Origin: a candidate division WOR-3 bacterium
GTDB taxonomy: Bacteria; Hydrothermota; Hydrothermia; LBFQ01; DSFT01
DNA length: 55,507 nucleotides
Reading direction: 5' to 3'
NCBI GenBank assembly: GCA_965649115.1
Contig: CBFGJN010000003.1
Location: 1 to 55,507 of the forward strand
Shown here: positions 1 through 55,507 of the stretch, piece after piece
How positions within the stretch are numbered: the stretch's first letter is position 1
Layout: every line of letters begins with the position of its first letter
Position numbers and translations under genes: made by a program
Notes under the pieces: model-generated
Seen by the model: the letters and a program-made list of their open reading frames with translations, nothing else
Database searches by the model: none
Told to the model about the DNA's origin: nothing

Positions 1-127
1 GATTTTATAGGGGGTTTTAATGGGAGGCAAAGCCGAAATATGGGTATTTTAAAGGCTCTGCCTTAATTTTAGTGTGGTTGAGCAAAATATAGAAATAACT
101 ATACTTTCCGAATTATTGGACAAAGCA
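1..127 (-). mobile_element. MITE-like repeat, copy A (cut by window edge)
   Basis: Ends AATTATTGGACAAAGCA (111-127); contains AAATATGGGTATTTTAAAGG and hairpin AAGGC-TCT-GCCTT shared with the other copies. Confidence 0.85.
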
Positions 128-149
128 CTAAAACAAAACATTTTTGCTT

Positions 150-155
150 TAAAAT
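150..155 (+). promoter_or_regulatory. -10-like box GCTT-TAAAAT
   Basis: 6 nt before ATG 162; 22 nt from the end of MITE A. Confidence 0.7.
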
Positions 156-161
156 TTAAAA

Positions 162-505
162 ATGACTGACTTAATAAAGCTTTATGAATTATTAAAAGAA
201 AAAATAGGAGAAGAAACTGCCAAACTTCTTGTTGATGCGATATCAAAAATTTATTCTAATGGATATATAAAGAATGAGCAATTTATTGAAGTAATGAGGA
301 CGATAGAAGGTAGGATAAAATCATTTGAGGATATGGTAAAATTTGAATTTTCAAACATGAAGCACAGAAGAATTTCGCTACAAAAGATGATATCAATAGA
401 CTTGAAAAGAGAACTGAAAGAATTGAAAAAATGATTTTAGGGCTTTCAATAACTATTATTTCAAGTATCTTGTTATACTTTCTTTCAAGAATATTTCTAC
501 CATAA
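162..505 (+). pseudogene. Frameshifted small coiled-coil protein with C-terminal TM helix (DUF1640-like architecture)
   Basis: ORF 162-434 continues in the -1 frame (open from 347) as HEAQKNFATKDDINRLEKRTERIEKMILGLSITIISSILLYFLSRIFLP* (TAA 503-505); one added nt near TCAAAC (351-356) restores a 114-aa ORF. Confidence 0.65.
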
Positions 506-540
506 GAGAAGGCTCCGCTCAAAAATTTTCTGAAAATATA

Positions 541-647
541 GATTTATTGGGGGGCTATAAGGGGGACGAAGTTTTTAAGCCGAAGGCTTAATTTTAGGTT
601 GGGCGGGGAAAGATAAGAAATAATCTATATTTCAAAAATATCGACAC
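541..647 (-). mobile_element. MITE-like repeat, degenerate copy B
   Basis: AAGCC-GAA-GGCTT hairpin, AGGTTGGGCGGGG tract, decayed end ...ATATCGACAC running into the next promoter. Confidence 0.7.
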
Positions 648-650
648 CTT

Positions 651-656
651 TAAAAT
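651..656 (+). promoter_or_regulatory. -10-like box CCTT-TAAAAT
   Basis: 7 nt before TTG 664. Confidence 0.65.
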
Positions 657-663
657 TTCAATC

Positions 664-1062
664 TTGAAAAAAATTCTTATTGTTATTTTACTTATTTCTT
701 GCTTAAAAAAGGAAGGAATTGAAATTACAAATGCTTATGGAAGAATTGGAATAAAAGGAGGAACAAGTGCAGTTTTTATGAAAATTAAAAATTATGGACA
801 AATAGATACATTATATGAAGTTTATTGCGATTGTTCTGAAATAAGTGAAATTCATCAAACATTTAAAGAAGGAGATAAAATTAGCATGAAAAAAATTGAT
901 TTTATTGAAATAAGAGATAATTTTGAATTAAAACCACTTTCTTATCACATAATGTTAATAAATTTAAAGAAAGATTTAAAGGAAAACGATACAATTGATA
1001 TAAAATTAAAATTCAAGAAAAATGGAGAAAAACTAATTAAAGTCCCAATTAAAAGGCTTTAA
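664..1062 (+). CDS. Copper chaperone PCu(A)C family lipoprotein
   Basis: Lipobox LLISC; Cu-ligand pattern H-x10-M...HIM; SAVFMKIKN and ELKP..YHIML motifs. Confidence 0.85.
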   Translation: MKKILIVILLISCLKKEGIEITNAYGRIGIKGGTSAVFMKIKNYGQIDTLYEVYCDCSEISEIHQTFKEGDKISMKKIDFIEIRDNFELKPLSYHIMLINLKKDLKENDTIDIKLKFKKNGEKLIKVPIKRL

Positions 1063-1707
1063 ATTATAATTTTCAATTTTATAAATTTTTGCATTTTTAA
1101 CGTAGTTTAATAATTCAAGATTATGTGTTGCCATAATAATTGTCATACCTTGAAAGTTCAAATCAATTAAAATTTTCAAAATTTCAATAGAAGTTGATAA
1201 ATCAAGATTACCAGTAGGTTCATCCGCTATTAAAATTTCAGGTTGTCTTGCTATTGCTCTTGCAATTGCTACTCTTTGCTGTTCACCACCAGATAAATAA
1301 TGTGGATAATCATCTTTTATATTAGTTAATTTTGTAAATTTTAAAGCAAACTCTACCCTATCTTCACATAACTTTTTTGAAAGTCCCATATACCTTAACG
1401 GAAAAATAACATTTTCATAAACTGTTCTATCATTTAAAATTTTATAATCTTGAAAAATAACCCCAATTTTACGTCTTAAATCTTGAATCTCACTAATTTT
1501 CATTTTCTTATGAATTAATTTATCAAATATATAAACTTCACCACTATCAGCAAATTCGTCAAGATATAAATGTTTAAGTAATGTTGTCTTACCTATACCA
1601 CTCTCACCCACAATAAATACAAAATCACCCTTATTAACCTCAAAATTAACATTTTCAAGGACTTTCTTATTTCCATATTTTTTTGATACATTTAAAAGTT
1701 TGATCAT
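1033..1707 (-). CDS. ftsE: FtsE-like ABC ATP-binding protein
   Basis: Walker A GESGIGKTT, LRRKIGVIFQD, LSGGEQQRVAIARA, ADEPTGNLD; no ftsX adjacent. Confidence 0.75.
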   Translation of the reverse strand: MIKLLNVSKKYGNKKVLENVNFEVNKGDFVFIVGESGIGKTTLLKHLYLDEFADSGEVYIFDKLIHKKMKISEIQDLRRKIGVIFQDYKILNDRTVYENVIFPLRYMGLSKKLCEDRVEFALKFTKLTNIKDDYPHYLSGGEQQRVAIARAIARQPEILIADEPTGNLDLSTSIEILKILIDLNFQGMTIIMATHNLELLNYVKNAKIYKIENYNLKPFNWDFN

Positions 1708-2264
1708 AATAATTTCAAAAAGAATTCATGAAGTTTAGTATCAAATGTTATTTCAGGATGAAATGTTATCCCTATAAAATTTCCATCTTTAATACCCACA
1801 ACTTCATCACCTAATTTAGCAATAATTTCACCTTTATTTACTCTTCTAATAATTGGCGCCCTAATAAAAGCAACTTTTGATTTATAACCAAATGAATATT
1901 CAACTTCCGCTATAAAACTTTCTTTTTGTCTTCCATAAGCATTTCTTTCAATTTCAATATCTAAAAAACCATAACCTTTACCCTCTTCATCATTTAAAAT
2001 TTTCTTTGACATTATAATAATACCTGCACATGTTCCAAGTGTGGGCATTTTTTCTTCCTTCCATCTTAAAATCTCATCTTCTAAATAATTATTTTTAATA
2101 ATTTTCCTTAATGTTGTAGATTCACCACCTGGAATAATAAGTCCATGAATATCTTTAAAATCTTCTTTATTTTTAACGAATTTATAAGGGACATCAAGCT
2201 TTTCTAAAATTAATTTATGTTCTTCAAAATCTCCTTGAATTGCCAATATACCAACTTTTTTCAT
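1704..2264 (-). CDS. pdxT: PLP synthase glutaminase subunit
   Basis: GILAIQGDF, IIPGGEST, GTCAG, ERNAYGRQ, FIRAP, TFHPE. Confidence 0.93.
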   Translation of the reverse strand: MKKVGILAIQGDFEEHKLILEKLDVPYKFVKNKEDFKDIHGLIIPGGESTTLRKIIKNNYLEDEILRWKEEKMPTLGTCAGIIIMSKKILNDEEGKGYGFLDIEIERNAYGRQKESFIAEVEYSFGYKSKVAFIRAPIIRRVNKGEIIAKLGDEVVGIKDGNFIGITFHPEITFDTKLHEFFLKLL

Positions 2265-2272
2265 AATCTAAA

Positions 2273-2292
2273 AGCCCCCAAAAATGGGGGCT
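2273..2292 (-). terminator. Intrinsic terminator-like hairpin
   Basis: Perfect 8-bp stem AGCCCCCA/TGGGGGCT, 4-nt loop, short T run on the minus strand, just after the stop at 2298. Confidence 0.7.
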
Positions 2293-2297
2293 AAAAA

Positions 2298-4019
2298 CTA
2301 TTGAACAACAACTTTATAATTTTCTTTATTTATTCTAACAATATAAACACCTCTATTCACATTAAAGATAATATCATTTCCAACTTTTCTATCAATTAGA
2401 GAACCATTCACATTATATAATGAAATAACAGCGCCTTTATCCATAGTCTTAACCTTAATTTGACCTTTCAAAGCAGTTATAGAATAATTAGAACTCTTAG
2501 AAATTTCAGAAACATCAACAACAATTAGAGTATCTTGGAATTGACCATTGCTATAAGATACGCCTTCCTTAGCTAACCAATTATATGAACCAGTAGTGGC
2601 ACCGGCACTTAAAGCATTGCAGTGTATATCAGTTGAACCATCTTGAGGACTTAAATAAGCAATAATAAGTGTATCTTGATTTGTTATTGAAAGATCTCTC
2701 GAGCCTACTCTTGCTGGCCATACGAAATCTTCAAGCTTATTAGGATTATTATTCCAATTTACTTTCCTTAAACCCCAGCTACTTCCACCGTCATTACTAG
2801 CAATATAGAAAATATCTTTTGGGGAATTTGTAGTTCTATTTGTTCCACAACCTGAATTCGTTGAATCAGTCCATTGAACAAAGAGGATAACAATTTTATT
2901 ATCTCCATTTATTGCTAACTTAGGTTGATGAGCAAATGGAAGTTTATCTTGAACACTATTATTAAACCAAGGTGCCCATATCCATTGTTTAATAGGTTTC
3001 GTCCAATCTATATTACCACTAGCAGTTCTTGTATATTTTTGTAGGACTAAAATGTGAGAAACTGTCGTATCATTATATGGAACAGGTGATTCTTGAAGTG
3101 AATAGAGAACATAAACATAATTTGATGTAAATCTGACATCTATATCAAAAAGTGAGCTAAATGTTTTACCTACTATTGTAAATGCATAAAGAGCAAGTGT
3201 ATCAATAAGGTTAGCACTAGCGGGATCTGGATTTGTTGTTCCATCTTTTCTAATTAAGAAATATCCAACTTTGTTTTGGGTAGGACTTCCAGCTGTGTTA
3301 TCAAGACCAACGACATAAACTGAATCACCGCTTATATCAACTGCATATGGTGAAATACCAAAGTTAGTAGTTGGATCTCTAACAGCAATAGGAGAACCTA
3401 TTAAAGCATTACTTATTGCATCATAAAAACCAAGATAAACAGCATATGTACTTGCTGTGAATCCTATAAAAGCAAATGTATCATTACCCACTTTATAACC
3501 TATACTTCTATATGTTCCAAGGTTACCAGTAGCAACGGGTGGGCTACCAACTTTACCTATGGACATATTACCCCAGTTACCACCAACTAATTCTGGCCAT
3601 GAGCAAACGGGTGTTCCATTTGATGTAAAGCCAACAGCACTTGGATACCTACCATTTGAATTTCCATTTATATTACCAGCTGTATTCCAGGTTTGCCCCC
3701 TATTATAACTCCAAGCGGCTCCAACTCTTCCAGAACCGCCAGCGGGATCTACTCTTCTAAAGCAAAAGAGAATGCTATCACCATTAGCAGAAACATAAAC
3801 AGGTTTGTGAAGTGTTGAAAGCAAACCATATTGATTTACTGAACTATCCTTATATATATCAACAAAAGCAAACGTTTGAGCAGGATTCTTGGGATTGTAG
3901 TAGGAAACTCCCCTTTCAACATAGCCATATACTCTATTTAGCTTTGACAGATCAGCTTTTCCAGAAACTTGGGCACCCTTTACAAGTGCCATCTTGCTTA
4001 TCAAAATCAGCTCCATCAT
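2298..4019 (-). CDS. Secreted protein with Asp-box/BNR-like motifs and T9SS-type C-terminal domain
   Basis: SYNRGQTW and SNDGGSSW Asp-box-like motifs; C-terminus ISLYNVNG...RGVYIVRI..YKVVV; SD GGAGG. Confidence 0.65.
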   Translation of the reverse strand: MMELILISKMALVKGAQVSGKADLSKLNRVYGYVERGVSYYNPKNPAQTFAFVDIYKDSSVNQYGLLSTLHKPVYVSANGDSILFCFRRVDPAGGSGRVGAAWSYNRGQTWNTAGNINGNSNGRYPSAVGFTSNGTPVCSWPELVGGNWGNMSIGKVGSPPVATGNLGTYRSIGYKVGNDTFAFIGFTASTYAVYLGFYDAISNALIGSPIAVRDPTTNFGISPYAVDISGDSVYVVGLDNTAGSPTQNKVGYFLIRKDGTTNPDPASANLIDTLALYAFTIVGKTFSSLFDIDVRFTSNYVYVLYSLQESPVPYNDTTVSHILVLQKYTRTASGNIDWTKPIKQWIWAPWFNNSVQDKLPFAHQPKLAINGDNKIVILFVQWTDSTNSGCGTNRTTNSPKDIFYIASNDGGSSWGLRKVNWNNNPNKLEDFVWPARVGSRDLSITNQDTLIIAYLSPQDGSTDIHCNALSAGATTGSYNWLAKEGVSYSNGQFQDTLIVVDVSEISKSSNYSITALKGQIKVKTMDKGAVISLYNVNGSLIDRKVGNDIIFNVNRGVYIVRINKENYKVVVQ

Positions 4020-4034
4020 CCTCCTTACCTCCTT

Positions 4035-4982
4035 TTAAGGTTGTGTAGATAAAAACTCATAAAATTTTGATTTTATAGCACTTTGGTTATTATAAACCCA
4101 ACGTACATCATTTTTTATGTTACTTCCCCAATTATTATATGGCCAAGTTGAATAAACATCATGTAGTAAATTCGTTAAATTATAATAAAGCTCCAATTTA
4201 TATAAAATTCTTGCAAGATTAAAAACATTATCTGAATTTTTAAACCTTTTTACAATCCTTGGATTTAATGAATTTATAGGATTTGTAAAATATGCTAAAT
4301 AACCATATACCATAGCTTGACCAGGATTATCACTCAAATAACCCAAACCTGATGATAGAATAATGATATTCCAAAGCAAACTATCAATATCTTTAAGTGT
4401 AGGATTTGATACAGAATATATAATTGTATCATTTGCTTTTGGTAAATCACTTTGCTTAACATTACTATTTTGATCTAACACATGTGTAAAAGGTATTATA
4501 ATTTTATTTCTATTAAATGCATAAATAGATTTGAGTGAATTATTTAGGAATATGGAAGAAACTTCAAGAATTGGAGTATCAGATATTTGAATATAGTAAT
4601 AACCGAAATAAACACTATCATTTCCAACTTTTTGAGCGGATATTAAAATTGTATCGGGCATAGCGTTTAAAATAATTTTATTTACAACTTTCTTTAATGG
4701 TGGTTCTCCTTGTGCAAAAACTCCAGAGGATGAAAGGGAAAAAGCTTCTTGATATAAGGATAAAGAAGCGGAAGATAAGGCATTTCCATAATAAGCTTCC
4801 CTATCTTTACTATTTATTGAAAGTGCCTCAGAAAATAAATTCCTTGCTTTTGAAAACTCAAAAATTGAATAATTTCTCCAAGCTTCATTCATAATATCAT
4901 CATAGGTAATGGGTGTCTCAGATGGCGTTTTTTTAGCGGAGCAACCTAAAATTAGAAATGAAATAAAGATAAGTCTTTTCAT
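4035..4982 (-). CDS. Lipoprotein with N-terminal TPR-like repeats
   Basis: Lipobox LILGC; AWRNY..ARNLFSEAL..EAYYGNA helical repeat; SD AAGGAGG. Confidence 0.65.
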   Translation of the reverse strand: MKRLIFISFLILGCSAKKTPSETPITYDDIMNEAWRNYSIFEFSKARNLFSEALSINSKDREAYYGNALSSASLSLYQEAFSLSSSGVFAQGEPPLKKVVNKIILNAMPDTILISAQKVGNDSVYFGYYYIQISDTPILEVSSIFLNNSLKSIYAFNRNKIIIPFTHVLDQNSNVKQSDLPKANDTIIYSVSNPTLKDIDSLLWNIIILSSGLGYLSDNPGQAMVYGYLAYFTNPINSLNPRIVKRFKNSDNVFNLARILYKLELYYNLTNLLHDVYSTWPYNNWGSNIKNDVRWVYNNQSAIKSKFYEFLSTQP

Positions 4983-4994
4983 ACCCTAACCTCC

Positions 4995-7202
4995 TTAATT
5001 TATAACTTGCTTAAATCTAAACTTCTCTCCACTATACATAATCTCAAAGACATAAACACCTTTCTTAATAGGAATTTCAATAACATTTAAACCAACACTT
5101 AAATCCCTATCAAAATTATAAATTACTCTACCATTAACATCAAAAATCCTAATTTTAACATTACTATAAGACGGAAGTGTAAGAAGAAGGTTTTTATTCT
5201 CTACTTTGAAAGAAAAGTTATAAATAGGTTTTCCATTGGATACCTTATAATAACCACTACCGTTGAATTTCGCCATTAAATATCCATTTTCATAATAAGT
5301 AGTCAAAGGTTGATTTTCATAATAGATAATCTCATTATTTGAACCTTTTATATAAATATAGCCATCAAACTTAGCGTTGGAGAATATATAAAAACCTTCC
5401 GAAGTTCTCTTAACAATAACTGGATATTCTACATTATCATTATTCTTTATCTTTAAAAGACCATTATAAAGTAAAATAGTAGATTGAGGAGATAAATAAT
5501 CCAATTTTATCGTATCAGATGGATAAGTAGATGGGATATTATCAAATTTATCACGAAGATTAATAACAGAAAATATATAATCACCTTTTTGAACCTTAGA
5601 AAGAAGAATTTTTCCATAATAGACAATATCAGTTACCGTTTCTAATTCATCCAATTCTATTAGAGGCTTATATATTGGATCAGGCGTAGATAATTGAACA
5701 TAAGCTTTTGAACACTTACCAACATCAACGCATAACAAATCATTTGCTAATAGAAAAACTTCAAATGTATTTAATGAAAACTTATTTGGTAGTACAAAGA
5801 AAGAAGAAATTGTAGGAGGGGTTGTATCATTTATTGCGTATCTTATTTCAACTTTTATCTGATCTAAATTTATCATGAATAATCTTTCTCTTCCTCTTCT
5901 TAAACTATCAACTTTAAGTTTCAATGGATTTGTTGAAAGCTCAGAAACAGTTTTTGAAAGCGTATCAATTTTAAAAACTTTTATCTTTGAACTATCTATC
6001 CAATTCCAAACAATAGGTTTATTTGCTCCTGTGATTGCAGTAACAACGAAACCCTCTGCCGCATAAATAGGAAGAGAAAGCCACCTATCATTGTCAGCAC
6101 CACCAACACCTTTAAATATAGGAGATGTCCCTGTCCAAGGATATATCTCCTTATTCTGCAAGAAAGAATTTGAATAATTATATCCATAACCTTTTGAATT
6201 TAATAAATTTTTCAAATGGAACTCAACAATATAACTCTTAATTAAACTATCTGGAAATAAACTATAAAATTTATCGTAATTATCTGTTATCTTATTTTTC
6301 AAAGCACTTGCATCTTTCTCTTCAAGAAAATTAAACCAAAGATATGAAATTTGTGCTTGCGGGTCATCAAGTGTATTTGCCAAGTTAACCTGATTTATGT
6401 AAGGCACCGTAGGATTTATAGCAATGTTATACTTAAAAGTAGCATCAATTTGATCATTTACTACATAAAGCAAGTTTCTTGTATTACCTTGTCTAAAACC
6501 ATAGAACAATGAAGTATCATTTGAAGCTTTGGAGGCTAAGTAATATGCAATTTGAGAACGAGCAAAGTTATCCTCATTAGGTTTATAACTATACAAGACA
6601 TAATTTGTATATAAGAAATATAAAGCTTTCTTTAAGGAGTTTCTATTAAAGGACTTGGTACAATCACCATCAGATGAGCTTTCAGATGTTAAAACACTTG
6701 CACAATTTAGAACAATATATTCATGTCTTGGATATGGTGTACTTAGGGAATAATAAGGATCAAAATAACCAACAACATTATTTGGATTAACTAAACCCAA
6801 AGCATCACTAACATAAAAGCCACCAAGCACAACAAAAATTCTCGGATCATTATCAGAATCAAGAAAATTAGGACTATAACCAAAGTAATTAGTTAAATAG
6901 TTATCAACAGTTGGTTTAATTTGACTAAATAAAGTGTCTATGAGATTCGCTATTTTAACTGCAGTGTCAGGAGGAATAATGTACTTCTTAGGTATTTCCT
7001 GAATATAAACTGTGTCCATTGTAAGAACATAAATATAAGGAGTTTTTAAAATTACACGAGCATAACCACTATCCGAAGCTTCTATATAATCTTTTCTGAA
7101 TGTAAGCGAAAAATATGTAAGTGGAACTTGAACCCTATCACCAACATTAAGCTCAGCACTTGCTATTGAAAAAAATGAAAGAAATATAAAAAGCTTTCTC
7201 AT
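4995..7202 (-). CDS. Secreted metallopeptidase-fold protein lacking HEXXH, with T9SS-type CTD
   Basis: Signal peptide MRKLFIFLSFFSIASA; DSDNDPRIFVVL..VGYFDP..EYIVLN; C-terminus IRIFDVNGR..KGVYVFEI; SD AAGGAGG. Confidence 0.6.
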   Translation of the reverse strand: MRKLFIFLSFFSIASAELNVGDRVQVPLTYFSLTFRKDYIEASDSGYARVILKTPYIYVLTMDTVYIQEIPKKYIIPPDTAVKIANLIDTLFSQIKPTVDNYLTNYFGYSPNFLDSDNDPRIFVVLGGFYVSDALGLVNPNNVVGYFDPYYSLSTPYPRHEYIVLNCASVLTSESSSDGDCTKSFNRNSLKKALYFLYTNYVLYSYKPNEDNFARSQIAYYLASKASNDTSLFYGFRQGNTRNLLYVVNDQIDATFKYNIAINPTVPYINQVNLANTLDDPQAQISYLWFNFLEEKDASALKNKITDNYDKFYSLFPDSLIKSYIVEFHLKNLLNSKGYGYNYSNSFLQNKEIYPWTGTSPIFKGVGGADNDRWLSLPIYAAEGFVVTAITGANKPIVWNWIDSSKIKVFKIDTLSKTVSELSTNPLKLKVDSLRRGRERLFMINLDQIKVEIRYAINDTTPPTISSFFVLPNKFSLNTFEVFLLANDLLCVDVGKCSKAYVQLSTPDPIYKPLIELDELETVTDIVYYGKILLSKVQKGDYIFSVINLRDKFDNIPSTYPSDTIKLDYLSPQSTILLYNGLLKIKNNDNVEYPVIVKRTSEGFYIFSNAKFDGYIYIKGSNNEIIYYENQPLTTYYENGYLMAKFNGSGYYKVSNGKPIYNFSFKVENKNLLLTLPSYSNVKIRIFDVNGRVIYNFDRDLSVGLNVIEIPIKKGVYVFEIMYSGEKFRFKQVIN

Positions 7203-7218
7203 AACTTAAAAACCTCCT

Positions 7219-8193
7219 TCAAAACTTATAATGAATAGCTATCTGATTTATGGGTGGTAAAATACCCTTATTATAAAAACCATAATCTAAACCTATTCTA
7301 CCATAATTAATTCCCAAACCAAAATTTATACCATTTGCTCCATTAACAGCTTCATCAGAATTAACATATAATTTATAACCTGTCCTTATAAAAATTATAT
7401 TCATAAGCGAATATTCTAAACCCACATTATGACTTTCCAAATTATCAGTTGGGTGATTTAATTGATAAGCTAATAAAATTTTTCCATAAGCAGAAGATAA
7501 GATGGAAAGTGATAATCCAAAACTAAATATCGTTGGAAGTCTATAACTTGTATATGTTGAAGTGGTTTCAACAAGACCAGCTTCATAAAGGTACCTTGTA
7601 TATTGACCAGAGGGCTTCATATCAAAACCAAAATTTCTAATACTTGCAGCAATTACTAAATCTCTAAAACCAGTTATGTAATAAGTTCCAACATCAAGTG
7701 CTAAACTATAAGCATTTGAAAATCCTCCAAAACCTTCATATATTATTTTAGAAGATAATCCAAATGAGAACTTGTCAGTTAAAAATTTTGAAAAAGTAAA
7801 TCCAAGCTGAGTAGCAAGATAACTAAAAGTTCCTATGCTATTTATATTACCACTAGGATCTAATTCGTATCCCTCCATTCCACCAACATAAACACCAGAT
7901 GCCCAAAAACCTAAATTGCCTCTTTTGGAAGGAACAACATAAGAAACAGCAAAATTATTAACACCCCAAAAGAAACCTGCTAATCCATAAATTGTTTTTA
8001 AGTTCAAGGTAGATACAATTGCAGGATTTACAAATGGAGAAGTGCTAGATAAACTAACACCAACATCACCCATAGATTCACTTCTAACATCGTAAGGGAG
8101 AGACAAAAACTTTGCACCAGACTGACCAGCTTTTGATATTTGAGCATTTAAAAATCCAAGATAAACAAAAATAAATAAAAATATCCTTTTCAT
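7219..8193 (-). CDS. PorV/PorQ-like (UPF0164-type) outer membrane beta-barrel
   Basis: Signal peptide; KAGQSGAKFLSL..RSESMGD, FVNPA, alternating beta strands, C-terminal YKF. Confidence 0.8.
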   Translation of the reverse strand: MKRIFLFIFVYLGFLNAQISKAGQSGAKFLSLPYDVRSESMGDVGVSLSSTSPFVNPAIVSTLNLKTIYGLAGFFWGVNNFAVSYVVPSKRGNLGFWASGVYVGGMEGYELDPSGNINSIGTFSYLATQLGFTFSKFLTDKFSFGLSSKIIYEGFGGFSNAYSLALDVGTYYITGFRDLVIAASIRNFGFDMKPSGQYTRYLYEAGLVETTSTYTSYRLPTIFSFGLSLSILSSAYGKILLAYQLNHPTDNLESHNVGLEYSLMNIIFIRTGYKLYVNSDEAVNGANGINFGLGINYGRIGLDYGFYNKGILPPINQIAIHYKF

Positions 8194-8203
8194 TACTAAC
8201 CTC

Positions 8204-10468
8204 CTATCTTAAAATCATAAATCTCAAAATCTTGTAATCACCATCTTTGTCAGATATTTTTGCTAAGTATATTCCAGGTGACACAAGAAAGCCATTTTTT
8301 GTTAATAAATTCCATCTTAAAGAACCAGAAGCCGGATTATTGTGATAAAGTGTAATAATATGATCGCCCGAAAGTGTGAATATATCAACCCTTGCAGATG
8401 GTGGTAAATTTTGAAATTCTATTTCCTGCGTTATCTTTGTAGCAGACCAAACAGCTGAACCTTTAAATGGATTAGGAACAATTCTAACTTTATCTTTCCA
8501 ATTTTCTTTTGAAGAAATCGGAGAACCAACATATAACGCTAATGGAGAACCATTAGCATCCTTGGCATAATTATCAAGAGAACTTTGTTGTGAAAGACCG
8601 TAAGTGGAAGGGTCAGCAGTTGGAAAGTCAAACGCACTAACAGCATAAAAGTAAGGAAATCCTGGCTTTACTGTTGTATCTTCATAAGTTCTAACGATAT
8701 TATCAAAGACTTGAACACCAACAGATTTTAAATCATTTAGTGAAAGACCAAATAAACTTTTAACAATTGAATCCTTCCTCCCATCGCTTGTTCCATTTTT
8801 AAATATAAGTGCTAAAAGAGAACCTTTATCAACACTATTGTTTTTCTTTAAAGGTAAGGTAAAGTTAGGATTGTAAAGAGTTCTGTAAACAGCATAACCA
8901 GCGAAATCTAATTCGTTTGTAACATAATCAGGTGTTATTTCTGGCTTATTATCCCAAACTAAAATAACTTTTCCGCTTTCTGAACTATATTTTAATGAAG
9001 GAGAAGGTGGCGGAATAGGTATTTTATAATGATTATCAGGAAATTTATCGGGATCAGGTTTGCAATTATCTGGATGTCCTGGATCGCAATTGCTACCTAA
9101 GTAGTATGTCCTATAAGCTATTTCAACAAGTTGCCTTGCGCCTAAAATATATTTCCCACCTTTATAATAATTATCAACACCACCATTCAAACCATAACCA
9201 ACACCTGTAACCAAAACCAATCTAATAGTATCAGGATAGGTAATAGAATAAGGACCAACTGTAAGAAGAAATCTATAATCAAATTGTGTGGCTCCAACAT
9301 TTAAAGGGACTGGAACAAATCTATAAAATTGAGTTTTTGCTATATGACCAGCCATATAGTAAAACATGTCTGGATTTGTAGCACCAGCATAAGGTGGGTC
9401 AGTTTCTATATTCCACCATTGATGAGCATGAGGTCTTACAATCCTACCACCAGGAAATGTACTATCATCAGGAGTTGGATCTGCATATATAAATGATGCA
9501 AAAATAAAACCAGGGCATCTTTTTATATTTTCAGAATTAACAAGTTTATCTCTTGCATCATAAAATATATAAGACATTCCTCTCGGAATTAAGTAGATGT
9601 ACTTTCTTCCATTTGGTAGTGTAGGTAAGTTGGTTGTATCAACACCTGCTTTTGCAGAAATTTGTCTTTCAATAGGGTCATCACCCCAAATAATATAACC
9701 ATCGGGAACATTATCAGGTTGCTCAATTGTAGTATCACCCAAAATAGTATATTTGTCTTCAAGACCAAAATTAACGCCATTTAAATAACTCAAAAGTGGG
9801 TCATCAGTAGAATAACCAGAAAGTGACAAGTATCTTGGATCCTCATCAATAACCTTTTTATAAAGTCCATCGTAAAAAACCAAATTATCGTACCAAAATG
9901 AGGTTCTCGTGCTAGCGGCACAAGCATCTGCATCAAACCAAACTCCAACAAAAACACTATCAATACTATTTGGTATATTACCCGATTTTAATGCTGGATC
10001 AAAAACAATTTTATATTCATGGATAAAGAATTGATTATATGGTCTATTAGGCCAGGAAAGTGTCCTCTCAAAAACCCTAACACCCAATCTGTTCCCACTA
10101 TTAGCATTTGTATTCTCTTTAAAAACCGCATAAACATCAAATGCAGATTTACCTGGTCCTATGTACTTAAAACCAGTCACAGGATTTATATAATTATCAT
10201 CTGACTCAAATTCATCATTATAAAATTCCGCACTTACTATTCCTCCACTTACATTAGCTCCAATCCATAAACCACCTCTATATAAGTAGTTTGAGATAAT
10301 GTTTGCGGGATAGTTATAAGAAATAGGGTCAGTTACATTATAGCCATATAAACCATTATTAAACTTTGAAGTAGATATTTCGCCTATGTTTATATGAACA
10401 TACTTTGTTGTTCCAAGTGGATAGTAATAAGAACCTCCAAACTTTGATAAAATCAATAAACTTATCAT
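8204..10468 (-). CDS. Large secreted protein with FlgD/T9SS-like C-terminal domain
   Basis: Start moved to MISLLILSK (SD GGAGG); YRGGLWIGA, FAGYAVYR, YFYAVSAFD (FN3-like), VRIVPNPF..WNLLTKNG..SPGIYL. Confidence 0.7.
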   Translation of the reverse strand: MISLLILSKFGGSYYYPLGTTKYVHINIGEISTSKFNNGLYGYNVTDPISYNYPANIISNYLYRGGLWIGANVSGGIVSAEFYNDEFESDDNYINPVTGFKYIGPGKSAFDVYAVFKENTNANSGNRLGVRVFERTLSWPNRPYNQFFIHEYKIVFDPALKSGNIPNSIDSVFVGVWFDADACAASTRTSFWYDNLVFYDGLYKKVIDEDPRYLSLSGYSTDDPLLSYLNGVNFGLEDKYTILGDTTIEQPDNVPDGYIIWGDDPIERQISAKAGVDTTNLPTLPNGRKYIYLIPRGMSYIFYDARDKLVNSENIKRCPGFIFASFIYADPTPDDSTFPGGRIVRPHAHQWWNIETDPPYAGATNPDMFYYMAGHIAKTQFYRFVPVPLNVGATQFDYRFLLTVGPYSITYPDTIRLVLVTGVGYGLNGGVDNYYKGGKYILGARQLVEIAYRTYYLGSNCDPGHPDNCKPDPDKFPDNHYKIPIPPPSPSLKYSSESGKVILVWDNKPEITPDYVTNELDFAGYAVYRTLYNPNFTLPLKKNNSVDKGSLLALIFKNGTSDGRKDSIVKSLFGLSLNDLKSVGVQVFDNIVRTYEDTTVKPGFPYFYAVSAFDFPTADPSTYGLSQQSSLDNYAKDANGSPLALYVGSPISSKENWKDKVRIVPNPFKGSAVWSATKITQEIEFQNLPPSARVDIFTLSGDHIITLYHNNPASGSLRWNLLTKNGFLVSPGIYLAKISDKDGDYKILRFMILR

Positions 10469-10472
10469 ATCT

Positions 10473-13400
10473 CTACCTCCTCCAGTTAATTTCAAAGCCT
10501 ATTTCAGTTATTCTTGGTAATGAATAAACACTTATATCGCCAGAAGGACCTTCTGCAGCTCTCTCACCCAAACAAGTAGGAAGACCATTTCTACAAGCAT
10601 CAGAGCTTGGTCCATAACCAAACCAATAAGTCTGATCAGAATAAGTTATAAGAACTCTATTATTAAATAAGTTATAAACATTACTAAATAACCTTAAATC
10701 CAAACCTCTTATAACAAAACTCTTATATAAGTTCAAATTAGCAACTGATTGACTATAAAATCTCAAACTATTTGTTAATTCAAGATAATCCCTTGGTGTT
10801 CTGATTTCGGGTGAATATGGAAGAGCTGTTCCATAATTCCACACAAAAGAGCCACCCCAACCTGTCTTAAATGGACTTTGAGGAATAAATGGTATTGTGT
10901 ATCCAACATTAACAACAATTCCATGTCTTTGATCCCAATCTAAATAAAATTCTTGTGTGAAACCTGGTGCAAGTCCATAGTACTCATTAAGATAATTACT
11001 ATTAGGATTAGATGAGCTTCCCCTTGCAACCTGGAAAGTATAATTTATATCAAAGAATAAGTTATTTAAAATACCAATTCCACCTCCAATTTGCTTAGAG
11101 AGTTGAATTTCAATTCCTCTAACCGTTGCATAATCAGAATTTACATAAACTGTGTACCATTTTCCTATCCTTACCTTTTGGCCTGTAATTGGGTCTATCT
11201 CGTACATATCGTACCTTTGAGATTGAACCAAATCGTAAATATCCTTATAAAATCCTGTAACATCTATGTACATATATGGATTAAAGGCATGTCTTATACC
11301 AAGCTCATAGGAAATTGTTTTTTCAGGTTTTAAAGCAGGATTACCTTGTCTTGGATAAGCACCTGAGAATATCCACCATTGATTTGAGTACAATCTTGCA
11401 AGTAGAGGAACTTGGAAGTAATGACCATATGTAAAGTGTAAAACATCATTTTCGCTAATTGGATGAGAAATTCCAATTCTTGGACTAATATAATAATAAG
11501 GTTTTACCTTAACAGGATTATTTATATTAAGTGTATCTCTTCTTATTCCATAACCATTATCCCATGTCCAAGCACCATTAAGAGTATCAGGATTAGCAAA
11601 ATCACTATTATCATTTACCTTTACAGGTATTTCATAATCAGCAGGAACATATGCATCTGGATCAAAGTAATCAAGTCTAAGTCCAATATTTGCTATTAAA
11701 CCTTCAAATTCTATTTTATCCCTAACATAAAATGCAAATTCTTTTGGATCAGCATCAACAACAGAAGGATAAACATTTCCACCTGATGCAAAATCCCATA
11801 TATCCTGTTTTAATCTTATAAATCTGTATTCAAAACCTGTCTTAAATTCATGTCCTTTTAAATTGGCAAAGTCCTGTTGAACAAAATCAAATTTCACTTG
11901 ATTCGTATAATTATATCTCCAACCAAATGCAGTTCTATCATAATTTAATGGGTTTGGAACATTTATTCCACTTATTCTATATAATGTATCCTTTATTGGA
12001 ACATTTAATTGATCACTAACAGCAACTGTATCACCTGATGGAGTAATTCCAACTAATAATCTCAAAGCAATACGTTTTTGCTGAGGATAACAATTAATAA
12101 TGGGTGTTTGCCACCAAAATGCTCTTAATTCAACAACACCTGGAATATCAGTAGGTTTAGCAAAACCAGGCTTATTTCTAATCATATTTAGAAGATCAGA
12201 GCAAAAGTAAGAATAAACCTCATTACCCACTAAAACACTACTCTTTAATGCATTAGTATCAATCTCAACATAACCATTCTTATCTCTATCTGAAAAATCA
12301 TCAATACCATCCATATTTATATCTTCAAATGAATTCCAAATTGTTTGATTTCTATATCTACTAAATCTAATTTCTGAATAAGTTTTTGGAGAAATTAAAA
12401 AGTTTATTCCACCTATTAAGCCAAATATATCAGTTTTACTATAAGCAGAATGAGTTGGAGCTATCCTCCATGCAGGCTCCCAATAGGATGTCCAAGCTCT
12501 CGTTCCAACAAAACTACCAAAAATTTTAATTTTTTGATTTGGTAAGGCAGTTATCTTCGCTTGATAATTAATTTGATTATTTCTATTAGGCATAATATTA
12601 GTTTCACCAGCATTTAATCTGCTAAACCTTCCATTTGAATTTTGAATATCAAGTGTTCCACTAAATCTTAAATACTTCTTAATAATTGGACCTGAGGCAG
12701 TAAATTCAAATCTATTTAAATCCTGCTTTTGATTATAAAATGTTGTTGGGAATGGCATTCCATTCGTATATAATGGTTTAATATCTGAAAATAATGGGTC
12801 ATCACTCTTAAAATTCATATCATTATATTTCTTCTGTCTTAAAATCTCATATCCAAAAATCTGATCATAATAACTACCCATATATTTTCTATCAAACCAC
12901 TTTGCATAAACATCACCCTTATCAGTTGATAAGAAATTATATATAGGAAGTCCGATATTCTTTGAACCAATATAAAAATTACTTAAAAATCCAAAATCAG
13001 AAGTTCTCGTTCTTAATTGAAACTCATATTTATCAGTCCCTTCCTTTGTAACAACTTCAACAACACCTGACGCAGCATTACCATATTCAGCTCCAAAACC
13101 ACCCTTACTCACAGAAACTTCTGAAATCGCGTTAAGAGGTAAGTTAGGAGTACCTGCATTTGTATAAGGGTCTCTTAAATCTGCTCCATCAACAACATAA
13201 GCAACTTCCCCTGTTCTACCACCTCTTATTTGTAATTGACCCCCATACCTTCTAACACCTGCTTGAAGTTGAAGCGCTTGCTCAACATTAGCAACAGGTA
13301 AATTTTGAAGTTTTTCACTTCTAATTTTATCAACGCTTGCAGTTAAATCCTTTTTAACAACTGGCTCTCTCGCTATTACAACCTGCTCCTGTAAAACTAC

Positions 13401-13724
13401 CCCTGTTTCTTGAAGTTTTATAATACCACCAAGAGGACTTATTGTTCTATCTGCTTCAACTACAAGATTTTTAAGAACAAATGGAGAATATCCAGTAAAT
13501 TCAACTTTTAAGGTATAAGTTCCTGGTGGAACTCTTAATAAAACAAATTCACCCTTATCATCAGTATATGTCCCAATACCAAGCTCTTCAATATAAACAG
13601 CAGCAGCTACAATTGGTTGTCCTGTCTTAGCATCCACAACCTTACCTGTAATCTTACCATATTGAGCGTAAGCTAAACTAAAAAATCCCAAAATAAAGGT
13701 TATAAGTATAAACAATCGTTTCAT
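10473..13724 (-). CDS. TonB-dependent receptor with N-terminal carboxypeptidase-regulatory-like domain
   Basis: Signal peptide; GKITGKVVDAKTG, plug motifs IRGGR..YVVDG and GGFGAEYGNAASGVV, LKPEKTISYELG, NVYNLFN; ATG 13724 preferred over GTG 13730 on SD spacing. Confidence 0.92.
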   Translation of the reverse strand: MKRLFILITFILGFFSLAYAQYGKITGKVVDAKTGQPIVAAAVYIEELGIGTYTDDKGEFVLLRVPPGTYTLKVEFTGYSPFVLKNLVVEADRTISPLGGIIKLQETGVVLQEQVVIAREPVVKKDLTASVDKIRSEKLQNLPVANVEQALQLQAGVRRYGGQLQIRGGRTGEVAYVVDGADLRDPYTNAGTPNLPLNAISEVSVSKGGFGAEYGNAASGVVEVVTKEGTDKYEFQLRTRTSDFGFLSNFYIGSKNIGLPIYNFLSTDKGDVYAKWFDRKYMGSYYDQIFGYEILRQKKYNDMNFKSDDPLFSDIKPLYTNGMPFPTTFYNQKQDLNRFEFTASGPIIKKYLRFSGTLDIQNSNGRFSRLNAGETNIMPNRNNQINYQAKITALPNQKIKIFGSFVGTRAWTSYWEPAWRIAPTHSAYSKTDIFGLIGGINFLISPKTYSEIRFSRYRNQTIWNSFEDINMDGIDDFSDRDKNGYVEIDTNALKSSVLVGNEVYSYFCSDLLNMIRNKPGFAKPTDIPGVVELRAFWWQTPIINCYPQQKRIALRLLVGITPSGDTVAVSDQLNVPIKDTLYRISGINVPNPLNYDRTAFGWRYNYTNQVKFDFVQQDFANLKGHEFKTGFEYRFIRLKQDIWDFASGGNVYPSVVDADPKEFAFYVRDKIEFEGLIANIGLRLDYFDPDAYVPADYEIPVKVNDNSDFANPDTLNGAWTWDNGYGIRRDTLNINNPVKVKPYYYISPRIGISHPISENDVLHFTYGHYFQVPLLARLYSNQWWIFSGAYPRQGNPALKPEKTISYELGIRHAFNPYMYIDVTGFYKDIYDLVQSQRYDMYEIDPITGQKVRIGKWYTVYVNSDYATVRGIEIQLSKQIGGGIGILNNLFFDINYTFQVARGSSSNPNSNYLNEYYGLAPGFTQEFYLDWDQRHGIVVNVGYTIPFIPQSPFKTGWGGSFVWNYGTALPYSPEIRTPRDYLELTNSLRFYSQSVANLNLYKSFVIRGLDLRLFSNVYNLFNNRVLITYSDQTYWFGYGPSSDACRNGLPTCLGERAAEGPSGDISVYSLPRITEIGFEINWRR

Positions 13725-13754
13725 TTTCACAACCCCCTTTTAAACAACTTGAAA

Positions 13755-13760
13755 ATTTTA
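13755..13760 (-). promoter_or_regulatory. -10-like box CCTT-TAAAAT for the TBDR gene
   Basis: Lies just after the tonB stop; followed by a short leader with a GGGGG SD. Confidence 0.55.
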
Positions 13761-13767
13761 AAGGTTA

Positions 13768-14457
13768 TCATTTTTTAATTACAAAATTAAAAGGGATTAA
13801 AACCCTAACCTTAACTTTCTTGTCTTTCATCATAGCAGGAGAAAATTTATATTGATATGCTGCTTTTAAAGCAGGCTCATTAAATATACTATTTGTAGAA
13901 CTTACAATTTGTGCATCAACAACATTTCCTTCTTCATCTACAACTGCACTTATTACAACTCTTCCCTCAATTCCAGCTTTTTTAGCATATTCAGGATATT
14001 CAGGAGGAACAGATTTTATAACCTGAGGTTTAATCTCAACCTTAAAAAATTCATAAACTTCTTCACTTGTAGCAGTAGGAAGAGGAACATTTTCAATAGG
14101 ATTGATAGGAGCTTGTTCTTGGATAATCTCTTCTTTACTCTCTGTTTGAGATATTAAGCTTCTTTCTTTTTTCACTTTGTCAGACTTTTCCTTCTTTACT
14201 TCAACTATTCTTACATTTATTCTGGGTTTAACTGGTGGAGGAGGTTCTTCTATTCTTTGAATAACAGGCATAAATTCAATAGTAACAGGTTTAGGTAATT
14301 GCGCGGGTTTATATGTTCCAAATTCAATTTTCTTAACACCAGCAAATAACAAAGCTATTATTCCAATTGAGATGATAAAACCAAAGAAAATGTTCTGAGC
14401 ATAGAAATCTTCAATTTCTTGACCTTTTTGAATATAATGTTTTGGTAATTTCGCCAT
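13768..14457 (-). CDS. tonB: Energy transducer TonB
   Basis: N-terminal TM, EEPPPP linker, TonB_C motif PEYPEYAKKAGIEGRV..AAYQYKFSPA. Confidence 0.9.
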   Translation of the reverse strand: MAKLPKHYIQKGQEIEDFYAQNIFFGFIISIGIIALLFAGVKKIEFGTYKPAQLPKPVTIEFMPVIQRIEEPPPPVKPRINVRIVEVKKEKSDKVKKERSLISQTESKEEIIQEQAPINPIENVPLPTATSEEVYEFFKVEIKPQVIKSVPPEYPEYAKKAGIEGRVVISAVVDEEGNVVDAQIVSSTNSIFNEPALKAAYQYKFSPAMMKDKKVKVRVLIPFNFVIKK

Positions 14458-14460
14458 GCT

Positions 14461-14868
14461 CTAACCTCCTGTTATAAAAGCAATTTTATTTATTCCTATT
14501 TTCCTTAACCTATCCATAATTTCAATAATAGTATTTACTCTCACATTTTTATCAGCCCTTATAAGAATTAAAACATCTTTTTGAGATTTCGTTAAATATA
14601 TAGTAGATAGGTCATCTAAGGATTTTATCTTAAATCCCTCTGCATATATTTCATTATCATTAACTATCAAAATTGTTGAGGTTTTACTTTGTGTGGGAAT
14701 TTTAAATGAGTTATTTAATTTTGGAAGATTTATAACTTTTGATTTTTCATAATACTCAACTTTAACAACAATTACCATAAACACCGCCATTATAAACGCT
14801 AAATTAGCTAAGGACAGAATAGAAATTGAGGGAATTTCACGCTTTGGAAAATTTATCCTAACAGCCAT
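14461..14868 (-). CDS. exbD: ExbD/TolR family protein, TM Asp replaced by Asn
   Basis: TM SLANLAFIMAVFM; VINLPK; LIRADKNV..IMDRLRKIGINKIAF. Confidence 0.8.
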   Translation of the reverse strand: MAVRINFPKREIPSISILSLANLAFIMAVFMVIVVKVEYYEKSKVINLPKLNNSFKIPTQSKTSTILIVNDNEIYAEGFKIKSLDDLSTIYLTKSQKDVLILIRADKNVRVNTIIEIMDRLRKIGINKIAFITGG

Positions 14869-14871
14869 AAA

Positions 14872-15369
14872 TTACCTTCTAACAACACCTATGAAAATTT
14901 TAGGTTGTAGCTTTAAATCCTTAAAAACTTGAATTGTCATATCAAAAGCCTTAATTAGATATTCATAAGAAGCGTCCTGATGAATAATAATATAAATTGA
15001 TTTGGTGCTATCTTCAATAAAATAACTTTTTAACTTATCAACAATTTGATTAAAATTAACAGGTTCATCTTCTACAAAAAATTCACCTTTATCATTTATA
15101 GAAAATCTTATGTAATTTGAAAATTTCTCCTCTTGGGGATTTTGAAGTCTTTCATACGAGTAAAGAACCCCCCTTGCAGAACCACCTGTTATTTGATAAG
15201 GCAATTGAGCAACTGCAGGTTTTTTCTCAAAAGCAAATAATATACCCTTCTCTTTCTTAGGAATGTTTAAAGCAAAAAACGAAAGGATTATAAAAGATAA
15301 ATTTGCAACAGATAATGATACAAAGTCAAATCTAAAATCAATTGTTTTAACTTCTTTAAAAATTTTCAT
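14872..15369 (-). CDS. exbD: Second ExbD/TolR family protein, TM Asp replaced by Asn
   Basis: TM SVANLSFIILSFF; INDKGEFFVEDEPV; IIHQDASYEYLIKAFD. Confidence 0.7.
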   Translation of the reverse strand: MKIFKEVKTIDFRFDFVSLSVANLSFIILSFFALNIPKKEKGILFAFEKKPAVAQLPYQITGGSARGVLYSYERLQNPQEEKFSNYIRFSINDKGEFFVEDEPVNFNQIVDKLKSYFIEDSTKSIYIIIHQDASYEYLIKAFDMTIQVFKDLKLQPKIFIGVVRR

Positions 15370-15986
15370 ATAACAAGAATTCCTTTTTCAAGAAGATATT
15401 CAACAAGTGCGTTTGAAGCTTCTTCTATTTGTTTTTGATATGTATTTATCCTATTTGTGAAAATAGCATAAAATAAAGCACAGGGAGTAGCAACAACGAA
15501 AGATGCCAATGTCGCTATTAAAGCTTCACCTATACCACTAGCAACAAGTGTAGGTTCAACTTCACCAGATGTAGCTATCGCATTAAAAACTTTTATAAGT
15601 CCTATTGATGTTCCAATAAATCCAAGAAGAGGAGATATTGTAGTAATAGCGGATAAATAAATCATGTTTCTATCAAGGAAAGATAACTCGCTTATAGCTT
15701 TCCTTACCATTGCGTCCTCAAAGGCACTTTTACCTAACTGAACCTTTTCAAGACCAGCAACTAAAACCTTGGCAAGAGGAGAACGATTATTATATAAATA
15801 ATCAAGAGCTTCTTTAAGACCTTGCTCCTCAATAATTTCTATAACCTTTTGAACAAGCTTTAAAGGATTTGTAAATGAAAGAATATAAAGACTTATAAAT
15901 CTTTCTAAAATAATAGCAAGAGCAAAAATTGCAAGGACTAAAAGTCCCCACATCACAGGACCACCTTTCTGAAAAAGTTCAATCAT
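15366..15986 (-). CDS. exbB: MotA/TolQ/ExbB proton channel protein
   Basis: KGGPVM, SPLLGFIGTSIG, GIGEALIAT. Confidence 0.92.
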   Translation of the reverse strand: MIELFQKGGPVMWGLLVLAIFALAIILERFISLYILSFTNPLKLVQKVIEIIEEQGLKEALDYLYNNRSPLAKVLVAGLEKVQLGKSAFEDAMVRKAISELSFLDRNMIYLSAITTISPLLGFIGTSIGLIKVFNAIATSGEVEPTLVASGIGEALIATLASFVVATPCALFYAIFTNRINTYQKQIEEASNALVEYLLEKGILVI

Positions 15987-15996
15987 AAGTTTCCAA

Positions 15997-16002
15997 ATTT
16001 TA
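15997..16002 (-). promoter_or_regulatory. -10-like box CCTT-TAAAAT
   Basis: 10 nt before exbB ATG; 22 nt from MITE D. Confidence 0.65.
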
Positions 16003-16024
16003 AAGGGTGTTATTTTAGGCTTAA

Positions 16025-16206
16025 TAATGTGTCTAGTAATTTTGAAAATATAATTATTTCTATATTTTGCCCACCCATCCTATATTCAAGGCCTCGCCTC
16101 TAAAAACTACGCCCCCCTTAAACCCCCCCGTAAAATTAACAATTTTCTTAAAATTTTTATAAGTCGTTGATAATCAATTATTTAGCATTATTTACTAGAC
16201 AAAGCA
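16025..16206 (+). mobile_element. MITE-like repeat, copy D
   Basis: TAATGTGTCTAGTAAT...TTTACTAGACAAAGCA; GCCCACCCATCC; flanks TAGGCTTAA / TAGCTTTAA (7/9, possible decayed TSD). Confidence 0.85.
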
Positions 16207-16212
16207 TAGCTT

Positions 16213-16309
16213 TAATGTGTCTAATAATTCTAAAAATATGATTATTTCTTATTTTCCCCACCCTAAATACAAGGCTTAGCTTTGAAATTCGCATTAATCC
16301 TCCAAAGCA
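16213..16309 (+). mobile_element. MITE-like repeat, truncated tandem copy E
   Basis: TAATGTGTCTAATAATTC left end (same variant as D), CCCCACCCT, AAGGCTTAGCTTT. Confidence 0.7.
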
Positions 16310-16339
16310 AAAAATAGGGATTTTTGTGGATGGGTAAAG

Positions 16340-16927
16340 CTATAAACTATTGAATTTTCCTCTTAACCTTTCAACATCAATAATTTTCTTTACATTAAAA
16401 ATAGCGCTTTCTAAATCATCATTTAAAACCCAATAATCGTACTCCCATCTAAAATTCATTTCAACATCAATAAGCGAAATCCTTTTAAGTAATTCATCTT
16501 CGCTTAAATCTCCTCTACTCCTTAATCTTTCAATCAAGACATCCTTGCTTGGAGGTATTAAGAAAACACTAATTACTCTACCCCTAAAATTTCTTTCTAT
16601 ATTTCTTTTACCTTGAACATCAATGTCCATTATAATATCCTTACCATTATTTAAATTTTCAAAAATTGGTTTTTTAGGTGTTCCATAAAATTTACCGTAA
16701 ATTTCAGCCCATTCTAAAAATTCATCTTTTTCTATCATTTCTAAAAATTCTTCCTTACTAATGAAAATATAATCAATACCATCTATTTCATTTTGTCTCC
16801 TTTTTCTTGTTGTAATTGAAACTGAATAAAACAAATTATTATCCAACTCTAAAAGTTTTCTACATATTGTAGTTTTACCACTGCCAGATGGTCCTGAGAT
16901 TATTAAAATAAAATTTTGATGCTTCAT
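16340..16927 (-). CDS. gmk: Guanylate kinase
   Basis: SGPSGSGKTT, SITTRKRRQNEIDGIDY, FLEWAEIYGKFYGT. Confidence 0.96.
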   Translation of the reverse strand: MKHQNFILIISGPSGSGKTTICRKLLELDNNLFYSVSITTRKRRQNEIDGIDYIFISKEEFLEMIEKDEFLEWAEIYGKFYGTPKKPIFENLNNGKDIIMDIDVQGKRNIERNFRGRVISVFLIPPSKDVLIERLRSRGDLSEDELLKRISLIDVEMNFRWEYDYWVLNDDLESAIFNVKKIIDVERLRGKFNSL

Positions 16928-18444
16928 AACTTTGGACCCGCTTGTAAAATTTTACTATCAATGTTAAATTTTTTAATATTTTCTATAAACATAAAAGCAA
17001 GCTTTTTGGCACTTTGAATATAATCTTCCTTATTTTTCCAACTATCTTGTGGATAAAATATCCAATCTGGAATATCTGAAATTCTTTTAGGAACTAATAA
17101 ACCAAATATAGGAAATTCATAAAATTCTGCATTACCATCATTTATAGCCCAATCTATCATTCTTCTTGTCAAAACAATATCAATCCTATTTCCAATACCA
17201 TATGGACCACCAAACCAACCAGTATTCACAAGCCATATATTAGGATTATATTTCTCAATTTTTTCAAGAAGCATCTTGGCATATTCAATAGGTTTCAAAA
17301 CTAAAAATGGTGCTCCAAAGCAAGCAGAAAATGTAGCAGTTGGTTCTTTAATACCTCTTTCAGTTCCTGCAAGTTTTGCAGTATATCCTGAGAGAAAATA
17401 AAACAATGCTTGCTCCTTAGTTAATTTTGCTATTGGTGGTAATATACCAAATGCATCAGCAGAAAGAAAGAATATATTTTTGGGATGACCACCTTTACCA
17501 TCTAACTTTATATTTTCAAGAAAATCAATAGGATAACTTGACCTTGTGTTTTCTGTTTTTTCGTCACTATCAAAATCAACACTTCTATCTTCTCTCAATA
17601 TAACATTTTCAAGTATTGTGCCAAACCTCGTAGAAGCTTTATATATTTCAGGTTCTTTTTCCTTTGATATTTTAATTACTTTTGCATAACAACCACCTTC
17701 AAAATTAAATATCCCTTCATCAGACCAACCATGTTCATCATCTCCTATTAAGGGTCGATTAGGGTCTGTTGAAAGTGAAGTTTTTCCTGTACCTGAGAGC
17801 CCAAAAAACAAAGCAGTGTCTTGATTTTTACCTATATTTGCTCCGCAATGCATAGATAAAATGTTTTTAACTTTCGGATAGTAGTAATTTAAAAATGTAA
17901 AAACAGATTTCTTAATTTCACCAGCATATAAAGTACCACCAATTAAAATAATTCTTTTTGAGAGATGAAGAATTATAAAAACTTCGCTTTTTGTTTTATG
18001 AACTTCAGGTCTTGCCTTAAAAAATGGGACATGATAAATAACAATATCTGGATTGAAATTTAAAATATCATTCTTATTAGGTCTTATAAACATATTTTTA
18101 GCAAATAATGCATGCCAAGGGCTTTCTGTTATGACTCTTAATTTTAATCTATGCTTCTCTTCCGCTCCAACGAATAAATCCTCAACATAAACATCTTTTG
18201 TATTTAAGTAATTTTTTACTTCCTCTAAAAGTTTATTAAAATGCTCCTCATCAAAAGGTTGATTAACTTCACCCCACCAAACATCATCTTTCGTTTCATT
18301 TTCATACACAATAAACTTGTCTTTTGGAGATCTTCCTGTATAAGGTCTTGTATCTACAACAAGTGTTCCATTATTAGAGAGAATAGCAAGATTTTTCTTT
18401 ATACTTTCTTCGTACAACTCTGCCACACTTAAATTATGTTTCAT
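16924..18444 (-). CDS. pckA: Phosphoenolpyruvate carboxykinase (ATP)
   Basis: TGRSPKDK, YAGEIKKS, FGLSGTGKT, IGDDEHGW, FNFEGGCYAK, TENTR. Confidence 0.97.
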   Translation of the reverse strand: MKHNLSVAELYEESIKKNLAILSNNGTLVVDTRPYTGRSPKDKFIVYENETKDDVWWGEVNQPFDEEHFNKLLEEVKNYLNTKDVYVEDLFVGAEEKHRLKLRVITESPWHALFAKNMFIRPNKNDILNFNPDIVIYHVPFFKARPEVHKTKSEVFIILHLSKRIILIGGTLYAGEIKKSVFTFLNYYYPKVKNILSMHCGANIGKNQDTALFFGLSGTGKTSLSTDPNRPLIGDDEHGWSDEGIFNFEGGCYAKVIKISKEKEPEIYKASTRFGTILENVILREDRSVDFDSDEKTENTRSSYPIDFLENIKLDGKGGHPKNIFFLSADAFGILPPIAKLTKEQALFYFLSGYTAKLAGTERGIKEPTATFSACFGAPFLVLKPIEYAKMLLEKIEKYNPNIWLVNTGWFGGPYGIGNRIDIVLTRRMIDWAINDGNAEFYEFPIFGLLVPKRISDIPDWIFYPQDSWKNKEDYIQSAKKLAFMFIENIKKFNIDSKILQAGPKL

Positions 18445-18453
18445 AGTTTCAAA

Positions 18454-18459
18454 ATTTTA
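18454..18459 (-). promoter_or_regulatory. -10-like box GCTA-TAAAAT
   Basis: 9 nt before pckA ATG; 22 nt from MITE F. Confidence 0.6.
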
Positions 18460-18481
18460 TAGCATAATAAAGTGTTTTACC

Positions 18482-18620
18482 TGCTGTGTCTAGTAATTCT
18501 GAAATTATTATTGTTTCTTATTTTCTCCCACCCTACGAAATAAGCCTTCGGCTTATAACTTTGCCCCCCGTTAAACACCATATAAAAACTATTATTTCAA
18601 AAAATTCTTCACAAATCAAC
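18482..18620 (+). mobile_element. MITE-like repeat, copy F (right end decayed)
   Basis: TGCTGTGTCTAGTAATTCTGAAA, CCCACCCT, AAGCC-TTC-GGCTT, GCCCCCC. Confidence 0.8.
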
Positions 18621-18664
18621 AGTATAATTCCCTCTTTATTTCAATTAATCTTTGCTGTGTCCTT

Positions 18665-18670
18665 TAAAAT
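18665..18670 (+). promoter_or_regulatory. -10-like box CCTT-TAAAAT
   Basis: 6 nt before ATG 18677. Confidence 0.6.
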
Positions 18671-18676
18671 ATGGGT

Positions 18677-20428
18677 ATGCTTCACATTACCTTTGGTCTT
18701 TTTGTAGATGTTCCAAAAACGAAATTTTTCGGTATAGGTGCTTACATAAATCCTCAATTTCAAAATAGAGTTATTGGATATTGGGAAGCTTCTTATACTG
18801 CCTTTACTAATGGACTTGTAGGATTTACCTTAGGCTCACAAATTCATTTTGGAAACATATATGCATCTGAAATATCATCAAGTGATAGTGCATTGTACTA
18901 TTTTCCTGGATTTCAAGTTTTTCTTGGACCTTCAATTGGTAAAAAATTCTTTTATATATCTCCCGTTTTAAGTTTTGGATATTTTAATCCACGCTCAATC
19001 AAAAGAAATACAATTTCTATTCCAAATTATGGAGATACCTTATTATATGGTCCAACATTCTCACCATCAGTAGGAATAAAAATTGGATTGTTATATCATG
19101 AGCATTTTTCACTTATAACTGCATACTTTGGTTATGGGCAATATGTAATAAAAAAATATAATAATGGAATTTGGGTCAGAAATCAGGACAGCATTGTGAG
19201 AAACTTCTATTTTTCAATAGCAATAAATCCTCTTTTCTTTACAAGCACTTATCCATTTAGAGAATGGGATGAAGAAACATATACAAGATATTATCACGGA
19301 GATGTTGTAGAAAAAGCAGAAGAAAGAAACTTTGTAGTATTTACAATTTATACTCAAAGAATGTTTTCAGATAGTTCTTATTATGATTACATTTATGAAA
19401 TTGGCCTTTATAGGTACTTTCCTCTTAAAAAGTACGGGAATGAATGGACAATAGGCCTTAGAAGGGTTAATTATGAGCCAAGGACACCAAGTCTAAATTA
19501 TTATAATTTACCATCATTCATTTATTTCAAATTTAGGCCATATTTTGGAACAAGAAGTTATGATATTGGGCCATATTTCTCATTTGGTTATACAACTGAC
19601 GGAATGAATTTTAAAGGTGGTGGATATGATTTTGGTTTAGCATTTAGATGGAATATATTTTATATTGATTTAGGTATGACAAAAGCTTATAACGGATTAT
19701 TTTACGATCCTATGAAAACCTATATTTTAAGAAGCAAACCTGATACTAATTATTTCAAAGATTACAAAGTTTATTCTTCAAAACTACTTCCAAAGGTTTC
19801 ATTTGGTTTGAGAATTCTATATAATCATTCAGATTATGTAATAGCACCATTTATATTTAATCCTCAAAACGAAAGGACATTTTTATTATGGACATTAAAT
19901 GCTGGTGTTAATTTTCAAGCAAGCAATGAATTAAAAATTGTTCCATTTGATTTTATATTCTTTAAATATATGAAAAATAAACCATTTGGATTTGGAATTG
20001 GTTTAGATTTTGAAAACATAACATTTAAATTAAGAAAGGACACAACACTACCATCTCAAATAAAAGAGAGAGTTAAAGAATCAAGATTCTCATTAAAACT
20101 TGGTCCTTCACTTGGAAATAGAACAATATCAATAATGCCTTATGGTGTAGTTGGAACAGCCTACTATCCAAAAGATTTAATTTATGGTGGAGGAGTAAAG
20201 GTTGGATTTGGTAGTTGGGGAAAAGCTTGGAATATGCCATTTTATGTTTTAAGTTTGGATTTGAGATATGCTAATGATTATTATTTTGATGGCTCAAAAT
20301 ATGTCCAAAATTTTGGATTTAGTCTTAAATTTGGATTAAGTTATCATATACCAATTTGGAAATTTACAAGAAAAACCGAAAGTGATATATACAAGCCTAT
20401 AAAACCTGATTACTTTAAAGGGTATTGA
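18677..20428 (+). CDS. Hypothetical aromatic-rich, probably multi-domain outer-membrane beta protein
   Basis: Alternating aromatic/Gly beta strands; internal repeat LGPSIG..ISP / LGPSLG..IMP; start 18677 chosen over 18671 on promoter spacing. Confidence 0.5.
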   Translation: MLHITFGLFVDVPKTKFFGIGAYINPQFQNRVIGYWEASYTAFTNGLVGFTLGSQIHFGNIYASEISSSDSALYYFPGFQVFLGPSIGKKFFYISPVLSFGYFNPRSIKRNTISIPNYGDTLLYGPTFSPSVGIKIGLLYHEHFSLITAYFGYGQYVIKKYNNGIWVRNQDSIVRNFYFSIAINPLFFTSTYPFREWDEETYTRYYHGDVVEKAEERNFVVFTIYTQRMFSDSSYYDYIYEIGLYRYFPLKKYGNEWTIGLRRVNYEPRTPSLNYYNLPSFIYFKFRPYFGTRSYDIGPYFSFGYTTDGMNFKGGGYDFGLAFRWNIFYIDLGMTKAYNGLFYDPMKTYILRSKPDTNYFKDYKVYSSKLLPKVSFGLRILYNHSDYVIAPFIFNPQNERTFLLWTLNAGVNFQASNELKIVPFDFIFFKYMKNKPFGFGIGLDFENITFKLRKDTTLPSQIKERVKESRFSLKLGPSLGNRTISIMPYGVVGTAYYPKDLIYGGGVKVGFGSWGKAWNMPFYVLSLDLRYANDYYFDGSKYVQNFGFSLKFGLSYHIPIWKFTRKTESDIYKPIKPDYFKGY

Positions 20429-20940
20429 TTTTAATTCCAGATATTTTAACAACAATTAGGTTAGTTTTAGTTCCATTTGTTTTTTTGTCAATTTCAAAAA
20501 ACGAAATTCTAACAATTATTCTTTTAATAATTGCACTTATTACAGATATTCTTGACGGATTTCTATCAAGAAAACTAAAAATTCAAAATAGAGAATTTGG
20601 AAAAGCTTATGACCATCTTGTAGATAAACTATTAGTTTTTATTATTGTTTATGGGCTTGTTATTTATAAGGACTTGCCAAATTGGGCACTGTTGTTTTTC
20701 TTAATAAGAGAATTTATTTTGATAATTGGTGCAGTATTTTTATGGTTTAATAGGAAGAAAATTGAAGGCTCTAACATTCTTGGAAAAATTGCAGGTTTCT
20801 TTTTTTACTCTATGGTTATCAGTTATCTATTTAACTTTGAATTCAAATCTATATTGTTAATTCTTTCAATTATTACTTCAATTTTAGCATTTTCAATTTA
20901 TGTCTTAAGAGCTATTTATTTTTCTAACTTTCAAAGTTAA
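20425..20940 (+). CDS. CDP-alcohol phosphatidyltransferase (PgsA-like)
   Basis: IPDILTTIR, TDILDGFLSR..GKAYDHLVDK (DGxxAR..G..D..D variant). Confidence 0.9.
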   Translation: MILIPDILTTIRLVLVPFVFLSISKNEILTIILLIIALITDILDGFLSRKLKIQNREFGKAYDHLVDKLLVFIIVYGLVIYKDLPNWALLFFLIREFILIIGAVFLWFNRKKIEGSNILGKIAGFFFYSMVISYLFNFEFKSILLILSIITSILAFSIYVLRAIYFSNFQS

Positions 20941-22098
20941 ACCTTCAATTCCAATTACTTCAACCTTATCGTCCTTCAATATATTATCGTTGCTTTGTGC
21001 AAACCAAATTTCTCCAAGAACAATAACTCTACCTTCACCTTTCTGAAAATTCTCAATAGCAACACCAACTTTACCAATAATTGATTCTGAACCCGTTTGA
21101 GGCTTTTGTTTGAGTGCCTTAATAGCAAAAGCAATTATTACAAAAAAGAAAATTAATGTTAATAATAGAGCAGTCAGAATACTAAAAATTGATATTCTTA
21201 TTTGGGGATTAGAAATATCAAAAAGCATTAATGAACCAATTAAAAACGATATTGTTCCACCAATAGCCAAAAAACCACCTGTTTGTAATTTTATTTCTGC
21301 AAAAAATAAAATGAATGCTATAATAATTAACAATAAACCTACCAAATTAGCACTTAAAACTTGAAGAGCAAATAACGATAAAAGCAAAGCAATAACTCCA
21401 ATAGTTCCTGATATACCCCAACCTGGACTTGCAAGTTCAAATATAATTCCATATAAACCTATAATCAAAAGAAAATAAGCTATATTTGGGTCAGCTATTT
21501 TTTCAAGAATTTTTTCTCTCAAACTCATATCAAGCTTATCAATAACTTTGTTTTTTACACCTATACTATCAAGCAATTCATTAACATTATCAACTAAATA
21601 GTCAATAAGTCCAAATTCTTTCATTTGTGATGAAGAATAAGACTTTGCATATATTACAAAACTATCAGACCAAAATTCTGGCTTATTTCTTATCTTTAAT
21701 ATACTCTTTAAAAAAGCATTTGCATCATTCATAACCTTCTTTTGCATAACAGAATCCATTCCACCTGTTAGAGAAACAGGACTAGCAGAACCGATATTTG
21801 TACCACTTGCCATAGCGGTAATGTGAGAAGCAAGAACGATAAAAACACCAGCAGAAGCAGCCCTTGAACCACTTGGATAAACATAAGCTATTATCTTAAC
21901 TTTTGAATTCAATATTTCTTTAACAATTTCTCTCATAGCACTTTCAAGACCACCAGGAGTATTTATAATCATCAATATAAAATCGTAATTTTTTTCATTA
22001 GCTATTTTAATTGCTCTTTTAACATAACTTGAAGTAACTGGCGTTATCGGTCCATTTATTTCAATTTGAAGGATATTAGAAATTATACAAAAAAGCAT
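20905..22098 (-). CDS. nfeD: NfeD family membrane-bound serine protease
   Basis: INGPIT, INTPGG, SRAASAG, TM block, C-terminal OB fold GEGRVIVLGEIW; start moved to MLFCIISN. Confidence 0.92.
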   Translation of the reverse strand: MLFCIISNILQIEINGPITPVTSSYVKRAIKIANEKNYDFILMIINTPGGLESAMREIVKEILNSKVKIIAYVYPSGSRAASAGVFIVLASHITAMASGTNIGSASPVSLTGGMDSVMQKKVMNDANAFLKSILKIRNKPEFWSDSFVIYAKSYSSSQMKEFGLIDYLVDNVNELLDSIGVKNKVIDKLDMSLREKILEKIADPNIAYFLLIIGLYGIIFELASPGWGISGTIGVIALLLSLFALQVLSANLVGLLLIIIAFILFFAEIKLQTGGFLAIGGTISFLIGSLMLFDISNPQIRISIFSILTALLLTLIFFFVIIAFAIKALKQKPQTGSESIIGKVGVAIENFQKGEGRVIVLGEIWFAQSNDNILKDDKVEVIGIEGLTLKVRKINSS

Positions 22099-22105
22099 TA
22101 TTAAA

Positions 22106-22111
22106 ATTTTA
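22106..22111 (-). promoter_or_regulatory. -10-like box GCTT-TAAAAT
   Basis: 7 nt before ATG 22098; 21 nt from MITE G. Confidence 0.65.
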
Positions 22112-22132
22112 AAGCAAAAAGCCAAAATGACT

Positions 22133-22245
22133 TGATGAGTCTAGTAATTCTGGAAACATATATTTTTCCCACCCACCCTATGAATAAGCCTTCGGCTTAT
22201 AAATGCCCATTTTTCGGCCTAGGGGGGCTTTGCCCCCCATAAAAT
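22133..22245 (+). mobile_element. MITE-like repeat, copy G (left two-thirds)
   Basis: TGATGAGTCTAGTAATTC, CCCACCCACCCT, AAGCC-TTC-GGCTT, GGGGGGC-TTT-GCCCCCC. Confidence 0.85.
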
Positions 22246-22265
22246 CTTTAACTGAATTTATGAGG

Positions 22266-22305
22266 GAATTTTAGGGTGGATGGGGAAGTAAAGAAGAATA
22301 GATAA
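22266..22305 (-). mobile_element. MITE fragment in opposite orientation to G
   Basis: ATTTTAGGGTGGATGGGGAAGTAAAGAAGAATA matches the reverse complement of the element left arm. Confidence 0.6.
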
Positions 22306-22313
22306 CTCAACAT

Positions 22314-22319
22314 TAAAAT
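22314..22319 (+). promoter_or_regulatory. -10-like box TAAAAT
   Basis: 6 nt before ATG 22326. Confidence 0.6.
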
Positions 22320-22325
22320 TTTAAT

Positions 22326-23309
22326 ATGTTTTTCATTATAGCTTATAAACTTATGGATATATTTCCAAACTTGAAATTTAACAATCCTGTGTATATGATA
22401 AATGAGCCTTCTGATGACAAAACTTTTTATGTAGTTGAACAGGTCGGAATTATCTTAAGAATAAAAAATAATAAAATTGATACTTTCTTAGATGTCAGAG
22501 ACAAAGTCAAATATGGTGGTGAAATGGGACTCTTAGGTATGGCTTTAAGCCCAAAATTTAAAGAAGACGGAAAGTACTATATTTCATATACGAATAAACA
22601 AATGTTTTCAATTGTTGAAGAAAAGGATATTAAAAATAAAAATTATTCACGAATTTTATTAAAAGTTAAACAACCTTTTGCAAATCATAATGGTGGTGAT
22701 ATAAAATTTGGTCCTGATAATTATTTGTATGTTGGCCTTGGAGATGGAGGTTCAGCAGGAGACCCCTTAAACAATGCTCAAAATCCTAACAGTTTATTAG
22801 GTAAAATTTTAAGAATAGAGGTAAATACGGGAAAAATTGAAATTTACGCATCGGGTTTGAGAAATCCTTGGCGTTTTTCATTTGATGGAAAAACATTATG
22901 GGTTGGAGATGTAGGACAGGATAGATGGGAGGAAATAGATACTATTATAAGAGGAGGAAATTATGGCTGGAGATGTTATGAGGGAAATCATCCTTATAAC
23001 TTAAATGGTTGTAAAAGTAAAGAGAATTATATTTTTCCTGTTTGGGAATATAGAAGAGATAATGGAAATTGTTCTATTATAGGTGGGTATGTATATAGAG
23101 GAAATGAGTTAAAGGAATTAATAGGAAGTTATATATTCGGTGATTTTTGTTCTGGAAGAATTTGGGCTTTAAAGAAAATAAATAATGGTTTCAAGTCAGA
23201 ACTTCTAATAGATAGTGAAATAAACATATCTTCATTTGCTATTGACAACCAAAATGAAATATATGTTATAGACCATACAGGCGGGAAAATTTATAAAATT
23301 GTTAAGTAG
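22326..23309 (+). CDS. PQQ-dependent glucose/sorbosone dehydrogenase family
   Basis: GEMGLLGMALSP, NHNGGDIKFGPD.YLYVGLGDGG, GLRNPWRFSFD, GGNYGW. Confidence 0.92.
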   Translation: MFFIIAYKLMDIFPNLKFNNPVYMINEPSDDKTFYVVEQVGIILRIKNNKIDTFLDVRDKVKYGGEMGLLGMALSPKFKEDGKYYISYTNKQMFSIVEEKDIKNKNYSRILLKVKQPFANHNGGDIKFGPDNYLYVGLGDGGSAGDPLNNAQNPNSLLGKILRIEVNTGKIEIYASGLRNPWRFSFDGKTLWVGDVGQDRWEEIDTIIRGGNYGWRCYEGNHPYNLNGCKSKENYIFPVWEYRRDNGNCSIIGGYVYRGNELKELIGSYIFGDFCSGRIWALKKINNGFKSELLIDSEINISSFAIDNQNEIYVIDHTGGKIYKIVK

Positions 23310-23320
23310 ATAGAATATAA

Positions 23321-23430
23321 CCCACCCTATAAATAAGATTTCAGCTTATAAAAACCCCAATTTTTGCCTCGGAGGCTTCGGCAGGGGGCTAACACACCCC
23401 CTTAAAAACTCCCTATAAAAACCATAATTT
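23321..23430 (+). mobile_element. MITE-like repeat, degenerate internal copy H
   Basis: CCCACCCTATAAATAAGATTTCAGCTT..AAAACCCCAATTTTTGCC..GGGGGCTAACACACCCCC; no TIRs. Confidence 0.65.
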
Positions 23431-23464
23431 CAATTGGCTTGTAAATATGGATTTTTCTTACCTT

Positions 23465-23470
23465 TAAACT
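23465..23470 (+). promoter_or_regulatory. -10-like box CCTT-TAAACT
   Basis: 7 nt before sufD ATG. Confidence 0.65.
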
Positions 23471-23477
23471 TTTCATT

Positions 23478-24707
23478 ATGAATCAAATTAAATTTTTAGA
23501 CGAAATAAAGGAAATTGCTCTTAAAACTTATAAGGAAAGTGAGCCTTTAAGGAATAAATATGTTGATTATAGAATTTTAAAACCAGAAAATTTCTCAACC
23601 CAAACAGCTATAAAAGAAGAGCTTCCAGATTATATAAAATCAATTATTAAAGAGGAGAAGGATACAATTGGTTTTGCTTTGTTTGTAAATAATGAACTTA
23701 TTTCAATTGATTACGATAGTAATTTAAAAGAAAAAGGACTTATTATTGAAGAGTTAATTTATGCTTTCAATAACATTGATTTTAATTTCCCTGCTTATTT
23801 TTCAAAAATAGTTAGTCCAAGTGAAGATAAATTTACTGCAAATCACTATTTAAATTTGAAAACGGGGCTATTTATATATGTTCCAAAAAATTTAATTATT
23901 GAGAAACCTTTTCAAGTCTTGTTTGTCCATAGTTCAAATGAAGTAGCAATTTATCCTCATATTTTAATAGTTCTTGATAAAGGTTCAAAATTCAGTTATG
24001 TTGATGAGGCACACTCCATAAATGAAAAAATTACAGGTTTTTATAGTCCAATTTATGAAATTTATATAAATGACGAATCAATTTTAAACTTCTCTTCAAT
24101 TTACGACCTTAATTTAAATGTCTATTCATTTTCAAGAAGAAGGGCTATTTTAAACAGATATAGCAAAGGTTATATAAATCACATATGGATAGGTGGGAAA
24201 TATAGTGTAAATTATATGGAATTATTTATGAATGGAGAAGGTTGTGAAGGAGAAGATACCCAAATTTTCTTCGGAAGAGATGAGCAATTTTATAGTTTAT
24301 ATTCAAAATTAATGCATAGAGTTGGGAATAGTGTTGGAAATGTTCTTGTAAGAGGTGCTTTAAAAGATAAAGCAAGAAGTCATTTTGATGGTTTAATTAA
24401 AATTTTTCCAAAAGCTCAAAAATCTAATGCATATTTACAAGAGCATACAATTTTATTAAATCCAGGGACAAGATCTGATGCTATTCCAGGTCTTGAAATA
24501 TCAGCTAACGATGTTAGATGTACTCACTCTGCAACAGTTAGCGAAATAGATTATGAAAAATTGTTTTATCTAAGATCAAGGGGAATAGATGAAAATAATG
24601 CTAAAAAATTAATGGTTCTTGGTCATTTTGAATTTGCAATTGAAAAAATACAAATAGATAAGGTCAAAAACAGATTCTTGGAGATTTTAAATGACAATTT
24701 TGAATGA
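23478..24707 (+). CDS. sufD: Fe-S cluster assembly protein SufD (SufBD family)
   Basis: RGALKDKARSHFDGLIKI, PGLEISANDVRCTHSATV, LFYLRSRGI. Confidence 0.88.
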   Translation: MNQIKFLDEIKEIALKTYKESEPLRNKYVDYRILKPENFSTQTAIKEELPDYIKSIIKEEKDTIGFALFVNNELISIDYDSNLKEKGLIIEELIYAFNNIDFNFPAYFSKIVSPSEDKFTANHYLNLKTGLFIYVPKNLIIEKPFQVLFVHSSNEVAIYPHILIVLDKGSKFSYVDEAHSINEKITGFYSPIYEIYINDESILNFSSIYDLNLNVYSFSRRRAILNRYSKGYINHIWIGGKYSVNYMELFMNGEGCEGEDTQIFFGRDEQFYSLYSKLMHRVGNSVGNVLVRGALKDKARSHFDGLIKIFPKAQKSNAYLQEHTILLNPGTRSDAIPGLEISANDVRCTHSATVSEIDYEKLFYLRSRGIDENNAKKLMVLGHFEFAIEKIQIDKVKNRFLEILNDNFE

Positions 24708-25404
24708 AATTGAATTTTTAGAACCAAGAGAGATAGTTCCACATGAAGAACCATCTATTGAAAAATTAAATGCCTTAATATCAAAAATAAAAAATGATGG
24801 ATTTATAAATCATCCGATTTTAACTACAAAAATAAAAAACAAAATTATTATTCTAGATGGAACGCATAGATTTTTTGCTCTAAAAAACTTGAATGTTAAA
24901 TTCATCCCTATTCAGCTTGTTAATTATCATAAAAGAAGAATAAAGTTAAGTAGTTGGGCTTGGCAATTTAATGTTAATCAAGAATTTAAAAATTTTTTAA
25001 AATCATTTGATATAAAAATGATTTATGATATTAGAATGCCTAAGAATTATGAAATTCTTATAAAATCAAAAGAAACATTTTTGGTAAAATTTTCAGACAA
25101 ATTCAAATTCCTAAATTTTTTAAATGAGATTAAAAATTTACACTATGAAAGAGTTTTAAAAGAACACCTAAATGAAGGGATAATTTTTCCAAAATTAAAT
25201 CATAATTTTTTTCTATTTCTTGCCAAAAATAATTTAAAAATTCCATCAGGAATTACGAGGTTTAAGGTTCAGAATAGAATTTTGTATTTAAAAGTTCCTT
25301 TAAATGTCCTCAATGATGAAAATTTAATTCTTGAATTTAAAGAACATTTAAAAAACAGGAAATTTAGAATTTACGAAGAAAGTGTATTAGTATTTGAAGA
25401 ATAA
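24691..25404 (+). CDS. ParB-like domain protein resembling SbnI/SerK free L-serine kinases
   Basis: PHEE, INHPILTT, ILDGTHR, IPIQ..SSW and C-terminal GITRFKV.NRIL.LKVPL..FRIYEE.VLV, matching SbnI features as I recall them. Confidence 0.7.
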   Translation: MTILNEIEFLEPREIVPHEEPSIEKLNALISKIKNDGFINHPILTTKIKNKIIILDGTHRFFALKNLNVKFIPIQLVNYHKRRIKLSSWAWQFNVNQEFKNFLKSFDIKMIYDIRMPKNYEILIKSKETFLVKFSDKFKFLNFLNEIKNLHYERVLKEHLNEGIIFPKLNHNFFLFLAKNNLKIPSGITRFKVQNRILYLKVPLNVLNDENLILEFKEHLKNRKFRIYEESVLVFEE

Positions 25405-25451
25405 AATCTTCGGTTTATAAATCTTCGCCCTCTTAAAAATCCCTATTAAAT

Positions 25452-25567
25452 TGCTGTGTCTAGTAAAAGGCTTAATTTTATAGGGGGTTATTTGAGGGGG
25501 CGTAGCCCCCTACTGAAAATAGGGTGGGTGGGAGAAATATAGAAAAATAGGTATTCGACAAATAGCA
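25452..25567 (-). mobile_element. MITE-like repeat, short copy I1
   Basis: TGCTGTGTCTAGTAA...GGGGGC-GTA-GCCCCC...AGGGTGGGTGGG...GACAAATAGCA. Confidence 0.75.
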
Positions 25568-25600
25568 GTGTGAGTGAAAAGCTTTTTTAAATCATTGGAG

Positions 25601-25752
25601 CATTTATAAAGTTATTGATTTAATGGGGAATTTTAGTGGGGCAAAGCCCCCCCATGGCATAAAAATGGGTATTTTAAAGCCGAAGGCTTAAATATAGGGT
25701 GGGTGGGAAAAATATAGTAAAATAAATAGTTTTGGAATTACTAGACAAAGCA
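25601..25752 (-). mobile_element. MITE-like repeat, copy I2
   Basis: GGGGC-AAA-GCCCC, AATGGGTATTTTAAAGCC-GAA-GGCTT, AGGGTGGGTGGG, GAATTACTAGACAAAGCA. Confidence 0.85.
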
Positions 25753-25767
25753 ATTTTAAACTGATAT

Positions 25768-26637
25768 TTACCGAATACCAAATCTTCTAAAAACAAAATA
25801 AAATCCAACAAATCCACTTAAATAACCACTAAAAAGCCTCCAAAGAACTATAACAAAACCTACAAATTTAAAATCCAAATTCTCACTTATTATAATTGAA
25901 GAAATAAGCTCTGAAATACCAAGACCACCAGGTGTAATTTGAAAATAAGTTGAAAGTTGCATAATTAACTGCTTAAAAAAAGCTTCTAAAAATCCAATTT
26001 TTATAGAAAATGCTTTCAGAACAATATAAAGGAAACTTAAATAAAAGGATTGAATAGGGAAGCTAATTAACAAAGCTAAAAACAAGAATTTGAAATCTAT
26101 TTGTTTTAAGGCTTGACGATAATCCTTTTTCGTTAAGACAAAAACTAGAAACAACATAACAATAATAAATGAATAAAAAAGAAATAATTTTGAAATTGTT
26201 GTTTTTAAAAAACCAATAACAAATGGTAAAAATGTTAAATATGGAGTAAATATACAAATACCTCTTAAAAGAATTAGACTTACTATTTCAGAAACCTTAA
26301 ATCCATATTTATTTAAAAGCCATATCTGATAAGGAAGACCACCACTACCAAAAGGTGTGATTAATCCAAGAAAAGCACCTGATGTTATAAATTCAATAGA
26401 TGTCAATAAGTCTAAATTTTTTTTTAAACCTTTTGAAATAATTTTTAATCTCAAACCATCAAGAACTAAAAACAAAAACCAATTCAAAAGACCTAATAAA
26501 ATAAACAAAAAATTAACATAAGAAACAATTTTCAAAAATTCTTTTCCTGAAAAAATCAAAATCCATACGAAACTAATAACAACATAAAAAATTATAAAAA
26601 TTTTGAAGAGTCTAAAAAATTTTTCAAAATTAGGCAA
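25768..26637 (-). CDS. Lysylphosphatidylglycerol-synthase TM / flippase-like (UPF0104) protein
   Basis: Polytopic; TPFGSGGLPYQ, TPGGLGISE, LWRLFSGY. Confidence 0.85.
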   Translation of the reverse strand: MPNFEKFFRLFKIFIIFYVVISFVWILIFSGKEFLKIVSYVNFLFILLGLLNWFLFLVLDGLRLKIISKGLKKNLDLLTSIEFITSGAFLGLITPFGSGGLPYQIWLLNKYGFKVSEIVSLILLRGICIFTPYLTFLPFVIGFLKTTISKLFLFYSFIIVMLFLVFVLTKKDYRQALKQIDFKFLFLALLISFPIQSFYLSFLYIVLKAFSIKIGFLEAFFKQLIMQLSTYFQITPGGLGISELISSIIISENLDFKFVGFVIVLWRLFSGYLSGFVGFYFVFRRFGIR

Positions 26638-27670
26638 TTATTCCCGCTCCTATTAAATAATCACCAATATAAATGGCACCAATTTGTCCTCTTGCTGGCG
26701 AAAATTGAGGCTTTTCAAATTCAACCTCTGCATAATTTCCATAAATTCTTATAAGAGCATTAGCAGGCTTATGAACATTTCTAATTTTTACTTGCGCTAT
26801 AAATTCATTTTCAACTTCAACAAATAAATTTAAATTTTCTAATTTTATAAAAGAACTATAAGCATCTTCTTCAAAACCAATAACTACAACATTTTCATTT
26901 GGAATAATATCAATTACATAAGCTCTTTTACCAAGAGCGATATTTAAACCTCTTCTTTGTCCAATTGTATATAAGGCATAACCCTTATGTTTTCCAATTA
27001 TATTTCCAAATTTATCTACAAAATAACCCTCCTTTGGTTGATAATTCCCTTTTTCAATTAGAAAGGAACGATAATCATCATCAACAAAACAAATATCCAT
27101 AGAATCAATTCTTGTAGCATTTATAAGTCCAAGTTCAAGGGCAATTTTCCTAACTTCATTTTTTGTAAAGTTTCCAATAGGCAAAATTAAATTATCAACC
27201 ATTTCTCTTGTTAAATAACTTAAAAAGTAAGATTGGTCTTTATTTTCATCTATTCCTTTCATTATTACTTTTTTACCTCTAAACTCACCTATTCTTGCAT
27301 AATGGCCTGTTGAAAATTTTGCATTTATACTTTTAGCATAATCAAATAAAACTTTCATTTTATAATCTCTATTACAGAATACACAAACATTTGGTGTCCT
27401 TCCTTTAAGATATTCATTTATAAACATTCTTACAATTCCATTTTTAAATTCTTTTGAATAATTTATCACTTTGAAAGGGATATTAAATTTTTTAGCAACT
27501 TTATAAGCAAGCCTTAATGCCTCAATTGAACAACATGCTCTTTTATTTTTACTTTCATCATAAAGAACAACATTAACTCCAATAACATCATATCCCATTT
27601 CTTTTAATAAATATATTGCAACCGAACTATCAACACCTCCTGAAATTCCAAGAACAACTTTATTATTCAT
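26630..27670 (-). CDS. mnmA: tRNA-specific 2-thiouridylase
   Basis: SGGVDS, TPNVCVFCN, TGHYAR, KDQSYFL, DICF, YTIGQRRG. Confidence 0.96.
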   Translation of the reverse strand: MNNKVVLGISGGVDSSVAIYLLKEMGYDVIGVNVVLYDESKNKRACCSIEALRLAYKVAKKFNIPFKVINYSKEFKNGIVRMFINEYLKGRTPNVCVFCNRDYKMKVLFDYAKSINAKFSTGHYARIGEFRGKKVIMKGIDENKDQSYFLSYLTREMVDNLILPIGNFTKNEVRKIALELGLINATRIDSMDICFVDDDYRSFLIEKGNYQPKEGYFVDKFGNIIGKHKGYALYTIGQRRGLNIALGKRAYVIDIIPNENVVVIGFEEDAYSSFIKLENLNLFVEVENEFIAQVKIRNVHKPANALIRIYGNYAEVEFEKPQFSPARGQIGAIYIGDYLIGAGIIA

Positions 27671-27681
27671 AATTTATTAAA

Positions 27682-27687
27682 ATTTTA
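27682..27687 (-). promoter_or_regulatory. -10-like box GCTT-TAAAAT
   Basis: 11 nt before mnmA ATG. Confidence 0.55.
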
Positions 27688-27692
27688 AAGCA

Positions 27693-27834
27693 TTTATTTT
27701 TCCTTATTTTGCCCGCCCACCCTGAAAATAGGGAGCTTTACCCCCCTATAATCCCCCATAAAATCAATAGTTTTATTGAAATTTTCGTAAGTCATTGATA
27801 ATCAAGCATTTAGCAATGATTACTGGACAAAGCA
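27693..27834 (+). mobile_element. MITE-like repeat, copy J (left TIR lost, internal deletion)
   Basis: GCCCGCCCACCCTGAAAATA..CCCCCCTATAATCCCCCATAAAATCAATA..TTGATAATCAA..ATTACTGGACAAAGCA; nearly identical to copy O. Confidence 0.8.
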
Positions 27835-27854
27835 CTTAAAAACCCCTTTTTATA

Positions 27855-27945
27855 GTAAAGCCTATGACTTTAAAATACCTATACTTTTGCCTCGTAGGGC
27901 TCTACCCCTATAACCGAAAAAAGACTCAATAAAATGGGCATTTAT
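27855..27945 (+). repeat. Degenerate MITE fragment
   Basis: TAAAGCCTATGACTTTAAAATACCTATACTTTTGCC..GTAGGGCTCTACCCCT. Confidence 0.55.
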
Positions 27946-27956
27946 ACAATGAACTT

Positions 27957-27962
27957 TAAAAT
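27957..27962 (+). promoter_or_regulatory. -10-like box ACTT-TAAAAT
   Basis: 7 nt before ATG 27970. Confidence 0.65.
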
Positions 27963-27969
27963 TTAAAAA

Positions 27970-30120
27970 ATGCTTTTAATACTAATTATTCAAATTTTCT
28001 ATGAAGATTTTGAAAATTCCTTATTTCCACCAACTGGATGGACAAATACAGGAACAAGAAGCACACTTTGGGTAAGAAGGACAAGTGGTGTAGCTTTTGG
28101 AACTGCTTCTGCTGGTGTCTCAGTTGCTCAAACTTCATCAGAAACTGGGACTGCAATCCTTCAAACACCAATTATAAACCTTCCATCAATAAACCCAAAT
28201 GATACGATAATTTTCTCATTTTATTATAAACTTCCATCTGTTGGAGGTGCTTTTGATACAAGATTTAGATCAACAGATACATTAAAAGTTCAAATATCAA
28301 ATGATGGCAATAATTGGACAAATTTAATTGTTTGGGATTCAACAAGTTTATATACAGGAGCAAATAATCAACCAAAAAAGGTTCAATTTAATATATCCTC
28401 CTATCAAAATACAAATATTTATATTAGATGGATTTTTATAGATAATACATCACTAACGGATGCTTCTAATTCATATTTCAATATAGATTCTATTTTTATC
28501 GTAATTAAGCAAGGTCTTCCACAATCTCCATATATTCCAATAGACAGCATTCAAAAAACTGTTTATCAAGGAACTGATAGTTCAATTTTTTCAGGACAAA
28601 GTATTAGAACAAGTGGAATAATTGTTGAAGTTGGTAAATATAATTCAAAGGGGTTTCATATCAAAATGAAAAATGGTGGTCCATATTCAGGAATATATAT
28701 TTATACGACGAATTTAGTAGGATTATCAAAAGGTGATTCAGTTATGGTAGAAGGAATTGTAAAAGAGTACTATAAATACACAGAAATTGTTCCCTCAAAT
28801 ATCCAAATTATTAGTCATAATAACTCATTTAAAATTGATACACTGACAACAGATTTAATAAGTTCATCAAATCCAGATAATGCAGAAAAGTACGAAGGTG
28901 TTTATATCTTCATAAAAAAGGCTATTGTGATAGATAATACAAATTCTTATAGATATGAAATTAAAAATGGAATTTTAAGTGCTTACTTGTCAAAATTTAA
29001 TGTTCCAAATTTAAATTTAAATGATATCATTTCAGTTTGGGGTGTCCTGGTTTATGAATATGGAGAATATAGAATTTATGCAGATAGCATTTACATTCAT
29101 CAATTTCCTTATAAAATTGATAAAATCATTTATGGTTATTACGATAGTCTAATTTTGAAATTCAAAAAAGTTTTTAGTCCAAATTCAAATTCCTATATTA
29201 AATTTTCTGTTTCCAATTTAATGAGGGATACAACAATTTTTGACACTGATAGTTTTAATTTTACTATTAAACTAAGTTCGCTTAACAGAGGTCTTTACAA
29301 TGCCAATATCCAAATGATTTATAATAATGATACTACAAATTTCTCATTTTTATTACCATATCCAAATGGTTTTAGTTGTTTATTGGTAAATGAATTTGAT
29401 GATTATCCAACCAAAGATGAATTTATTGAAATAAAGAACTATTGCCAATATCCAGTAAATATTGGAGGATTATATGTAAAAAGTTATTCGGGAACCAATA
29501 TCTATACAAGTTCCCCATTTGATAATATAACCTTAGAGCCAAATGGAATTTTCGTTTTCATATATGATACATTTCAAAATAATATATGTCAAAGATATAA
29601 CTTAAATAATTGTAAGGCTTTAAGTAAATGGACTTATATAAATTATCAACAGCCTATGGTTATATCAACACCAGAAGGTTTCGCAATTGACTCCATTTGG
29701 TACGATTCTTATTGGGGAGGAAGAGATCCATATACAACTATAAGGGTTAATCCAAACGAAAAAGGTTGGACGAGAAGTGCATGGGGACCCTCATCTATTC
29801 CAGGAGGAACACCAGGAAAAGATAACGATATTTACATAAGCGATGAACAAGATATTGAGGTAAATAAAAAAGATTTAGCAAAAGGAGATATTTTAAGTTT
29901 TGCTTTTAATTTAAAGGAAGAAACAAATAATGTTTATATTTATCTTTACGATGATGCAGGAAGGTACATAGATAGAATCTATTATGAAAAAAATTATATC
30001 ACAAGAAAAGGAATTGTGTTTTATAACACATCAAGGCTAAAACCAGGAATTTATATTGTTGCAATTACAGTTGATGGAAAAACAAGAAATAAAATTGTTT
30101 TTAGAATAAGACCAAAATGA
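27970..30120 (+). CDS. Secreted multidomain protein: MAM/adhesin-like N-terminus, OB folds, lamin-tail domain, T9SS-type CTD
   Basis: YEDFENSLFPPTGW; GQSIRTSGIIV and AEKYEGVYI OB-like units; LLVNEF..DEFIEIKN (LTD); IYLYDDAGR..LKPGIYIVAI. Confidence 0.7.
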   Translation: MLLILIIQIFYEDFENSLFPPTGWTNTGTRSTLWVRRTSGVAFGTASAGVSVAQTSSETGTAILQTPIINLPSINPNDTIIFSFYYKLPSVGGAFDTRFRSTDTLKVQISNDGNNWTNLIVWDSTSLYTGANNQPKKVQFNISSYQNTNIYIRWIFIDNTSLTDASNSYFNIDSIFIVIKQGLPQSPYIPIDSIQKTVYQGTDSSIFSGQSIRTSGIIVEVGKYNSKGFHIKMKNGGPYSGIYIYTTNLVGLSKGDSVMVEGIVKEYYKYTEIVPSNIQIISHNNSFKIDTLTTDLISSSNPDNAEKYEGVYIFIKKAIVIDNTNSYRYEIKNGILSAYLSKFNVPNLNLNDIISVWGVLVYEYGEYRIYADSIYIHQFPYKIDKIIYGYYDSLILKFKKVFSPNSNSYIKFSVSNLMRDTTIFDTDSFNFTIKLSSLNRGLYNANIQMIYNNDTTNFSFLLPYPNGFSCLLVNEFDDYPTKDEFIEIKNYCQYPVNIGGLYVKSYSGTNIYTSSPFDNITLEPNGIFVFIYDTFQNNICQRYNLNNCKALSKWTYINYQQPMVISTPEGFAIDSIWYDSYWGGRDPYTTIRVNPNEKGWTRSAWGPSSIPGGTPGKDNDIYISDEQDIEVNKKDLAKGDILSFAFNLKEETNNVYIYLYDDAGRYIDRIYYEKNYITRKGIVFYNTSRLKPGIYIVAITVDGKTRNKIVFRIRPK

Positions 30121-30614
30121 ATATTCTTTGGGCTCCTTGGAGATTTAAGTACGTAGCAAATGTTAATGATAAAAGTGAATGTCCATTTTGTGAAAAACCA
30201 AAAAAAGAGCCATCTCTTGAAAATTTAGTTTTATACAAATCAAAATTTTCATTTATTATACTAAACCTTTTCCCATATAACACTGGACACTTAATGGTTG
30301 CTCCTTATAAACATACATCAGAAATTTCTTCACTAACAGATGAAGAATGGTTAGATATAACTAAGCTTTTAAATTTATCAGTTGAAATTATAAAGGAAGT
30401 TTATAAACCCCAAGGATTTAACATAGGAATGAACATAGGTAGAATCGCTGGTGCAGGAATTGAAGAACATGTTCATATTCATATTGTTCCCAGATGGGCT
30501 GGTGATACAAATTTTATGCCTATTATTTCACAAACGAAAGTTATTCCAGAAAGTCTTGAAGATACATATAAAAAATTATCAGATTGTCTTAAAAAATATG
30601 AAAATCGTTTATAA
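30117..30614 (+). CDS. HIT family hydrolase (Ap4A phosphorylase-like)
   Basis: LWAPWR, CPFC, NLFPYNTGHLMV, HVHIHIVPRW. Confidence 0.92.
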   Translation: MNILWAPWRFKYVANVNDKSECPFCEKPKKEPSLENLVLYKSKFSFIILNLFPYNTGHLMVAPYKHTSEISSLTDEEWLDITKLLNLSVEIIKEVYKPQGFNIGMNIGRIAGAGIEEHVHIHIVPRWAGDTNFMPIISQTKVIPESLEDTYKKLSDCLKKYENRL

Positions 30615-30987
30615 AGCGGAAATATCTTCTGCTCACAGGATATTAAACCATAAAGGAAAGTGTAGAAATTTACATGGACATAATTACTTTATTATTGTTG
30701 AAATTGAAAGTGACGAACTTGATGAAAATGGTTTTATAATTGACTTTTTAGAAATAAAGAAAATAATTAATGAACTTGACCATAAAGTGATTTTACAAAA
30801 AAACGACCCCTTAATTGAAAAACTAAAAAGTGAAAGTTTGTTTATAATGGAGGAATCACCAAGTTGTGAAAATATAGCTAAAATTATTGCAATCAAAATA
30901 TCACAATTATTAAAAAACTACAAAAAAATTAAGGTAAGAGTTTGGGAAAGTAGAAGAAGTTATGCAGAATTTGAATTAAAAATTTAG
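30598..30987 (+). CDS. queD: 6-carboxytetrahydropterin synthase (PTPS/QueD)
   Basis: SSAHR..GKCRNLHGHNY, ELDH, PSCENIA, VWES; start moved to MKIVYK. Confidence 0.9.
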   Translation: MKIVYKAEISSAHRILNHKGKCRNLHGHNYFIIVEIESDELDENGFIIDFLEIKKIINELDHKVILQKNDPLIEKLKSESLFIMEESPSCENIAKIIAIKISQLLKNYKKIKVRVWESRRSYAEFELKI

Positions 30988-32768
30988 CTAATTGTTTGAA
31001 TTTCAACTAAATTTCTATAAACTTCACATCTATCAATAAGTTCTTCATGCTTTCCAATATCTAAAATTCTGCCATTTTTCATAACAATAATTTTATCAAC
31101 AAATAATATCGTGCTTATTCTATGGGCTATAATAATAGCAGTCTTATCAAACAAGAAATTTTCAATAGCATTTATAATTTTTTCTTCACTTTGAGCATCT
31201 AAATTACTTGTAGGTTCATCAAAAAAAATAATTTCAGGATTTTTTAAAATAGCTCTTGCTATTGTTAATCTTTGTTTTTGACCACCAGATAAATTCGCTC
31301 CACCCTCTGAAATTTTATAAAAATAACCATCTTCAAGACTTTCAATAAACTCACTTATATTTGCTAATTTACAGGCTTTTTTAACTTCTTCTAAACTTAT
31401 ATTTTTTGAAAATGTTAAGTTTTCATAAATAGTTCCTTCAAACAAAAATGGTTCTTGGGGAACAAAGCTAATTTTGCTTCTATAACTTTCAATATTATAA
31501 TCCCATAAATCAATTCCATCTATCAGAACCTTTCCCGAAGTTGGTTTTAATAAACCTGCTAAAATTTCAATTAATGTTGTTTTTCCTGCTCCTGAAAGTC
31601 CAACAATTCCAATTTTTTCCCCTTTTTTTATTGTAAAATTTATATTGTCTAAAATCATTTTATTACCATAATAAAACGAAACATTAACAACCTCAATTTT
31701 TTCCTTTAATTTTTCAAATATAATTTGACCACCTTTTGGTTCATCGGGTAAGCTCAAAAATTCCAAAATTCTATTATAAATTGAAACACCTCTTTGAATG
31801 TGGTTATTTGCCTTAAAAATTCGCTTAATTGGACTAATACTTGAAATAACTAAAAGTAAAAAAACAATAAATTGATCACTTGTTAGTTGAGATTTTAAAA
31901 AAACCAAATTTGAAACATAAATCAAAAATAAAATGATAGGGACAGAAACAATAAATTCTGAAAAATTTGAAGAAAAACTGCCAAGAGCTTCAAGTTTCAA
32001 AACTGCATTAAAGTAATTTTTTGAAAGTTTTTCAAATTTAGAAATTTCTTTACTTTTATTTGAAAAAATTTTTATAACCTTTATTCCTCTAACTACTGAA
32101 CCTATATAAGAACCTATTTGTGAAACATTCTGATTTAATTTATTCCACCTATAATTCATAGCTTTTGAAATTAAGAACAATAACAACCCCAAAGGAATTG
32201 CAATTAGAATGCCAAATAACAAAAGATTAAAGGCAATAATAACCAAAATTGAAATATAAATTACTAATTTTACAAACGAAAACAAAAATTCAAATACACC
32301 TTCGGTTAAAGAACCTTTTAATAATCTAATATCATTTGTAAATCTACTAATAATTTCACCTGAACTATGTGTATTTATCCAATATGTAGGAAGTAATAAA
32401 AGCTTTGAAAACATTTTATTTCTTATTTCCATCATCATTTTTTCTTCAACTATTGTTGTTATAACATCTTTTAAAAATAGAACTAAAAATTTTAAGAGAA
32501 ATATAAAGAAAGTAAGAATTGCTATTCTGATTATTGCTACATGTGGCTCAACATTAAAAAATAATTTAGCTATTAAATTATCTAAAAATTTTAAATTTTC
32601 AACATTAGAAAATAATCTAGGAGGTTCTTGACTATTTAAAATTACCCTTAAAGCAATCGGAAGTGAAGAAAAAGAAATGCTTTCAATTAATGAACCAAGC
32701 GAAACCAAAAAAATTAAAAAAATTACACTAATTTTTCTTGAAAGAACTAAACTCAAAAAGTTTTTCAT
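30984..32768 (-). CDS. MsbA-like ABC transporter (TMD plus NBD)
   Basis: GEIISRFTND, GLSGAGKTT, LSGGQKQRLTIARA, FDEPTSNLD. Confidence 0.92.
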   Translation of the reverse strand: MKNFLSLVLSRKISVIFLIFLVSLGSLIESISFSSLPIALRVILNSQEPPRLFSNVENLKFLDNLIAKLFFNVEPHVAIIRIAILTFFIFLLKFLVLFLKDVITTIVEEKMMMEIRNKMFSKLLLLPTYWINTHSSGEIISRFTNDIRLLKGSLTEGVFEFLFSFVKLVIYISILVIIAFNLLLFGILIAIPLGLLLFLISKAMNYRWNKLNQNVSQIGSYIGSVVRGIKVIKIFSNKSKEISKFEKLSKNYFNAVLKLEALGSFSSNFSEFIVSVPIILFLIYVSNLVFLKSQLTSDQFIVFLLLVISSISPIKRIFKANNHIQRGVSIYNRILEFLSLPDEPKGGQIIFEKLKEKIEVVNVSFYYGNKMILDNINFTIKKGEKIGIVGLSGAGKTTLIEILAGLLKPTSGKVLIDGIDLWDYNIESYRSKISFVPQEPFLFEGTIYENLTFSKNISLEEVKKACKLANISEFIESLEDGYFYKISEGGANLSGGQKQRLTIARAILKNPEIIFFDEPTSNLDAQSEEKIINAIENFLFDKTAIIIAHRISTILFVDKIIVMKNGRILDIGKHEELIDRCEVYRNLVEIQTIS

Positions 32769-32780
32769 TTTTGTTATGAA

Positions 32781-32786
32781 ATTTTA
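32781..32786 (-). promoter_or_regulatory. -10-like box CCTT-TAAAAT
   Basis: 12 nt before ATG 32768; 22 nt from MITE K. Confidence 0.6.
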
Positions 32787-32808
32787 AAGGATTTAATTAA
32801 ATGAATTC

Positions 32809-33013
32809 TGCTGTGTCCAATAATTCTGAAAGTATTTATTTTATTATGTTTTCCCCACCCACCCTGAAATAAAGGCTACGCCTTTAAAATACCCATATTT
32901 CGGCTTTGGGGGGCCTCGCCCCCCTTAAAAACCCCCTTTAAATCAATAATTCTCTTAAAATTTTTGTAAGTTGTTGATAATCAATAACTTAACACTATTT
33001 ATTGGACAAAGCA
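32809..33013 (+). mobile_element. Full-length MITE-like element, copy K (205 bp)
   Basis: TIRs TGCTGTGTCCAATAA / TTATTGGACAAAGCA; hairpins 32871-32885 and 32908-32924; dyad 32968-32990. Confidence 0.92.
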
Positions 33014-33040
33014 AATTTTTAATAACTCTCTGTATTCAAG

Positions 33041-33895
33041 CTAAATTCTATAAAACGCATTGGTTATAGGCTCATCTGTAAATAATAATTTATATCTTAT
33101 CCCACTTTTTAAAAAATTTTCTCTTATTTCATTAAGCCATTTATTTAATGCTTTTTTATAGTCCTCTAAATAATATAGTGTATTTAATGAAATTGATTTA
33201 TTTGTTTCGGGGTCAAAGAATCTAAAAGAACCTTTATCTTCAATTTCTCTTTCTTGGGGTGATAAAATTTGATAAACGATAATTTCAAATCCCAAGTTAT
33301 TTAGTGCTTTTAGAACTTTAATTGTAGAATTTTTATCAGCTATTAAGTCAGAAATTAGAATAATCATTCCTCTTCTTTTCAATTTATTTGCAGATAAAAG
33401 TAATGGATTTTCAATATAAGTTCTACCTGATGGTTTTAAATTACTTAAAATTTTTAAAACTTTATACAACTGATTTTTCGTAGAAGATGGATTTAAAACA
33501 TGTTCAATTTTATCTGAAAATGTGATAAGTCCAAAAGCATCTCTTTGTAAATAAAGAATATAGCTTAATATAGCACATAAATTTTGGGCATAAGTGAATT
33601 TATTTGGCTTACCGTAATCCATAGATTTTGAAATATCTAAAATTAAATAAGCTCTTAAATTTGTTTCTTCGTAAAACTTCTTTATAAATAATTTTTCTTT
33701 TCTTGCAAATACCTTCCAATCAATAAATTTCAAGTCATCACCTTTGGTATATTCCCGGTGTTCTGCAAATTCAACGGAAAATCCTTCAAAAATACTTCTA
33801 TGTTTTCCTGAAATATAACCTTCAACAATTTTTTTAACCCTTATATATAAATTTTCAATTTTAAGAATTTCATCTAAGGTCATTTTATTTTCCAA
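33041..33895 (-). CDS. DUF58 family (vWA-associated) protein
   Basis: GKHRS..GFSVEFAEHREYTKGDDLKFIDWKVFAR, LDISKSM, IILISDL. Confidence 0.92.
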   Translation of the reverse strand: MENKMTLDEILKIENLYIRVKKIVEGYISGKHRSIFEGFSVEFAEHREYTKGDDLKFIDWKVFARKEKLFIKKFYEETNLRAYLILDISKSMDYGKPNKFTYAQNLCAILSYILYLQRDAFGLITFSDKIEHVLNPSSTKNQLYKVLKILSNLKPSGRTYIENPLLLSANKLKRRGMIILISDLIADKNSTIKVLKALNNLGFEIIVYQILSPQEREIEDKGSFRFFDPETNKSISLNTLYYLEDYKKALNKWLNEIRENFLKSGIRYKLLFTDEPITNAFYRI

Positions 33896-35406
33896 ATTGT
33901 GCTTGGTAATTTTTCAAATCCCATCTCATTTAGTGTTTTTTGCAATTCATAATCCTTTGGTACATTTTCAATAATTGTCCCAAAAGTAGGTTCTTTATAA
34001 AAATCACCTCCTTTATCATCAAGTCTGAAAATTTCTCCTGTTCCAGGGTCTTTAACATAAATTTTTTCACCAAGTAAGTTTGACCAAGCGGTATTTAATT
34101 GTGAAACGAATTCATCATTTTCACTTAATGTTCTTTGCCAGTTTTCTGAAATTTCTCTATTTTCTCTTAAATAATTTCTAAACATTTCTGCCTCTTTTCG
34201 TTTTTCCTCAATAATAGCTTTTGTAATTTCATTAATTCTTCTATTCTCTTCACTAAATCTTTTATTTATTTCAGAAATCCACTGCGGATTAAAATAAACA
34301 CTATTTAAAATTGAAATTAGCAAATGACCATCATTTATTTTATTTGAAGGAATGTTAAAAGTTATTAGAGTTAAGTTTCCGCTTGAATAAGCACTATAAA
34401 TATCTTGATAAAATGTTCCAAAACAATATACAATTCCATATCTTGATGTATCATTCTTTATAGCTTTTATAAATAAACTATTTGCATTAACATTAGGTGG
34501 AACATTACTTGGTTTCTCATTATCCTTTACATATTCTAATTTCCATCCATTCCAAAAATAATTTAAAACTGCATTAACACAATCATTTCTATCATAAAGT
34601 CTTACAAAACCATAAACCATATTTGAATTTCCATTTATTTTTATAATACTTTGTGCATTGTTCATAACACCACTTGCCTCAATACTTAAAATATCCATTC
34701 TTAAAAATGTTCCATAAGGAGAAGTTAAATTATAATAAACTGCCCAGAATGCTGTTCCACCTTTAATAGCACTGCCAATTATTTTCCAATTTTCAGGAAC
34801 AGCTATGTACATAGCAGGAATTCCCGAGGGGTCATTTATACTTTCATAACTATAAACAATTCTCTCTGAAACTGGAATAATTCTAAAACTTTTTGCAATT
34901 TCTTCAAGTTCATTTAATTTTTGGGAATTTGAATTTTTTGGGAAAATTATCATTGAAACTTTTGATAAATTATTTTCAGAAGTTATTGTTATAATTGATT
35001 TATAAACTCCTCTTTTTTCTTCAAGCAAAAGCTCATAAGGAAAGTTCATTTCTAAAATGATTATTCTTGTATTTTTTTCATCTTTGTAAATTGGTTCTGA
35101 AACTACATATTTTGATATTGTTGATAAAACTTTTTTTGTAGAACCATCTTTATCATCTTTCATAAATCCACAAATAAAATAATAGTTTTTTGAGTTATCG
35201 TAAATCCTAAAAATTCCATTACTAACTTTATATGAATAATTTTTAACTGCTTTAACCATAAATCCATTTATTCTATCTACAAATATCCCTTTGCCTTCAT
35301 ATAGAGAATCTAACGGATAATTTGCTTCTCTTGGTATTTGGAATTTTGAAGATTGGGCATTTGTGCTTTGACAAGCGAAAATAAATAAAAAAATTAACCT
35401 TTTCAT
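33880..35406 (-). CDS. Hypothetical lipoprotein
   Basis: Lipobox FIFAC at residue 12; long C-terminal coiled coil followed by VKDPGTGE. Confidence 0.6.
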   Translation of the reverse strand: MKRLIFLFIFACQSTNAQSSKFQIPREANYPLDSLYEGKGIFVDRINGFMVKAVKNYSYKVSNGIFRIYDNSKNYYFICGFMKDDKDGSTKKVLSTISKYVVSEPIYKDEKNTRIIILEMNFPYELLLEEKRGVYKSIITITSENNLSKVSMIIFPKNSNSQKLNELEEIAKSFRIIPVSERIVYSYESINDPSGIPAMYIAVPENWKIIGSAIKGGTAFWAVYYNLTSPYGTFLRMDILSIEASGVMNNAQSIIKINGNSNMVYGFVRLYDRNDCVNAVLNYFWNGWKLEYVKDNEKPSNVPPNVNANSLFIKAIKNDTSRYGIVYCFGTFYQDIYSAYSSGNLTLITFNIPSNKINDGHLLISILNSVYFNPQWISEINKRFSEENRRINEITKAIIEEKRKEAEMFRNYLRENREISENWQRTLSENDEFVSQLNTAWSNLLGEKIYVKDPGTGEIFRLDDKGGDFYKEPTFGTIIENVPKDYELQKTLNEMGFEKLPSTIWKIK

Positions 35407-35414
35407 CGTTGTTT

Positions 35415-37397
35415 TTAAAAGTTTATAATTTTGCTTTTATAATTTAAATTTCCTCTTATTTCAATGAAATATATACCTTTTGGTAAATTTAATGGCATTT
35501 CAATAAGGTTTTTATTAGTTTGTAAATTTTTACTTAAAACAATTCTTCCAGAACTATTGTAAATTTTTAATTCATAATTTCCAATTCTTGGAATTGAAAG
35601 TTTTAATTTATTATCCTTAATTTTGACAGATATAAATTCATTTTCAGGAATAAGGGCTACTGATGTTTGGTCAATATAGTGATTTGGATAATCAGGAATT
35701 ATTGTTGTAGGCTCTTTTATAAAATTAAAATAAAATGTTTGACTTGAAAGTGAATCTATATTTATTGTAGTATCAATTTGACTATTATCTGAAAATTTTA
35801 TTCTTATTGGATATTTTGGTATTTTGAACCTTGCCCAATTGTTAGGTTGATTTTGATTTACTTTAATATAAAAATCATAAGTTGAGCCATTGAAATTCTT
35901 TGATATTAAAAATTGAAATTGTGGATGTCCTGGCTTAAATATCCATTGATTGAAGAAATAACCTATGGATGTATCCTTATTTTCATTATTCAAGAATTCT
36001 TTAATGTCATTTTCAAAATCAATAATTCTTGCATAGGAAAATTTTCTCTTATTTCCATAATATCTTAATGCTTCAAAAAACTTATTATCACCCGTAGCAC
36101 TATCGTTGTAAATAACTCTAAATAACAATCTTAAAGCATGTAAAACAGCACTTCCTTTACTATAAGTTATATTCCCGTCAAAAACATCACCGAGACTTGG
36201 TCCTGGATTGTAAATTGGTTTGTTATAATCACCATAATTTAAATATCTGTTTATATCGCCATGTATTTGTCCTAAATATCCTCTATTGTTTCCATAGTCA
36301 CCATAACCCAAATTATTCTCATCATAAATTGCTTCTGAAAATGTTGCAAAACTTTCATTTATAAAAATATCTTTAAATGTAGCACAAGTTACCATATTAC
36401 CCCACCAGTGATGTGAAAGTTCATGAGCACTTAAAATTTCATAATTCGTAGCTATTGTAAATGTATTTGTTTGATTTTCCATAGCACCACCAAAGAAACC
36501 TTGAAATATCTGAACTTCCGCATACTTTTCATCATAAAATGGATAAATTCCATATTTGTTAGAAAAGATTGTAAGTTGATTTGGTAAATATGATGAAGGA
36601 CCATTATTATTTGGACCTAAGTAATGATAAATAGGCATAGATATATTATTGTAATTCCAAGTTTGAGTTTGGATTGTAAATTGATTTGAGGAAGCAAAAA
36701 CTATTAAATAGGGAGCTATTGGATGGCCTTCTTTATAATGATAAGTTATCCAATTTCCTTCAATTATTGAATCAATAAGTTTTCCATTTGCTATTGTTTT
36801 CCAACCAATTTTCGTTTTAATTTTAGCATCTACTATTTGAGCCTTTTCATATGGTAAATCAAAGCTTGGTAGCCATCTTCTCAATCCAAAAGGTTCATTA
36901 TCCGCATAAACAATATCATTCTGCTTTAAGTCAAGACCTCCACCAAATGAAGAGCCTGCTCTATTTGTTATTCCATGATAGTAAATTTCCACTCTAAAAC
37001 TATCATTAGGGTTTATTGTAGAAGGAAATTTTACTATTATTAAAGTATCACCAGGTGTGTAATAATTGAAAGGTTTGTAATTCCCGTTATGGAAAAATTT
37101 AATAGAATCAATAATCAAATTGTTTTTAACTGTATCAGTCCAATACGGAACAACATAAAAACCTTTTATAAAATGAAGGTAGATACTATCAGTTGGATCA
37201 ATTGCTTTAAATGTGATTTTATTATAAGCATTTAGAATAGGCCTTAAATTTTGGGCATTTTTTATGCTATCTATCCATATAAAATAATCGTACTTTATAA
37301 CCTTGAAGGTCTTATATTCAACATCTGGCCAAGTATAGGATAGAATTTCAATTTTTTGAAGGTTCTTTTCAGGAATAAAAGTAAGTAGATAAAACAT
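35415..37397 (-). CDS. M1 family zinc aminopeptidase with T9SS-type CTD
   Basis: GAMEN, HELSHHWWG + NESFATFSE, YSKG; C-terminus LKIYNSSGR..LPKGIYFIEI. Confidence 0.92.
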   Translation of the reverse strand: MFYLLTFIPEKNLQKIEILSYTWPDVEYKTFKVIKYDYFIWIDSIKNAQNLRPILNAYNKITFKAIDPTDSIYLHFIKGFYVVPYWTDTVKNNLIIDSIKFFHNGNYKPFNYYTPGDTLIIVKFPSTINPNDSFRVEIYYHGITNRAGSSFGGGLDLKQNDIVYADNEPFGLRRWLPSFDLPYEKAQIVDAKIKTKIGWKTIANGKLIDSIIEGNWITYHYKEGHPIAPYLIVFASSNQFTIQTQTWNYNNISMPIYHYLGPNNNGPSSYLPNQLTIFSNKYGIYPFYDEKYAEVQIFQGFFGGAMENQTNTFTIATNYEILSAHELSHHWWGNMVTCATFKDIFINESFATFSEAIYDENNLGYGDYGNNRGYLGQIHGDINRYLNYGDYNKPIYNPGPSLGDVFDGNITYSKGSAVLHALRLLFRVIYNDSATGDNKFFEALRYYGNKRKFSYARIIDFENDIKEFLNNENKDTSIGYFFNQWIFKPGHPQFQFLISKNFNGSTYDFYIKVNQNQPNNWARFKIPKYPIRIKFSDNSQIDTTINIDSLSSQTFYFNFIKEPTTIIPDYPNHYIDQTSVALIPENEFISVKIKDNKLKLSIPRIGNYELKIYNSSGRIVLSKNLQTNKNLIEMPLNLPKGIYFIEIRGNLNYKSKIINF

Positions 37398-37403
37398 TTT
37401 GAA

Positions 37404-37409
37404 ATTTTA
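37404..37409 (-). promoter_or_regulatory. -10-like box CCCT-TAAAAT
   Basis: 6 nt before ATG 37397. Confidence 0.65.
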
Positions 37410-37423
37410 AGGGATAATTTTTT

Positions 37424-37627
37424 TGCTGTGTCTAGTAATTCTAAAAACTATTTATTTTACTATATTTTCCCACCCACCCTGAAATTAAGCTTTCAGCTTA
37501 AAAATACCCATTCTTATGCCTTGGGGGGCTTCGCCCCCCATTAAACCCCCGTAAAATCAATAATTCCAATAAAATTTTTATAAGATATTGATTATCAATT
37601 ACTTAACACTATTTATTGGACAAAGCA
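37424..37627 (+). mobile_element. Full-length MITE-like element, copy L (204 bp)
   Basis: TGCTGTGTCTAGTAAT...TTATTGGACAAAGCA; AAGCT-TTC-AGCTT; GGGGGGC-TTC-GCCCCCC. Confidence 0.92.
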
Positions 37628-37635
37628 AGAGTTAG

Positions 37636-37815
37636 TGCTTTGTCTAGTAATTCTAAAATTATGATTATTTCTATCTTTCCCCACCCACCCTAATAATAAG
37701 CCTTCGGCTTGAAAATATCCATATTTCGGCAGAGGGGGCAAAAATCAATAATTTCCTTTAAATTTTTATAAGTTATTGATTGTCAAGCATTTAAAACTAT
37801 TTACTAGACAAAGCA
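37636..37815 (+). mobile_element. MITE-like element, copy M (tandem with L)
   Basis: TGCTTTGTCTAGTAA / TTACTAGACAAAGCA perfect 15-bp TIR; 8 bp from L; L+M flanked by TAATTTTTT direct repeats. Confidence 0.92.
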
Positions 37816-37904
37816 TAATTTTTTTGCCTTCAAATTAAACCTTAAGTAATTTGAGCAAACCTCACCCATTCTAAAAATAAGGTGGAGACTTGAAAGTAAT
37901 ATTT

Positions 37905-38798
37905 CTATTTTACAGCTATTCCTACTAATGGCAAATGATTATCTAATTTTTCGTTTTTTAAATAGTTTTCAAGATCAAGGACAATTTTTTCAGGAATTTT
38001 ATAGTCATAGTAAATTGCACTTCCAACACTTATAAATAAAGCACCTGCAAATATATATTCAAGGGCATCTTTATAATCAAATATCCCTCCAAGTCCGATA
38101 ATCGGGCATTTAAAAGCTTTATATGTTTCATAAACTTTTTTTAAAATAATTGGTTTTACTGCTTTACCTGAAAAACCACAAAAAACTCTTTCAAAATAAG
38201 GTTTTTTCTTTTCAATATCTATTTTTATTCCAACTGGACTATTTGCCAAGTTTATAATATCAGCACCATAATTCAAAGCAACTTCAACATAAGGCAATAT
38301 ATTACCTTCTGGAGAAAATTTAACAATTATTGGTTTTTTAGTTATATTTTTTGCATTCTTTAAAATGTACTTTATTGATTGCTCACTAAAACAAAACAAA
38401 CCTCCTTCAACATTCGGACAAGATAAATTCAATTCAAATAATGATATTTTTTCAAGTTTATTTAGTTTTTCTAAATTTTCTAAGAATTCATCTTCATCAT
38501 GACCTGCTATTGAACAAATTAAAATTGTTTCAAAATTTTGAAATTTTGGATAAACTTCATTTATAAATTTATCTACACCAGGATTTTTCAATCCAACAGA
38601 ATTATAAACAACATATTCTTCAATAAGGATATTTGGAGGTGGATTTCCAATTCTTTCATTTTTTGTTAAACTTTTAAATGTTATTGCACCAAGCATTTGG
38701 AAATTTATTTTTCCGAGATATTCCTCACCAAACCACCAAGGACCTGATGCCAAAACTACGGGATTTTTAAATTCTAAATTTAAAAATTTAAATTTCAT
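37905..38798 (-). CDS. pyrD: Dihydroorotate dehydrogenase, class 1 catalytic subunit
   Basis: NPVVLASG, NSVGLKNPG, ELNLSCPNV, PIIVKFSP, PIIGLGGI. Confidence 0.9.
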   Translation of the reverse strand: MKFKFLNLEFKNPVVLASGPWWFGEEYLGKINFQMLGAITFKSLTKNERIGNPPPNILIEEYVVYNSVGLKNPGVDKFINEVYPKFQNFETILICSIAGHDEDEFLENLEKLNKLEKISLFELNLSCPNVEGGLFCFSEQSIKYILKNAKNITKKPIIVKFSPEGNILPYVEVALNYGADIINLANSPVGIKIDIEKKKPYFERVFCGFSGKAVKPIILKKVYETYKAFKCPIIGLGGIFDYKDALEYIFAGALFISVGSAIYYDYKIPEKIVLDLENYLKNEKLDNHLPLVGIAVK

Positions 38799-39712
38799 TT
38801 TTTATCAAGATTTATGAAGTTTGGTTTATCAGATATTATGACTTGGACTTTATCTGATAATTTATCAACATAAAGATAATCAATGTATTTTGGATTTTGA
38901 TTTAGTGCTTTTGCTATAATTTCAATTTCCTGTGCCTTTGATTGAGCTTGAATTTTTCTTTTTTGAGCTTCAAGTTCTTCTGATTGAAGTTCATATTTTA
39001 ATTTTTCTGCTTTTTGTTTTGATATTGCTATTTCCTCAATTGTTTTAAGAAATTCTGGTGTTACCTTAACTTCCTCAATTGAAACGCTATTTATATAAAT
39101 TCCATAATTTCTAAATTTTTCATTTAAAGCATTTCTTATATTTTCAGAAAATTCTTTCTTGGCAGTTGTCCAAATTTCTACTGCTTGATATTTTGATAAT
39201 TCAATTTTTGTAATTGACTTTGTTTCTGATTCAATTATCTGGTTATAATTACTATTTCCTAATAATTTATGAAGCTTTATTATATTAGAAGTATCTATTG
39301 AATACCAAATTCTTAAATCCAATCCAATTTGAACACCATCCGAACTTGAAGACCATATTGTAAATGGTTTTTGAGTAGGAAAAACTTTTATTTTGCTATC
39401 ATATATACTAACCTCATTTATAAATGGTACATTAAAGCTTATTCCTCCTTTATAAATATAATAGTTCCCAGTAATTGAATTGTAAATCAATAAATAATTT
39501 TGAGATGAAGCAAACCTTATTGTAAAACCTATAAGGAATAAAATTATTGAAATTAAAATAGATGGAATTGCTTTTTTGGTAAATGTAAATTTACTTGTTG
39601 TTATAATTTCTCCTCCTTTTTCAACAAGGATTTCCTGCGAAGAATGTTTGAATATGCTATAAATCAAAATGATTATTGAAATTATGATTATAAAATAATT
39701 ATAGGCGCTCAT
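38795..39712 (-). CDS. SPFH/prohibitin domain membrane protein
   Basis: Two N-terminal TMs; SSDGVQIGLDL; FLKTIEEIAISKQKAEK. Confidence 0.85.
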   Translation of the reverse strand: MSAYNYFIIIISIIILIYSIFKHSSQEILVEKGGEIITTSKFTFTKKAIPSILISIILFLIGFTIRFASSQNYLLIYNSITGNYYIYKGGISFNVPFINEVSIYDSKIKVFPTQKPFTIWSSSSDGVQIGLDLRIWYSIDTSNIIKLHKLLGNSNYNQIIESETKSITKIELSKYQAVEIWTTAKKEFSENIRNALNEKFRNYGIYINSVSIEEVKVTPEFLKTIEEIAISKQKAEKLKYELQSEELEAQKRKIQAQSKAQEIEIIAKALNQNPKYIDYLYVDKLSDKVQVIISDKPNFINLDKK

Positions 39713-39719
39713 AAAGAAA

Positions 39720-39725
39720 ATTTTA
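39720..39725 (-). promoter_or_regulatory. -10-like box GCTT-TAAAAT
   Basis: 7 nt before ATG 39712, in the 36-nt gap after kup. Confidence 0.65.
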
Positions 39726-39748
39726 AAGCTGAAACAAAATGGATACTT

Positions 39749-41557
39749 TTATATAATAACACGACTTATTACACCGTGCATTTTATGTGAAGGAAAATTA
39801 TAGAATTCATCAAATCTTGGTGATATTCTCTTAATAAATGCATAAATTTTGTAAAACCATTTATCAGTTATAATTTCTTCAAATCCATAAAATATAACCT
39901 TTTCATCTATTCCACTTTCTTTCAATATTTCTTCAACATTAACAAATTCAAGATAGCCAAATTCAATTTTAAATAAATCTAATCCATAAAGTAATTCTTT
40001 TTCAAAACCAAATTTAATACCAAATGGTTCATCTTTTTTTACTAATGAAAGAAATACATTCCTTTCGTAAATTATAGCTTGATTGAACATTACATTTATA
40101 ACATAAGGAGGAACTTTTTGATAATCTCTTACTAAAAATACTGCTGTTCCCTTAATTTTGTTAGCATTTTCATAAACATTATTGAACATAATTTCAAATT
40201 CTTTGAAATCAATTGGTTGTAATTTTTCATAAACTTTTCTTTGTCCTTTTGTATAATTTATTATAATAAAAATTAGAAATATAGCAATAACGATAGGTAT
40301 ATAAGCACCACTTGGGATTTTTAAACTTCCCGAAAGAACAAACATTAAATCACAGATTGTTACAAAAACTGAAAGAACAAAAAAAATCCATTCCTTTTTA
40401 TAAAAATTCAAAATGGAAAGCAAAATTCCTGTTATTAGCATTGTTAAAGCTACTGAAAAACCATAAGCATGACCAAGATTTTCAGATTTCTTGAAAATAA
40501 GTACAACTAAAACTACACAAATAAATAAACTATAATTTACAAAACTTGAATAAATTTGCCCATATAGCTCTTTTGAAAGATGTTTAAATTTAATTCTTGG
40601 GAAAAGACCTAAGTTTGATGCTTGAAAAAATAATGAAAAAACTGCGGTTATAATAGCTTGGGAGGCTATTATGGTAGCAAGTATAGTTAGAATTAAAAAC
40701 GGAATATAAAGATATGGAAAATTCTCATTAAACATTTCAAAAAAAACATTTTGAGAATTTGGATTTTTTATCAAATAAACACCTTGTCCAAGATAATTAA
40801 GAACTAATGATGGAAAAACAAAAAAGAACCAAGATTTTTGAATTCTTTCTTTTCCAATATGACCTATATCAGAATATAATGCTTCACCTCCTGTTGCTGC
40901 AAGTATAACCTCTGATAAAACGATAAATGATAAAAACCCATTTTTTATTATAAATTCAATGGCAAATATAGGATTTAGAGCAATTAAAATGCTTGGCATT
41001 TTTATTGTTTCTAAAAGACCTACTATGAATAACGCTAAAAACCAAACTAACATTATAGGACTAAATGCTGGATAAATTTTATCTGCTCCACCTTTTTGGA
41101 TATAGAATAAAAATATAAATATAACTATTGTTATGGCTATTATAAAATTTTGGTCTAGATTTTGAAAATAACTTATGACTTTTATTCCTTCAACTGCACT
41201 TAATACTGAAATGGCAGGCGTTATAATACCATCACCTGCTAAAAAAGAAATTCCAAAATAAATAAGTAAAGAAATAAAAGAAACAACTCTTAAATTCTTT
41301 ATATTTTTTAGTGCTATTTCACCTAAAATTATTTGACCACCTTCACCTCTTATGCTAAAACGCATGGCTAAAAATGCATATTGAATTGAAACAATAATTA
41401 CAAGTGTCCAAAAAATCAGTGAAACAATACCATAAATATCTTCTTGTTTTGGTTTTGTAAGAAGAGCAATAATAGTTAAGGTGTATATAGGACTTGTCCC
41501 GATATCTCCAAATACAATTCCAAGAGGTCTAAAAATATCAGAAAAGAATTTTTTCAT
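39749..41557 (-). CDS. kup: KUP/HAK/KT potassium transporter
   Basis: LGIVFGDIGTSPIY, GEGG, GDGIITPAISVLSAVEG, GGEALYSDIGH. Confidence 0.96.
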   Translation of the reverse strand: MKKFFSDIFRPLGIVFGDIGTSPIYTLTIIALLTKPKQEDIYGIVSLIFWTLVIIVSIQYAFLAMRFSIRGEGGQIILGEIALKNIKNLRVVSFISLLIYFGISFLAGDGIITPAISVLSAVEGIKVISYFQNLDQNFIIAITIVIFIFLFYIQKGGADKIYPAFSPIMLVWFLALFIVGLLETIKMPSILIALNPIFAIEFIIKNGFLSFIVLSEVILAATGGEALYSDIGHIGKERIQKSWFFFVFPSLVLNYLGQGVYLIKNPNSQNVFFEMFNENFPYLYIPFLILTILATIIASQAIITAVFSLFFQASNLGLFPRIKFKHLSKELYGQIYSSFVNYSLFICVVLVVLIFKKSENLGHAYGFSVALTMLITGILLSILNFYKKEWIFFVLSVFVTICDLMFVLSGSLKIPSGAYIPIVIAIFLIFIIINYTKGQRKVYEKLQPIDFKEFEIMFNNVYENANKIKGTAVFLVRDYQKVPPYVINVMFNQAIIYERNVFLSLVKKDEPFGIKFGFEKELLYGLDLFKIEFGYLEFVNVEEILKESGIDEKVIFYGFEEIITDKWFYKIYAFIKRISPRFDEFYNFPSHKMHGVISRVII

Positions 41558-42564
41558 AGATATTCTTCAAAGTTCATGTTTTTTAACAAATTAACAATAT
41601 CTCTAACATTTTGAGCATTTTCTTTTGGTATAACTAGAACTGCATCTTTTGTTTTAACAATAATTAGATTTTCAACACCATAAACACCACAAATTCCATC
41701 TTTTGAAATTATTATACAATTTTTCGTATTAATTTTTGCCACTTTCCCAAGTATCACATTTCCATTTTCATCTTTTTTGAATATATTTTCAAGTGAAGTA
41801 TATAATCCTAAATCTTCCCATTCAAAACTTGCTTTGATTAGAGCGATATTGTCAGATTTTTCCATAATAGCATAATCAATTGATATATTTCTAACATTTT
41901 TATAAAATTCTAATTTGTTTTTTGAACTTTCAAAAGCTTGAATAATATCATAAGCAAATTTTTCATAAGCTTTTATAATTGTTTTTTTATTAAATATGAA
42001 CATTCCAGAATTCCAAAAGAAACTGCCTGATTGAATGTACTCTTTTGCTTTTTCAAAGGAGGGTTTTTCGTGAAATTTTTTTACTTTATAGACATTATTT
42101 CTTATTTCATCACTAACTTCAACATATCCAAACCCCGTTTCAATTCTCGTTGGTTTTATACCAAAGACAACAATATAATCCATTTTTGCAATTTCAATTC
42201 CTAAATTAACATCATCTTTAAAAGCTTGAAAATTTTTAATAATATGGTCGGATGTTTGAACAAAAATTATATCATCATCTTTAATTTTTAAATTTCTTAT
42301 TGAATAGTAAATAGCTGGTGCAGTATTTTTACCAAATGGTTCTATAATAAATTTAGCGTCTTTTATGATTTTCTTTATTTGTTTTTGAAGTTCTTGTGTC
42401 GTAATGATATATACCTCTCCAAAAAGTTTTGCTCTTTCATAAGCCTCTAAAATTAATGGTTTTCCAGTAAATAAATCTAATAATTGTTTTGGTTTATTTT
42501 TTCTTGAAAGGGGCCAAAATCTTTCTCCTTTTCCTCCTGCTAATATAAAAGAAAGGATTTTCAT
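41554..42564 (-). CDS. manC: Mannose-1-phosphate guanylyltransferase
   Basis: LAGGKGERFWPLSR..PKQ, EPFGKNTAPA, FHEKP, WNSGMF, SIDYAIMEK. Confidence 0.93.
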   Translation of the reverse strand: MKILSFILAGGKGERFWPLSRKNKPKQLLDLFTGKPLILEAYERAKLFGEVYIITTQELQKQIKKIIKDAKFIIEPFGKNTAPAIYYSIRNLKIKDDDIIFVQTSDHIIKNFQAFKDDVNLGIEIAKMDYIVVFGIKPTRIETGFGYVEVSDEIRNNVYKVKKFHEKPSFEKAKEYIQSGSFFWNSGMFIFNKKTIIKAYEKFAYDIIQAFESSKNKLEFYKNVRNISIDYAIMEKSDNIALIKASFEWEDLGLYTSLENIFKKDENGNVILGKVAKINTKNCIIISKDGICGVYGVENLIIVKTKDAVLVIPKENAQNVRDIVNLLKNMNFEEYL

Positions 42565-42575
42565 TAATTTTCAAA

Positions 42576-42581
42576 AGTTTA
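42576..42581 (-). promoter_or_regulatory. -10-like box CCTT-TAAACT
   Basis: 11 nt before manC ATG. Confidence 0.55.
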
Positions 42582-42653
42582 AAGGTTTATTGATAGAATT
42601 TTTTTCTTTTATTAGGGCTTTTTCCAATAAATAAGGCATTTTTTTCTTAACTT

Positions 42654-42659
42654 TAAAAT
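42654..42659 (+). promoter_or_regulatory. -10-like box ACTT-TAAAAT
   Basis: 7 nt before GTG 42667. Confidence 0.65.
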
Positions 42660-42666
42660 TTTCAAA

Positions 42667-43488
42667 GTGCTTTACTTTTTTAATGATGAATTTACAAATT
42701 CTGCTTACTTACCATTAGAAGAGAGGAGTGTAAATTTTGGGGATGGTGTTTATGAAGTAATTGTCACTTATAATTTTAGACCATTTAAGATAGATGAGCA
42801 TATAAATAGATTATTTTATAGTGCTGGGGAAATTTTTTTAAAAGTTCCATATAGTATTCAGGAAATAAAAACAATTATAGATGAAGGAATAAAGAAAATT
42901 TCAAAACCAAATTTAAAAATATATATTCAACTTTCAAGAGGTTCTTATGAAAGAACTCACGAATTTCCTCCAAGTTATATAAAACCAAACTTTTTTATAA
43001 TTTTTAGGGAATTTCAAAGAATTGAAGATAATATTAGATTTAAAGGTGTTAAATTATTTACCTATCCTGATATTAGGTGGGAAAGATGCGATATTAAAAG
43101 TTTAAATTTACTACCTAATGTTCTTGCTAAACAATTTTCAAGAAATAAAGGTGGATTTGAGGCTTTATTTATTAAGAATGGTAAAATTACTGAATGTGCT
43201 TCAAGTTCATTTTTTGCATTTATAGATGATAAGTTAATAACTCACCCTTTAACTAATGAAATTCTATCTGGTATTACAAGAAGTGAGGTTATAAACATAG
43301 CCAAAAGTCTAGGTTTTGAAGTTATTGAAAGACCTATTTTCATAAATGAAATTGAAAAAATTCAAGAATGCTTTATAACAAGTACAACTGCAGAAGTTTT
43401 ACCTATAATTAGTATTGATAATTATCAATTCCCTATTGGAGAAAGAACGCTTAAAATATATAATGAGTTTATAAAGAAAGTCTTATGA
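42667..43488 (+). CDS. Class IV aminotransferase, D-amino-acid aminotransferase-like
   Basis: FGDGVYE, HINRL, RCDIKSLNLL (PLP Lys), ILSGITR. Confidence 0.88.
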   Translation: MLYFFNDEFTNSAYLPLEERSVNFGDGVYEVIVTYNFRPFKIDEHINRLFYSAGEIFLKVPYSIQEIKTIIDEGIKKISKPNLKIYIQLSRGSYERTHEFPPSYIKPNFFIIFREFQRIEDNIRFKGVKLFTYPDIRWERCDIKSLNLLPNVLAKQFSRNKGGFEALFIKNGKITECASSSFFAFIDDKLITHPLTNEILSGITRSEVINIAKSLGFEVIERPIFINEIEKIQECFITSTTAEVLPIISIDNYQFPIGERTLKIYNEFIKKVL

Positions 43489-44465
43489 ATGTCTTAATAA
43501 CAGGAGGTGCAGGATATATAGGTAGTTTTATTGTTAAGGTATTAAAAAATGATTTTAATTTGCTTGTTATTGATTCACTTGAAGAAGGACACAAATGGGC
43601 TGTTAAAGATTGCCCATTAGTTGTAGGTGATATTTCAGATGAAAAAATTTTAAATGATATTTATGAGAATTTCAAGCCTGATGTTATTATTCATTGTGCT
43701 GCTTATGTTGTTGTTCCTGAATCAGTAAAAAATCCCTTTAAGTATTACGAGAATAATTTTTATAAATCTTTAAAGATGTTAAAATTCTTTTTAGAAAGAA
43801 AACTAAAATTTTTTATCTTTTCATCAACTTGTGCTGTATATGGTAATCCTAAATATATTCCTGTTGATGAAAATCATCCAATTGAACCAATTAACCCATA
43901 TGGATGGTCTAAGTTTTTCTTTGAAAAAGCAATAATGGATTTAAAAAATGTTTATGATTTTGAATATATTATTTTAAGGTACTTTAATGCTGCTGGTGCA
44001 AGTCTTGATGGAACACTTGGACAACACAAAAAAGACCCTCAGCATTTAATTTCAAGAATAATTAAAACAATTTTTGGGTTTTATGAAGAATTAAAGATTT
44101 ATGGAAACGATTATCCAACAAAAGATAGAACAGCAATAAGAGATTTTATTCATGTTGTTGATTTAGCAGAATTACACAAATTAGCACTTGAATATGTTAT
44201 AGAAACAAAGAAAAGTGATATATTCAATTTAGGTTATGGTAGAGGTTATAGTGTTCTTGAAGTTGTTGAAATGGCTAATAAAATTCTAAAACCTTTTAAA
44301 TATAGTTTTGCTCCAAGAAGAGAAGGAGACCCTGCTATTTTAATAAGTGATAATAAAAAAATTAAAACAGTACTTGGATTTAATCCAAAGTACAACGATA
44401 TGGAAATTATTCTAAAAACTGCATATAATTGGGAAAAATATAGAATTGAAAATGGATTAGATTGA
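43485..44465 (+). CDS. galE: UDP-glucose 4-epimerase
   Basis: TGGAGYIGS, VPESV, FSSTCAVYG, PYGWSK, LRYFNAAGA, RDFIHV. Confidence 0.95.
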   Translation: MNVLITGGAGYIGSFIVKVLKNDFNLLVIDSLEEGHKWAVKDCPLVVGDISDEKILNDIYENFKPDVIIHCAAYVVVPESVKNPFKYYENNFYKSLKMLKFFLERKLKFFIFSSTCAVYGNPKYIPVDENHPIEPINPYGWSKFFFEKAIMDLKNVYDFEYIILRYFNAAGASLDGTLGQHKKDPQHLISRIIKTIFGFYEELKIYGNDYPTKDRTAIRDFIHVVDLAELHKLALEYVIETKKSDIFNLGYGRGYSVLEVVEMANKILKPFKYSFAPRREGDPAILISDNKKIKTVLGFNPKYNDMEIILKTAYNWEKYRIENGLD

Positions 44466-44496
44466 AATTGGTATTACGCACAAATCAGTTTAAGGC

Positions 44497-44607
44497 TAAA
44501 AAATTATTTATTTTATTATTTATCCCCACCCACCCTATATTCAAGGCTCCGCCTTAAAAACCTCGCCCCCCTAAAAGCCCCCCATTATTTCAAGAATTCT
44601 GATAAGA
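44497..44607 (+). mobile_element. MITE-like repeat, internal copy N (no TIRs)
   Basis: CCCCACCCACCCTATATTC-AAGGC-TCC-GCCTT..CCTCGCCCCCC. Confidence 0.75.
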
Positions 44608-44645
44608 CTCTGCTCCCCATTAAATCCATAATTTTAAAAAACTTC

Positions 44646-45722
44646 TCATAAGTTATTGCAGATTGAAATTAATGTATCAACAATAATTTTACTTGGATAA
44701 AAACGTTTAAATTCTTTTTTTCTTCTAAAATTATAATAATTTTCAAAAAAATAATTTATTTTTTCATCTTTAAATTCAGAAAGAAAAGCAGTTTCATCTA
44801 AACCAACTTCTCTTTCCGTTCTTTCTCTCAATAGTAAACAAGGAACATTTAAATAATAAGTTTCTTCTTGGAGTCCTCCACCATCAGTTATTACAAAAGC
44901 ACTATCTCTAACTAAGTTCATAAAGGTTATGTAATCTAAATAACCCATAATTTCAATGTTTTGATTATTTTTTATAATATCGTAAAGTTTGAACTTTTTT
45001 AATTGAACTTCACTTGGTTTGTGAATTATGTATTTTACTTTTTTTAGTTTTGATGCTCTGATTATAATATCAATACATTTTTTGAATCTTTCTTTATTGT
45101 AAATTGTCTCTTGTCTGTGAATTGCAGATACAATATAATTAGAATTTCTTGGATCATCATCTTTTGGACGCACAAATTCGCAAAGTGTATCATAAACTGT
45201 ATTCTGAAAAGTATTAACAATAATTTTTTTCCCTTCGTACTTTTTTAAATTACTTTTAGCCCAATCAGAAGGCGGGAATAAAATATCTGAAAAATGAACA
45301 GAAATAATTCTAACTAATTCTTCTGGAAATGGATGAAATATATTAAATGACCTTAAACCTGATTCAATATGTGCAACTTTCATGTTAAATAATTTACCTA
45401 TGATTACTGCTAAAAGTGTTGATATTGTATCACCTTGAGTTATCAAAATTTTTTGATTTTTAATTTTGTTTTTATGCTTAAAAGCATTAATGATAACTTT
45501 TAAAATAAAAATTGGAATTTCATATACATTCTTTAAATCCTTTTGTTCGTTTCTTAAATTTAAATCTGGCTTTCTCAATCCAAATTTTTCTTCAAGAACT
45601 CTATTAAATGATGGTTGTTGATCAGTTTGAACATATAGATAATCTATCTTTCTCTTTTCAAGTTCTAACATTACTCCTGCCATTTTAATTAATTGTCCTT
45701 TTGTTCCAATTAAGATAACCAT
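44646..45722 (-). CDS. wecB: UDP-N-acetylglucosamine 2-epimerase family
   Basis: GTKGQLIKM (divergent), QGDT, HIESGLRS, PFPEE, HRQE, TDGGGLQEE. Confidence 0.85.
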   Translation of the reverse strand: MVILIGTKGQLIKMAGVMLELEKRKIDYLYVQTDQQPSFNRVLEEKFGLRKPDLNLRNEQKDLKNVYEIPIFILKVIINAFKHKNKIKNQKILITQGDTISTLLAVIIGKLFNMKVAHIESGLRSFNIFHPFPEELVRIISVHFSDILFPPSDWAKSNLKKYEGKKIIVNTFQNTVYDTLCEFVRPKDDDPRNSNYIVSAIHRQETIYNKERFKKCIDIIIRASKLKKVKYIIHKPSEVQLKKFKLYDIIKNNQNIEIMGYLDYITFMNLVRDSAFVITDGGGLQEETYYLNVPCLLLRERTEREVGLDETAFLSEFKDEKINYFFENYYNFRRKKEFKRFYPSKIIVDTLISICNNL

Positions 45723-45736
45723 AAAATAAATTGAAA

Positions 45737-45742
45737 ATTTTA
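45737..45742 (-). promoter_or_regulatory. -10-like box CTT-TAAAAT
   Basis: 14 nt before ATG 45722; 22 nt from MITE O. Confidence 0.55.
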
Positions 45743-45764
45743 AAGATAAATAAACCTTATAAAT

Positions 45765-45929
45765 TGCTGTGTCTAGTAATTCTGAAATATAGATTATTTC
45801 TTATTTTGCCCGCCCACCCTGAAAATAAGGCTTCGCCCCCCTATAATCCCCCATAAAATCAATAATTTCTTTAAAAATTTTATAAGTTATTGATAATCAA
45901 GGATTTAACAATAATTATTGGACAAAGCA
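45765..45929 (+). mobile_element. MITE-like element, copy O (165 bp) with perfect 9-bp TSD
   Basis: CTTATAAAT|TGCTGTGTCTAGTAAT...ATTATTGGACAAAGCA|CTTATAAAT. Confidence 0.95.
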
Positions 45930-45945
45930 CTTATAAATTTAACTT

Positions 45946-45951
45946 TAAAAT
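45946..45951 (+). promoter_or_regulatory. -10-like box ACTT-TAAAAT
   Basis: 7 nt before radA ATG 45959. Confidence 0.7.
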
Positions 45952-45958
45952 TTCAATA

Positions 45959-47218
45959 ATGTTTATATGTTCAAATTGTGGATATAAATCTTTAAAGTGG
46001 ATAGGAAGATGTCCAAATTGTCAAGAATGGGAAACATTAATAAAAGAAGATGAAATGAAAATTGAAACTAATAATCAAAACGTTGAAATTAAAAAATTAA
46101 AGGATTTAGAATATATTAAGGAAGAGAGACTTATCTCAAATATAAATGAATTTGATAGGGTTGTTGGTGGTGGTATTTTAAAGGGTTCTTTAATTTTAAT
46201 GGGAGGAGACCCTGGTGTTGGAAAATCAACTATTGCTTTACAATTAGCAAGTAGATTTAAATCGTTGTATATTAGTTCAGAAGAATCTTTAAATCAAGTC
46301 TTATCAAGAGCCAAAAGGATTGGAATAAATAATGATAATGTTTATATTGTTTGTGAAAGTAATTTGGATAGAATTTTAAATAATTTAAATGAAAGTTTTG
46401 ATTTAATTGTTATTGATTCAATACAAACGATATATTCAGATGAAATTCCTTCAAGTCCTGGCAGTGTTTCACAAATAAAGACATGTGCTTATAAATTACT
46501 TAAAGTTTCAAAATCAAGTAATACAGCAATTTTAATAATAGCTCACATTACAAAGGAAGGGGAAATATCAGGACCAAAATTATTAGAACATATCGTAGAT
46601 GTAGTTTTATATATGGAAACTAATGAAGCAAATTTAAGAATTTTAAGAAGTTATAAAAATCGTTTTGGACCCACAAATGAAATAGGAATTTTTGAGATGA
46701 CTGAAAAAGGATTAAAAGAAGTCAATAAACCCGAAAATTACTTCATTTCTGATATAAATTATGCTAAACCTTCAATAGCAAGAAGTATAATTTTAGAAGG
46801 ATTAAGACCACTAATTGTTGAAGTTCAAAGTTTAATAGTTAGAACATATTATCCAACACCGATAAGAAATTCAACGGGATATGATATTAGAAGATTAAAT
46901 ATGATTTTAGCTGTAATTGAAAAGTACCTAAATATAAAATTGAGAAATTATGATATTCATGTAAATATCGTTGGAGGAATTAGAGTTTCAGACCAAGCTA
47001 TTGATTTAGCTGTTGCTCTTTCTATAATTTCTGGATATAAGAATTTTCCTTTAAATCCAAAATTAGTTTATATTGGTGAAATAGGTTTGACAGGTGATAT
47101 TCACAAAGTTTTTCTAATGGATTTAAGAAAATCAGAAGCAAAAAGACTTGGTTTTGAAATTTATGAAAACAAAAAAACATTAATTGATACTTACAAGGAT
47201 ATTTTTGAAAATTTTTAG
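45959..47218 (+). CDS. radA: DNA repair protein RadA/Sms
   Basis: CSNCG..GRCPNC zinc finger, GGDPGVGKST, IDSIQT, KNRFG, Lon-like C-terminus; start moved out of the MITE. Confidence 0.96.
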   Translation: MFICSNCGYKSLKWIGRCPNCQEWETLIKEDEMKIETNNQNVEIKKLKDLEYIKEERLISNINEFDRVVGGGILKGSLILMGGDPGVGKSTIALQLASRFKSLYISSEESLNQVLSRAKRIGINNDNVYIVCESNLDRILNNLNESFDLIVIDSIQTIYSDEIPSSPGSVSQIKTCAYKLLKVSKSSNTAILIIAHITKEGEISGPKLLEHIVDVVLYMETNEANLRILRSYKNRFGPTNEIGIFEMTEKGLKEVNKPENYFISDINYAKPSIARSIILEGLRPLIVEVQSLIVRTYYPTPIRNSTGYDIRRLNMILAVIEKYLNIKLRNYDIHVNIVGGIRVSDQAIDLAVALSIISGYKNFPLNPKLVYIGEIGLTGDIHKVFLMDLRKSEAKRLGFEIYENKKTLIDTYKDIFENF

Positions 47219-47812
47219 AAATTCATTTGGCTTTTCAATGTGTGGCATATGACTACATTCATCAATAAAGTAATTTTTACAATTTAAAATTTCACTCGTT
47301 TTCAATAATTTTTCAATATCAACAATTTTATCATTTTTTCCTATTATGTGAAAACATAATATATTTTTTCTTTTGAATGTTTCTAAATACTTAAATGGAT
47401 TAAAATTATTTAGAATTTCAATATGATTTTTTAAAACATCAGAATTCTTAAACATCAAGTAATCTCTTTTTTTACAATCGTCAATAAACTTTTGGGAATA
47501 ATATAATTTTTCGCAAATTTCTTCTTTATCCAAATTTAAATTAAATTTTTCAAAAATAGCACCATTTACTAAAATAAGTGCTTGAATATTATTAAAAATT
47601 GTTGAAAAGTAGTATCCTATTGAACCACCCATAGAATGCCCAATTATTATAATTTTTGAATTGAAATAGTCTTTAAAGTAATCCGCATAATTTTCAATTT
47701 CATTAGCTTTTGGTAAATCAACATTTATTATTTCAAAATTTTTTAATTCTCTTGTAATTAAAAGCCAATTTAAATGCGAACCTCCTGCACCATGAATGAA
47801 AAATAATTTCAT
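47180..47812 (-). CDS. Alpha/beta hydrolase
   Basis: HGAGG, GHSMGG, GKNDKIV, CSHMPH. Confidence 0.85.
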   Translation of the reverse strand: MKLFFIHGAGGSHLNWLLITRELKNFEIINVDLPKANEIENYADYFKDYFNSKIIIIGHSMGGSIGYYFSTIFNNIQALILVNGAIFEKFNLNLDKEEICEKLYYSQKFIDDCKKRDYLMFKNSDVLKNHIEILNNFNPFKYLETFKRKNILCFHIIGKNDKIVDIEKLLKTSEILNCKNYFIDECSHMPHIEKPNEFLKIFKNILVSIN

Positions 47813-47860
47813 TTAATCAGGTAAAGAAAAAATTCCACTCATTAAAATTCCTGACAAACC

Positions 47861-48529
47861 CTAAAGCAAAGAGGCAGAGTATATATAAATAAATTGTTCA
47901 TTTGATAAATAAACGACAAAAAATATATCTGCTAATAAAAAGATAATTCCTGCTATTGAACCAATTATCCATCTTTTTCCAAGATCACTACCCCAAAATA
48001 TCCTCAAATCAATAATAGCAAATGTTGCAAGAATATAACCAAGAATTATTAGTACTAAATGGTAATAAAATTTTTCATCAAATTTGTAATTATTAATGAG
48101 TAATGAATAACCAACTACCAAAAGTAATATAAAAATTCCAAGGACTTGCAAAGCTTCACCAAGTGTAAGGCCATATCCACTTCTCATAAGTTGAATAAAC
48201 ATATAAACAACTGCACTTGCAAATGATAAATGCCCAATATATAGTAATGGATAAACGATGTAGTTTTCAAAATCAAATTGAATTAAGAAGAATCCAATAG
48301 CAAGTAAGAACCCTCCAAGCCCAAGCAGAAATGTTAATTTTCCTCTTGCAGTTTTTATACCAATTGTAATAAATGCCCTTCTCATTGAAACAATAAAGAA
48401 AACTATAAATAGTACTGCTGGAATTGAAAGGGAATAGATTGGACTATAAGGATTAAAGAAAAGGTAATAAATTCCAAGAACAATCCACAAGGTTATATTA
48501 AATAATGTTATAAAGAATGTGAAGTTCAT
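47861..48529 (-). CDS. Hypothetical polytopic membrane protein (about 7 TM), apparently cut by an in-frame TAG
   Basis: Hydrophobic throughout; the frame stays open 15 codons past TAG to TAA 47815-47813, which abuts the next ATG. Confidence 0.6.
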   Translation of the reverse strand: MNFTFFITLFNITLWIVLGIYYLFFNPYSPIYSLSIPAVLFIVFFIVSMRRAFITIGIKTARGKLTFLLGLGGFLLAIGFFLIQFDFENYIVYPLLYIGHLSFASAVVYMFIQLMRSGYGLTLGEALQVLGIFILLLVVGYSLLINNYKFDEKFYYHLVLIILGYILATFAIIDLRIFWGSDLGKRWIIGSIAGIIFLLADIFFVVYLSNEQFIYIYSASLL

Positions 48530-48535
48530 ATTGAA

Positions 48536-48541
48536 ATTTTA
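48536..48541 (-). promoter_or_regulatory. -10-like box ACTT-TAAAAT
   Basis: 6 nt before ATG 48529. Confidence 0.7.
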
Positions 48542-48564
48542 AAGTTTAGAGAATTATTGCAAGG

Positions 48565-48589
48565 ACTTTCAGAATTATTAGACATAGCA
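48565..48589 (-). repeat. Solo MITE left-end fragment
   Basis: Reverse complement TGCTATGTCTAATAATTCTGAAAGT matches the start of copy K. Confidence 0.7.
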
Positions 48590-48605
48590 CACACCATTTA
48601 AAAAT

Positions 48606-48784
48606 TGCTTTGTCTAGTAAATAATATTAAGTTGCTGATTAATTATGAATTTTACGGGGGGACTTTATGGGGGGCAGAGCCCCCCACTGCCGAAAAATGG
48701 GCATTTTAAAGCCGTAGGCTTTAATTTTGGGCGGGTGGGGAAAACATAGAAAAATAAATAGTATCAGAATTATTGGACAAAACA
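48606..48784 (-). mobile_element. MITE-like element, copy P with perfect 9-bp TSD
   Basis: TTTAAAAAT|TGCTTTGTCTAGTAA...TTATTGGACAAAACA|TTTAAAAAT; GGGGGGC-AGA-GCCCCCC; AAAGCC-GTA-GGCTTT. Confidence 0.92.
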
Positions 48785-48799
48785 TTTAAAAATCACCTT

Positions 48800-48805
48800 T
48801 AAACT
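48800..48805 (+). promoter_or_regulatory. -10-like box CCTT-TAAACT
   Basis: 5 nt before TTG 48811 (or 8 nt before TTG 48814). Confidence 0.6.
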
Positions 48806-48810
48806 TTCAA

Positions 48811-49518
48811 TTGTTGATAATTTTCCTTTTATTTGACTTACCAAATGACCCAAAAACATTATATGAAGTTGCATTAAATGAATTTAAAAACAAAAATTAT
48901 AAGCAAGCTGAAAAAATTTTAAAAAGAATTATTTATTCGTTTTCACCTAATGAATGGACTGATAAAGCACAGTTTTATTTAGCACTTTTATATTATGAAA
49001 TAAAAAATTATGAACTTGCAAAGATTGAAGCAGAATTCTTTGTAAATAATTTTAAATATAGTGAATTTTATCCAAATGGTTTAATTTTACTTGCAAAAAT
49101 TTATTATAAATTATCACCAAATCCACATAAAGATATATCTGAACTTAACAAAGCAATTGAAATTTTAAATAGAGTTAAAACATTGTATCCAAGTTATAGT
49201 CAATCAGCTGATAGTATAATGTTCCTAATTAGAAAAAAATTTGCCCAAAAAATTTTAATTTCTGCCAATGTTTATAGAAACATTGAAAAACCAAAATCAG
49301 AAGCAATTTACCTTGAATACTACTTAAATAATTACATTGATATTGAACCTGATTCAGTAGCATATAGACTACTTGAAATATACGAAACTTTAAATGAAAA
49401 AGAAAAAATTATTAATTTAACTGAATTAATTCTCAAAGGTGATAATTTTTCTTCATGGATAAAAAAAGTAGCCCTTGAGAAACGAGATAAATATGGCTAT
49501 CGCTCTGATAGGAGGTAG
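48811..49518 (+). CDS. bamD: Outer membrane protein assembly factor BamD
   Basis: TPR pattern LYEVALNEFKNKNY..DKAQFYLA..FVNNFKYS; KFAQKILISANVY; no lipobox visible. Confidence 0.8.
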   Translation: MLIIFLLFDLPNDPKTLYEVALNEFKNKNYKQAEKILKRIIYSFSPNEWTDKAQFYLALLYYEIKNYELAKIEAEFFVNNFKYSEFYPNGLILLAKIYYKLSPNPHKDISELNKAIEILNRVKTLYPSYSQSADSIMFLIRKKFAQKILISANVYRNIEKPKSEAIYLEYYLNNYIDIEPDSVAYRLLEIYETLNEKEKIINLTELILKGDNFSSWIKKVALEKRDKYGYRSDRR

Positions 49519-50065
49519 ATTTGATCCAATTCATATTGGGCATCTTATTATAGCAGAAGATTTATTAGAGATTTTAAATGTTGAAAAAGTTATATTTCTT
49601 TTAAGTCATAATCCACCGCATAAAGTTGTTTATTCAAGCTTTGAAGATAGATTTAACATGATAAAAATAGCTATCAATAACTATAAAAAATTTGAAGTTT
49701 GGGATATTGAAAAAAGAATGAATTTAGAAAAAAGTTATAGTTTTTTAGTACTAAAAGAAATTTTAAGGATAGGTTATAAAAATTTATACTTTGTAATAGG
49801 TTCAGATCAATTTGAAAACTTTAAAAGTTGGTATAATTACGAGGAGATTCTTAATATGGTTAATGTTGTTGTTGTTCAAAGACCTTCAAAAAATTATAAC
49901 TATCCAAGAGAATTATTAAACAAAGTCAAAATTTTAAATAATAGATTAATTGAAGTTTCATCGTCGGAAATTAGGAAAAGAATTAAAGAAAATAGAGAGT
50001 TTAAATTTCTTGTTCCTTATGGTGTTTATGAGTATATTATAGAGAAAAAATTGTACCTTATTTGA
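49493..50065 (+). CDS. nadD: Nicotinate-nucleotide adenylyltransferase
   Basis: GGRFDPIHIGH, PPHK, FVIGSD, VSSSEIR; start moved to MAIAL. Confidence 0.93.
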   Translation: MAIALIGGRFDPIHIGHLIIAEDLLEILNVEKVIFLLSHNPPHKVVYSSFEDRFNMIKIAINNYKKFEVWDIEKRMNLEKSYSFLVLKEILRIGYKNLYFVIGSDQFENFKSWYNYEEILNMVNVVVVQRPSKNYNYPRELLNKVKILNNRLIEVSSSEIRKRIKENREFKFLVPYGVYEYIIEKKLYLI

Positions 50066-50084
50066 AATTGAAGCATTTAAATTT

Positions 50085-50260
50085 GGCTTTGTTCAGCGAT
50101 TATTGTTAAGTATGATAATCAATCACCTATAAAAAATTCGCTAAAATGCTTGAAATAATGGAGTGAATTTAGGGGGAGCGGAGCTCCCATAGCCGAAATA
50201 TGGGTATTTATAAAGCTCCGCTTTATTTCGTAGGGTGGGTGAGCAAAATCATAATTACTT
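50085..50260 (-). mobile_element. MITE-like repeat, degenerate copy Q
   Basis: GGCTTTGTTCAGCGAT end, TGATAATCAA, GGGAGC-GGA-GCTCCC, AAATATGGGTAT, AAAGC-TCC-GCTTT, AGGGTGGGTG. Confidence 0.8.
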
Positions 50261-50270
50261 TTATGTCCTT

Positions 50271-50276
50271 TAAACT
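50271..50276 (+). promoter_or_regulatory. -10-like box CCTT-TAAACT
   Basis: 8 nt before gyrB ATG. Confidence 0.65.
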
Positions 50277-50284
50277 TTTGATAT

Positions 50285-52192
50285 ATGCAAATGTTTGATT
50301 ACACTGCTGAAAGTATAAAAAGATTAAAGGGATTAGAAGGTGTTAGAAAAAGACCCGCAATGTACATTGGTGATGTTGGTAAAAAAGGTTTTCATCATTT
50401 AGCTTTTGAAATAATAGATAATGCAATTGATGAGGTGCTTGCTGGATTTGCAAATTATGTAAAAGTAGTAATTCATAAAGATAATAGCGTCTCAGTTGAA
50501 GATAATGGAAGAGGAATACCTATTGATATTCATCCAGAAACAGGAACACCAGCAGTTGAAGTTGTATTTATGGAACTTCACGCAGGTGGTAAATTTGAAA
50601 GGAATATATATAAAATTTCGGGAGGGCTTCATGGTGTTGGAGCAAGTGTAGTTAATGCTTTATCTGAATGGACAGAAGTTTTTGTGAAAAGAAATGGAAA
50701 TTTATATAGAATGAAATTTTCAAGAGGTAAGAAAGTAGAGGATTTAAAAATTGTTTCAAAGGCAAATGGGACAGGGACTATTGTTAGATTTAAACCTGAT
50801 AAGGAGATATTTACAGATTACCCTAAACTTGAATTTGATTATGACTATATTGCTAATCGTTTAAGAGAAATTGCATTTTTAGTTCCAAATGTAAAAATTG
50901 AACTTATTGATGAAAGAACAAATAAGAGAGAGATTTTTCACTATCCAAGAGGTATAGTAGATTTTATTGATTACATTGATATTTCAAGAAAACACATTAC
51001 ACCAACATTTTGGACAAAATTTACAAATAACAGTGAAGAATTTATGGAAATTGAAATAGCACTTGCATATAATGAAGGTTATGATGAAGTCATAATTTCA
51101 TTTGTAAATACAGTTAATACTAAGGAGGGAGGAACTCATGTAACGGGATTTAAAAGTGCCTTAACCAAAGCAATTAATGATATAGGAAGAAAAATGAATT
51201 TAATAAAGAAAGAACCATTACAGGGTGAAGATGTTAGAGAAGGATTGACTGCCATAATTCATGCAAAACTTTCCAATCCTATATTTGAAGGTCAAACGAA
51301 GATAAAACTTGGAAATGATAGTGTTAGAAGTTTTGTAGAAGTAAATTTTTATGAAAAGTTTTCAAGATTTTTAGAGGAAAATCCAAAAATTGCTCAAATT
51401 ATAATAAACAAAGCATTAGAAAACCAAAAAGCAAGACTTGCTGCTAAAAAAGCAAAGGAAATTGTTAGAAGAAAGAGTTTTATTGAAAATGATAGTCTTC
51501 CAGGAAAATTAGCTGATTGTATAACGAAAGAAAGGGAAAGAGCTGAATTGTTTATCGTTGAAGGTGAGAGTGCGGGAGGTTCTGCTAAACAAGGTAGAAA
51601 TAGAGAATTTCAAGCGATATTACCATTAAAAGGTAAAATTTTAAATGTTGAAAAGAAAGGTTTAGATAAAGCATTAGATAATGAAGAATTAAAAACAATT
51701 ATTTCTGCTCTTGGTTGTGGAATAAAGGAAAATTGTAATCCAAATGAATGTAGATATGGCAAAATTATTATTATGACTGATGCGGATATAGATGGTGCCC
51801 ATATTAGAACATTATTACTCACTTTATTTTATAGATATTTTTATAATCTTATTGAAGCAGGAATGGTTTATATAGCTCAACCTCCTCTATATAGGATTCA
51901 AAAAGGCAAAATTATAAAATATGCTTATTCAGATGAAGAATTAAGTAAAATTTTAAAGGAAATAGGTTCAGAAAATGTTATGATTCAAAGGTATAAGGGT
52001 CTTGGAGAAATGAATCCTGAACAACTTTGGGAAACAACGATGAATCCAAAAACAAGAGTTTTAAAAAAAATTACTATTGAAGATGCAGCTGAGGCTGAAA
52101 GGTGGGTTTCGGTATGTATGGGTCTTGATGTATCGCCAAGAAAAGAATTTATTGAAAAATATGCTTTAAGTATTAAGGAACTTGATATATGA
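50285..52192 (+). CDS. gyrB: DNA gyrase / type II topoisomerase subunit B
   Basis: RKRPAMYIG, EIIDNAIDE, DNGRGIP, GGLHGVG, VEGESAGG, TDADIDG, YKGLGEM, C-terminal ELDI. Confidence 0.93.
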   Translation: MQMFDYTAESIKRLKGLEGVRKRPAMYIGDVGKKGFHHLAFEIIDNAIDEVLAGFANYVKVVIHKDNSVSVEDNGRGIPIDIHPETGTPAVEVVFMELHAGGKFERNIYKISGGLHGVGASVVNALSEWTEVFVKRNGNLYRMKFSRGKKVEDLKIVSKANGTGTIVRFKPDKEIFTDYPKLEFDYDYIANRLREIAFLVPNVKIELIDERTNKREIFHYPRGIVDFIDYIDISRKHITPTFWTKFTNNSEEFMEIEIALAYNEGYDEVIISFVNTVNTKEGGTHVTGFKSALTKAINDIGRKMNLIKKEPLQGEDVREGLTAIIHAKLSNPIFEGQTKIKLGNDSVRSFVEVNFYEKFSRFLEENPKIAQIIINKALENQKARLAAKKAKEIVRRKSFIENDSLPGKLADCITKERERAELFIVEGESAGGSAKQGRNREFQAILPLKGKILNVEKKGLDKALDNEELKTIISALGCGIKENCNPNECRYGKIIIMTDADIDGAHIRTLLLTLFYRYFYNLIEAGMVYIAQPPLYRIQKGKIIKYAYSDEELSKILKEIGSENVMIQRYKGLGEMNPEQLWETTMNPKTRVLKKITIEDAAEAERWVSVCMGLDVSPRKEFIEKYALSIKELDI

Positions 52193-52407
52193 ATTATAGA
52201 GAGCTAATTGAAATTATGAATGGAATTAAAGATTTATATGAAAGAATAAAAAAGTTTCATCAAACTACAAAAAGGACACTTTTTTTAGTGGAAACGAGAT
52301 TGAGATTCAAACTTTGTTCAATTTTAGTTATTTTAGTTTTAAATTTAACAATAACCTTGTTAATGCTATGGATTTTAATAAAACTTTTGGGGATAGTGAG
52401 AAGTTAA
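52189..52407 (+). CDS. Small protein: coiled-coil-like N-terminus plus C-terminal TM helix
   Basis: ATGA overlap with the gyrB stop; hydrophobic ILVILVLNLTITLLMLWILIKLLG. Confidence 0.5.
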   Translation: MNYRELIEIMNGIKDLYERIKKFHQTTKRTLFLVETRLRFKLCSILVILVLNLTITLLMLWILIKLLGIVRS

Positions 52408-53510
52408 GAATTAGATATTTTGAAATTGAAGAGTTTGAAGATGGATATAGAGTTATTGATCCTTTTGGATTTTTTGAAGATTTATTTTTTACAAAAGAAG
52501 CATTATATTTAATTAGTTTGTTTGATGGAACAAGAACAATAGACCAAGTAAAATTAGATTTTTTTAAAGCTACAAATATAATGCTTTCTGATAGTGAGAT
52601 ATTGAATTTTATAAACCAAATGGATAACTACTATTTATTTTATAATGAGAAATTTATAAACAGGTTCGAAGAAGAGAGAAAAAAAATTTTAGATTTGGAA
52701 TATAAACCCATTGAAATGATTGAAAATATAAGTCAGGTTAAAAACTTCATTAAGCAAAATCTAACTGATGACTTTGAAAATGATATAATTGCTTTAATTG
52801 TTCCACATATTGATTTAAGAATAGCTATGGATACCTATCTAAAAACTTACTCAAAAATTAAAAATTTAAAAAGAAAAATTTTTATTATATTTGGAGTTGC
52901 TCATTCTGTCCATTTAACACCATTTTCAATATTTCCTAAAAACTACTTTACTGATAGAATCGTAAAAGTTAATAACGAAATTATAGAAAAAATTAGAAAT
53001 TTGTTTGGTTATGATATTCATTTTGATGTACTAGCTTATAGAGATGAACATTCAGTTGAATTTCCAATTTTATTCATTGATAGTTTATTTGAAGAATTTT
53101 CAATAATTCCATCAATTATTGCTTATGCTAATAATAAGGAGGACTTAAAAACAATTGCTTATAGAATATACGAAGTTATTAGAAACTATAAAGATGAGAT
53201 ATTTTTAATATCAAGTATTGATTTAAGTCACGTTGGAAAAAAATTTGGTGATAGTGAATATTATAACCCAAAGGAAATTGATATGGAATATATTAAATAT
53301 ATTTTAGAATTTGAAAATGATAAGGCTTTTGAATTTTTAAAAAATTCTCAAAATCAAACGAGAATTGATGGACAATTTACAAATTATGTATTTCTTGAAA
53401 TTTTAAAATTATTAAATGTTAAAAAATCTCAAATTATTGAATATAAAAATTATTATGAGGAATTGACGGATTCAGGTGTTAGCTATTGCTCTATTAGTTT
53501 TCATATCTAA
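52368..53510 (+). CDS. AmmeMemoRadiSam system protein B (MEMO1 family) with N-terminal extension
   Basis: IVPHID, GVAH, EHSVEFPILF, SSIDLSHVG; start uncertain (ATG 52368 vs TTG 52314). Confidence 0.82.
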   Translation: MDFNKTFGDSEKLRIRYFEIEEFEDGYRVIDPFGFFEDLFFTKEALYLISLFDGTRTIDQVKLDFFKATNIMLSDSEILNFINQMDNYYLFYNEKFINRFEEERKKILDLEYKPIEMIENISQVKNFIKQNLTDDFENDIIALIVPHIDLRIAMDTYLKTYSKIKNLKRKIFIIFGVAHSVHLTPFSIFPKNYFTDRIVKVNNEIIEKIRNLFGYDIHFDVLAYRDEHSVEFPILFIDSLFEEFSIIPSIIAYANNKEDLKTIAYRIYEVIRNYKDEIFLISSIDLSHVGKKFGDSEYYNPKEIDMEYIKYILEFENDKAFEFLKNSQNQTRIDGQFTNYVFLEILKLLNVKKSQIIEYKNYYEELTDSGVSYCSISFHI

Positions 53511-54053
53511 AATCCACACTTCTCCATTCTTTTGCTTGTAATTCCAAAATAATTTCCAATCTAAATTGTTCAAAATAAAAAATATAATACCATTTGTAAG
53601 TTGATGTCCAACAATTAGGACATTTTCGTAGTTTTTACTTTCCAAATCTTCTAAAAATGCTCTTGCTCTACTAACAACTTGTAAAAATGTCTCTCCGTTT
53701 GGGGGATTATATAAGAATGGATTTTCTCTTACTTTAATGAAAAATTCTTTATTTTCATTAATAATAACAGAAGATTTCTTCCCTTCCCAATCACCCATAT
53801 TTTGCTCCCTTAAACGATTATCTAAAATAATTGAACTTTTATATTTGTTTATTTTGTTTATAATTTCAGAAGTTTGAATAGCTCTTTTTAGATCAGAAGA
53901 ATATATAACATCAAACTTTATATCTTTCAATTTTTCTCCTAATTCAATTGATTGTTTTATTCCGTTTTCATTTAATTCAAGATCAGTCCATCCTTGAATT
54001 AAATCATTTAAGTTGTAATCCGTTTGACCGTGACGAACTAAGTAAATTTTCAT
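53472..54053 (-). CDS. Histidine phosphatase (PGM-like) family
   Basis: LVRHGQT, SSDLKRA, LREQNMGDWEG, VGH. Confidence 0.92.
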   Translation of the reverse strand: MKIYLVRHGQTDYNLNDLIQGWTDLELNENGIKQSIELGEKLKDIKFDVIYSSDLKRAIQTSEIINKINKYKSSIILDNRLREQNMGDWEGKKSSVIINENKEFFIKVRENPFLYNPPNGETFLQVVSRARAFLEDLESKNYENVLIVGHQLTNGIIFFILNNLDWKLFWNYKQKNGEVWILDMKTNRAIANT

Positions 54054-55350
54054 AGTCCGAAAAGTTTAATGCTAAAATTCCATCTTTTAAATTATAAGCT
54101 TTAAATCCCATATTTCTCAATCTAATAGTTAAAGCATAGCTTTTTCTACCACTATTACAATATAAGACAATTTTATGAGTTTTCTTAAATTTAGATAAAT
54201 TTTTTAAATGTTTCTCAATTTCTTCTGATGGAATGTTAATTGAGTTTTCAATTTTAAGTTCATTCATTTCATCAGAACTTCTTACATCAATAATGATAAC
54301 ATTATTTTCTTTAAGCATTTCTTTAAGTTCATTATAATCAATTTCAATTTTTAAATCCTCTAATTTTTCTTTATATTCTTTAAGTTCTAAAACTCTCTTA
54401 CATTTTGAACATATTTCACTATTTGATGGCATTGAACAAATTGAACAAGCTTTAATATCTTCTAATTCTTCATTTAAGTTCTTTTCATATAGTGGAATAA
54501 TTTTTTTCCTAAAAATTGAAAGAAGTCTAAATTTAATATCAGGTTGTGTTTTTTCTAATTCATCAATCCAATTTTTGATTTGTTTTATTGTTGTTATTTC
54601 TCCATGAGGACAAGAACATTCTTGAACTGGAAGATCATTTAAACTAACATAATATAAGTCTTCAATTTCGGGTGTAGTTATTAAGGGTTTTATTTTTCTT
54701 GGATAACCATTTAAAAGTGGTTTTAAAACAGGTTTTAATTTTCTTATCCCTTCAAAATCACCACTTAAAAATAGGGACATCATTGTAGAAACAGTATCAT
54801 CTAAATTATGGCCTGTTGCTAATGCATTAGCATTTACTTTAACTGATAATAAAGTAAATATATTTCTTTTTATTGTTCCACAAACGGAACACATTTTGTC
54901 TTTGTACTTTGTAATCAGAAAGTCATCAATTGTATAACCTTCTTTCTCTTTAAGATTGTATATTTCTAATGGGATTTTTAAGTTTTCACAAAGTTTAATA
55001 ACTTTCTTTTCAAGATGGTCAGAATAGTACTTAATTCCGAGATTTATATAAAAAGCAAATATATCCTGTTCTTTAAAAGCCATTTTAAGCGCATGTAATA
55101 ATGCAACACTATCTTTACCTCCTGAGACTGCAACTGCAACTCTTTCATTTTTGTTGAACATTTTAAATTCTTCAACAACCCTTCTAATTCTATTTATAAA
55201 GAAATCATTAAAACAACTTTTACAAAACTTTTGTTTTGCATATCTAATTTCAATAATAGCACTATCTTTTTTACATCTTGAACATCTACCAATAGGTTCT
55301 AATTTTAATTTTATTCTACCAATTCCACATTTACCATAAAAAATTTCCAT
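54004..55350 (-). CDS. TtuA/TtcA-family tRNA thiolase fused to a C-terminal rhodanese domain
   Basis: Zn fingers CSRC..CKSC and CSIC..CSKC; PP-loop SGGKDS; CSVC; GHNLDD; rhodanese IDVR..VLYCNSGRKS. Confidence 0.85.
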   Translation of the reverse strand: MEIFYGKCGIGRIKLKLEPIGRCSRCKKDSAIIEIRYAKQKFCKSCFNDFFINRIRRVVEEFKMFNKNERVAVAVSGGKDSVALLHALKMAFKEQDIFAFYINLGIKYYSDHLEKKVIKLCENLKIPLEIYNLKEKEGYTIDDFLITKYKDKMCSVCGTIKRNIFTLLSVKVNANALATGHNLDDTVSTMMSLFLSGDFEGIRKLKPVLKPLLNGYPRKIKPLITTPEIEDLYYVSLNDLPVQECSCPHGEITTIKQIKNWIDELEKTQPDIKFRLLSIFRKKIIPLYEKNLNEELEDIKACSICSMPSNSEICSKCKRVLELKEYKEKLEDLKIEIDYNELKEMLKENNVIIIDVRSSDEMNELKIENSINIPSEEIEKHLKNLSKFKKTHKIVLYCNSGRKSYALTIRLRNMGFKAYNLKDGILALNFSDYENLLSSSRSNGLQLK

Positions 55351-55360
55351 AAGTTATAAA

Positions 55361-55366
55361 ATTTTA
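55361..55366 (-). promoter_or_regulatory. -10-like box ACTT-TAAAAT
   Basis: 10 nt before ATG 55350; 21 nt from the complete TIR at 55388. Confidence 0.6.
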
Positions 55367-55378
55367 AAGTTTAAAAAT

Positions 55379-55405
55379 TGCTTTGTCTGCCTTGTCCAAT
55401 AATTC
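55379..55405 (+). mobile_element. Doubled MITE-type terminus followed by non-MITE sequence
   Basis: TGCTTTGTC immediately followed by TGCCTTGTCCAATAATTC; the next 100 nt do not match the other copies. Confidence 0.65.
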
Positions 55406-55507
55406 CCCCTCTACCTTCCCTATGGATACCCCCACTATATTTTAACTCATCCCCTCCCATATCAACCCCTCAATCAGCCAAATTACTATAACTATAAAAA
55501 CTATTCA

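What the first reader, a model, noticed from the sequence alone, without database searches (positions are those of the whole stretch)
14461..15369. Both ExbD subunits carry Asn in place of the essential transmembrane Asp
The TM segments read SLANLAF (codon AAT) and SVANLSF (codon AAT), where FCB-type ExbD reads SMADIAF. The ExbD/TolR/MotB Asp is required for ion coupling, and E. coli ExbD D25N is the classic dead mutant (established). The same change in two diverged paralogues argues against sequencing error. ExbB keeps both conserved Thr motifs. Inference: a non-energised scaffold, a heteromer with another ExbD, or a different coupling mechanism.
Basis: partly seen in the sequence, partly recalled or inferred. 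Interest (0 to 1): 0.72.

Follow-up and report, generated by a model that had tools for sequence, protein, structure and literature searches.

The report
Ton motor without its proton-binding aspartates
In one AT-rich genus of hot-spring bacteria (Ca. Hydrothermia), both axle subunits of an otherwise normal, still-selected Ton motor have lost the membrane aspartate that every studied motor of this kind needs. The same genus also has a new hybrid TonB that may connect outer-membrane transporters to the genome's only aspartate-bearing motor.

Summary
ExbD2 Asn22 (AAT, 14803-14805) and ExbD1 Asn23 (AAT, 15301-15303) occupy the position of E. coli ExbD Asp25.

- **Fixed, not an error.** All 46 ExbD2 orthologue clusters have Asn. 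None of 16 ExbD1 clusters has Asp (they have N, S, T or I).
- **Derived state.** The same operon (ExbB, two ExbD, TonB, Oar-like receptor) in the sister genus and the rest of the class has Asp in both ExbDs (SMADIAF).
- **The FDF Asp is not a shifted site.** It is the counterpart of a conserved Glu eight residues upstream, which Asp-bearing relatives also have.
- **Still under selection.** dN/dS is 0.07-0.23, and ExbB keeps its Thr/Glu/Thr residues. The two ExbDs evolved unusually fast.
- **Rest of the genome.** There are 7-8 TonB-dependent receptors and one other motor, whose ExbD pair is Asp plus Asn.
- **Hybrid TonB.** It joins that other motor's type of anchor to the Ton-type C-terminal domain. 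It occurs in 5 of 5 Asn/Asn species and in none of the 38 other genomes of the class searched.

My best reading (about 0.45) is that this motor lost carboxylate coupling and transport energy was rerouted. A motor that still works without a carboxylate is not excluded. No paper found describes natural Asp-less ExbDs.

The parts
15366..15986 (-). ExbB (206 aa), the ring subunit. It keeps the GFIGT (T148-like) and GIGEALIAT (E176- and T181-like) motifs.
   Evidence: PF01618 at 87.6 bits. Alignment with E. coli ExbB and 34 relatives. dN/dS 0.067.
14872..15369 (-). ExbD1 (165 aa), the first axle paralogue. It has Asn23 at the Asp site and an invariant F14-D15-F16.
   Evidence: PF02472 at 30.9 bits, C-terminal domain only. 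Orthologue alignment A1. Gap-free homology to the Asp-bearing orthologue of G088. AF2 model with an ExbD-like periplasmic fold, pLDDT 63.7.
15301..15303 (-). AAT codon of ExbD1 Asn23, at the position of E. coli ExbD Asp25. Orthologues have N, S, T or I here.
15325..15327 (-). GAC codon of ExbD1 Asp15 (in FDF). It is invariant and is the counterpart of the conserved Glu eight residues upstream (EIPT...D) in Asp-bearing relatives and of E. coli D17.
14461..14868 (-). ExbD2 (135 aa), the second axle paralogue. Asn22 lies in an invariant SLANL, and the INLP (psi-x-psi-x-L-P) motif after the helix is kept.
   Evidence: PF02472 at 53.2 bits over the full length. phmmer against 6tyi_Y. 46 orthologue clusters. 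dN/dS 0.082.
14803..14805 (-). AAT codon of ExbD2 Asn22, at the position of E. coli ExbD Asp25. It is invariant in all orthologues.
13768..14457 (-). The operon's TonB (229 aa). Its anchor has no His (AQNIFFGFIISIG), and it has a TonB_C domain.
   Evidence: PF03544 at 70.3 bits. dN/dS 0.226. Anchors of relatives.
10473..13730 (-). Oar-like TonB-dependent receptor (1085 aa): CarboxypepD_reg domain, Plug and barrel. The same receptor follows the Asp/Asp operon in relatives.
   Evidence: Pfam. Synteny in L010, L099, L100 and L109.

Best explanation
**What it is.** This is the orthologue of the ordinary FCB-type Ton operon (ExbB, ExbD, ExbD, TonB, Oar-like receptor). On the stem of one very AT-rich Hydrothermia genus, both ExbD subunits lost the membrane carboxylate: GAY became AAY, with further drift to S, T or I in ExbD1.

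**Shown:**
- The loss is fixed in all five species of the genus.
- The genes remain under purifying selection.
- ExbB's pore residues and ExbD2's TonB-coupling motif are kept.
- The ExbDs specifically evolved fast.
- The genome still has 7-8 TonB-dependent receptors.
- Its only Asp-bearing ExbD sits in a second motor cluster (Asp plus Asn pair).
- A chimeric TonB exists only in this genus. It joins that second motor's His-containing anchor to the Ton-type C-terminal domain.

**Inferred:**
- With two permanently neutral axle residues, mimics of the protonated state, ExbB5-ExbD1-ExbD2 can still assemble and hold its TonB. It can no longer turn proton flow into work by the canonical mechanism.
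- Energisation of the receptors has passed to the Asp/Asn motor through the chimeric TonB.
- The Asn/Asn complex is kept for a job that needs no Asp, such as docking or positioning TonB at the Oar-like receptor and its cargo operon, or assembly.
For: - **Asn at the Asp25 position:**
- **Fixed in orthologues:**
- **Derived state:** the same operon with the same receptor reads SMADIAF in both ExbDs in 27 other genomes of the phylum, including the sister genus. The family splits 5 Asn/Asn species against 2 Asp/Asp species.
- **D15 is the conserved upstream Glu, not a new site:**
- **No new acidic residue in the ExbB helices:**
- **Purifying selection:** dN/dS is 0.067 for ExbB, 0.155 for ExbD1, 0.082 for ExbD2 and 0.226 for TonB.
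- **Faster evolution confined to the ExbDs:** G000 against sister G088 gives ExbB 66% identity but ExbD1 37% and ExbD2 28%. G088 against more distant Asp/Asp genomes gives ExbB 63-72% and ExbDs 45-57%. Within the genus, the other motor's ExbDs are 87-98% identical where ExbD1 and ExbD2 are 51-67%.
- **Genome inventory:** 4 ExbD, 2 ExbB, 3 TonB_C and 7-8 Plug receptors. Only ExbDa on contig C52 has Asp. Four of the five Asn/Asn species show this Asp/Asn pair, and the fifth genome, incomplete at 1.2 Mb, showed only the Asn/Asn pair.
- **Chimeric TonB (C15, 269 aa):** residues 15-123 are 42% identical to the C52 TonB-like anchor, and residues 163-267 are 69% identical to the operon TonB. The full-length form occurs in 5 of 5 Asn/Asn species and in none of the 38 other genomes of the class searched.
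- **The chimera is better conserved than the operon TonB:** 77-79% against 56-62% identity.
- **Literature:** ExbD D25N is inactive and dominant negative, and the Asp is called invariant and absolutely required (10.1101/2022.09.26.509584; PMC12905483).
Against: - The Asp loss, the chimeric TonB and the shift from about 51% to 28% GC all map to one stem branch. Their co-occurrence is therefore a single evolutionary event, not a replicated correlation.
- Everything a working motor needs except the Asp is kept: ExbB T/E/T, ExbD2's INLP motif, and intact periplasmic domains and TonB. A plain scaffold would be expected to lose these.
- Within-genus constraint on the ExbDs is only about 1.3-1.8 times looser, relative to ExbB, than in Asp/Asp lineages.
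- Single-gene Asn-ExbD systems with a canonical ExbB exist in other metagenomes. This hints that Asp-less complexes may work on their own.
- No direct evidence shows which ExbB the chimeric TonB binds.
Confidence: 0.45

Rival explanations
1. The complex is still an ion-driven motor that works without a carboxylate. The ion (H+ through a water or hydroxyl relay, or Na+) would be handled by a neutral polar site built from ExbD2 Asn22, the polar ExbD1 residue (N/S/T) and the ExbB Thr/Glu residues.
For: ExbB T148, E176 and T181 equivalents are invariant in all 7 Asn/Asn sequences. ExbD2 Asn is invariant, and ExbD1 keeps an oxygen-bearing residue at position 22 or 23 in all 17 sequences. The INLP TonB-coupling motif is kept. 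dN/dS is 0.07-0.16. Independent single-gene Asn-ExbD systems have a canonical ExbB. The operon still sits with its TonB and receptor.
Against: D25N in ExbD is dead; I recall the same for the equivalent MotB, PomB and TolR mutants. No compensating acidic residue appears in ExbB or the ExbDs. The ExbD1 position tolerates Ile in one lineage. The ExbDs evolved fast on the stem branch. The genus gained a TonB that appears to fit the other motor.
Confidence: 0.25
2. A mixed complex forms. The single Asp-bearing ExbD (ExbDa of contig C52) enters the window's ExbB pentamer alongside ExbD1 or ExbD2 and supplies one carboxylate, as in the widespread Asp/Asn pairs.
For: Asp/Asn tandem pairs are common: 67 of 80 metagenome loci, plus the genome's own C52 cluster. 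This suggests one Asp per pair can suffice. Four of the five Asn/Asn species show ExbDa, and the fifth genome is incomplete.
Against: The operon already encodes two dedicated, co-evolving ExbDs for the two axle positions. ExbDa gave no tblastn match to ExbD1 or ExbD2 at E <= 1e-3, and it is encoded with its own partner ExbDb and its own ExbB, which is 30% identical to the window's ExbB. ExbDa is nearly unchanged across the genus (94-96%), with no sign of adapting to a second partner.
Confidence: 0.1
3. ExbD1 Asp15 (FDF) has been taken over as the working carboxylate, two helical turns nearer the cytoplasm.
For: F14-D15-F16 is invariant in all 17 ExbD1 sequences, and the stretch D15 to N23 is hydrophobic.
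Against: D15 is homologous to the Glu of EIPT in relatives that also have the canonical Asp, and to E. coli D17. Its conservation therefore predates the loss. The literature reports that the location of Asp25 within the helix is essential. The AF2 model starts the helix only at residue 21, at low confidence.
Confidence: 0.08
4. The genes are decaying remnants on the way to loss, in a shrinking AT-rich genome.
For: GAT to AAT is in the direction of the AT pressure: genome GC is 27.6% and the locus 29-32%, against 51% in the sister genus. The ExbDs evolve fast.
Against: Intact reading frames persist in five species that have diverged to saturation (dS > 1), with dN/dS 0.07-0.23. Other conserved Asp residues are kept, for example RADK. 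Synteny is kept.
Confidence: 0.05

Closest known systems
E. coli, Pseudomonas and Serratia ExbB5-ExbD2-TonB Ton motor (PDB 6TYI, 7AJQ, 9DDO)
   Same: It has the same Pfam families and the same gene set with TonB and a TonB-dependent receptor. ExbB T148, E176 and T181 equivalents are present. ExbD2 aligns over its full length with E. coli ExbD and keeps the psi-x-psi-x-L-P motif.
   Different: It has two different ExbD paralogues instead of one, and neither has the Asp25 that reviews call invariant and absolutely required. The TonB anchor lacks the His of the SHLS motif.
FCB-type exbB-exbD-exbD-tonB operons, and the Myxococcus xanthus Oar / ExbB1-ExbD1-ExbD2-TonB1 system (PMC6434023, PMC11658791)
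   Same: The gene order is identical, and the receptor is an Oar-like one with a CarboxypepD_reg domain. Direct orthologues in the same family, order and class were found.
   Different: Those orthologues read IPTASMADIAFLL in both ExbDs. Here both Asp residues are gone.
Laboratory mutants ExbD D25N and, from memory, MotB D32N
   Same: The chemical change at the same position is the same.
   Different: The mutants are dead and dominant negative in one generation. Here the change has been fixed and the genes kept by selection across five species.
Natural Asp/Asn ExbD tandem pairs (this genome's C52 cluster and 67 of 80 metagenome loci), also noted by earlier agents of this scan
   Same: The second-gene subunit carries Asn (LAN or LIN) at the Asp site.
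   Different: In those pairs the first subunit keeps Asp. In the window's operon the first subunit has lost it too.
GldLM gliding / type 9 secretion motor (from memory: axle GldM without Asp, with the charge pair GldM Arg9 and GldL Glu49)
   Same: It is a 5:2-type complex whose axle lacks the canonical Asp.
   Different: Here there is no Arg in the ExbD helices and no extra acidic residue in the ExbB helices, so the GldLM solution was not adopted. There is no sequence relationship beyond the superfamily.

Membership tests
ExbD/TolR (PF02472) | Profile match above Pfam's gathering score | tested here: met
   ExbD2 scores 53.2 bits over positions 2-125 of 128. ExbD1 scores 30.9 bits, periplasmic domain only. 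The cut-off is 25.4 bits.
ExbD/TolR (PF02472) | Protonatable Asp near the cytoplasmic end of the single transmembrane helix (E. coli D25) | tested here: not met
   ExbD2 has Asn22 and ExbD1 has Asn23. No orthologue has Asp.
ExbD/TolR (PF02472) | psi-x-psi-x-L-P motif after the helix, which couples ExbD to TonB (V45, V47, L49, P50) | tested here: met
   ExbD2 has VINLP, and its orthologues have VVLP, ISLP or INLP. ExbD1 is degenerate here (ILFAFE or ILFSFP). The motif is as described in PMC11658791.
ExbD/TolR (PF02472) | Periplasmic alpha/beta domain | tested here: met
   The AF2 model of ExbD1 has strands 85-91, 96-102, 124-130 and 158-163 and helices 106-119 and 135-151, with pLDDT 70-83 in that part. 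ExbD2 aligns with solved ExbD periplasmic domains 2pfu and 8pek.
ExbB/TolQ/MotA (PF01618) | Profile match, plus the conserved pore residues Thr148, Glu176 and Thr181 | tested here: met
   87.6 bits. GFIGT and GIGEALIAT align with E. coli GLFGT and GIAEALLAT.
Ton system (functional) | ExbB, ExbD and TonB encoded together with TonB-dependent receptors in the genome | tested here: met
   The operon holds TonB and a receptor. The genome has 7-8 Plug-domain receptors.
Ion-driven 5:2 motor (functional) | 5:2 stoichiometry and conversion of ion flow into work | not testable with these tools
   No multimer modelling or experiment was available. The canonical ion-binding residue is absent.
GldLM-type charge arrangement | Acidic residue on the ring subunit's helix paired with an Arg on the axle helix | tested here: not met
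   There is no Arg or Lys inside either ExbD helix, and no acidic residue in the ExbB helices beyond the family-wide Glu.
Asp/Asn heteromeric ExbD pair | One of the two tandem ExbDs keeps the Asp | tested here: not met
   The window's operon has N (or S, T, I) plus N. The feature is met only by the separate C52 cluster (LTDVMG plus LANIFAF).

The most novel reading that the evidence does not exclude
ExbB-ExbD1-ExbD2 of this genus is a working ion-driven 5:2 motor with no carboxylate on its axle. It would couple H+ or Na+ flow through a neutral Asn/Ser/Thr site together with the ExbB Thr/Glu residues. The Asp held to be 'absolutely required' would then not be a universal requirement of this motor class.
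Probability: 0.22. Interest if true: 0.9.

Novelty: new variant of a known kind. Interest (0 to 1): 0.62.

Why it matters
Every mechanistic model of the MotAB, ExbBD and TolQR family rests on alternating protonation of the two axle aspartates, and reviews call this residue invariant and absolutely required.

This genus offers a clean natural comparison. It has the same operon, in the same family of organisms, with Asp/Asp in one genus and Asn/Asn in the sister genus. The genes are still selected, and the cell still carries TonB-dependent receptors.

- If the Asn/Asn complex works, the coupling chemistry of 5:2 motors is broader than thought.
- If it does not work, this genus shows how a cell rewires energy supply. 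A chimeric TonB links transporters to another motor, which itself has only one Asp. The genus would also show what a Ton complex does when it cannot be energised.

Either outcome can be tested with expressed proteins. The work also shows that Asp/Asn ExbD pairs and single Asn-ExbD systems are common in metagenomes but were not described in any paper found here.

Tried and rejected
- **Shifted Asp.** I tested whether the FDF Asp (D15) is the real Asp equivalent. I rejected this. It aligns without gaps to the conserved Glu eight residues upstream of the Asp in relatives that have both residues, and to E. coli D17.
- **Compensating charge in ExbB.** I compared 7 Asn/Asn and 27 Asp/Asp ExbB sequences over the three helices. 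No new acidic residue appears. The only changes near the site are losses of two extra hydroxyls that E. coli also lacks.
- **Sequencing or start-codon artefact.** The reading frames begin directly after stop codons, and the orthologues agree.
- **Genome collection scan with the ExbD1 profile.** It gave only 4 loci, so I used the genome search for the phylum instead.
- **AlphaFold2 of ExbD1.** The model is of low confidence in the N-terminus and helix (pLDDT 40-64), so it cannot place D15. No multimer modelling was available.
- **Literature.** Six searches found no description of natural Asn at this position.
- **Deamidation or editing.** I considered spontaneous Asn deamidation or RNA editing restoring Asp. 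I did not pursue it. Asn-Leu inside a membrane helix is a poor deamidation site, and no data bear on it.

Full report
**What is there.** On the minus strand the window carries:
- ExbB (15366-15986, PF01618)
- ExbD1 (14872-15369, PF02472)
- ExbD2 (14461-14868, PF02472)
- TonB (13768-14457, PF03544)
- a 1085-aa TonB-dependent receptor (10473-13730) with a CarboxypepD_reg domain, Plug and barrel

Source names on orthologues place the organism in Candidatus Hydrothermia / candidate division WOR-3. The genome is 1.85 Mb with 27.6% GC.

**Checking the observation.** ExbD2 reads SILSLANLAF, with Asn22 encoded by AAT (plus-strand att at 14803-14805). ExbD1 reads FVSLSVANLSF, with Asn23 encoded by AAT (15301-15303). 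Three alignments place these Asn residues at the E. coli Asp25 position:
- phmmer against the solved E. coli ExbD (6tyi_Y) pairs ExbD2 a21-n22 with i24-D25.
- A MAFFT alignment of 142 homologues from an exhaustive HMMER search, plus E. coli ExbD and this genome's four ExbDs, puts both Asn residues in the D25 column. That column holds D 132, N 12, S 2 and G 1.
- The closest Asp-bearing orthologue, in the sister genus G088, matches ExbD1 residue for residue across the helix: E-IPTSSMA-D-IAFLLIIFFIL against D15-FVSLSVA-N23-LSFIILSFFAL.

The Asp of FDF is the counterpart of the conserved Glu eight residues upstream of the Asp (E. coli D17). Relatives have both residues, so D15 is not a displaced Asp.

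**Fixed, and under selection.**
- All 46 ExbD2 orthologue clusters with an N-terminus read SLANL, down to about 47-53% identity.
- In 16 ExbD1 clusters the position is N, S, T or I and never D, while F14-D15-F16 is invariant.
- For the closest pair, dN/dS is 0.067 (ExbB), 0.155 (ExbD1), 0.082 (ExbD2) and 0.226 (TonB). More distant pairs are saturated at synonymous sites yet keep intact frames.
- Other conserved Asp residues, such as the one in RADK, are retained.

**The state is derived and maps to one genus.**
- A profile of ExbD1 searched in 121 genomes of the phylum finds the same tandem pair in 32 of them.
- In 27 of the 30 fetched loci, both ExbDs read IPTASMADIAFLL or a near variant (TGD or TSD in three loci), all keeping the Asp. 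These 27 cover the sister genus, the same order, the same class and other classes.
- In the relatives inspected, TonB follows the pair, and in several an Oar-like receptor follows TonB, beginning AQYGK.SG.V.DA.
- The family holds seven species-level genomes. Five in genus g1 are Asn/Asn and two in genus g2 are Asp/Asp.
- The Asn/Asn loci have 29-32% GC, against 51% in the sister genus and 39-61% elsewhere. GAY to AAY therefore runs with the mutation pressure, although selection could have held the site, as it held other Asp residues.

**What changed and what did not.**
- ExbB keeps the equivalents of T148, E176 and T181 in all seven Asn/Asn sequences.
- No new acidic residue appears in any ExbB helix.
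- ExbD2 keeps the psi-x-psi-x-L-P motif (VINLP; VVLP, ISLP or INLP in orthologues). In E. coli this motif couples ExbD to TonB (PMC11658791).
- The ExbDs evolved unusually fast, and ExbB did not:

| Comparison | ExbB identity | ExbD identity |
|---|---|---|
| G000 vs sister genus G088 | 66% | ExbD1 37%, ExbD2 28% |
| G088 vs more distant Asp/Asp genomes | 63-72% | 45-57% |
| G000 vs G112/G122 (within the genus), this operon | 80-84% | ExbD1 63-67%, ExbD2 51-53% |
| G000 vs G119/G112/G122 (within the genus), the other motor | not compared | ExbDa 94-96%, ExbDb 87-99% |

**The rest of the genome.**
- There are four ExbD, two ExbB, three TonB_C proteins and 7-8 Plug-domain receptors.
- The second motor cluster, on contig C52, runs TPR protein, ExbB, ExbDa, ExbDb, then a 372-aa TonB-like protein.
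- ExbDa reads LISLTDVMG (Asp) and ExbDb reads FNLANIFAF (Asn). The genome therefore has exactly one Asp-bearing ExbD.
- Four of the five Asn/Asn species show this pair. The fifth genome, incomplete at 1.2 Mb, showed only the Asn/Asn pair. In the sister genus the pair is Asp plus Ser.

**A genus-specific chimeric TonB.** The third TonB (contig C15, 269 aa) is a chimera.
- Residues 15-123 are 42% identical to the C52 TonB-like protein. This part includes a His-containing anchor (SKRRISLLLIIALIFHIAIG against SKRRFLIFLIFAILIHAGV) and, further on, a shared ADVVVG...GG segment up to about residue 175.
- Residues 163-267 are 69% identical to the operon TonB's C-terminal domain.
- The full-length form is found in all five Asn/Asn species at 77-93% identity. 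It is absent from the 38 other genomes of the class that were searched, including both sister-genus species. In those genomes the two halves match separate proteins.
- Its C-terminal domains form one clade. That clade joins the operon TonBs of this family in an unresolved node, which is consistent with an origin near the base of the genus.
- It is better conserved than the operon TonB: 77-79% against 56-62% over the same genome pairs.

**Interpretation.** Two permanently neutral residues at the axle site mimic the protonated state, and in E. coli D25N is inactive and dominant negative. With no compensating charge, canonical proton coupling by this complex is excluded.

My preferred reading (about 0.45) is as follows:
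- The complex still assembles and holds its TonB, but it no longer powers transport.
- The receptors are energised by the Asp/Asn motor through the chimeric TonB.
- The Asn/Asn complex is kept for a role that needs no Asp.

There are three main caveats:
- The Asp loss, the chimera and the GC shift lie on one branch, so they count as one event.
- Everything except the Asp is conserved, which is more than a scaffold should need.
- Single-gene Asn-ExbD systems with a canonical ExbB exist in unrelated metagenome contigs (L061, L063, L068).

A working carboxylate-free motor therefore stays a live rival (about 0.25). Less likely are:
- a mixed complex with ExbDa (0.1)
- D15 acting as the carboxylate (0.08)
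- gene decay (0.05)

**Wider context and novelty.**
- Asn at this position is not unique to this genome. In a metagenome scan seeded on the motif NI[VI][FL]LLL[IV]F, 67 of 80 loci have an Asp-type ExbD immediately upstream of the Asn-type one.
- Reviews nevertheless call the Asp invariant and absolutely required, and six literature searches found no report of natural exceptions.
- Earlier notes of this scan, which are AI notes and not independent evidence, report Asp/Asn pairs in several phyla and one Asp-less pair in a marine Synechococcus.
- Three things are particular here: a clean sister-group contrast (Asp/Asp against Asn/Asn) within one orthologous Ton operon, continued selection on the genes, and the co-occurring chimeric TonB.
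- I class it as a new variant of a known kind.

**Limits.** The AF2 monomer of ExbD1 is of low confidence in the helix region.

Noticed in passing
own genome, contig C15:14589-15395 (minus strand); locus L152: A 269-aa chimeric TonB. Its N-terminal anchor and linker resemble the C52 TonB-like protein, and its C-terminal domain is 69% identical to the operon TonB. The full-length form is present only in the five Asn/Asn species of this genus.
   Followed up: yes
own genome, contig C52 (locus L005:2971-8244, minus strand): A second motor cluster: TPR protein, ExbB, ExbDa (Asp), ExbDb (Asn), then a 372-aa TonB-like protein. Its ExbB has Thr where E. coli ExbB has Glu176 (GISTSLVAT against GIAEALLAT). 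This motor is therefore also atypical, with one Asp and no ring Glu.
   Followed up: partly
metagenome loci L016-L095: In 67 of 80 loci an Asp-type ExbD (TPLIDVVF) lies directly upstream of an Asn-type ExbD (PLINIVFLLL). Asp/Asn tandem pairs are therefore widespread in marine and other metagenomes. L016 shows such a pair between a receptor, ExbB and TonB.
   Followed up: partly
metagenome loci L061, L063, L068 (about 2270-4040 in each): These are TPR, ExbB, a single Asn-type ExbD and a TonB-like gene, with no second ExbD within 3 kb upstream. ExbB is canonical (GT..., GIWEAL.TT). They are possible homodimeric Asp-less systems, sitting next to pilus-like genes.
   Followed up: partly
window 2298-10495, minus strand: Five large reading frames downstream of the receptor in the same orientation (763, 324, 735, 315 and 573 aa) have no Pfam match at E <= 0.01. 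Another first-stage note reads them as a cargo / PorV-like module.
   Followed up: no
protein P0065: A 1930-aa protein matches ExbD2 residues 67-115 at E = 5.5e-18 (residues 530-578 of the protein). This is far stronger than ordinary ExbD homologues. It is an ExbD-like periplasmic piece embedded in a giant protein.
   Followed up: no
loci L096-L125; whole genome: Genus g1 has shifted to very low GC (genome 27.6%, this locus 29-32%). Its sister genus has about 51% at the same locus.
   Followed up: partly

Follow-up and report, generated by a model that had tools for sequence, protein, structure and literature searches.

Do the two short hairpins of an abundant intergenic repeat in this WOR-3 bacterium vary in ways that keep them paired, and if so, what is the pairing for? 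The window analyzed here is a 55,507-nucleotide stretch of contig CBFGJN010000003.1. A sequence-only reading of it had described hairpin 1 (hp1) stems that differ between copies while remaining paired (AAGCC/GGCTT, AAGGC/GCCTT, AAGCT/AGCTT, AAAGC/GCTTT), and a hairpin 2 (hp2) that is GGGGGGC/GCCCCCC, with GGGAGC/GCTCCC in one copy, Q. All of these were located (Table 1), AAGGC/GCCTT additionally in copies at 127-2 and 44501-44607. Both GC-rich triloop hairpins are real internal modules of a MITE in a thermophile's small genome.

The repeat family

A profile search (nhmmer) of the 1.85-Mb genome finds 731 copies or fragments of the ~205-bp MITE, 99 kb in total; at least one GC-cored triloop hairpin is retained in 209 of the 237 two-ended copies. 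The terminal inverted repeats (TIRs) are of the IS903-group (IS5 family) type, ~17 bp long, with the consensus TGCTnTGTCyAGTAAT ... ATTAyTGGACAAAGCA, and 9-bp target-site duplications (TSDs) are found at independent loci (cttataaat at 45765-45929, gtagaaaat and tttgtttgt elsewhere). A synteny comparison shows insertion sites empty in the sister species, with 34 sites occupied only in the host genome vs. 5 only in the sister species. Judged as one with the explanation of the hairpins given below, the element is probably a non-autonomous transposon, with inverted ends like those of IS903 and target duplications of 9 bp, that underwent a burst in the host lineage. No match to a cognate DDE transposase (PF01609) was found in the host genome or in the four genomes of the genus, which is weak evidence because the assemblies are fragmented and MAG-like. 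The genome holds 525 TIR-like matches; a long parent insertion sequence behind the orphans among them was considered and rejected, the orphans being deletion derivatives.

Of the 189 full copies, 159 have their left end toward the start of a gene that is transcribed away from the element, and in 123 the 3' end of a co-directional gene lies on the right side. Rfam gave zero gathering-score matches in the window, and on 37380-37860 only chance-level ones (E above 1).

Table 1. Copies of the element and their hairpins in the window.
Feature	Position	Strand	Sequence or basis
Copy K, full-length, plus orientation, left TIR TGCTGTGTC first	32809..33013	+	nhmmer columns 2-206 and sequence
hp1 of copy K (G-C allele, pair 4)	32872..32884	+	AAGGC TAC GCCTT; sequence
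hp2 of copy K	32908..32924	+	GGGGGGC CTC GCCCCCC; sequence
hp3, AT-rich triloop palindrome, internal control	32968..32990	+	AAGTTGTTGA TAA TCAATAACTT; no compensatory change
Copy L, full-length	37424..37627	+	hp1 AAGCT TTC AGCTT 37487-37499; hp2 GGGGGGC TTC GCCCCCC 37523-37539
Copy M	37636..37815	+	hp1 AAGCC TTC GGCTT 37698-37710; hp2 removed by internal deletion
Deletion derivative, hp1 5' arm fused to hp2 3' arm, flanked by duplication CTTATAAAT	45765..45929	+	AAGGC TTC GCCCCCC
Truncated copy 22133-22246	22186..22238	+	hp1 AAGCC TTC GGCTT 22186-22198; hp2 GGGGGGC TTT GCCCCCC 22222-22238
hp1 of minus-strand copy 25752-25603	25677..25689	-	AAGCC GAA GGCTT (window plus strand)
Copy 48784-48606	48669..48721	-	hp2 GGGGGGC AGA GCCCCCC 48669-48685; hp1 AAGCC GTA GGCTT 48709-48721 (window plus strand)
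hp2 of copy Q (50250-50086), compensated A-T pair	50174-50188	-	GGGAGC GGA GCTCCC (window plus strand)
hp1 of copy Q (50250-50086)	50212-50224	-	AAAGC TCC GCTTT (window plus strand)

Pairing and covariation in hairpin 1

Genome-wide, the stem of hp1 (AAGCC-TTC-GGCTT) is fully Watson-Crick paired in 396 of 548 copies, and RNAalifold predicts the hairpin independently. Double changes preserving Watson-Crick pairing occur in four of its five pairs, which rank 2, 12, 13 and 35 among 1,975 distance-matched column pairs (Fisher test; double changes observed vs. expected, 19 vs. 2.3 and 12 vs. 0.7). Column pair 68-74 (CG 352, GC 141, CC 9, GG 4) has an MI-APC rank of 4 among 20,910 column pairs. The covariation score of the structure is 0.173; none of 500 shuffles (0.099 ± 0.005) reaches this value, and slid-partner controls score 0.045-0.062. 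Covariation above background linkage, as in an evolutionarily constrained helix, is thus present in hp1; it was found neither in hp2, whose stem (GGGGGGC-NNN-GCCCCCC) is nearly invariant, nor in hp3, where the counts (GC 140, AC 85, GT 84, AT 11) therefore indicate no compensation. Pairing of the hp1 5' arm with a second TTCGGCTT repeat (columns 92-99) was also considered and rejected, there being no matching covariation.

Covariation had been taken to imply selection on structure. For hp1 much of this stands: the signal is real, specific to the paired columns and absent from the hp3 control, and it favors a constraint on pairing. The argument is weakened in that the dominant hp1 swap is a single old dimorphism. 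Both alleles of this main swap (C-G to G-C) are present in a sister species too, and the dimorphism is inherited like other subfamily markers; amplification spreads it, and so does mosaic exchange between copies. Some near-identical copies are told apart by columns 68 and 74 alone, others by the block of 68, 74, 90 and 94, and in one pair of copies, 98.7% identical, columns 68 and 74 are the only differences. The hp1 allele has moved between backgrounds in blocks, and the independent events are therefore few; the majority of double-changed cells come from a single column pair. AAAGC/GCTTT is found in 16 copies that do not form a cluster at ≥88% identity, and the AAGCT and GAGCC alleles are partly clonal. 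Loop inversion and gene conversion, which the earlier reading had offered as explanations that could undo its case, are both seen.

The core of the G-C allele (GGC-NNN-GCC) is identical to that of hp2, from which the allele could have been copied in one templated step. A mere 6 nt separates columns 68 and 74, and short-range linkage is also seen at several unpaired column pairs, 188-191 and 30-33 among them.

Loop sequences

The loops are not always 3 nt, as had been stated: AAGCGGACGGCTT and 4-nt hp2 loops are exceptions. The proposed preference for GNA on one strand describes hp1 well, with 428 of 567 copies (75%) having it on the element minus strand, and fails for hp2, where 73 of 298 have it on the minus and 53 on the plus strand. 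Since GNA accounts for only 42% of hp2 loops even with both strands counted, and AAA and AGA are equally common, the wider rule is purine-N-A on either strand (269 of 298 copies of hp2). The closing pair is C:G in 460 of 567 copies of hp1 and 254 of 298 of hp2. In both hairpins, no loop base is better conserved than the A of the would-be sheared purine-A pair; the middle base and the 5' purine undergo transitions in 39-54% of copies, and this A is changed in ~4%.

No part of the element changes faster than the hp2 loop, which differs between nearest neighbors at 16.9% of positions vs. 4.5% overall. The loop occurs in both orientations (TTC/GAA, TTT/AAA, AGA/TCT, TCC/GGA), and exact inversions separate copies that are >92-96% identical; this is a loop-inversion signature. 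In the sister species hp2 loops are mostly TTC. Nearest-neighbor models give equal energies for TTC and GAA and do not distinguish the loops; predicted stabilities are -9 kcal/mol for hp2 at 65 C, and a marginal -2.5 to -1.2 kcal/mol for hp1 at 65-75 C.

Resident copies and the favored explanation

Resident copies lose hp1 and hp2 at the rate of control columns: the hairpins decay neutrally after insertion, and nothing indicates that resident copies are under selection. Derivatives that lack hp2 and have target duplications are found at at least 11 loci; they have transposed, so hp2 is dispensable for transposition. Another class, with columns 38-62 deleted and hence no CCCACCCACCC run, has transposed to 7 loci. 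For in-place evolution of the hairpins, the comparison with the sister species (G002) yielded only 8 shared intergenic gaps, rearranged, and zero clean pairs.

The best reading, which in its entirety we hold to be probable by a modest degree, is that hp1 pairing is constrained in the active (source) element lineage. hp1 is a 5-bp stem with a C:G-closed triloop presenting GAA on the element minus strand; alleles changed on both sides (AAGGC/GCCTT, AAAGC/GCTTT, AAGCT/AGCTT, GAGCC/GGCTC) would have been amplified, mismatched combinations staying rare, and may have been reshuffled among copies by short-tract exchange. hp2 is a very stable 7-bp G:C hairpin whose stem is kept in the main lineage and is not needed for mobility, and its 3-nt loop is a likely mutational hot spot, subject to inversion (which fits intrastrand template switching) and to transitions at two of its three positions. 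The functional step is one we purely infer: the selected property may be that one strand folds into a compact mini-hairpin, of DNA or of RNA, and such folding might matter for propagation of the element or tolerance of new insertions, rather than as a terminator serving the host.

Alternative readings

One possibility, unlikely but the most substantial of the alternatives, is that the hairpin alleles are purely mutational in origin and functionless, having arisen in one templated step and hitch-hiked during amplification. The routes could be intrastrand template switching in a quasi-palindrome, copying of GGC-NNN-GCC from hp2 to hp1, or short-patch gene conversion among the ~700 copies. Template-switch mutations give rise to hairpins, preserve them and invert the loops (PMC8794818; PMC5453318). 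The MITE resembles such cases in its exact reverse-complement loops between unchanged perfect arms and in its one-step, both-sided stem changes between near-identical sequences, and the ~45% of copies with inverted hp2 loops are the footprint described for template switching (PMC8794818); with a multi-copy transposon as the substrate, the changes could come equally well from gene conversion between copies. The block-wise allele swaps between near-identical copies, the hp1/hp2 fusion deletions, which show slippage between the two cores, and the restriction of R-type hp1 loops (GGA, AGA) to AAGGC/AAAGC alleles also fit. In contrast to known template-switch systems, however, resident stems are not kept perfect or "repaired" but decay like control columns, and the longer palindrome hp3 gathers A-C and G-T mismatches uncorrected. 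Three minor double-transition alleles cannot derive from copying of hp2, and inversion of the hp1 loop is almost absent (TTC 360 vs. GAA 1). Intra-copy conversion between the two hairpins was rejected, as hp1 and hp2 loops are uncorrelated within copies.

Another possibility, and as a package an improbable one, is that hp1 and hp2 are extruded as ssDNA mini-hairpins in vivo, the loop spectrum being a structure-dependent damage footprint and hp1 a cis-acting integration signal. d(GCGAAGC) and other C-GNA-G triloops are extraordinarily stable DNA mini-hairpins (PMC13037366, PMC3201870). The element is like them in its closing C:G (81-85% of copies) and in the GAA, GTA or GGA on one strand of 75% of hp1, and unlike them in that GNA makes up only a minority of hp2 loops, where purine-N-A is the wider rule. 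On this reading hp1 would be a DNA structural signal for promoter-adjacent, orientation-specific integration, and the similar "conserved central hairpin" modules noted in other IS903-type MITEs would suggest a general, so far undescribed requirement of the transposase group. The idea of an ssDNA or cruciform mini-hairpin may by itself be right, the loop pattern lending it some indirect support.

It is quite improbable that the hairpins serve the host as RNA, stopping read-through or protecting the 3' end of the upstream mRNA in the element's minus-strand transcript, as REP or SPRITE repeats do. The direction of reading would be from the upstream co-directional gene to the next promoter, in keeping with the positions of both ends relative to genes; read that way, hp1 has a GAA loop with AAUUUUA after it, and the stability of hp2 is very high. 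A 20-kb part of the window shows no enrichment of canonical terminators (5 found vs. 6.5 expected), so the signals used may be unusual ones. Against this, a scan of 22000-41900 for intrinsic (Rho-independent) terminators, defined as a GC-rich stem followed directly by a U-tract (≥5 T in 8), flagged zero hp1 or hp2; the consensus tails are AATTTTAG after hp1 (minus strand) and TTTAAACC or AAAGCCGA after hp2. In the consensus, the "T-rich tract" said to follow hp1 is no more than AATTTTA, and the columns that it occupies (59-64) are the most variable. Wobble asymmetry, as an indicator of the RNA strand, is absent, with no excess on either strand (G-U 46 vs. C-A 46). The marginal stability of hp1 at 65-75 C, the neutral decay of resident hairpins, the free orientation of the hp2 loop, and the tolerance of hp2-less copies at many loci also speak against an insulating terminator as had been suggested, and with no sign of one the hairpins become a well-documented feature within a mobile element of an ordinary type. 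REP/BIME repeats of enterobacteria and SPRITE of Streptococcus pneumoniae are stem-loops at gene 3' ends that affect termination or mRNA stability (PMC10969869, PMC2267715). The MITE hairpins are likewise abundant, intergenic and often 3' of a co-directional gene; unlike REP/BIME and SPRITE, they lack a U-tract, lie inside a transposon with TIRs and TSDs rather than being stand-alone palindromic units, and show no evidence of selection in resident copies.

That a G-quadruplex or i-motif is the relevant structure, with hp1, between GGG (columns 85-87) and GGGTGGGTGGG (columns 47-57), pairing only to compact a long loop, is very improbable: the strand asymmetry is strong (six minus-strand G-runs; the plus strand has one G-run vs. 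six C-runs) and conservation reaches 91-96% in the C-run columns, with variation at the spacer bases inside them, but the runs decay like other columns and the derivatives without the CCCACCCACCC run have transposed.

Related elements and implications

The closest known systems are IS903-group (IS5-family) MITEs such as MITEAba12/ISAba12, and the Correia elements of Neisseria, a classic ~200-bp MITE (PMC10969869). The element shares with them its length of ~205 bp, the lack of coding sequence, TIRs, 9-bp target duplications, hundreds of intergenic copies with a preference for sites upstream of genes, and stably folding transcripts or strands. It differs in having a defined pair of GC-rich triloop hairpins in an otherwise AT-rich sequence, with covariation in one hairpin and a hypervariable, invertible loop in the other, and in that neither the genome nor the genus yielded its partner transposase.

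If propagation depends on hp1 pairing, an IS5/IS903-type system would be using an internal DNA or RNA hairpin besides its inverted ends; to our knowledge, such a requirement is not part of the textbook IS5/IS903-type transposition mechanism. It might also relate to the element's unusual promoter-side targeting. The hp2 loop, replicated several hundred times in a thermophile, is a natural record of inversion and of transitions specific to loops, and as such lends itself to studies of template switching and of hairpin extrusion in vivo. Should neither hold, the family would be a caution that in multi-copy elements amplification and mosaic exchange can turn a few old compensated alleles into very strong covariation statistics.

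Element family and recent activity

The hairpins sit within a repeat of about 205 nt, an IS903-like MITE with inverted ends (TGCTnTGTCyAGTAAT...ATTAyTGGACAAAGCA), in a host genome of 1.85 Mb and 27.6% G+C, of which the window is contig C3; the mean G+C of its 45 tRNAs, 63%, suggests a thermophile. A search profile made from full-length copies recovered 731 copies or fragments, which together make up 5.4% of the genome (99 kb); 20 of them lie in the window. Target duplications of 9 bases surround copies at independent loci, in 159 of 189 full copies the left end points toward the start of an outwardly transcribed gene, and no DDE transposase was found in the host genome or its genus. The sister species, sampled over 667 kb at 87-90% sequence identity, has 90 copies there, about three times fewer per Mb. 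Syntenic gaps are occupied in the host genome only (34), in the sister only (5) or in both (8), so the family has been very active in the host lineage; the 34 sites empty in the sister indicate a lineage-specific burst.

Features of the element and its derivatives (columns are positions of the element consensus; window coordinates are examples)
Feature	Columns	Window	Description
Hairpin 1	65-77		AAGCC-TTC-GGCTT
Hairpin 1 3' arm and adjoining motif	73-87	32880-32894	leads into CTT(T/A)(A/T)AAAT
Hairpin 2	101-117		GGGGGGC-NNN-GCCCCCC
Hairpin 3 (internal control)	161-183	32968-32990; same place in other copies	AAGTTrTTGA-TAA-TCAAyAACTT around TTGATAATCAA
Right sub-terminal haplotypes	186-192	32993-32999	CAATAAT vs CA(T/C)TATT, tightly linked
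C-runs, plus strand		32853-32863, 32892-32894, 32918-32924, 32931-32935	six runs of at least 3, vs one G-run
Derivatives lacking hairpin 2	91-131 or 81-106 deleted	37636-37815	identical junctions at 5-11 loci each; target duplications
Hairpin 1/hairpin 2 fusion derivative	74-111 deleted	45765-45929	identical junctions at 5-11 loci; target duplications

Pairing and covariation

Hairpin 1 has all stem pairs Watson-Crick in 396 of 548 copies genome-wide, with stem alleles AAGCC (259), AAGGC (104), AAAGC (15), AAGCT (9) and GAGCC (7); the stem variants listed in the sequence-only reading were all found in place. The covariation claimed there is, for this hairpin, real and specific. Among 150 random copies, 91.1% of cells were paired in the named structure against 85.7 +/- 0.4% in shuffles, and the covariation score was 0.173 against 0.099 +/- 0.005, with 0 of 500 shuffles as high; slid-partner controls scored 0.045-0.062, and RNAalifold finds the hairpin unprompted. 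By corrected mutual information, pair 68-74 (CG 352, GC 141, CC 9, GG 4) comes fourth of the 20,910 column pairs. Because linkage between columns falls with distance in this family, comparison was limited to the 1,975 pairs lying 3-13 nt apart: the four variable hairpin 1 pairs rank 2, 12, 13 and 35, with double changes observed 19, 12 and 25 times (2.3, 0.7 and 7.6 expected).

For hairpin 2, perfect in 152 of 257 copies and nearly always GGGGGGC/GCCCCCC, the stem pairs give a weak excess of double changes and no more, since the stem scarcely varies. The variable pair of hairpin 3 (GC 140, AC 85, GT 84, AT 11) tolerates mismatches and under-represents doubles; no compensatory change was found in it despite its sequence conservation, and its appearance suits a protein-binding site in double-stranded DNA better than a folded structure.

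The right sub-terminal haplotypes show the second-strongest linkage in the element with no pairing logic; they demonstrate how tight short-range linkage by itself can get in this family. A hairpin 1 variant, AAGCGGACGGCTT, recurs in about 10 copies (e.g., C80:1504-1300, C61:4584-4789); its closing pair is a G-G clash, in effect giving a 5-nt loop, and neither simple inversion nor substitution explains its origin. The motif adjoining the hairpin 1 3' arm matches the host promoter motif, CTTTAAAAT, in about half of copies, so that an outward promoter inside the element may overlap the hairpin.

Loops and the origin of the alleles

On the element plus strand, hairpin 1 loops are TTC (360), TTT (61), TAC (44) and GAA (1): their orientation is locked, and 75% of copies have GNA on the minus strand. 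The proposed preference for GNA on one strand thus stands for hairpin 1 but not for hairpin 2, whose loops come in both orientations, as reverse-complement pairs (TTC 50/GAA 33, TTT 43/AAA 17, AGA 37/TCT 10, TCC 13/GGA 13). In oriented loops, 96% of copies retain the T beside the closing C, which is the A of purine-N-A when read from the opposite strand; T occupies the middle position in 61% and C the final one in 46%. These frequencies describe a purine-N-A rule on either strand rather than GNA on a fixed one. Compact C:G-closed DNA triloops are documented for GNA (PMC3201870, PMC13037366).

No part of the element changes faster than the hairpin 2 loop (16.9% nearest-neighbour differences vs 4.5% overall). 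This loop shows exact inversions between copies otherwise >92-96% identical; an exact loop inversion between unchanged arms is the published footprint of template-switch mutation (PMC8794818). Loops in the sister are mostly TTC (16 of 24), so this diversity arose during the burst in the host genome.

Few events underlie the hairpin 1 covariation. Both alleles occur in the sister (CG 57, GC 14), so the swap is older than the species split, and nearest neighbours at least 90% identical have the allele in common in 82-91% of cases, as at ordinary dimorphic columns. Near-identical copies with different alleles differ blockwise (columns 68+74; 68+74+90+94; or 60+63+64+68+74), one pair, 98.7% identical, at columns 68 and 74 alone; this implies mosaic exchange or a one-step templated change rather than compensation by repeated point mutations. 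The AAAGC/GCTTT copies (n = 16) are not mutually close relatives; those carrying AAGCT and GAGCC are in part clonal.

Template switching or gene conversion is demonstrably at work on the hairpins; that it could also have made the alleles without selection is the less likely reading, but one of appreciable weight.

Decay and mobility

With rising copy divergence, the share of perfect hairpin 1 drops (85, 78, 62, 62%) much as ten-column control sets do (86, 73, 59, 39%; 86, 75, 67, 44%; 92, 86, 64, 69%), and that of hairpin 2 drops faster; resident copies therefore have neither host-selection protection nor self-repair. Covariation combined with neutral decay in place fits a constraint on the propagating element, in which hairpin 1 would be functional.

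Internal deletions affect 47% of two-ended copies, with recurrent end points between G/C runs (columns 91-131, 74-111, 81-106, 38-62). Since several classes repeat one junction at multiple loci with target duplications, the shortened derivatives are themselves mobile, and those without hairpin 2 make it dispensable. No amplified class is without any GC-cored triloop hairpin, and at least one such hairpin is kept in 209 of 237 two-ended copies.

Transcription

A host terminator role, also suggested from the sequence, does not fit: a terminator scan of window 22000-41900 flags neither hairpin, and the tail after hairpin 1, AATTTTA, lies in variable columns. At 65-75 °C hairpin 1 is predicted to be only marginally stable (-2.5 to -1.2 kcal/mol), and hairpin 2 is predicted to be robust; one-sided changes that would give G-U were equal on the plus and minus strands (46 each).

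Canonical intrinsic-terminator patterns are not enriched in window 22000-41900 (5 found, 6.5 +/- 2.9 expected from shuffles), and transcripts may end by other means in this organism. The C-run asymmetry puts many G-runs on the element minus strand, the coding strand for the downstream gene, and makes that strand prone to form quadruplexes.

Follow-up and report, generated by a model that had tools for sequence, protein, structure and literature searches.

The locus examined here lies between an M1-family peptidase gene with a Por secretion tail and the dihydroorotate dehydrogenase gene (pyrD), in a MAG of the WOR-3/Hydrothermia lineage (1.85 Mb, 28% G+C); we refer to the whole stretch of DNA analysed, 55,507 nucleotides, as the window. 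The promoter region of the peptidase gene is occupied by a stack of two MITE copies, termed L and M (Table 1). Both are complete and lie in the same orientation, head-to-tail, with each copy running from TGCTKTGTCTAGTAA to TTAYTRGACAAAGCA, and the pair as a whole retains intact, mutually inverted outer ends, contributed by L on the left and by M on the right. The 9-mer TAATTTTTT occurs on the outer sides of the pair only and is absent between L and M, where an 8-bp spacer is found instead, and the whole L-spacer-M unit measures 392 bp. The two copies are 80% identical to one another (rank 80 of 204), with M carrying an internal deletion of ~24 bp, and the closest relative of L in the genome is 92% identical to it. 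To the right of the pair, a stretch that may be the degenerate left part of an older copy (remnant N) aligns weakly with the family consensus, under the nhmmer threshold.

Table 1. Positions of the features at the L-M locus and of related features elsewhere in the genome (numbers without a prefix are positions in the window; those with a prefix give contig and position).
Feature	Position	Strand	Remarks
M1-family peptidase gene, Por secretion tail	35415-37397	-	stack located in its promoter region
Promoter-like host motif	37398-37414	-	TTTGAAATTTTAAGGGA on + strand; TCCCTTAAAATTTCAAA towards gene
Target duplication TAATTTTTT, left copy	37415-37423	+	9 bp
MITE copy L	37424-37627	+	204 bp, full length (model positions 1-205); nhmmer, blastn
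Inner spacer AGAGTTAG	37628-37635	+	8 bp, between L and M
MITE copy M	37636-37815	+	180 bp, both ends intact, hairpin 2 deleted internally
Target duplication TAATTTTTT, right copy	37816-37824	+	9 bp
Possible degenerate remnant N (left part of older copy)	37825-37904	+	starts TGCCTTC..., includes CCTCACCCATTCTAAAAATAAGG
Dihydroorotate dehydrogenase (pyrD) gene	37905-38798	-	3' end towards stack
End A (L-type) of presumed autonomous IS903-like IS	55388-55507	+	cut by contig end; 100% identical to 15 other contig ends
X-Y-X segment	C3:37424-37815		L-M
X-Y-X segment	C1:59266-59683		
X-Y-X segment	C4:18773-19153		
X-Y-X segment	C10:13807-14254		
X-Y-X segment	C27:20296-20790		
X-Y-X segment	C64:8001-8378		
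Recurring 9-mer GTGGTGGGT	C17:16813 and C21:27442		
Recurring 9-mer GATGCTTTT	C11:25481 and C24:9124		
Recurring 9-mer GATTAAATT	C5:25678 and C5:39930		

The repeat that flanks the pair exceeds chance: TAATTTTTT has a genome-wide frequency of 2.1e-4 per position, and 9-mers taken from unrelated left and right flanks of the MITE family match at a rate of 4.6e-4. Further, contig JBDRXU010000050.1 of a second assembly of the species, GCA_039803085.1, carries M, the junction, L, and the right-hand TAATTTTTT in identical form save for one SNP, and stops 2 nt before the outer end of L. This assembly was located via an exact look-up of the pyrD protein and was the only other one with a pyrD match. 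The recurrence of the arrangement in an independent assembly means that it is not an artefact of a single one. The initial description of the locus in a sequence-only reading, as a tandem dimer with an 8-bp junction and a 9-bp duplication around the pair alone, is confirmed. Within the copies, the hairpins of L (37481-37496 and 37522-37538) and M (37694-37707) exhibit paired changes between copies, with the hairpin word reading AAGCTTTCAGCTT in L, AAGCCTTCGGCTT in M, and AAGGCTACGCCTT in another copy (GGGGGGCTTCGCCCCCC is also seen), and one G/C-rich hairpin has been wholly lost from M, the ends of which are still intact.

The stack stands in a fixed relation to a host sequence. Specifically, the 17-nt motif TTTGAAATTTTAAGGGA is located directly upstream of the peptidase ATG (CAT at 37395-37397), placing the left end of the stack 17 nt from the start codon, and the promoter-like motif also precedes the orthologous peptidase gene in relatives that have no MITE at that position. 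Across the genome, most stacks have this motif at a fixed distance of a few bases from their left end, and the stack target lies mostly 10-11 nt, and less often 3-4 nt, after ...TTTTAAAG. The motif CTTTAAAATTTCAA ends 1-4 bases ahead of the start codons of many genes genome-wide, and further instances were seen at L001:1378-1398 and L002:2985-3000. Judging from this sequence pattern, CTTTAAAATTTCAA looks like the promoter box of leaderless or near-leaderless transcripts in this lineage. A promoter and terminator scan of the L-M stack itself returned nothing over background, and Rfam had no match anywhere in the window.

L and M belong to a large family. A profile built from 48 copies produced 738 nhmmer hits, which together account for 5.2% of the genome and include 215 full-length elements. 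The units are 165-207 bp long, have 15-bp inverted ends, and contain no ORF; their mean pairwise identity is 77%, and the median identity to the nearest neighbour is 90%. Perfect 9-bp duplications flank 89 of the 205 full units with scorable flanks, and a further 16 have duplications with one mismatch, as compared with 0.7 expected from shuffled flanks. Non-coding units with such duplications are therefore MITEs with 9-bp target duplications, and three features looked for in a MITE were found here, in that the units are short and non-coding with terminal inverted repeats, have a duplication of fixed length, and share a genome with a presumed autonomous element with matching ends (see below). 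Elsewhere in the window, a full minus-strand copy (48606-48783) with its own duplication, ATTTAAAAA, lies 16 bp beyond a right-type end (48575-48589), an arrangement that is not a head-to-tail dimer.

The family is arranged in stacks that follow a simple rule. Among 112 head-to-tail junctions, 94 have a 9-bp spacer and eight have an 8-bp spacer, a minority variant of the 9-bp class, and only three junctions are head-to-head or tail-to-tail. Neighbours within a stack are no closer to one another than are random pairs (identity of 0.771 vs 0.773), which indicates that stacks were formed by independent insertions and not by local duplication or as replicative dimers. Moreover, among the 89 units flanked by perfect duplications, 61 have a further element whose left end directly adjoins their right-hand duplication, and in 10 stacks the spacer and the outer flanks are one and the same 9-mer. 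The simplest reading of these patterns is that the constant short spacer represents a reused target duplication and not a circle junction. The spacers of other dimers, which the sequence-only reading had named as a check, are thus non-random, but the proposed cause, a junction of the copy-out/paste-in type, gives way to the reuse of target duplications. The same stacking architecture is seen at one locus, read by eye, in the congener G002; two long gapped patterns, run without a positive control on G000, had no matches in G002.

Transposition at a reused target is not the only process that appears to have shaped the stacks. Patterns in which spacers and flanks are mixed (XXY, XYY, and XXYY) are also present, and a dozen non-trivial 9-mers recur at the junctions of two loci, mostly between unrelated units (examples in Table 1). 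The recurrence between unrelated units implies that shuffling beyond simple transposition also acts on stacks. The recurrent 9-mers could reflect either the lifting of different pairs from one donor stack or reciprocal recombination between stacks. That no donor stack is seen is compatible with the lifting of pairs, because the donor in cut-and-paste transposition need not survive; reciprocal recombination, by moving flanks and spacers to new loci, would also explain the XXY, XYY, and XXYY patterns.

The element that presumably supplies the transposase was recognised solely via its ends at contig boundaries, its interior being absent from the assembly. Specifically, 16 contig ends stop within the same 100-120 bases, which begin with TGCCTTGTCCAATAATTCC and are 100% identical (end A; the window itself terminates in one of them), and 10 further contig ends stop in TGCTTTGTCCAATAAATAATGTCAAGG (end B), eight at 100% identity and two at 97.6%. 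Recurring contig ends of this kind are what an IS present in multiple near-identical copies leaves behind when it interrupts assembly, and the stopping of 26 contig ends in two IS ends makes this element a main cause of the fragmented state of the assembly. End A matches the left end of the MITE over ~18 nt and end B matches the right end over 26 nt; end A also lies ~19-21 nt (9-bp target included) from the promoter motif, which is the same distance as for the left ends of the MITEs. One contig, C93, extends 236 bases into end B and reaches the start of an ORF, MGKVNWQEYNKELVRRGEIW..., the first 56 residues of which form a transposase fragment (MGKVNWQEYNKELVRRG...) that matches NF033579 (IS5 family) over profile positions 2-51 with E = 3e-5, a score that for so short a piece lies below the curated cut-off. 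Relatives of this peptide in metagenomes (full-length proteins of 301 and 331 aa; 37-45% identity) score above the NF033579 cut-off and contain PF13737 and PF01609. The IS end TGCTTTGTCCAATAAATA is identical at 14 of 18 bases to the inverted repeat of IS903B, GGCTTTGTTGAATAAATC, an element with a direct repeat of 9 bp (PMC10569121), and a 9-bp target duplication is likewise tabulated for IS903 (PMC2577343).

Searches for the remainder of the element returned little. Pfam gave no match for the 56-residue fragment, PF01609 and PF13737 had no hit across the genome assembly, and a scan of the assembly for the DDE/YREK motifs of an autonomous IS found none. Pairs of inverted ends spaced 0.7-3 kb apart within contigs enclosed housekeeping genes only and no transposase gene, and the partner IS was not found in the 10 nearest relatives searched. 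From its ends and its N-terminus, with the interior unassembled, the partner appears to be an IS903-like element with an IS5-family N-terminus and a 9-bp duplication, and it looks recently active. Members of the IS903 group move by cut-and-paste, with occasional cointegrates, and are not known to use circles.

In six multi-unit segments, L-M among them, the outer 9-bp repeat is perfect and the inner spacer differs from it (X-Y-X; Table 1), and several of the outer repeats, such as TAATTGATG and TTTAGTATA, are not low-complexity sequences. Serial single insertions at one target can give only X-A-X-B-X, such that X-Y-X calls for the insertion of a unit that already contained Y. The inner spacer of L-M offers a clue as to what Y had been. 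The 8-mer AGAGTTAG occurs 58 times on both strands (3.7 Mb), yet at an element junction only twice, and the second such junction, C1:59471-59479, also lies within an X-Y-X dimer and reads AGAGTTAGT (9 bp), followed by TGCT. The sharing of AGAGTTAG(T) by two X-Y-X dimers would arise by chance with a probability of ~0.002 over ~100 junctions. Most likely, then, to judge from the two junctions, the L-M spacer is a former 9-bp duplication, AGAGTTAGT, from which one T has been lost at the boundary between spacer and end. The units of the C1 dimer are 76% and 77% identical to L and M (ranks 172 and 156 of 204), at or below the family average, and hence the two dimers do not form a recognisable dimer lineage. 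A 1,426-bp segment elsewhere (C11:31359-32784) has the left part of a MITE at its start, the right end of a MITE at its finish, and TATATCTTT on both sides, and encloses a 246-aa gene that has a promoter motif to itself; the segment would be either a passenger-carrying composite or a chance match, and chance may well account for it.

Comparison with relatives placed the stack at a break in gene order. The peptidase and pyrD genes reside on different contigs in all four congeners. In G002 (PSS.bin.3, 89% protein identity), a MITE-free gap of 38 bp separates the peptidase gene from a preceding 433-aa ORF, while here the ortholog of that ORF (54004-55350 in the window) is ~16.6 kb from the peptidase gene. 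The intervening ~16.6 kb (37398-54003) contain pyrD, a Band_7 gene, a K+ transporter gene, and others, with the MITE stack at one edge. The G002 sequence after the motif, GGATAATTTAAAATTTTTTG, shares only TAATTT with TAATTTTTT, corresponding to its first six bases. Downstream of pyrD, G002 has a MITE copy of its own (rank 104, and not an ortholog of M), followed by 9 bp and a remnant-like stretch. An empty site with a single TAATTTTTT was not found in clean form among the relatives compared, in that the flanking genes are not neighbours in any of the four congeners. A metagenome scan for the left flank gave no hits, and the exact peptidase protein has no record in other assemblies.

On the basis of these observations, we think it probable, if well short of certain, that L and M are two different MITE copies that moved together, as a composite, into a TAATTTTTT target near the peptidase promoter. 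In this account, an IS903-like (IS5-family) DDE transposase would mobilise the ~205-bp MITE in trans, with 9-bp target duplications, and insertion would occur with a single orientation, at a set position just upstream of the host promoter motif. Every insertion would regenerate its target and thereby permit repeated hits, giving rise to head-to-tail stacks with 9-bp duplications as spacers. L and M would have become neighbours in an earlier stack of this type, with AGAGTTAGT as the target, after which the transposase would have paired the two outermost ends, that of L on the left and that of M on the right. The 392-bp unit would then have landed in TAATTTTTT, before the older remnant, such that TAATTTTTT was duplicated around the pair, and one T of the inner spacer would have been lost afterwards. 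The position of the pair in front of a possible decayed copy fits this picture of a hot spot. The outer ends of L-M indeed form an inverted pair, and one duplication surrounds the whole, with none around either copy singly. We infer both the movement of the pair in a single event and the location of the donor stack: no near-identical multi-unit duplicates at two loci, and thus no second site for the L-M unit, were found in the genome, and neither this genome nor the four congeners yielded a donor stack with the target AGAGTTAGT. The lack of a donor and of an empty site in a relative, together with the clear signs of recombination among stacks, is why some doubt remains about the composite reading.

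Those signs of recombination suggest another history for the locus, in which two insertions produced TAATTTTTT-L-TAATTTTTT-M-TAATTTTTT, and the middle spacer was later swapped, by ectopic recombination or gene conversion, for that of a AGAGTTAGT stack. Unrelated units at separate loci often have a 9-mer in common, the mixed spacer patterns exist, and synteny with all congeners is broken at the stack, all of which demonstrates recombination among stacks. Nevertheless, the 120 bp of L and M nearest the junction are 79% and 72% identical to the corresponding parts of the C1 junction, in keeping with a background of 75% +/- 7, and the swap would need two exchanges within ~400 bp where composite transposition needs one event, which leaves conversion unlikely in our estimation. 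Exchange of a different kind is invoked if the matching TAATTTTTT flanks are an AT-rich coincidence, and recombination brought together L and M, or the stacks that held them, without their ever having had a duplication in common. TAATTTTTT is indeed a low-complexity word, the promoter region of G002 natively contains TAATTT, and the G002 sequence before the remnant-like stretch is also TAATT-like; still, set against the rarity of TAATTTTTT and of matches between unrelated flanks in this genome, and against five more segments with a perfect outer repeat, in which 9-mers that are not of low complexity occur, coincidence seems very improbable.

The abutment of a right and a left end across a spacer of nearly constant length genome-wide could also be taken to mean that a circular or tandem-dimer intermediate of copy-out/paste-in transposition was captured, with a circle or (IS)2 junction becoming fixed in the chromosome. 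Such abutment resembles the junctions of IS3, IS30, IS21, and IS256 (PMC3299598), and it was to this mode of transposition (IS3, IS30, IS256, ISLre2) that the sequence-only reading had ascribed the abutted ends and short spacer. However, a junction of this type joins the ends of one element and is transient and reactive, whereas L and M are different elements, one of which is short of ~24 bp, and the pair has been stable across two assemblies. Further, neighbours in stacks are not unusually alike, the spacer equals the outer duplication in most stacks, and the partner IS, with its IS903-like ends and IS5-family N-terminus, does not belong to a copy-out/paste-in family. We therefore rejected the identification of the spacer as a circle or (IS)2 junction, given that it joins ends of different elements, that spacers are copies of local targets, and that the transposase N-terminus is of the IS5 family, and regard a captured intermediate as next to impossible. 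Of the two options put forward at the outset, a captured intermediate or a minimal composite transposon, it is the composite that survives, on the strength of the one outer duplication, the different inner spacer, and the five similar segments.

If the composite account is extended to the other X-Y-X dimers, promoter-side hot spots might serve as assembly sites, where MITEs are stacked singly and neighbours are then lifted out as new composites, and one AGAGTTAGT hot spot, now vacant or lost, might have yielded at least two dimers, namely L-M and the pair at C1:59266. We offer this extension tentatively and consider it rather doubtful. If true, a minimal IS5-family transposase would recognise a host promoter motif in one set orientation and would continually turn its own debris into new, longer mobile units.

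Tn903 is the classical composite of the IS903 group, in which any two ends in the correct orientation suffice to mobilise the DNA that they enclose. The presumed partner IS resembles IS903 and IS903B in its 9-bp duplication, its 14 of 18 terminal bases shared with GGCTTTGTTGAATAAATC, and its IS5-family N-terminus. Unlike in Tn903, the units of L-M are direct repeats of a non-coding 205-bp derivative, with no passenger gene and with a former target duplication between them. The strict orientation and position preference of the MITE family beside a host promoter motif also differs from the target preference of IS903, tabulated as WTTYA-N9-TRAAW (PMC2577343). A likeness is also found in bacterial MITEs derived from the IS5 family, of the MITEAba12/ISAba12 type, which are short and non-coding, retain the ends and duplication length of the parent, are mobilised in trans, and can act in pairs as a composite; the family described here differs in making up 5% of a genome, in stacking head-to-tail at one target, and in forming a composite from two MITEs alone. 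A composite of two MITEs is a further instance of an established type of event, and L-M is an ordinary by-product of the stacking of its family. What the pair indicates is that stacks are not dead ends, with neighbouring copies being re-mobilisable together, which is one way in which longer, passenger-carrying transposons could arise. It further cautions that abutted ends with a constant short spacer, which in other families are taken as marks of circular intermediates, here mark the repeated use of a target.

The promoter-directed, orientation-specific stacking is the unusual feature of the family, and the wider family, occupying 5% of the genome of a thermophile in one orientation and at a fixed distance from promoters, is of more interest than the pair itself. 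A parallel to this placement is provided by the IS1202 family at dif/pdif sites (PMC10132070), which likewise inserts at a fixed distance and in a fixed orientation from a short host sequence, with reuse of the site being possible, but which differs in its transposase, its target (a Xer site vs a promoter motif), and the length of its duplication.

Follow-up and report, generated by a model that had tools for sequence, protein, structure and literature searches.

The window (the whole 55,507-nt stretch analysed here) contains two short elements, O and P, lying close to predicted promoters (Table 1). O is situated between a leftwards-transcribed UDP-GlcNAc 2-epimerase gene and radA, and P lies in the opposite orientation upstream of a BamD/YfiO-like gene. 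Neither contains an ORF of at least 60 aa, and they are thus short, non-coding elements, referred to here as MITEs. The listed ORF at 45890-47218 is radA extended to an upstream TTG; the gene probably starts at the ATG at 45959. Ten nucleotides (45746-45755) separate the epimerase promoter motif from the duplication flanking O, and three separate the motif at 48797 from that flanking P, the latter being a minor spacing class. P can also be read formally with a 10-bp duplication (ATTTAAAAAT) and an element one base shorter, but the family rule is 9 bp and we therefore take its duplication to be of this length. With P removed, the older, truncated copy to its left has the canonical 19-nt spacing to the motif at 48797.

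Table 1. Coordinates of the elements, duplications, promoter motifs and genes discussed in the text (positions in the window).
Position	Strand	Feature	Details
37424-37815	+	Two-element dimer	37424-37627, 8-nt spacer AGAGTTAG, 37636-37815; unit flanked by TAATTTTTT
44646-45722	-	UDP-GlcNAc 2-epimerase gene	
45735-45745	-	Promoter motif, UDP-GlcNAc 2-epimerase gene	AAATTTTAAAG (reverse complement of CTTTAAAATTT)
45756-45764	n/a	Duplication of O, left copy	CTTATAAAT
45765-45929	+	MITE O, 165 bp	Reads TGCTGTGTC to GGACAAAGCA
45765		A end of O	TGCTGTGTCTAGTAATTC; faces promoter of UDP-GlcNAc 2-epimerase gene
45929		B end of O	TGCTTTGTCCAATAATTA (reverse complement)
45930-45938	n/a	Duplication of O, right copy	CTTATAAAT
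45943-45953	+	radA promoter motif	CTTTAAAATTT
48551-48589	-	Older family copy, truncated, ~39 bp	Reads TGCTATGTCTAATAATTCTGAAAG; outer base of A end at 48589
48597-48605	n/a	Duplication of P, left copy	TTTAAAAAT
48606-48784	-	MITE P, 179 bp, inverted relative to O	Reads TGCTTTGTC to GGACAAAACA
48606		B end of P	TGCTTTGTCTAGTAAATA
48784		A end of P	TGTTTTGTCCAATAATTC (reverse complement); faces promoter at 48797
48785-48793	n/a	Duplication of P, right copy	TTTAAAAAT
48797-48807	+	Promoter-like motif, BamD/YfiO-like gene	CTTTAAACTTT; TTG start at 48811
55380-55387		8-bp duplication of a full-length IS copy	GCTTTGTC; matching copy at right end of contig C6
55388-55507	-	IS A end	100% identical over 120 bases; contig stops inside element
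55470-55507	-	Last 12 codons and stop of 300-aa transposase	

O and P belong to an abundant family. Defining an end as a match to TGCTKTGTCYAGTAA with up to two mismatches identifies 984 ends genome-wide, and the family amounts to ~500 copies and at least 4.8% (88 kb) of the 1.85-Mb genome. The sequence-only reading proposed that O and P have ends of the form TG...CA and are flanked by perfect 9-bp target-site duplications; both features are present and both extend to the family. Among 267 usable pairs of inverted ends located 60-600 bp apart across the whole genome, 105 have exact 9-bp flank repeats and 11 have 8-bp repeats, with none of 6, 7 or 10-13 bp, and a further 20 and five pairs match over 9 bp with one and two mismatches respectively. 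The flanks are rich in A+T with low complexity, and it could be supposed that the repeats arise by chance beside non-mobile structures of the REP/BIME type. However, only 0.8 perfect pairs are expected after shuffling of the right flanks, and this together with the sharp peak at 9 bp refutes such an origin, whose probability is negligible given also the empty sites in relatives and other samples and the existence of a partner IS described below. Flanks are unrelated in ~45% of end pairs, for which we would guess at recombination between copies, truncation or mispairing as the cause; intact copies without 9-bp repeats, which had been named as evidence against transposition of this type should they predominate, fall narrowly short of doing so. 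The duplicated 9-mers themselves show almost no sequence preference. The 7/9 similarity to the promoter motif noted for O and P was suspected of being coincidental, and it is: three of the 105 duplications reach it, with O and P being two of the three, as compared to 2.4 +/- 1.5 in shuffles.

Seven further cases are two-element dimers bracketed by outer 9-bp repeats. The dimer at 37424-37815 is also present at C1:59266-59683 with the spacer AGAGTTAGT and a different outer duplication, and has been copied as one unit to two loci.

At its right end the window stops within the A end of a larger element, a 1,052-bp IS. This is one of 16 contig ends stopping 101-127 bp inside the IS A end, and ten others stop inside the B end; there is 100% identity to the complete element at all 16 A ends and at seven of the ten B ends. 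The copy in the window has its target within the terminal repeat of an earlier MITE, which starts at 55379. Six pairs of A and B contig ends have a common 9-bp flank and one pair has a common 8-bp flank. We note that IS and MITE copies are behind nearly every contig break, and that the shared duplications can be used to scaffold the assembly.

The IS interior is absent from this assembly, a MAG of 94.5% completeness, and was recovered from metagenome contigs of other samples. The full element is identical in seven metagenome contigs and carries one 300-aa ORF (positions 68-970). Logan contigs of 1,052 bp begin exactly at 55388, and their depth relative to the flank is ~15-25x in X1 and X2 and ~7x in X5. 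Residence of the IS in this organism is based on these identical ends and on read depth, with a copy number of roughly 10-25 in the genome, at least 16 copies of which break contigs. A Pfam DDE_Tnp_1 search of this genome and of same-genus genomes gave no match, which for this genome was initially misleading because the interior is missing from the MAG. Self-BLAST of all genome ORFs of at least 150 aa revealed no multi-copy transposase, an exact DNA pattern scan of metagenome contigs gave no match, and a phmmer search of 1.8 billion representatives with the 56-aa N-terminus returned nothing but fragments, none longer than 196 aa. Two 1,133-bp contigs of G013 (C44 and C45) with DDE_Tnp_1 matches were considered as the interior, but have no overlap with the IS ends and represent another element. 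The transposase was retrieved using a chimeric probe in which the 56-aa N-terminus from the genome was joined to the rest of the relative L049, with scoring on residues 1-56 only; the probe is a search device, and the protein reported here, P0017, is a database entry.

P0017 is an intact 300-aa DDE transposase containing PF13737 and PF01609, and the IS end within the window encodes its C-terminus (LIMNSFYSYSNLAD). It scores 245.5 bits against the NF033579 model (cut-off 140), to which the IS903B transposase scores 357 bits, and BLASTP aligns the two proteins with 27% aa identity over 295 aa (E 6e-33). The catalytic residues D115 (LDSTG), D194 (DAGYD) and E256 align with the DSTG, DxGYD and E motifs of IS903B, and the Y-(2)-R-(3)-E-(6)-K signature is present (Y249, R252, E256 and K263). 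The IS B end (TGCTTTGTCCAATAAATA) matches the IS903B repeat (GGCTTTGTTGAATAAATC) at 14 of 18 positions, with TG in place of GG as the terminal dinucleotide. The transposase, DDE signature, length of ~1 kb, single ORF, 9-bp duplication and terminal repeats all fit, and the element is a member of the IS903 group of the IS5 family.

A DDE transposase making 9-bp staggered cuts had been anticipated, and P0017 is such an enzyme, with a stagger of 8 bp in roughly a tenth of cases. The suggested screen of transposases for matching ends was also productive in that it led to the partner IS, although the families put forward (IS256, ISLre2, ISKra4, IS4 and IS1) do not include the one to which it belongs. 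These five families also generate 8-9-bp duplications, and in a MAG that is incomplete a transposase of one of them could be hidden and be responsible for movement of the MITEs in place of the IS903-type element. We regard this as highly improbable. P0017 scores only 48 bits with the IS4 model (cut-off 115) and has no match at E 1e-5 to the IS1, IS256, ISLre2 and ISKra4 models, there is no multi-copy transposase ORF in the genome, and no transposase is found within 0.6-5-kb units bounded by the family ends. Moreover, the ends, the duplication length and the choice of target are common to the MITEs and the IS903-type element.

The ends of P are identical to those of the IS at 16 of 18 positions at each end, and those of O at 14 (A end) and 17 (B end) of 18, the match of only 14/18 at the A end of O being a weak point in the comparison. 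The MITE and IS interiors are unrelated, and so the MITEs are not simple deletion derivatives of the IS. A scan of 0.4-6-kb units bounded by the family ends gave only host genes and a single 1,426-bp composite (C11:31359-32784) with the duplication TATATCTTT, whose 246-aa and 66-aa ORFs match no Pfam family.

Taken as a whole, these features are very probably best explained by O and P being non-autonomous MITEs with the terminal inverted repeats of the co-resident IS903-type IS, and moved by its transposase. The transposase would bind ends of ~18-26 bp (TGCYKTGTCYARTAA...) on the IS itself or, acting in trans, on a MITE, and would transfer the 3' CA ends to staggered target positions 9 bp apart (8 bp in ~10% of events), with gap repair then yielding the direct repeats at either side. 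The duplicated bases would not in themselves be recognised, and the insertion point would be set by the host promoter motif CTTTAAAATTT. The duplication would usually begin 10 nt upstream of the motif, placing the element end 19 nt from it, with the A end always facing the promoter, and repeated insertion at the same 9 bp would give rise to tandem arrays.

The spacing itself is evident from the insertion sites. Of the 76 MITE sites that have a motif, 48 have it 10 nt from the duplication and always on the A-end side; spacings of 9, 11 and more than 11 nt occur seven, three and one times respectively. The same arrangement of the motif is seen at 11 of the 16 IS A-end flanks, and the reverse-complement motif is never found on the B side of MITE sites. 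Within the 10 nt between duplication and motif there is at most 0.45 bit of information per position and no TRAAW, and the palindromic target rule of IS903 (WTTYA-N9-TRAAW), which characterises the type element and does not define the group, is absent beside the duplications. An apparent YA at positions -2/-1 was considered as a target signal, and stems from neighbouring element ends.

A constant distance might also be a product of selection, with insertion occurring at random and only harmless positions being retained. The genome is compact and the spacers between divergent promoters are tiny (the intergenic spacer is 23 nt at the site of O, and 0 nt in G003 and G004), and insertion nearer to the motif would destroy the promoter. 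However, insertion further upstream should do no more harm, and yet the sites are distributed 48 to one between 10 nt and more than 11 nt, and selection does not readily account for the absolute orientation. The IS copies are identical and so very young, and 11 of 16 show the same spacing, as do two of three sites that are occupied elsewhere and empty here (those in C25 and C24, and not that in C29). Furthermore, the 88 kb of neutral DNA constituted by the family itself is seldom a target except at element ends. Selection without targeting is therefore an unlikely source of the spacing.

We favour, with some reserve, targeting in which the minimal, single-protein IS903-type transposase, either alone or via a promoter-bound host protein such as the RNA polymerase holoenzyme, reads the 11-bp motif and integrates so that its duplication begins exactly 10 bp upstream, always with the same end towards the promoter. 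Should this be correct, a simple bacterial DDE IS and its MITEs home to promoters by a measured distance and not by the sequence that is duplicated. The promoter of the IS contains the same motif ~50-60 nt inside the B end, and a quarter of the MITEs carry it pointing outward, which is a hint that the element and its target might be connected by a single factor that binds the motif.

The sequence-only reading took the duplications as signs of recent transposition, and this is well founded for the family as a whole, which is active: the IS copies are identical, and insertions differ between samples. Other samples have IS insertions at C25:23238, C24:19602 and C29:16230, sites that are empty in this genome, and one sample contains a junction between an IS end and the flank of O itself. 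For O and P the claim is narrower, as their insertion is dated only to a time later than the divergence from G002, a species of the same genus and the one congener with conserved gene order at this locus. The G002 flanks are 90% identical and lack O, P and the old fragment at 48551-48589; G002 has ~280 end matches and no detectable IS body. Logan contigs mapped to 45400-49100 were too noisy to reveal joints representing empty O and P sites, since every family copy maps there.

It is also conceivable that the IS is active while O, P and most of the MITEs are old, immobile relics whose perfect duplications reflect slow decay. The nearest copies to O and P are 92.7% and 78% identical respectively, the median among copies with perfect duplications is no higher than 91.7%, and G002 has MITEs without a detectable IS. 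Against this, the ratio of perfect to one-mismatch to two-mismatch duplications (105/20/5) corresponds to a divergence of ~1% per site from the time of insertion, for 13 copies there is another with at least 99% identity, the same dimer is present at two loci, and O, P and the old fragment are all absent from G002 in spite of the 90% flank identity. P is 22% diverged, yet its 18-nt duplication pair is intact, which argues that its divergence predates insertion. We consider it improbable that O, P and most of the MITEs are such relics.

A MITE family with an IS903-type partner is a known kind of mobile DNA from a well-known group, found here in a little-studied hot-spring phylum; what is unusual is the copy number and the landing exactly 10 bases from a host promoter motif. 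The IS resembles IS903 and IS903B of enterobacteria in having a ~300-aa DDE transposase that matches NF033579 and is 27% identical over its whole length, in its size (1,052 vs 1,057 bp), in its 18-bp repeats (14/18 alike) and in its 9-bp duplication. It differs in that its ends are TG...CA and not GG...CC, and in that it resides in a bacterium of another phylum, from a hot spring. Insertion of both IS and MITEs at a set promoter distance and in one orientation, without WTTYA-N9-TRAAW, departs from the known palindromic preference of IS903 (PMC2577343, table 1).

A parallel in organisation is MITEAba12 of Acinetobacter, which is short and non-coding with 16-18-bp imperfect repeats matching those of the co-resident IS5-family element ISAba12, and is flanked by 9-bp duplications (PMC6382973). 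As here, the partner IS has one DDE transposase. MITEAba12 is however present in one or two copies per genome with no reported promoter-distance rule (PMC6382973), in contrast to the family described above, whose ~500 copies make up at least 4.8% of the 1.85-Mb genome and lie at a measured promoter distance.

The yeast retrotransposons Ty3 and Tf1 insert at a defined position upstream of transcription start sites, using retroviral-type integrases tethered by host transcription factors. By analogy, and in this one respect, the insertion point here appears to be measured from the promoter and not read from the duplicated bases, although the Ty3 and Tf1 enzymes are unrelated and those systems are eukaryotic.

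The nearest relatives are mostly archaeal, and some of these are present in many copies, as in LR991653.1 with ~25. IS903-type elements in archaea and thermophilic bacteria include a 1,018-bp element in L047/L049, a 1,010-bp element of a Nitrososphaeraceae MAG in L060, and a 1,057-bp element in the Sulfolobus islandicus plasmid pYN01. These elements have transposases 35-40% identical to P0017, ends of the form TGCTKTGT... and 9-bp duplications (TCTTGTATT for the L060 element and CACACGACC for that of pYN01), but differ in their sub-terminal sequences.

The MITEs O and P and the duplications that flank them are listed in the table; re-reading the sequence gave the same coordinates and the same TG...CA ends as the sequence-only reading, which had taken the perfect 9 bp repeats as evidence of recent transposition. 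In alignment, P corresponds to O's family type in reverse complement. O lies between two divergent promoters, one serving a UDP-GlcNAc 2-epimerase gene and the other radA, and P has a membrane-protein gene on one side and a BamD/YfiO-like gene on the other; an Rfam search of the window returned no family matches. The mechanical ORF call for radA (45890-47218) begins at a TTG within O. Conservation of radA with its relatives runs from 45959 at the earliest (in the same-genus genome G002), or from a few bases upstream in the others, and the ATG at 45959 lies 5 nt past the promoter motif, which fits a nearly leaderless mRNA. Upstream of radA in the same-genus genomes G003 and G004 (L131 and L130) the two divergent promoters directly adjoin each other without any spacer, forming the palindrome GAAAATTTTAAAGCTTTAAAATTTC, and in G002 an additional small gene of ~480 bp separates the promoter from radA.

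Positions of MITEs O and P and of their flanking duplications in the window
Feature	Coordinates	Sequence	Remarks
MITE O	45765-45929	TGCTGTGTCTAG to TTGGACAAAGCA	Read directly from 45600-49000
O duplication	45756-45764 and 45930-45938	CTTATAAAT	Both sides of O
MITE P	48606-48784	TGCTTTGTCTAG to TTGGACAAAACA	Reading of 45600-49000
P duplication	48597-48605 and 48785-48793	TTTAAAAAT	Both sides of P

The metagenome-assembled genome (MAG) comprises 1.85 Mb in 99 contigs at 27.6% G+C, and the window is the entire contig C3. The end pattern TGCTKTGTCYAGTAA (≤2 mismatches) has 984 matches in the genome, and 278 pairs of plus and minus ends are spaced 60-600 bp apart. The 9 bp flanks are identical in 105 of 268 readable pairs, against 0.8 expected from shuffled flanks, and differ by one mismatch in 20 and by two in 5. 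A scan of repeat length in the 267 pairs with room gives 105 cases at k=9 and 11 at k=8, with none at k=6, 7 or 10-13; the stagger of the enzyme is therefore 9 bp and sometimes 8 bp, and the 9 bp staggered cutting proposed from the sequence alone is borne out. About 45% of end pairs have unrelated flanks, and these are on average more diverged (nearest-neighbour identity 85.9% vs 91.7%); the bimodal distribution of flank mismatches may point to rearrangement or mispairing of these pairs rather than to slow decay.

No DDE_Tnp_1 domain was found in the MAG and its same-genus relatives, and a genome scan of long units bounded by family ends revealed no transposase within them. The lead to an autonomous partner came from the same-order genome G013, in which 12 end matches each lie ~125 bp from contig ends and an ORF beginning MKEKKEKKRDWKKYNEQLVRRGEI follows one of the family ends; tblastn of this peptide against the present MAG gives matches at ten contig ends. 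Of the MAG's 198 contig ends, nearly all terminate ~95-127 bp into a MITE or the IS (including window 4-127), ten contigs terminating inside the B end of the IS (TGCTTTGTCCAATAAATAATGTCAAGGGG...ATGGGGAAGGTAAATTGGCAAGAATATAAC; opposite the promoter) and sixteen inside its A end (TGCCTTGTCCAATAATTCCCCCTCTACC; facing the promoter), including the right end of the window at 55388-55507. Logan contigs from two public hot-spring runs contain a 1,052 bp record starting exactly at 55388, and the IS contig has a depth relative to its flank of about 15-25x in metagenome runs X1 and X2 and about 7x in X5. A probe search in which only the 56-aa N-terminus counted towards the score retrieved one full-length database protein, the 300-aa transposase P0017, whose C-terminus LIMNSFYSYSNLAD is coded by the IS end in the window. 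P0017 is encoded on contigs of five Logan runs and of two JGI metagenomes, all carrying a single identical 1,052 bp element, to which all 16 A ends and seven of the ten B ends in this genome are 100% identical. Shared duplications across IS copies also link contigs C3-C6, C16-C38, C22-C1, C33-C83, C39-C20, C43-C93 and C76-C88.

P0017 covers the full NCBIfam profile NF033579 with 245.5 bits (cut-off 140), the IS903B transposase from an E. coli plasmid scoring 357 bits, and the two proteins align with 27% identity over 295 aa (E 6e-33) with their DSTG, DxGYD and E motifs in register. P0017 contains domains PF13737 and PF01609 and the signature residues Y249-R252-E256-K263. IS903B is 1,057 bp long with terminal repeats GGCTTTGTTGAATAAATC, and the B end of the present IS, TGCTTTGTCCAATAAATA, is alike at 14/18 positions. 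Relatives identified by the N-terminal motif are mostly archaeal, with some in Aquificaceae MAGs; their elements are 1,010-1,057 bp long with ends TGCTKTGT, and those with readable flanks have 9 bp duplications, TCTTGTATT (L060) and CACACGACC (Sulfolobus pYN01). Taken together, the profile score, the IS903B alignment, the repeats and the relatives identify the partner, as judged by sequence comparison, as a new element within the IS903 group (IS5 family); profile comparison gives no support to the candidate families first put forward (IS256, ISLre2, ISKra4, IS4 and IS1). Full-length archaeal relatives occur in Asgard, Thermoproteota and Nitrososphaerales genomes, and that of Methanoperedenaceae GB37 (LR991653.1, L066-L089) has ~25 copies; the mostly archaeal nearest full-length relatives suggest IS transfer across domains in hot environments. 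G013 has at least six copies of a related IS (contig ends L014-L025, C69) with ends TGCTGTGTCCAATAATAC and TGCTTTGTCCAAAAAGTG, far higher G+C, no MITEs, and 8-9 bp duplications by flank pairing; the DDE_Tnp_1 element on its contigs C44 and C45 is a separate one.

Compared with the corresponding IS ends, those of O agree at 14 and 17 of 18 bases and those of P at 16 and 16. The likeness extends ~26 nt at the B end and 18 nt at the A end, and the interiors are unrelated. For seven IS copies the two ends could be matched up on different contigs by flanks that are reverse complements of each other; the duplication is 9 bp in six of them and 8 bp in one, the window's copy, whose partner end is on C6. 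Because the IS and the MITEs share these ends and duplications, we infer that the MITEs are probably mobilised in trans by the IS transposase. An outward promoter-like motif (≤1 mismatch to CTTTAAAATTT) lies 40-59 nt from the B end in 57 of 219 full-size MITEs, and no MITE has one pointing out of the A end; that within O is at about 45868-45880, and in the IS this motif, located comparably far inside the B end, serves as the transposase promoter (TTTAAAATTTTGGAATG). G002 has ~280 family ends with the IS body undetected, and either the IS was lost after a MITE burst or it is unbinned.

When the 105 empty sites are reconstructed and aligned in the orientation of the element, the duplicated 9 bp have just 0.03-0.2 bit per position. 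Likeness of at least 7/9 to CTTTAAAAT is seen in three of these 105 duplications, including those of O and P, against 2.4 ± 1.5 in shuffles, and the resemblance to the promoter motif is therefore chance, as the sequence-only reading had suspected. The target logo, which it had also suggested, has little signal inside the duplication and a strong one outside it: AAATTTTAAAG, the reverse complement of the host's 11-bp promoter motif, on the A-end side. The motif is present there in 76 of 116 copies with perfect 8 or 9 bp duplications, and on the B side in none of the 116. Its distance to the duplication in these 76 sites is 10 nt in 48, 9 nt in seven and 11 nt in three, with a minor class of 18 sites at 1-4 nt; O has the canonical 10 nt spacing and P the minor one (3 nt). 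No TRAAW half-site of the IS903 target motif (PMC2577343, table 1) is seen in the 10 nt that separate the promoter motif from the duplication. There are 674 motifs with an ATG 2-11 nt downstream, and an element end lies 18-20 nt upstream in 156 of them and 10-13 nt upstream in 54. The IS has the canonical spacing at 11 of 16 A-end flanks and at two of three sites that it occupies only in other samples. Targeting rather than selection is favoured as the origin of the promoter distance by how sharply it peaks, by the invariable orientation and by the youth of the IS copies. At 53 sites the A end of an older copy directly follows the duplication, and adjacent copies carry the same 9-mer (e.g. AAATTTTTG three times at C5:47713-48240); such tandem arrays are what would be expected if insertion recurs in whichever copy of the duplication is nearer the promoter. 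It is this target rule that merits experiment.

The closest published analogue is MITEAba12 (113 bp, 16 bp repeats, 9 bp duplications) with its parent ISAba12, an IS5-family element resident in the same genome (PMC6382973), which is the same kind of system; the present family differs in its scale, at least 4.8% of the genome, and in a target choice that is promoter-measured and oriented.

The family is currently active: its IS copies are mutually identical, and three loci that are vacant in this genome (C25:23238, C24:19602 and C29:16230) hold the IS in other samples. In contig L138 of JGI 3300000865, from another hot-spring sample, the right flank of the IS begins immediately after its A end with 39 nt identical to window 45764-45726, the duplication and flank of O, and Illumina adapter follows; the full IS has used the exact target of O in that sample. 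G002, in which the flanking genes are 90% identical, lacks O, P and the older fragment 48551-48589, and has a single copy of CTAAAAAT at the site of P. The flank duplications are confirmed and transposition is supported; recency holds for the family, given the identical IS and sample-specific insertions, but is weaker for O and P themselves, whose nearest family members are 92.7% and 78% identical, respectively. Because the duplication of P is intact despite this 78% identity, it seems that diverse source copies predated its insertion.

Seven two-element dimers have perfect outer 9 bp duplications and an unrelated inner spacer of 8-9 nt. One dimer, with the inner spacer AGAGTTAG(T), is found both at C1:59266-59683 and at window 37424-37815, and dimers therefore move as units carrying a fossil duplication, so that they transpose as composites using the outer ends alone. 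A different composite of 1,426 bp at C11:31359-32784 is bounded by family ends and a perfect duplication, TATATCTTT, and contains two minus-strand ORFs, one of 66 aa and one of 246 aa that includes a D..E.K-like stretch; neither matches a Pfam family. A 267-aa protein resembling that of the composite adjoins family ends on C58 and C26, and MITE ends may have mobilised the content of the C11 composite as cargo.
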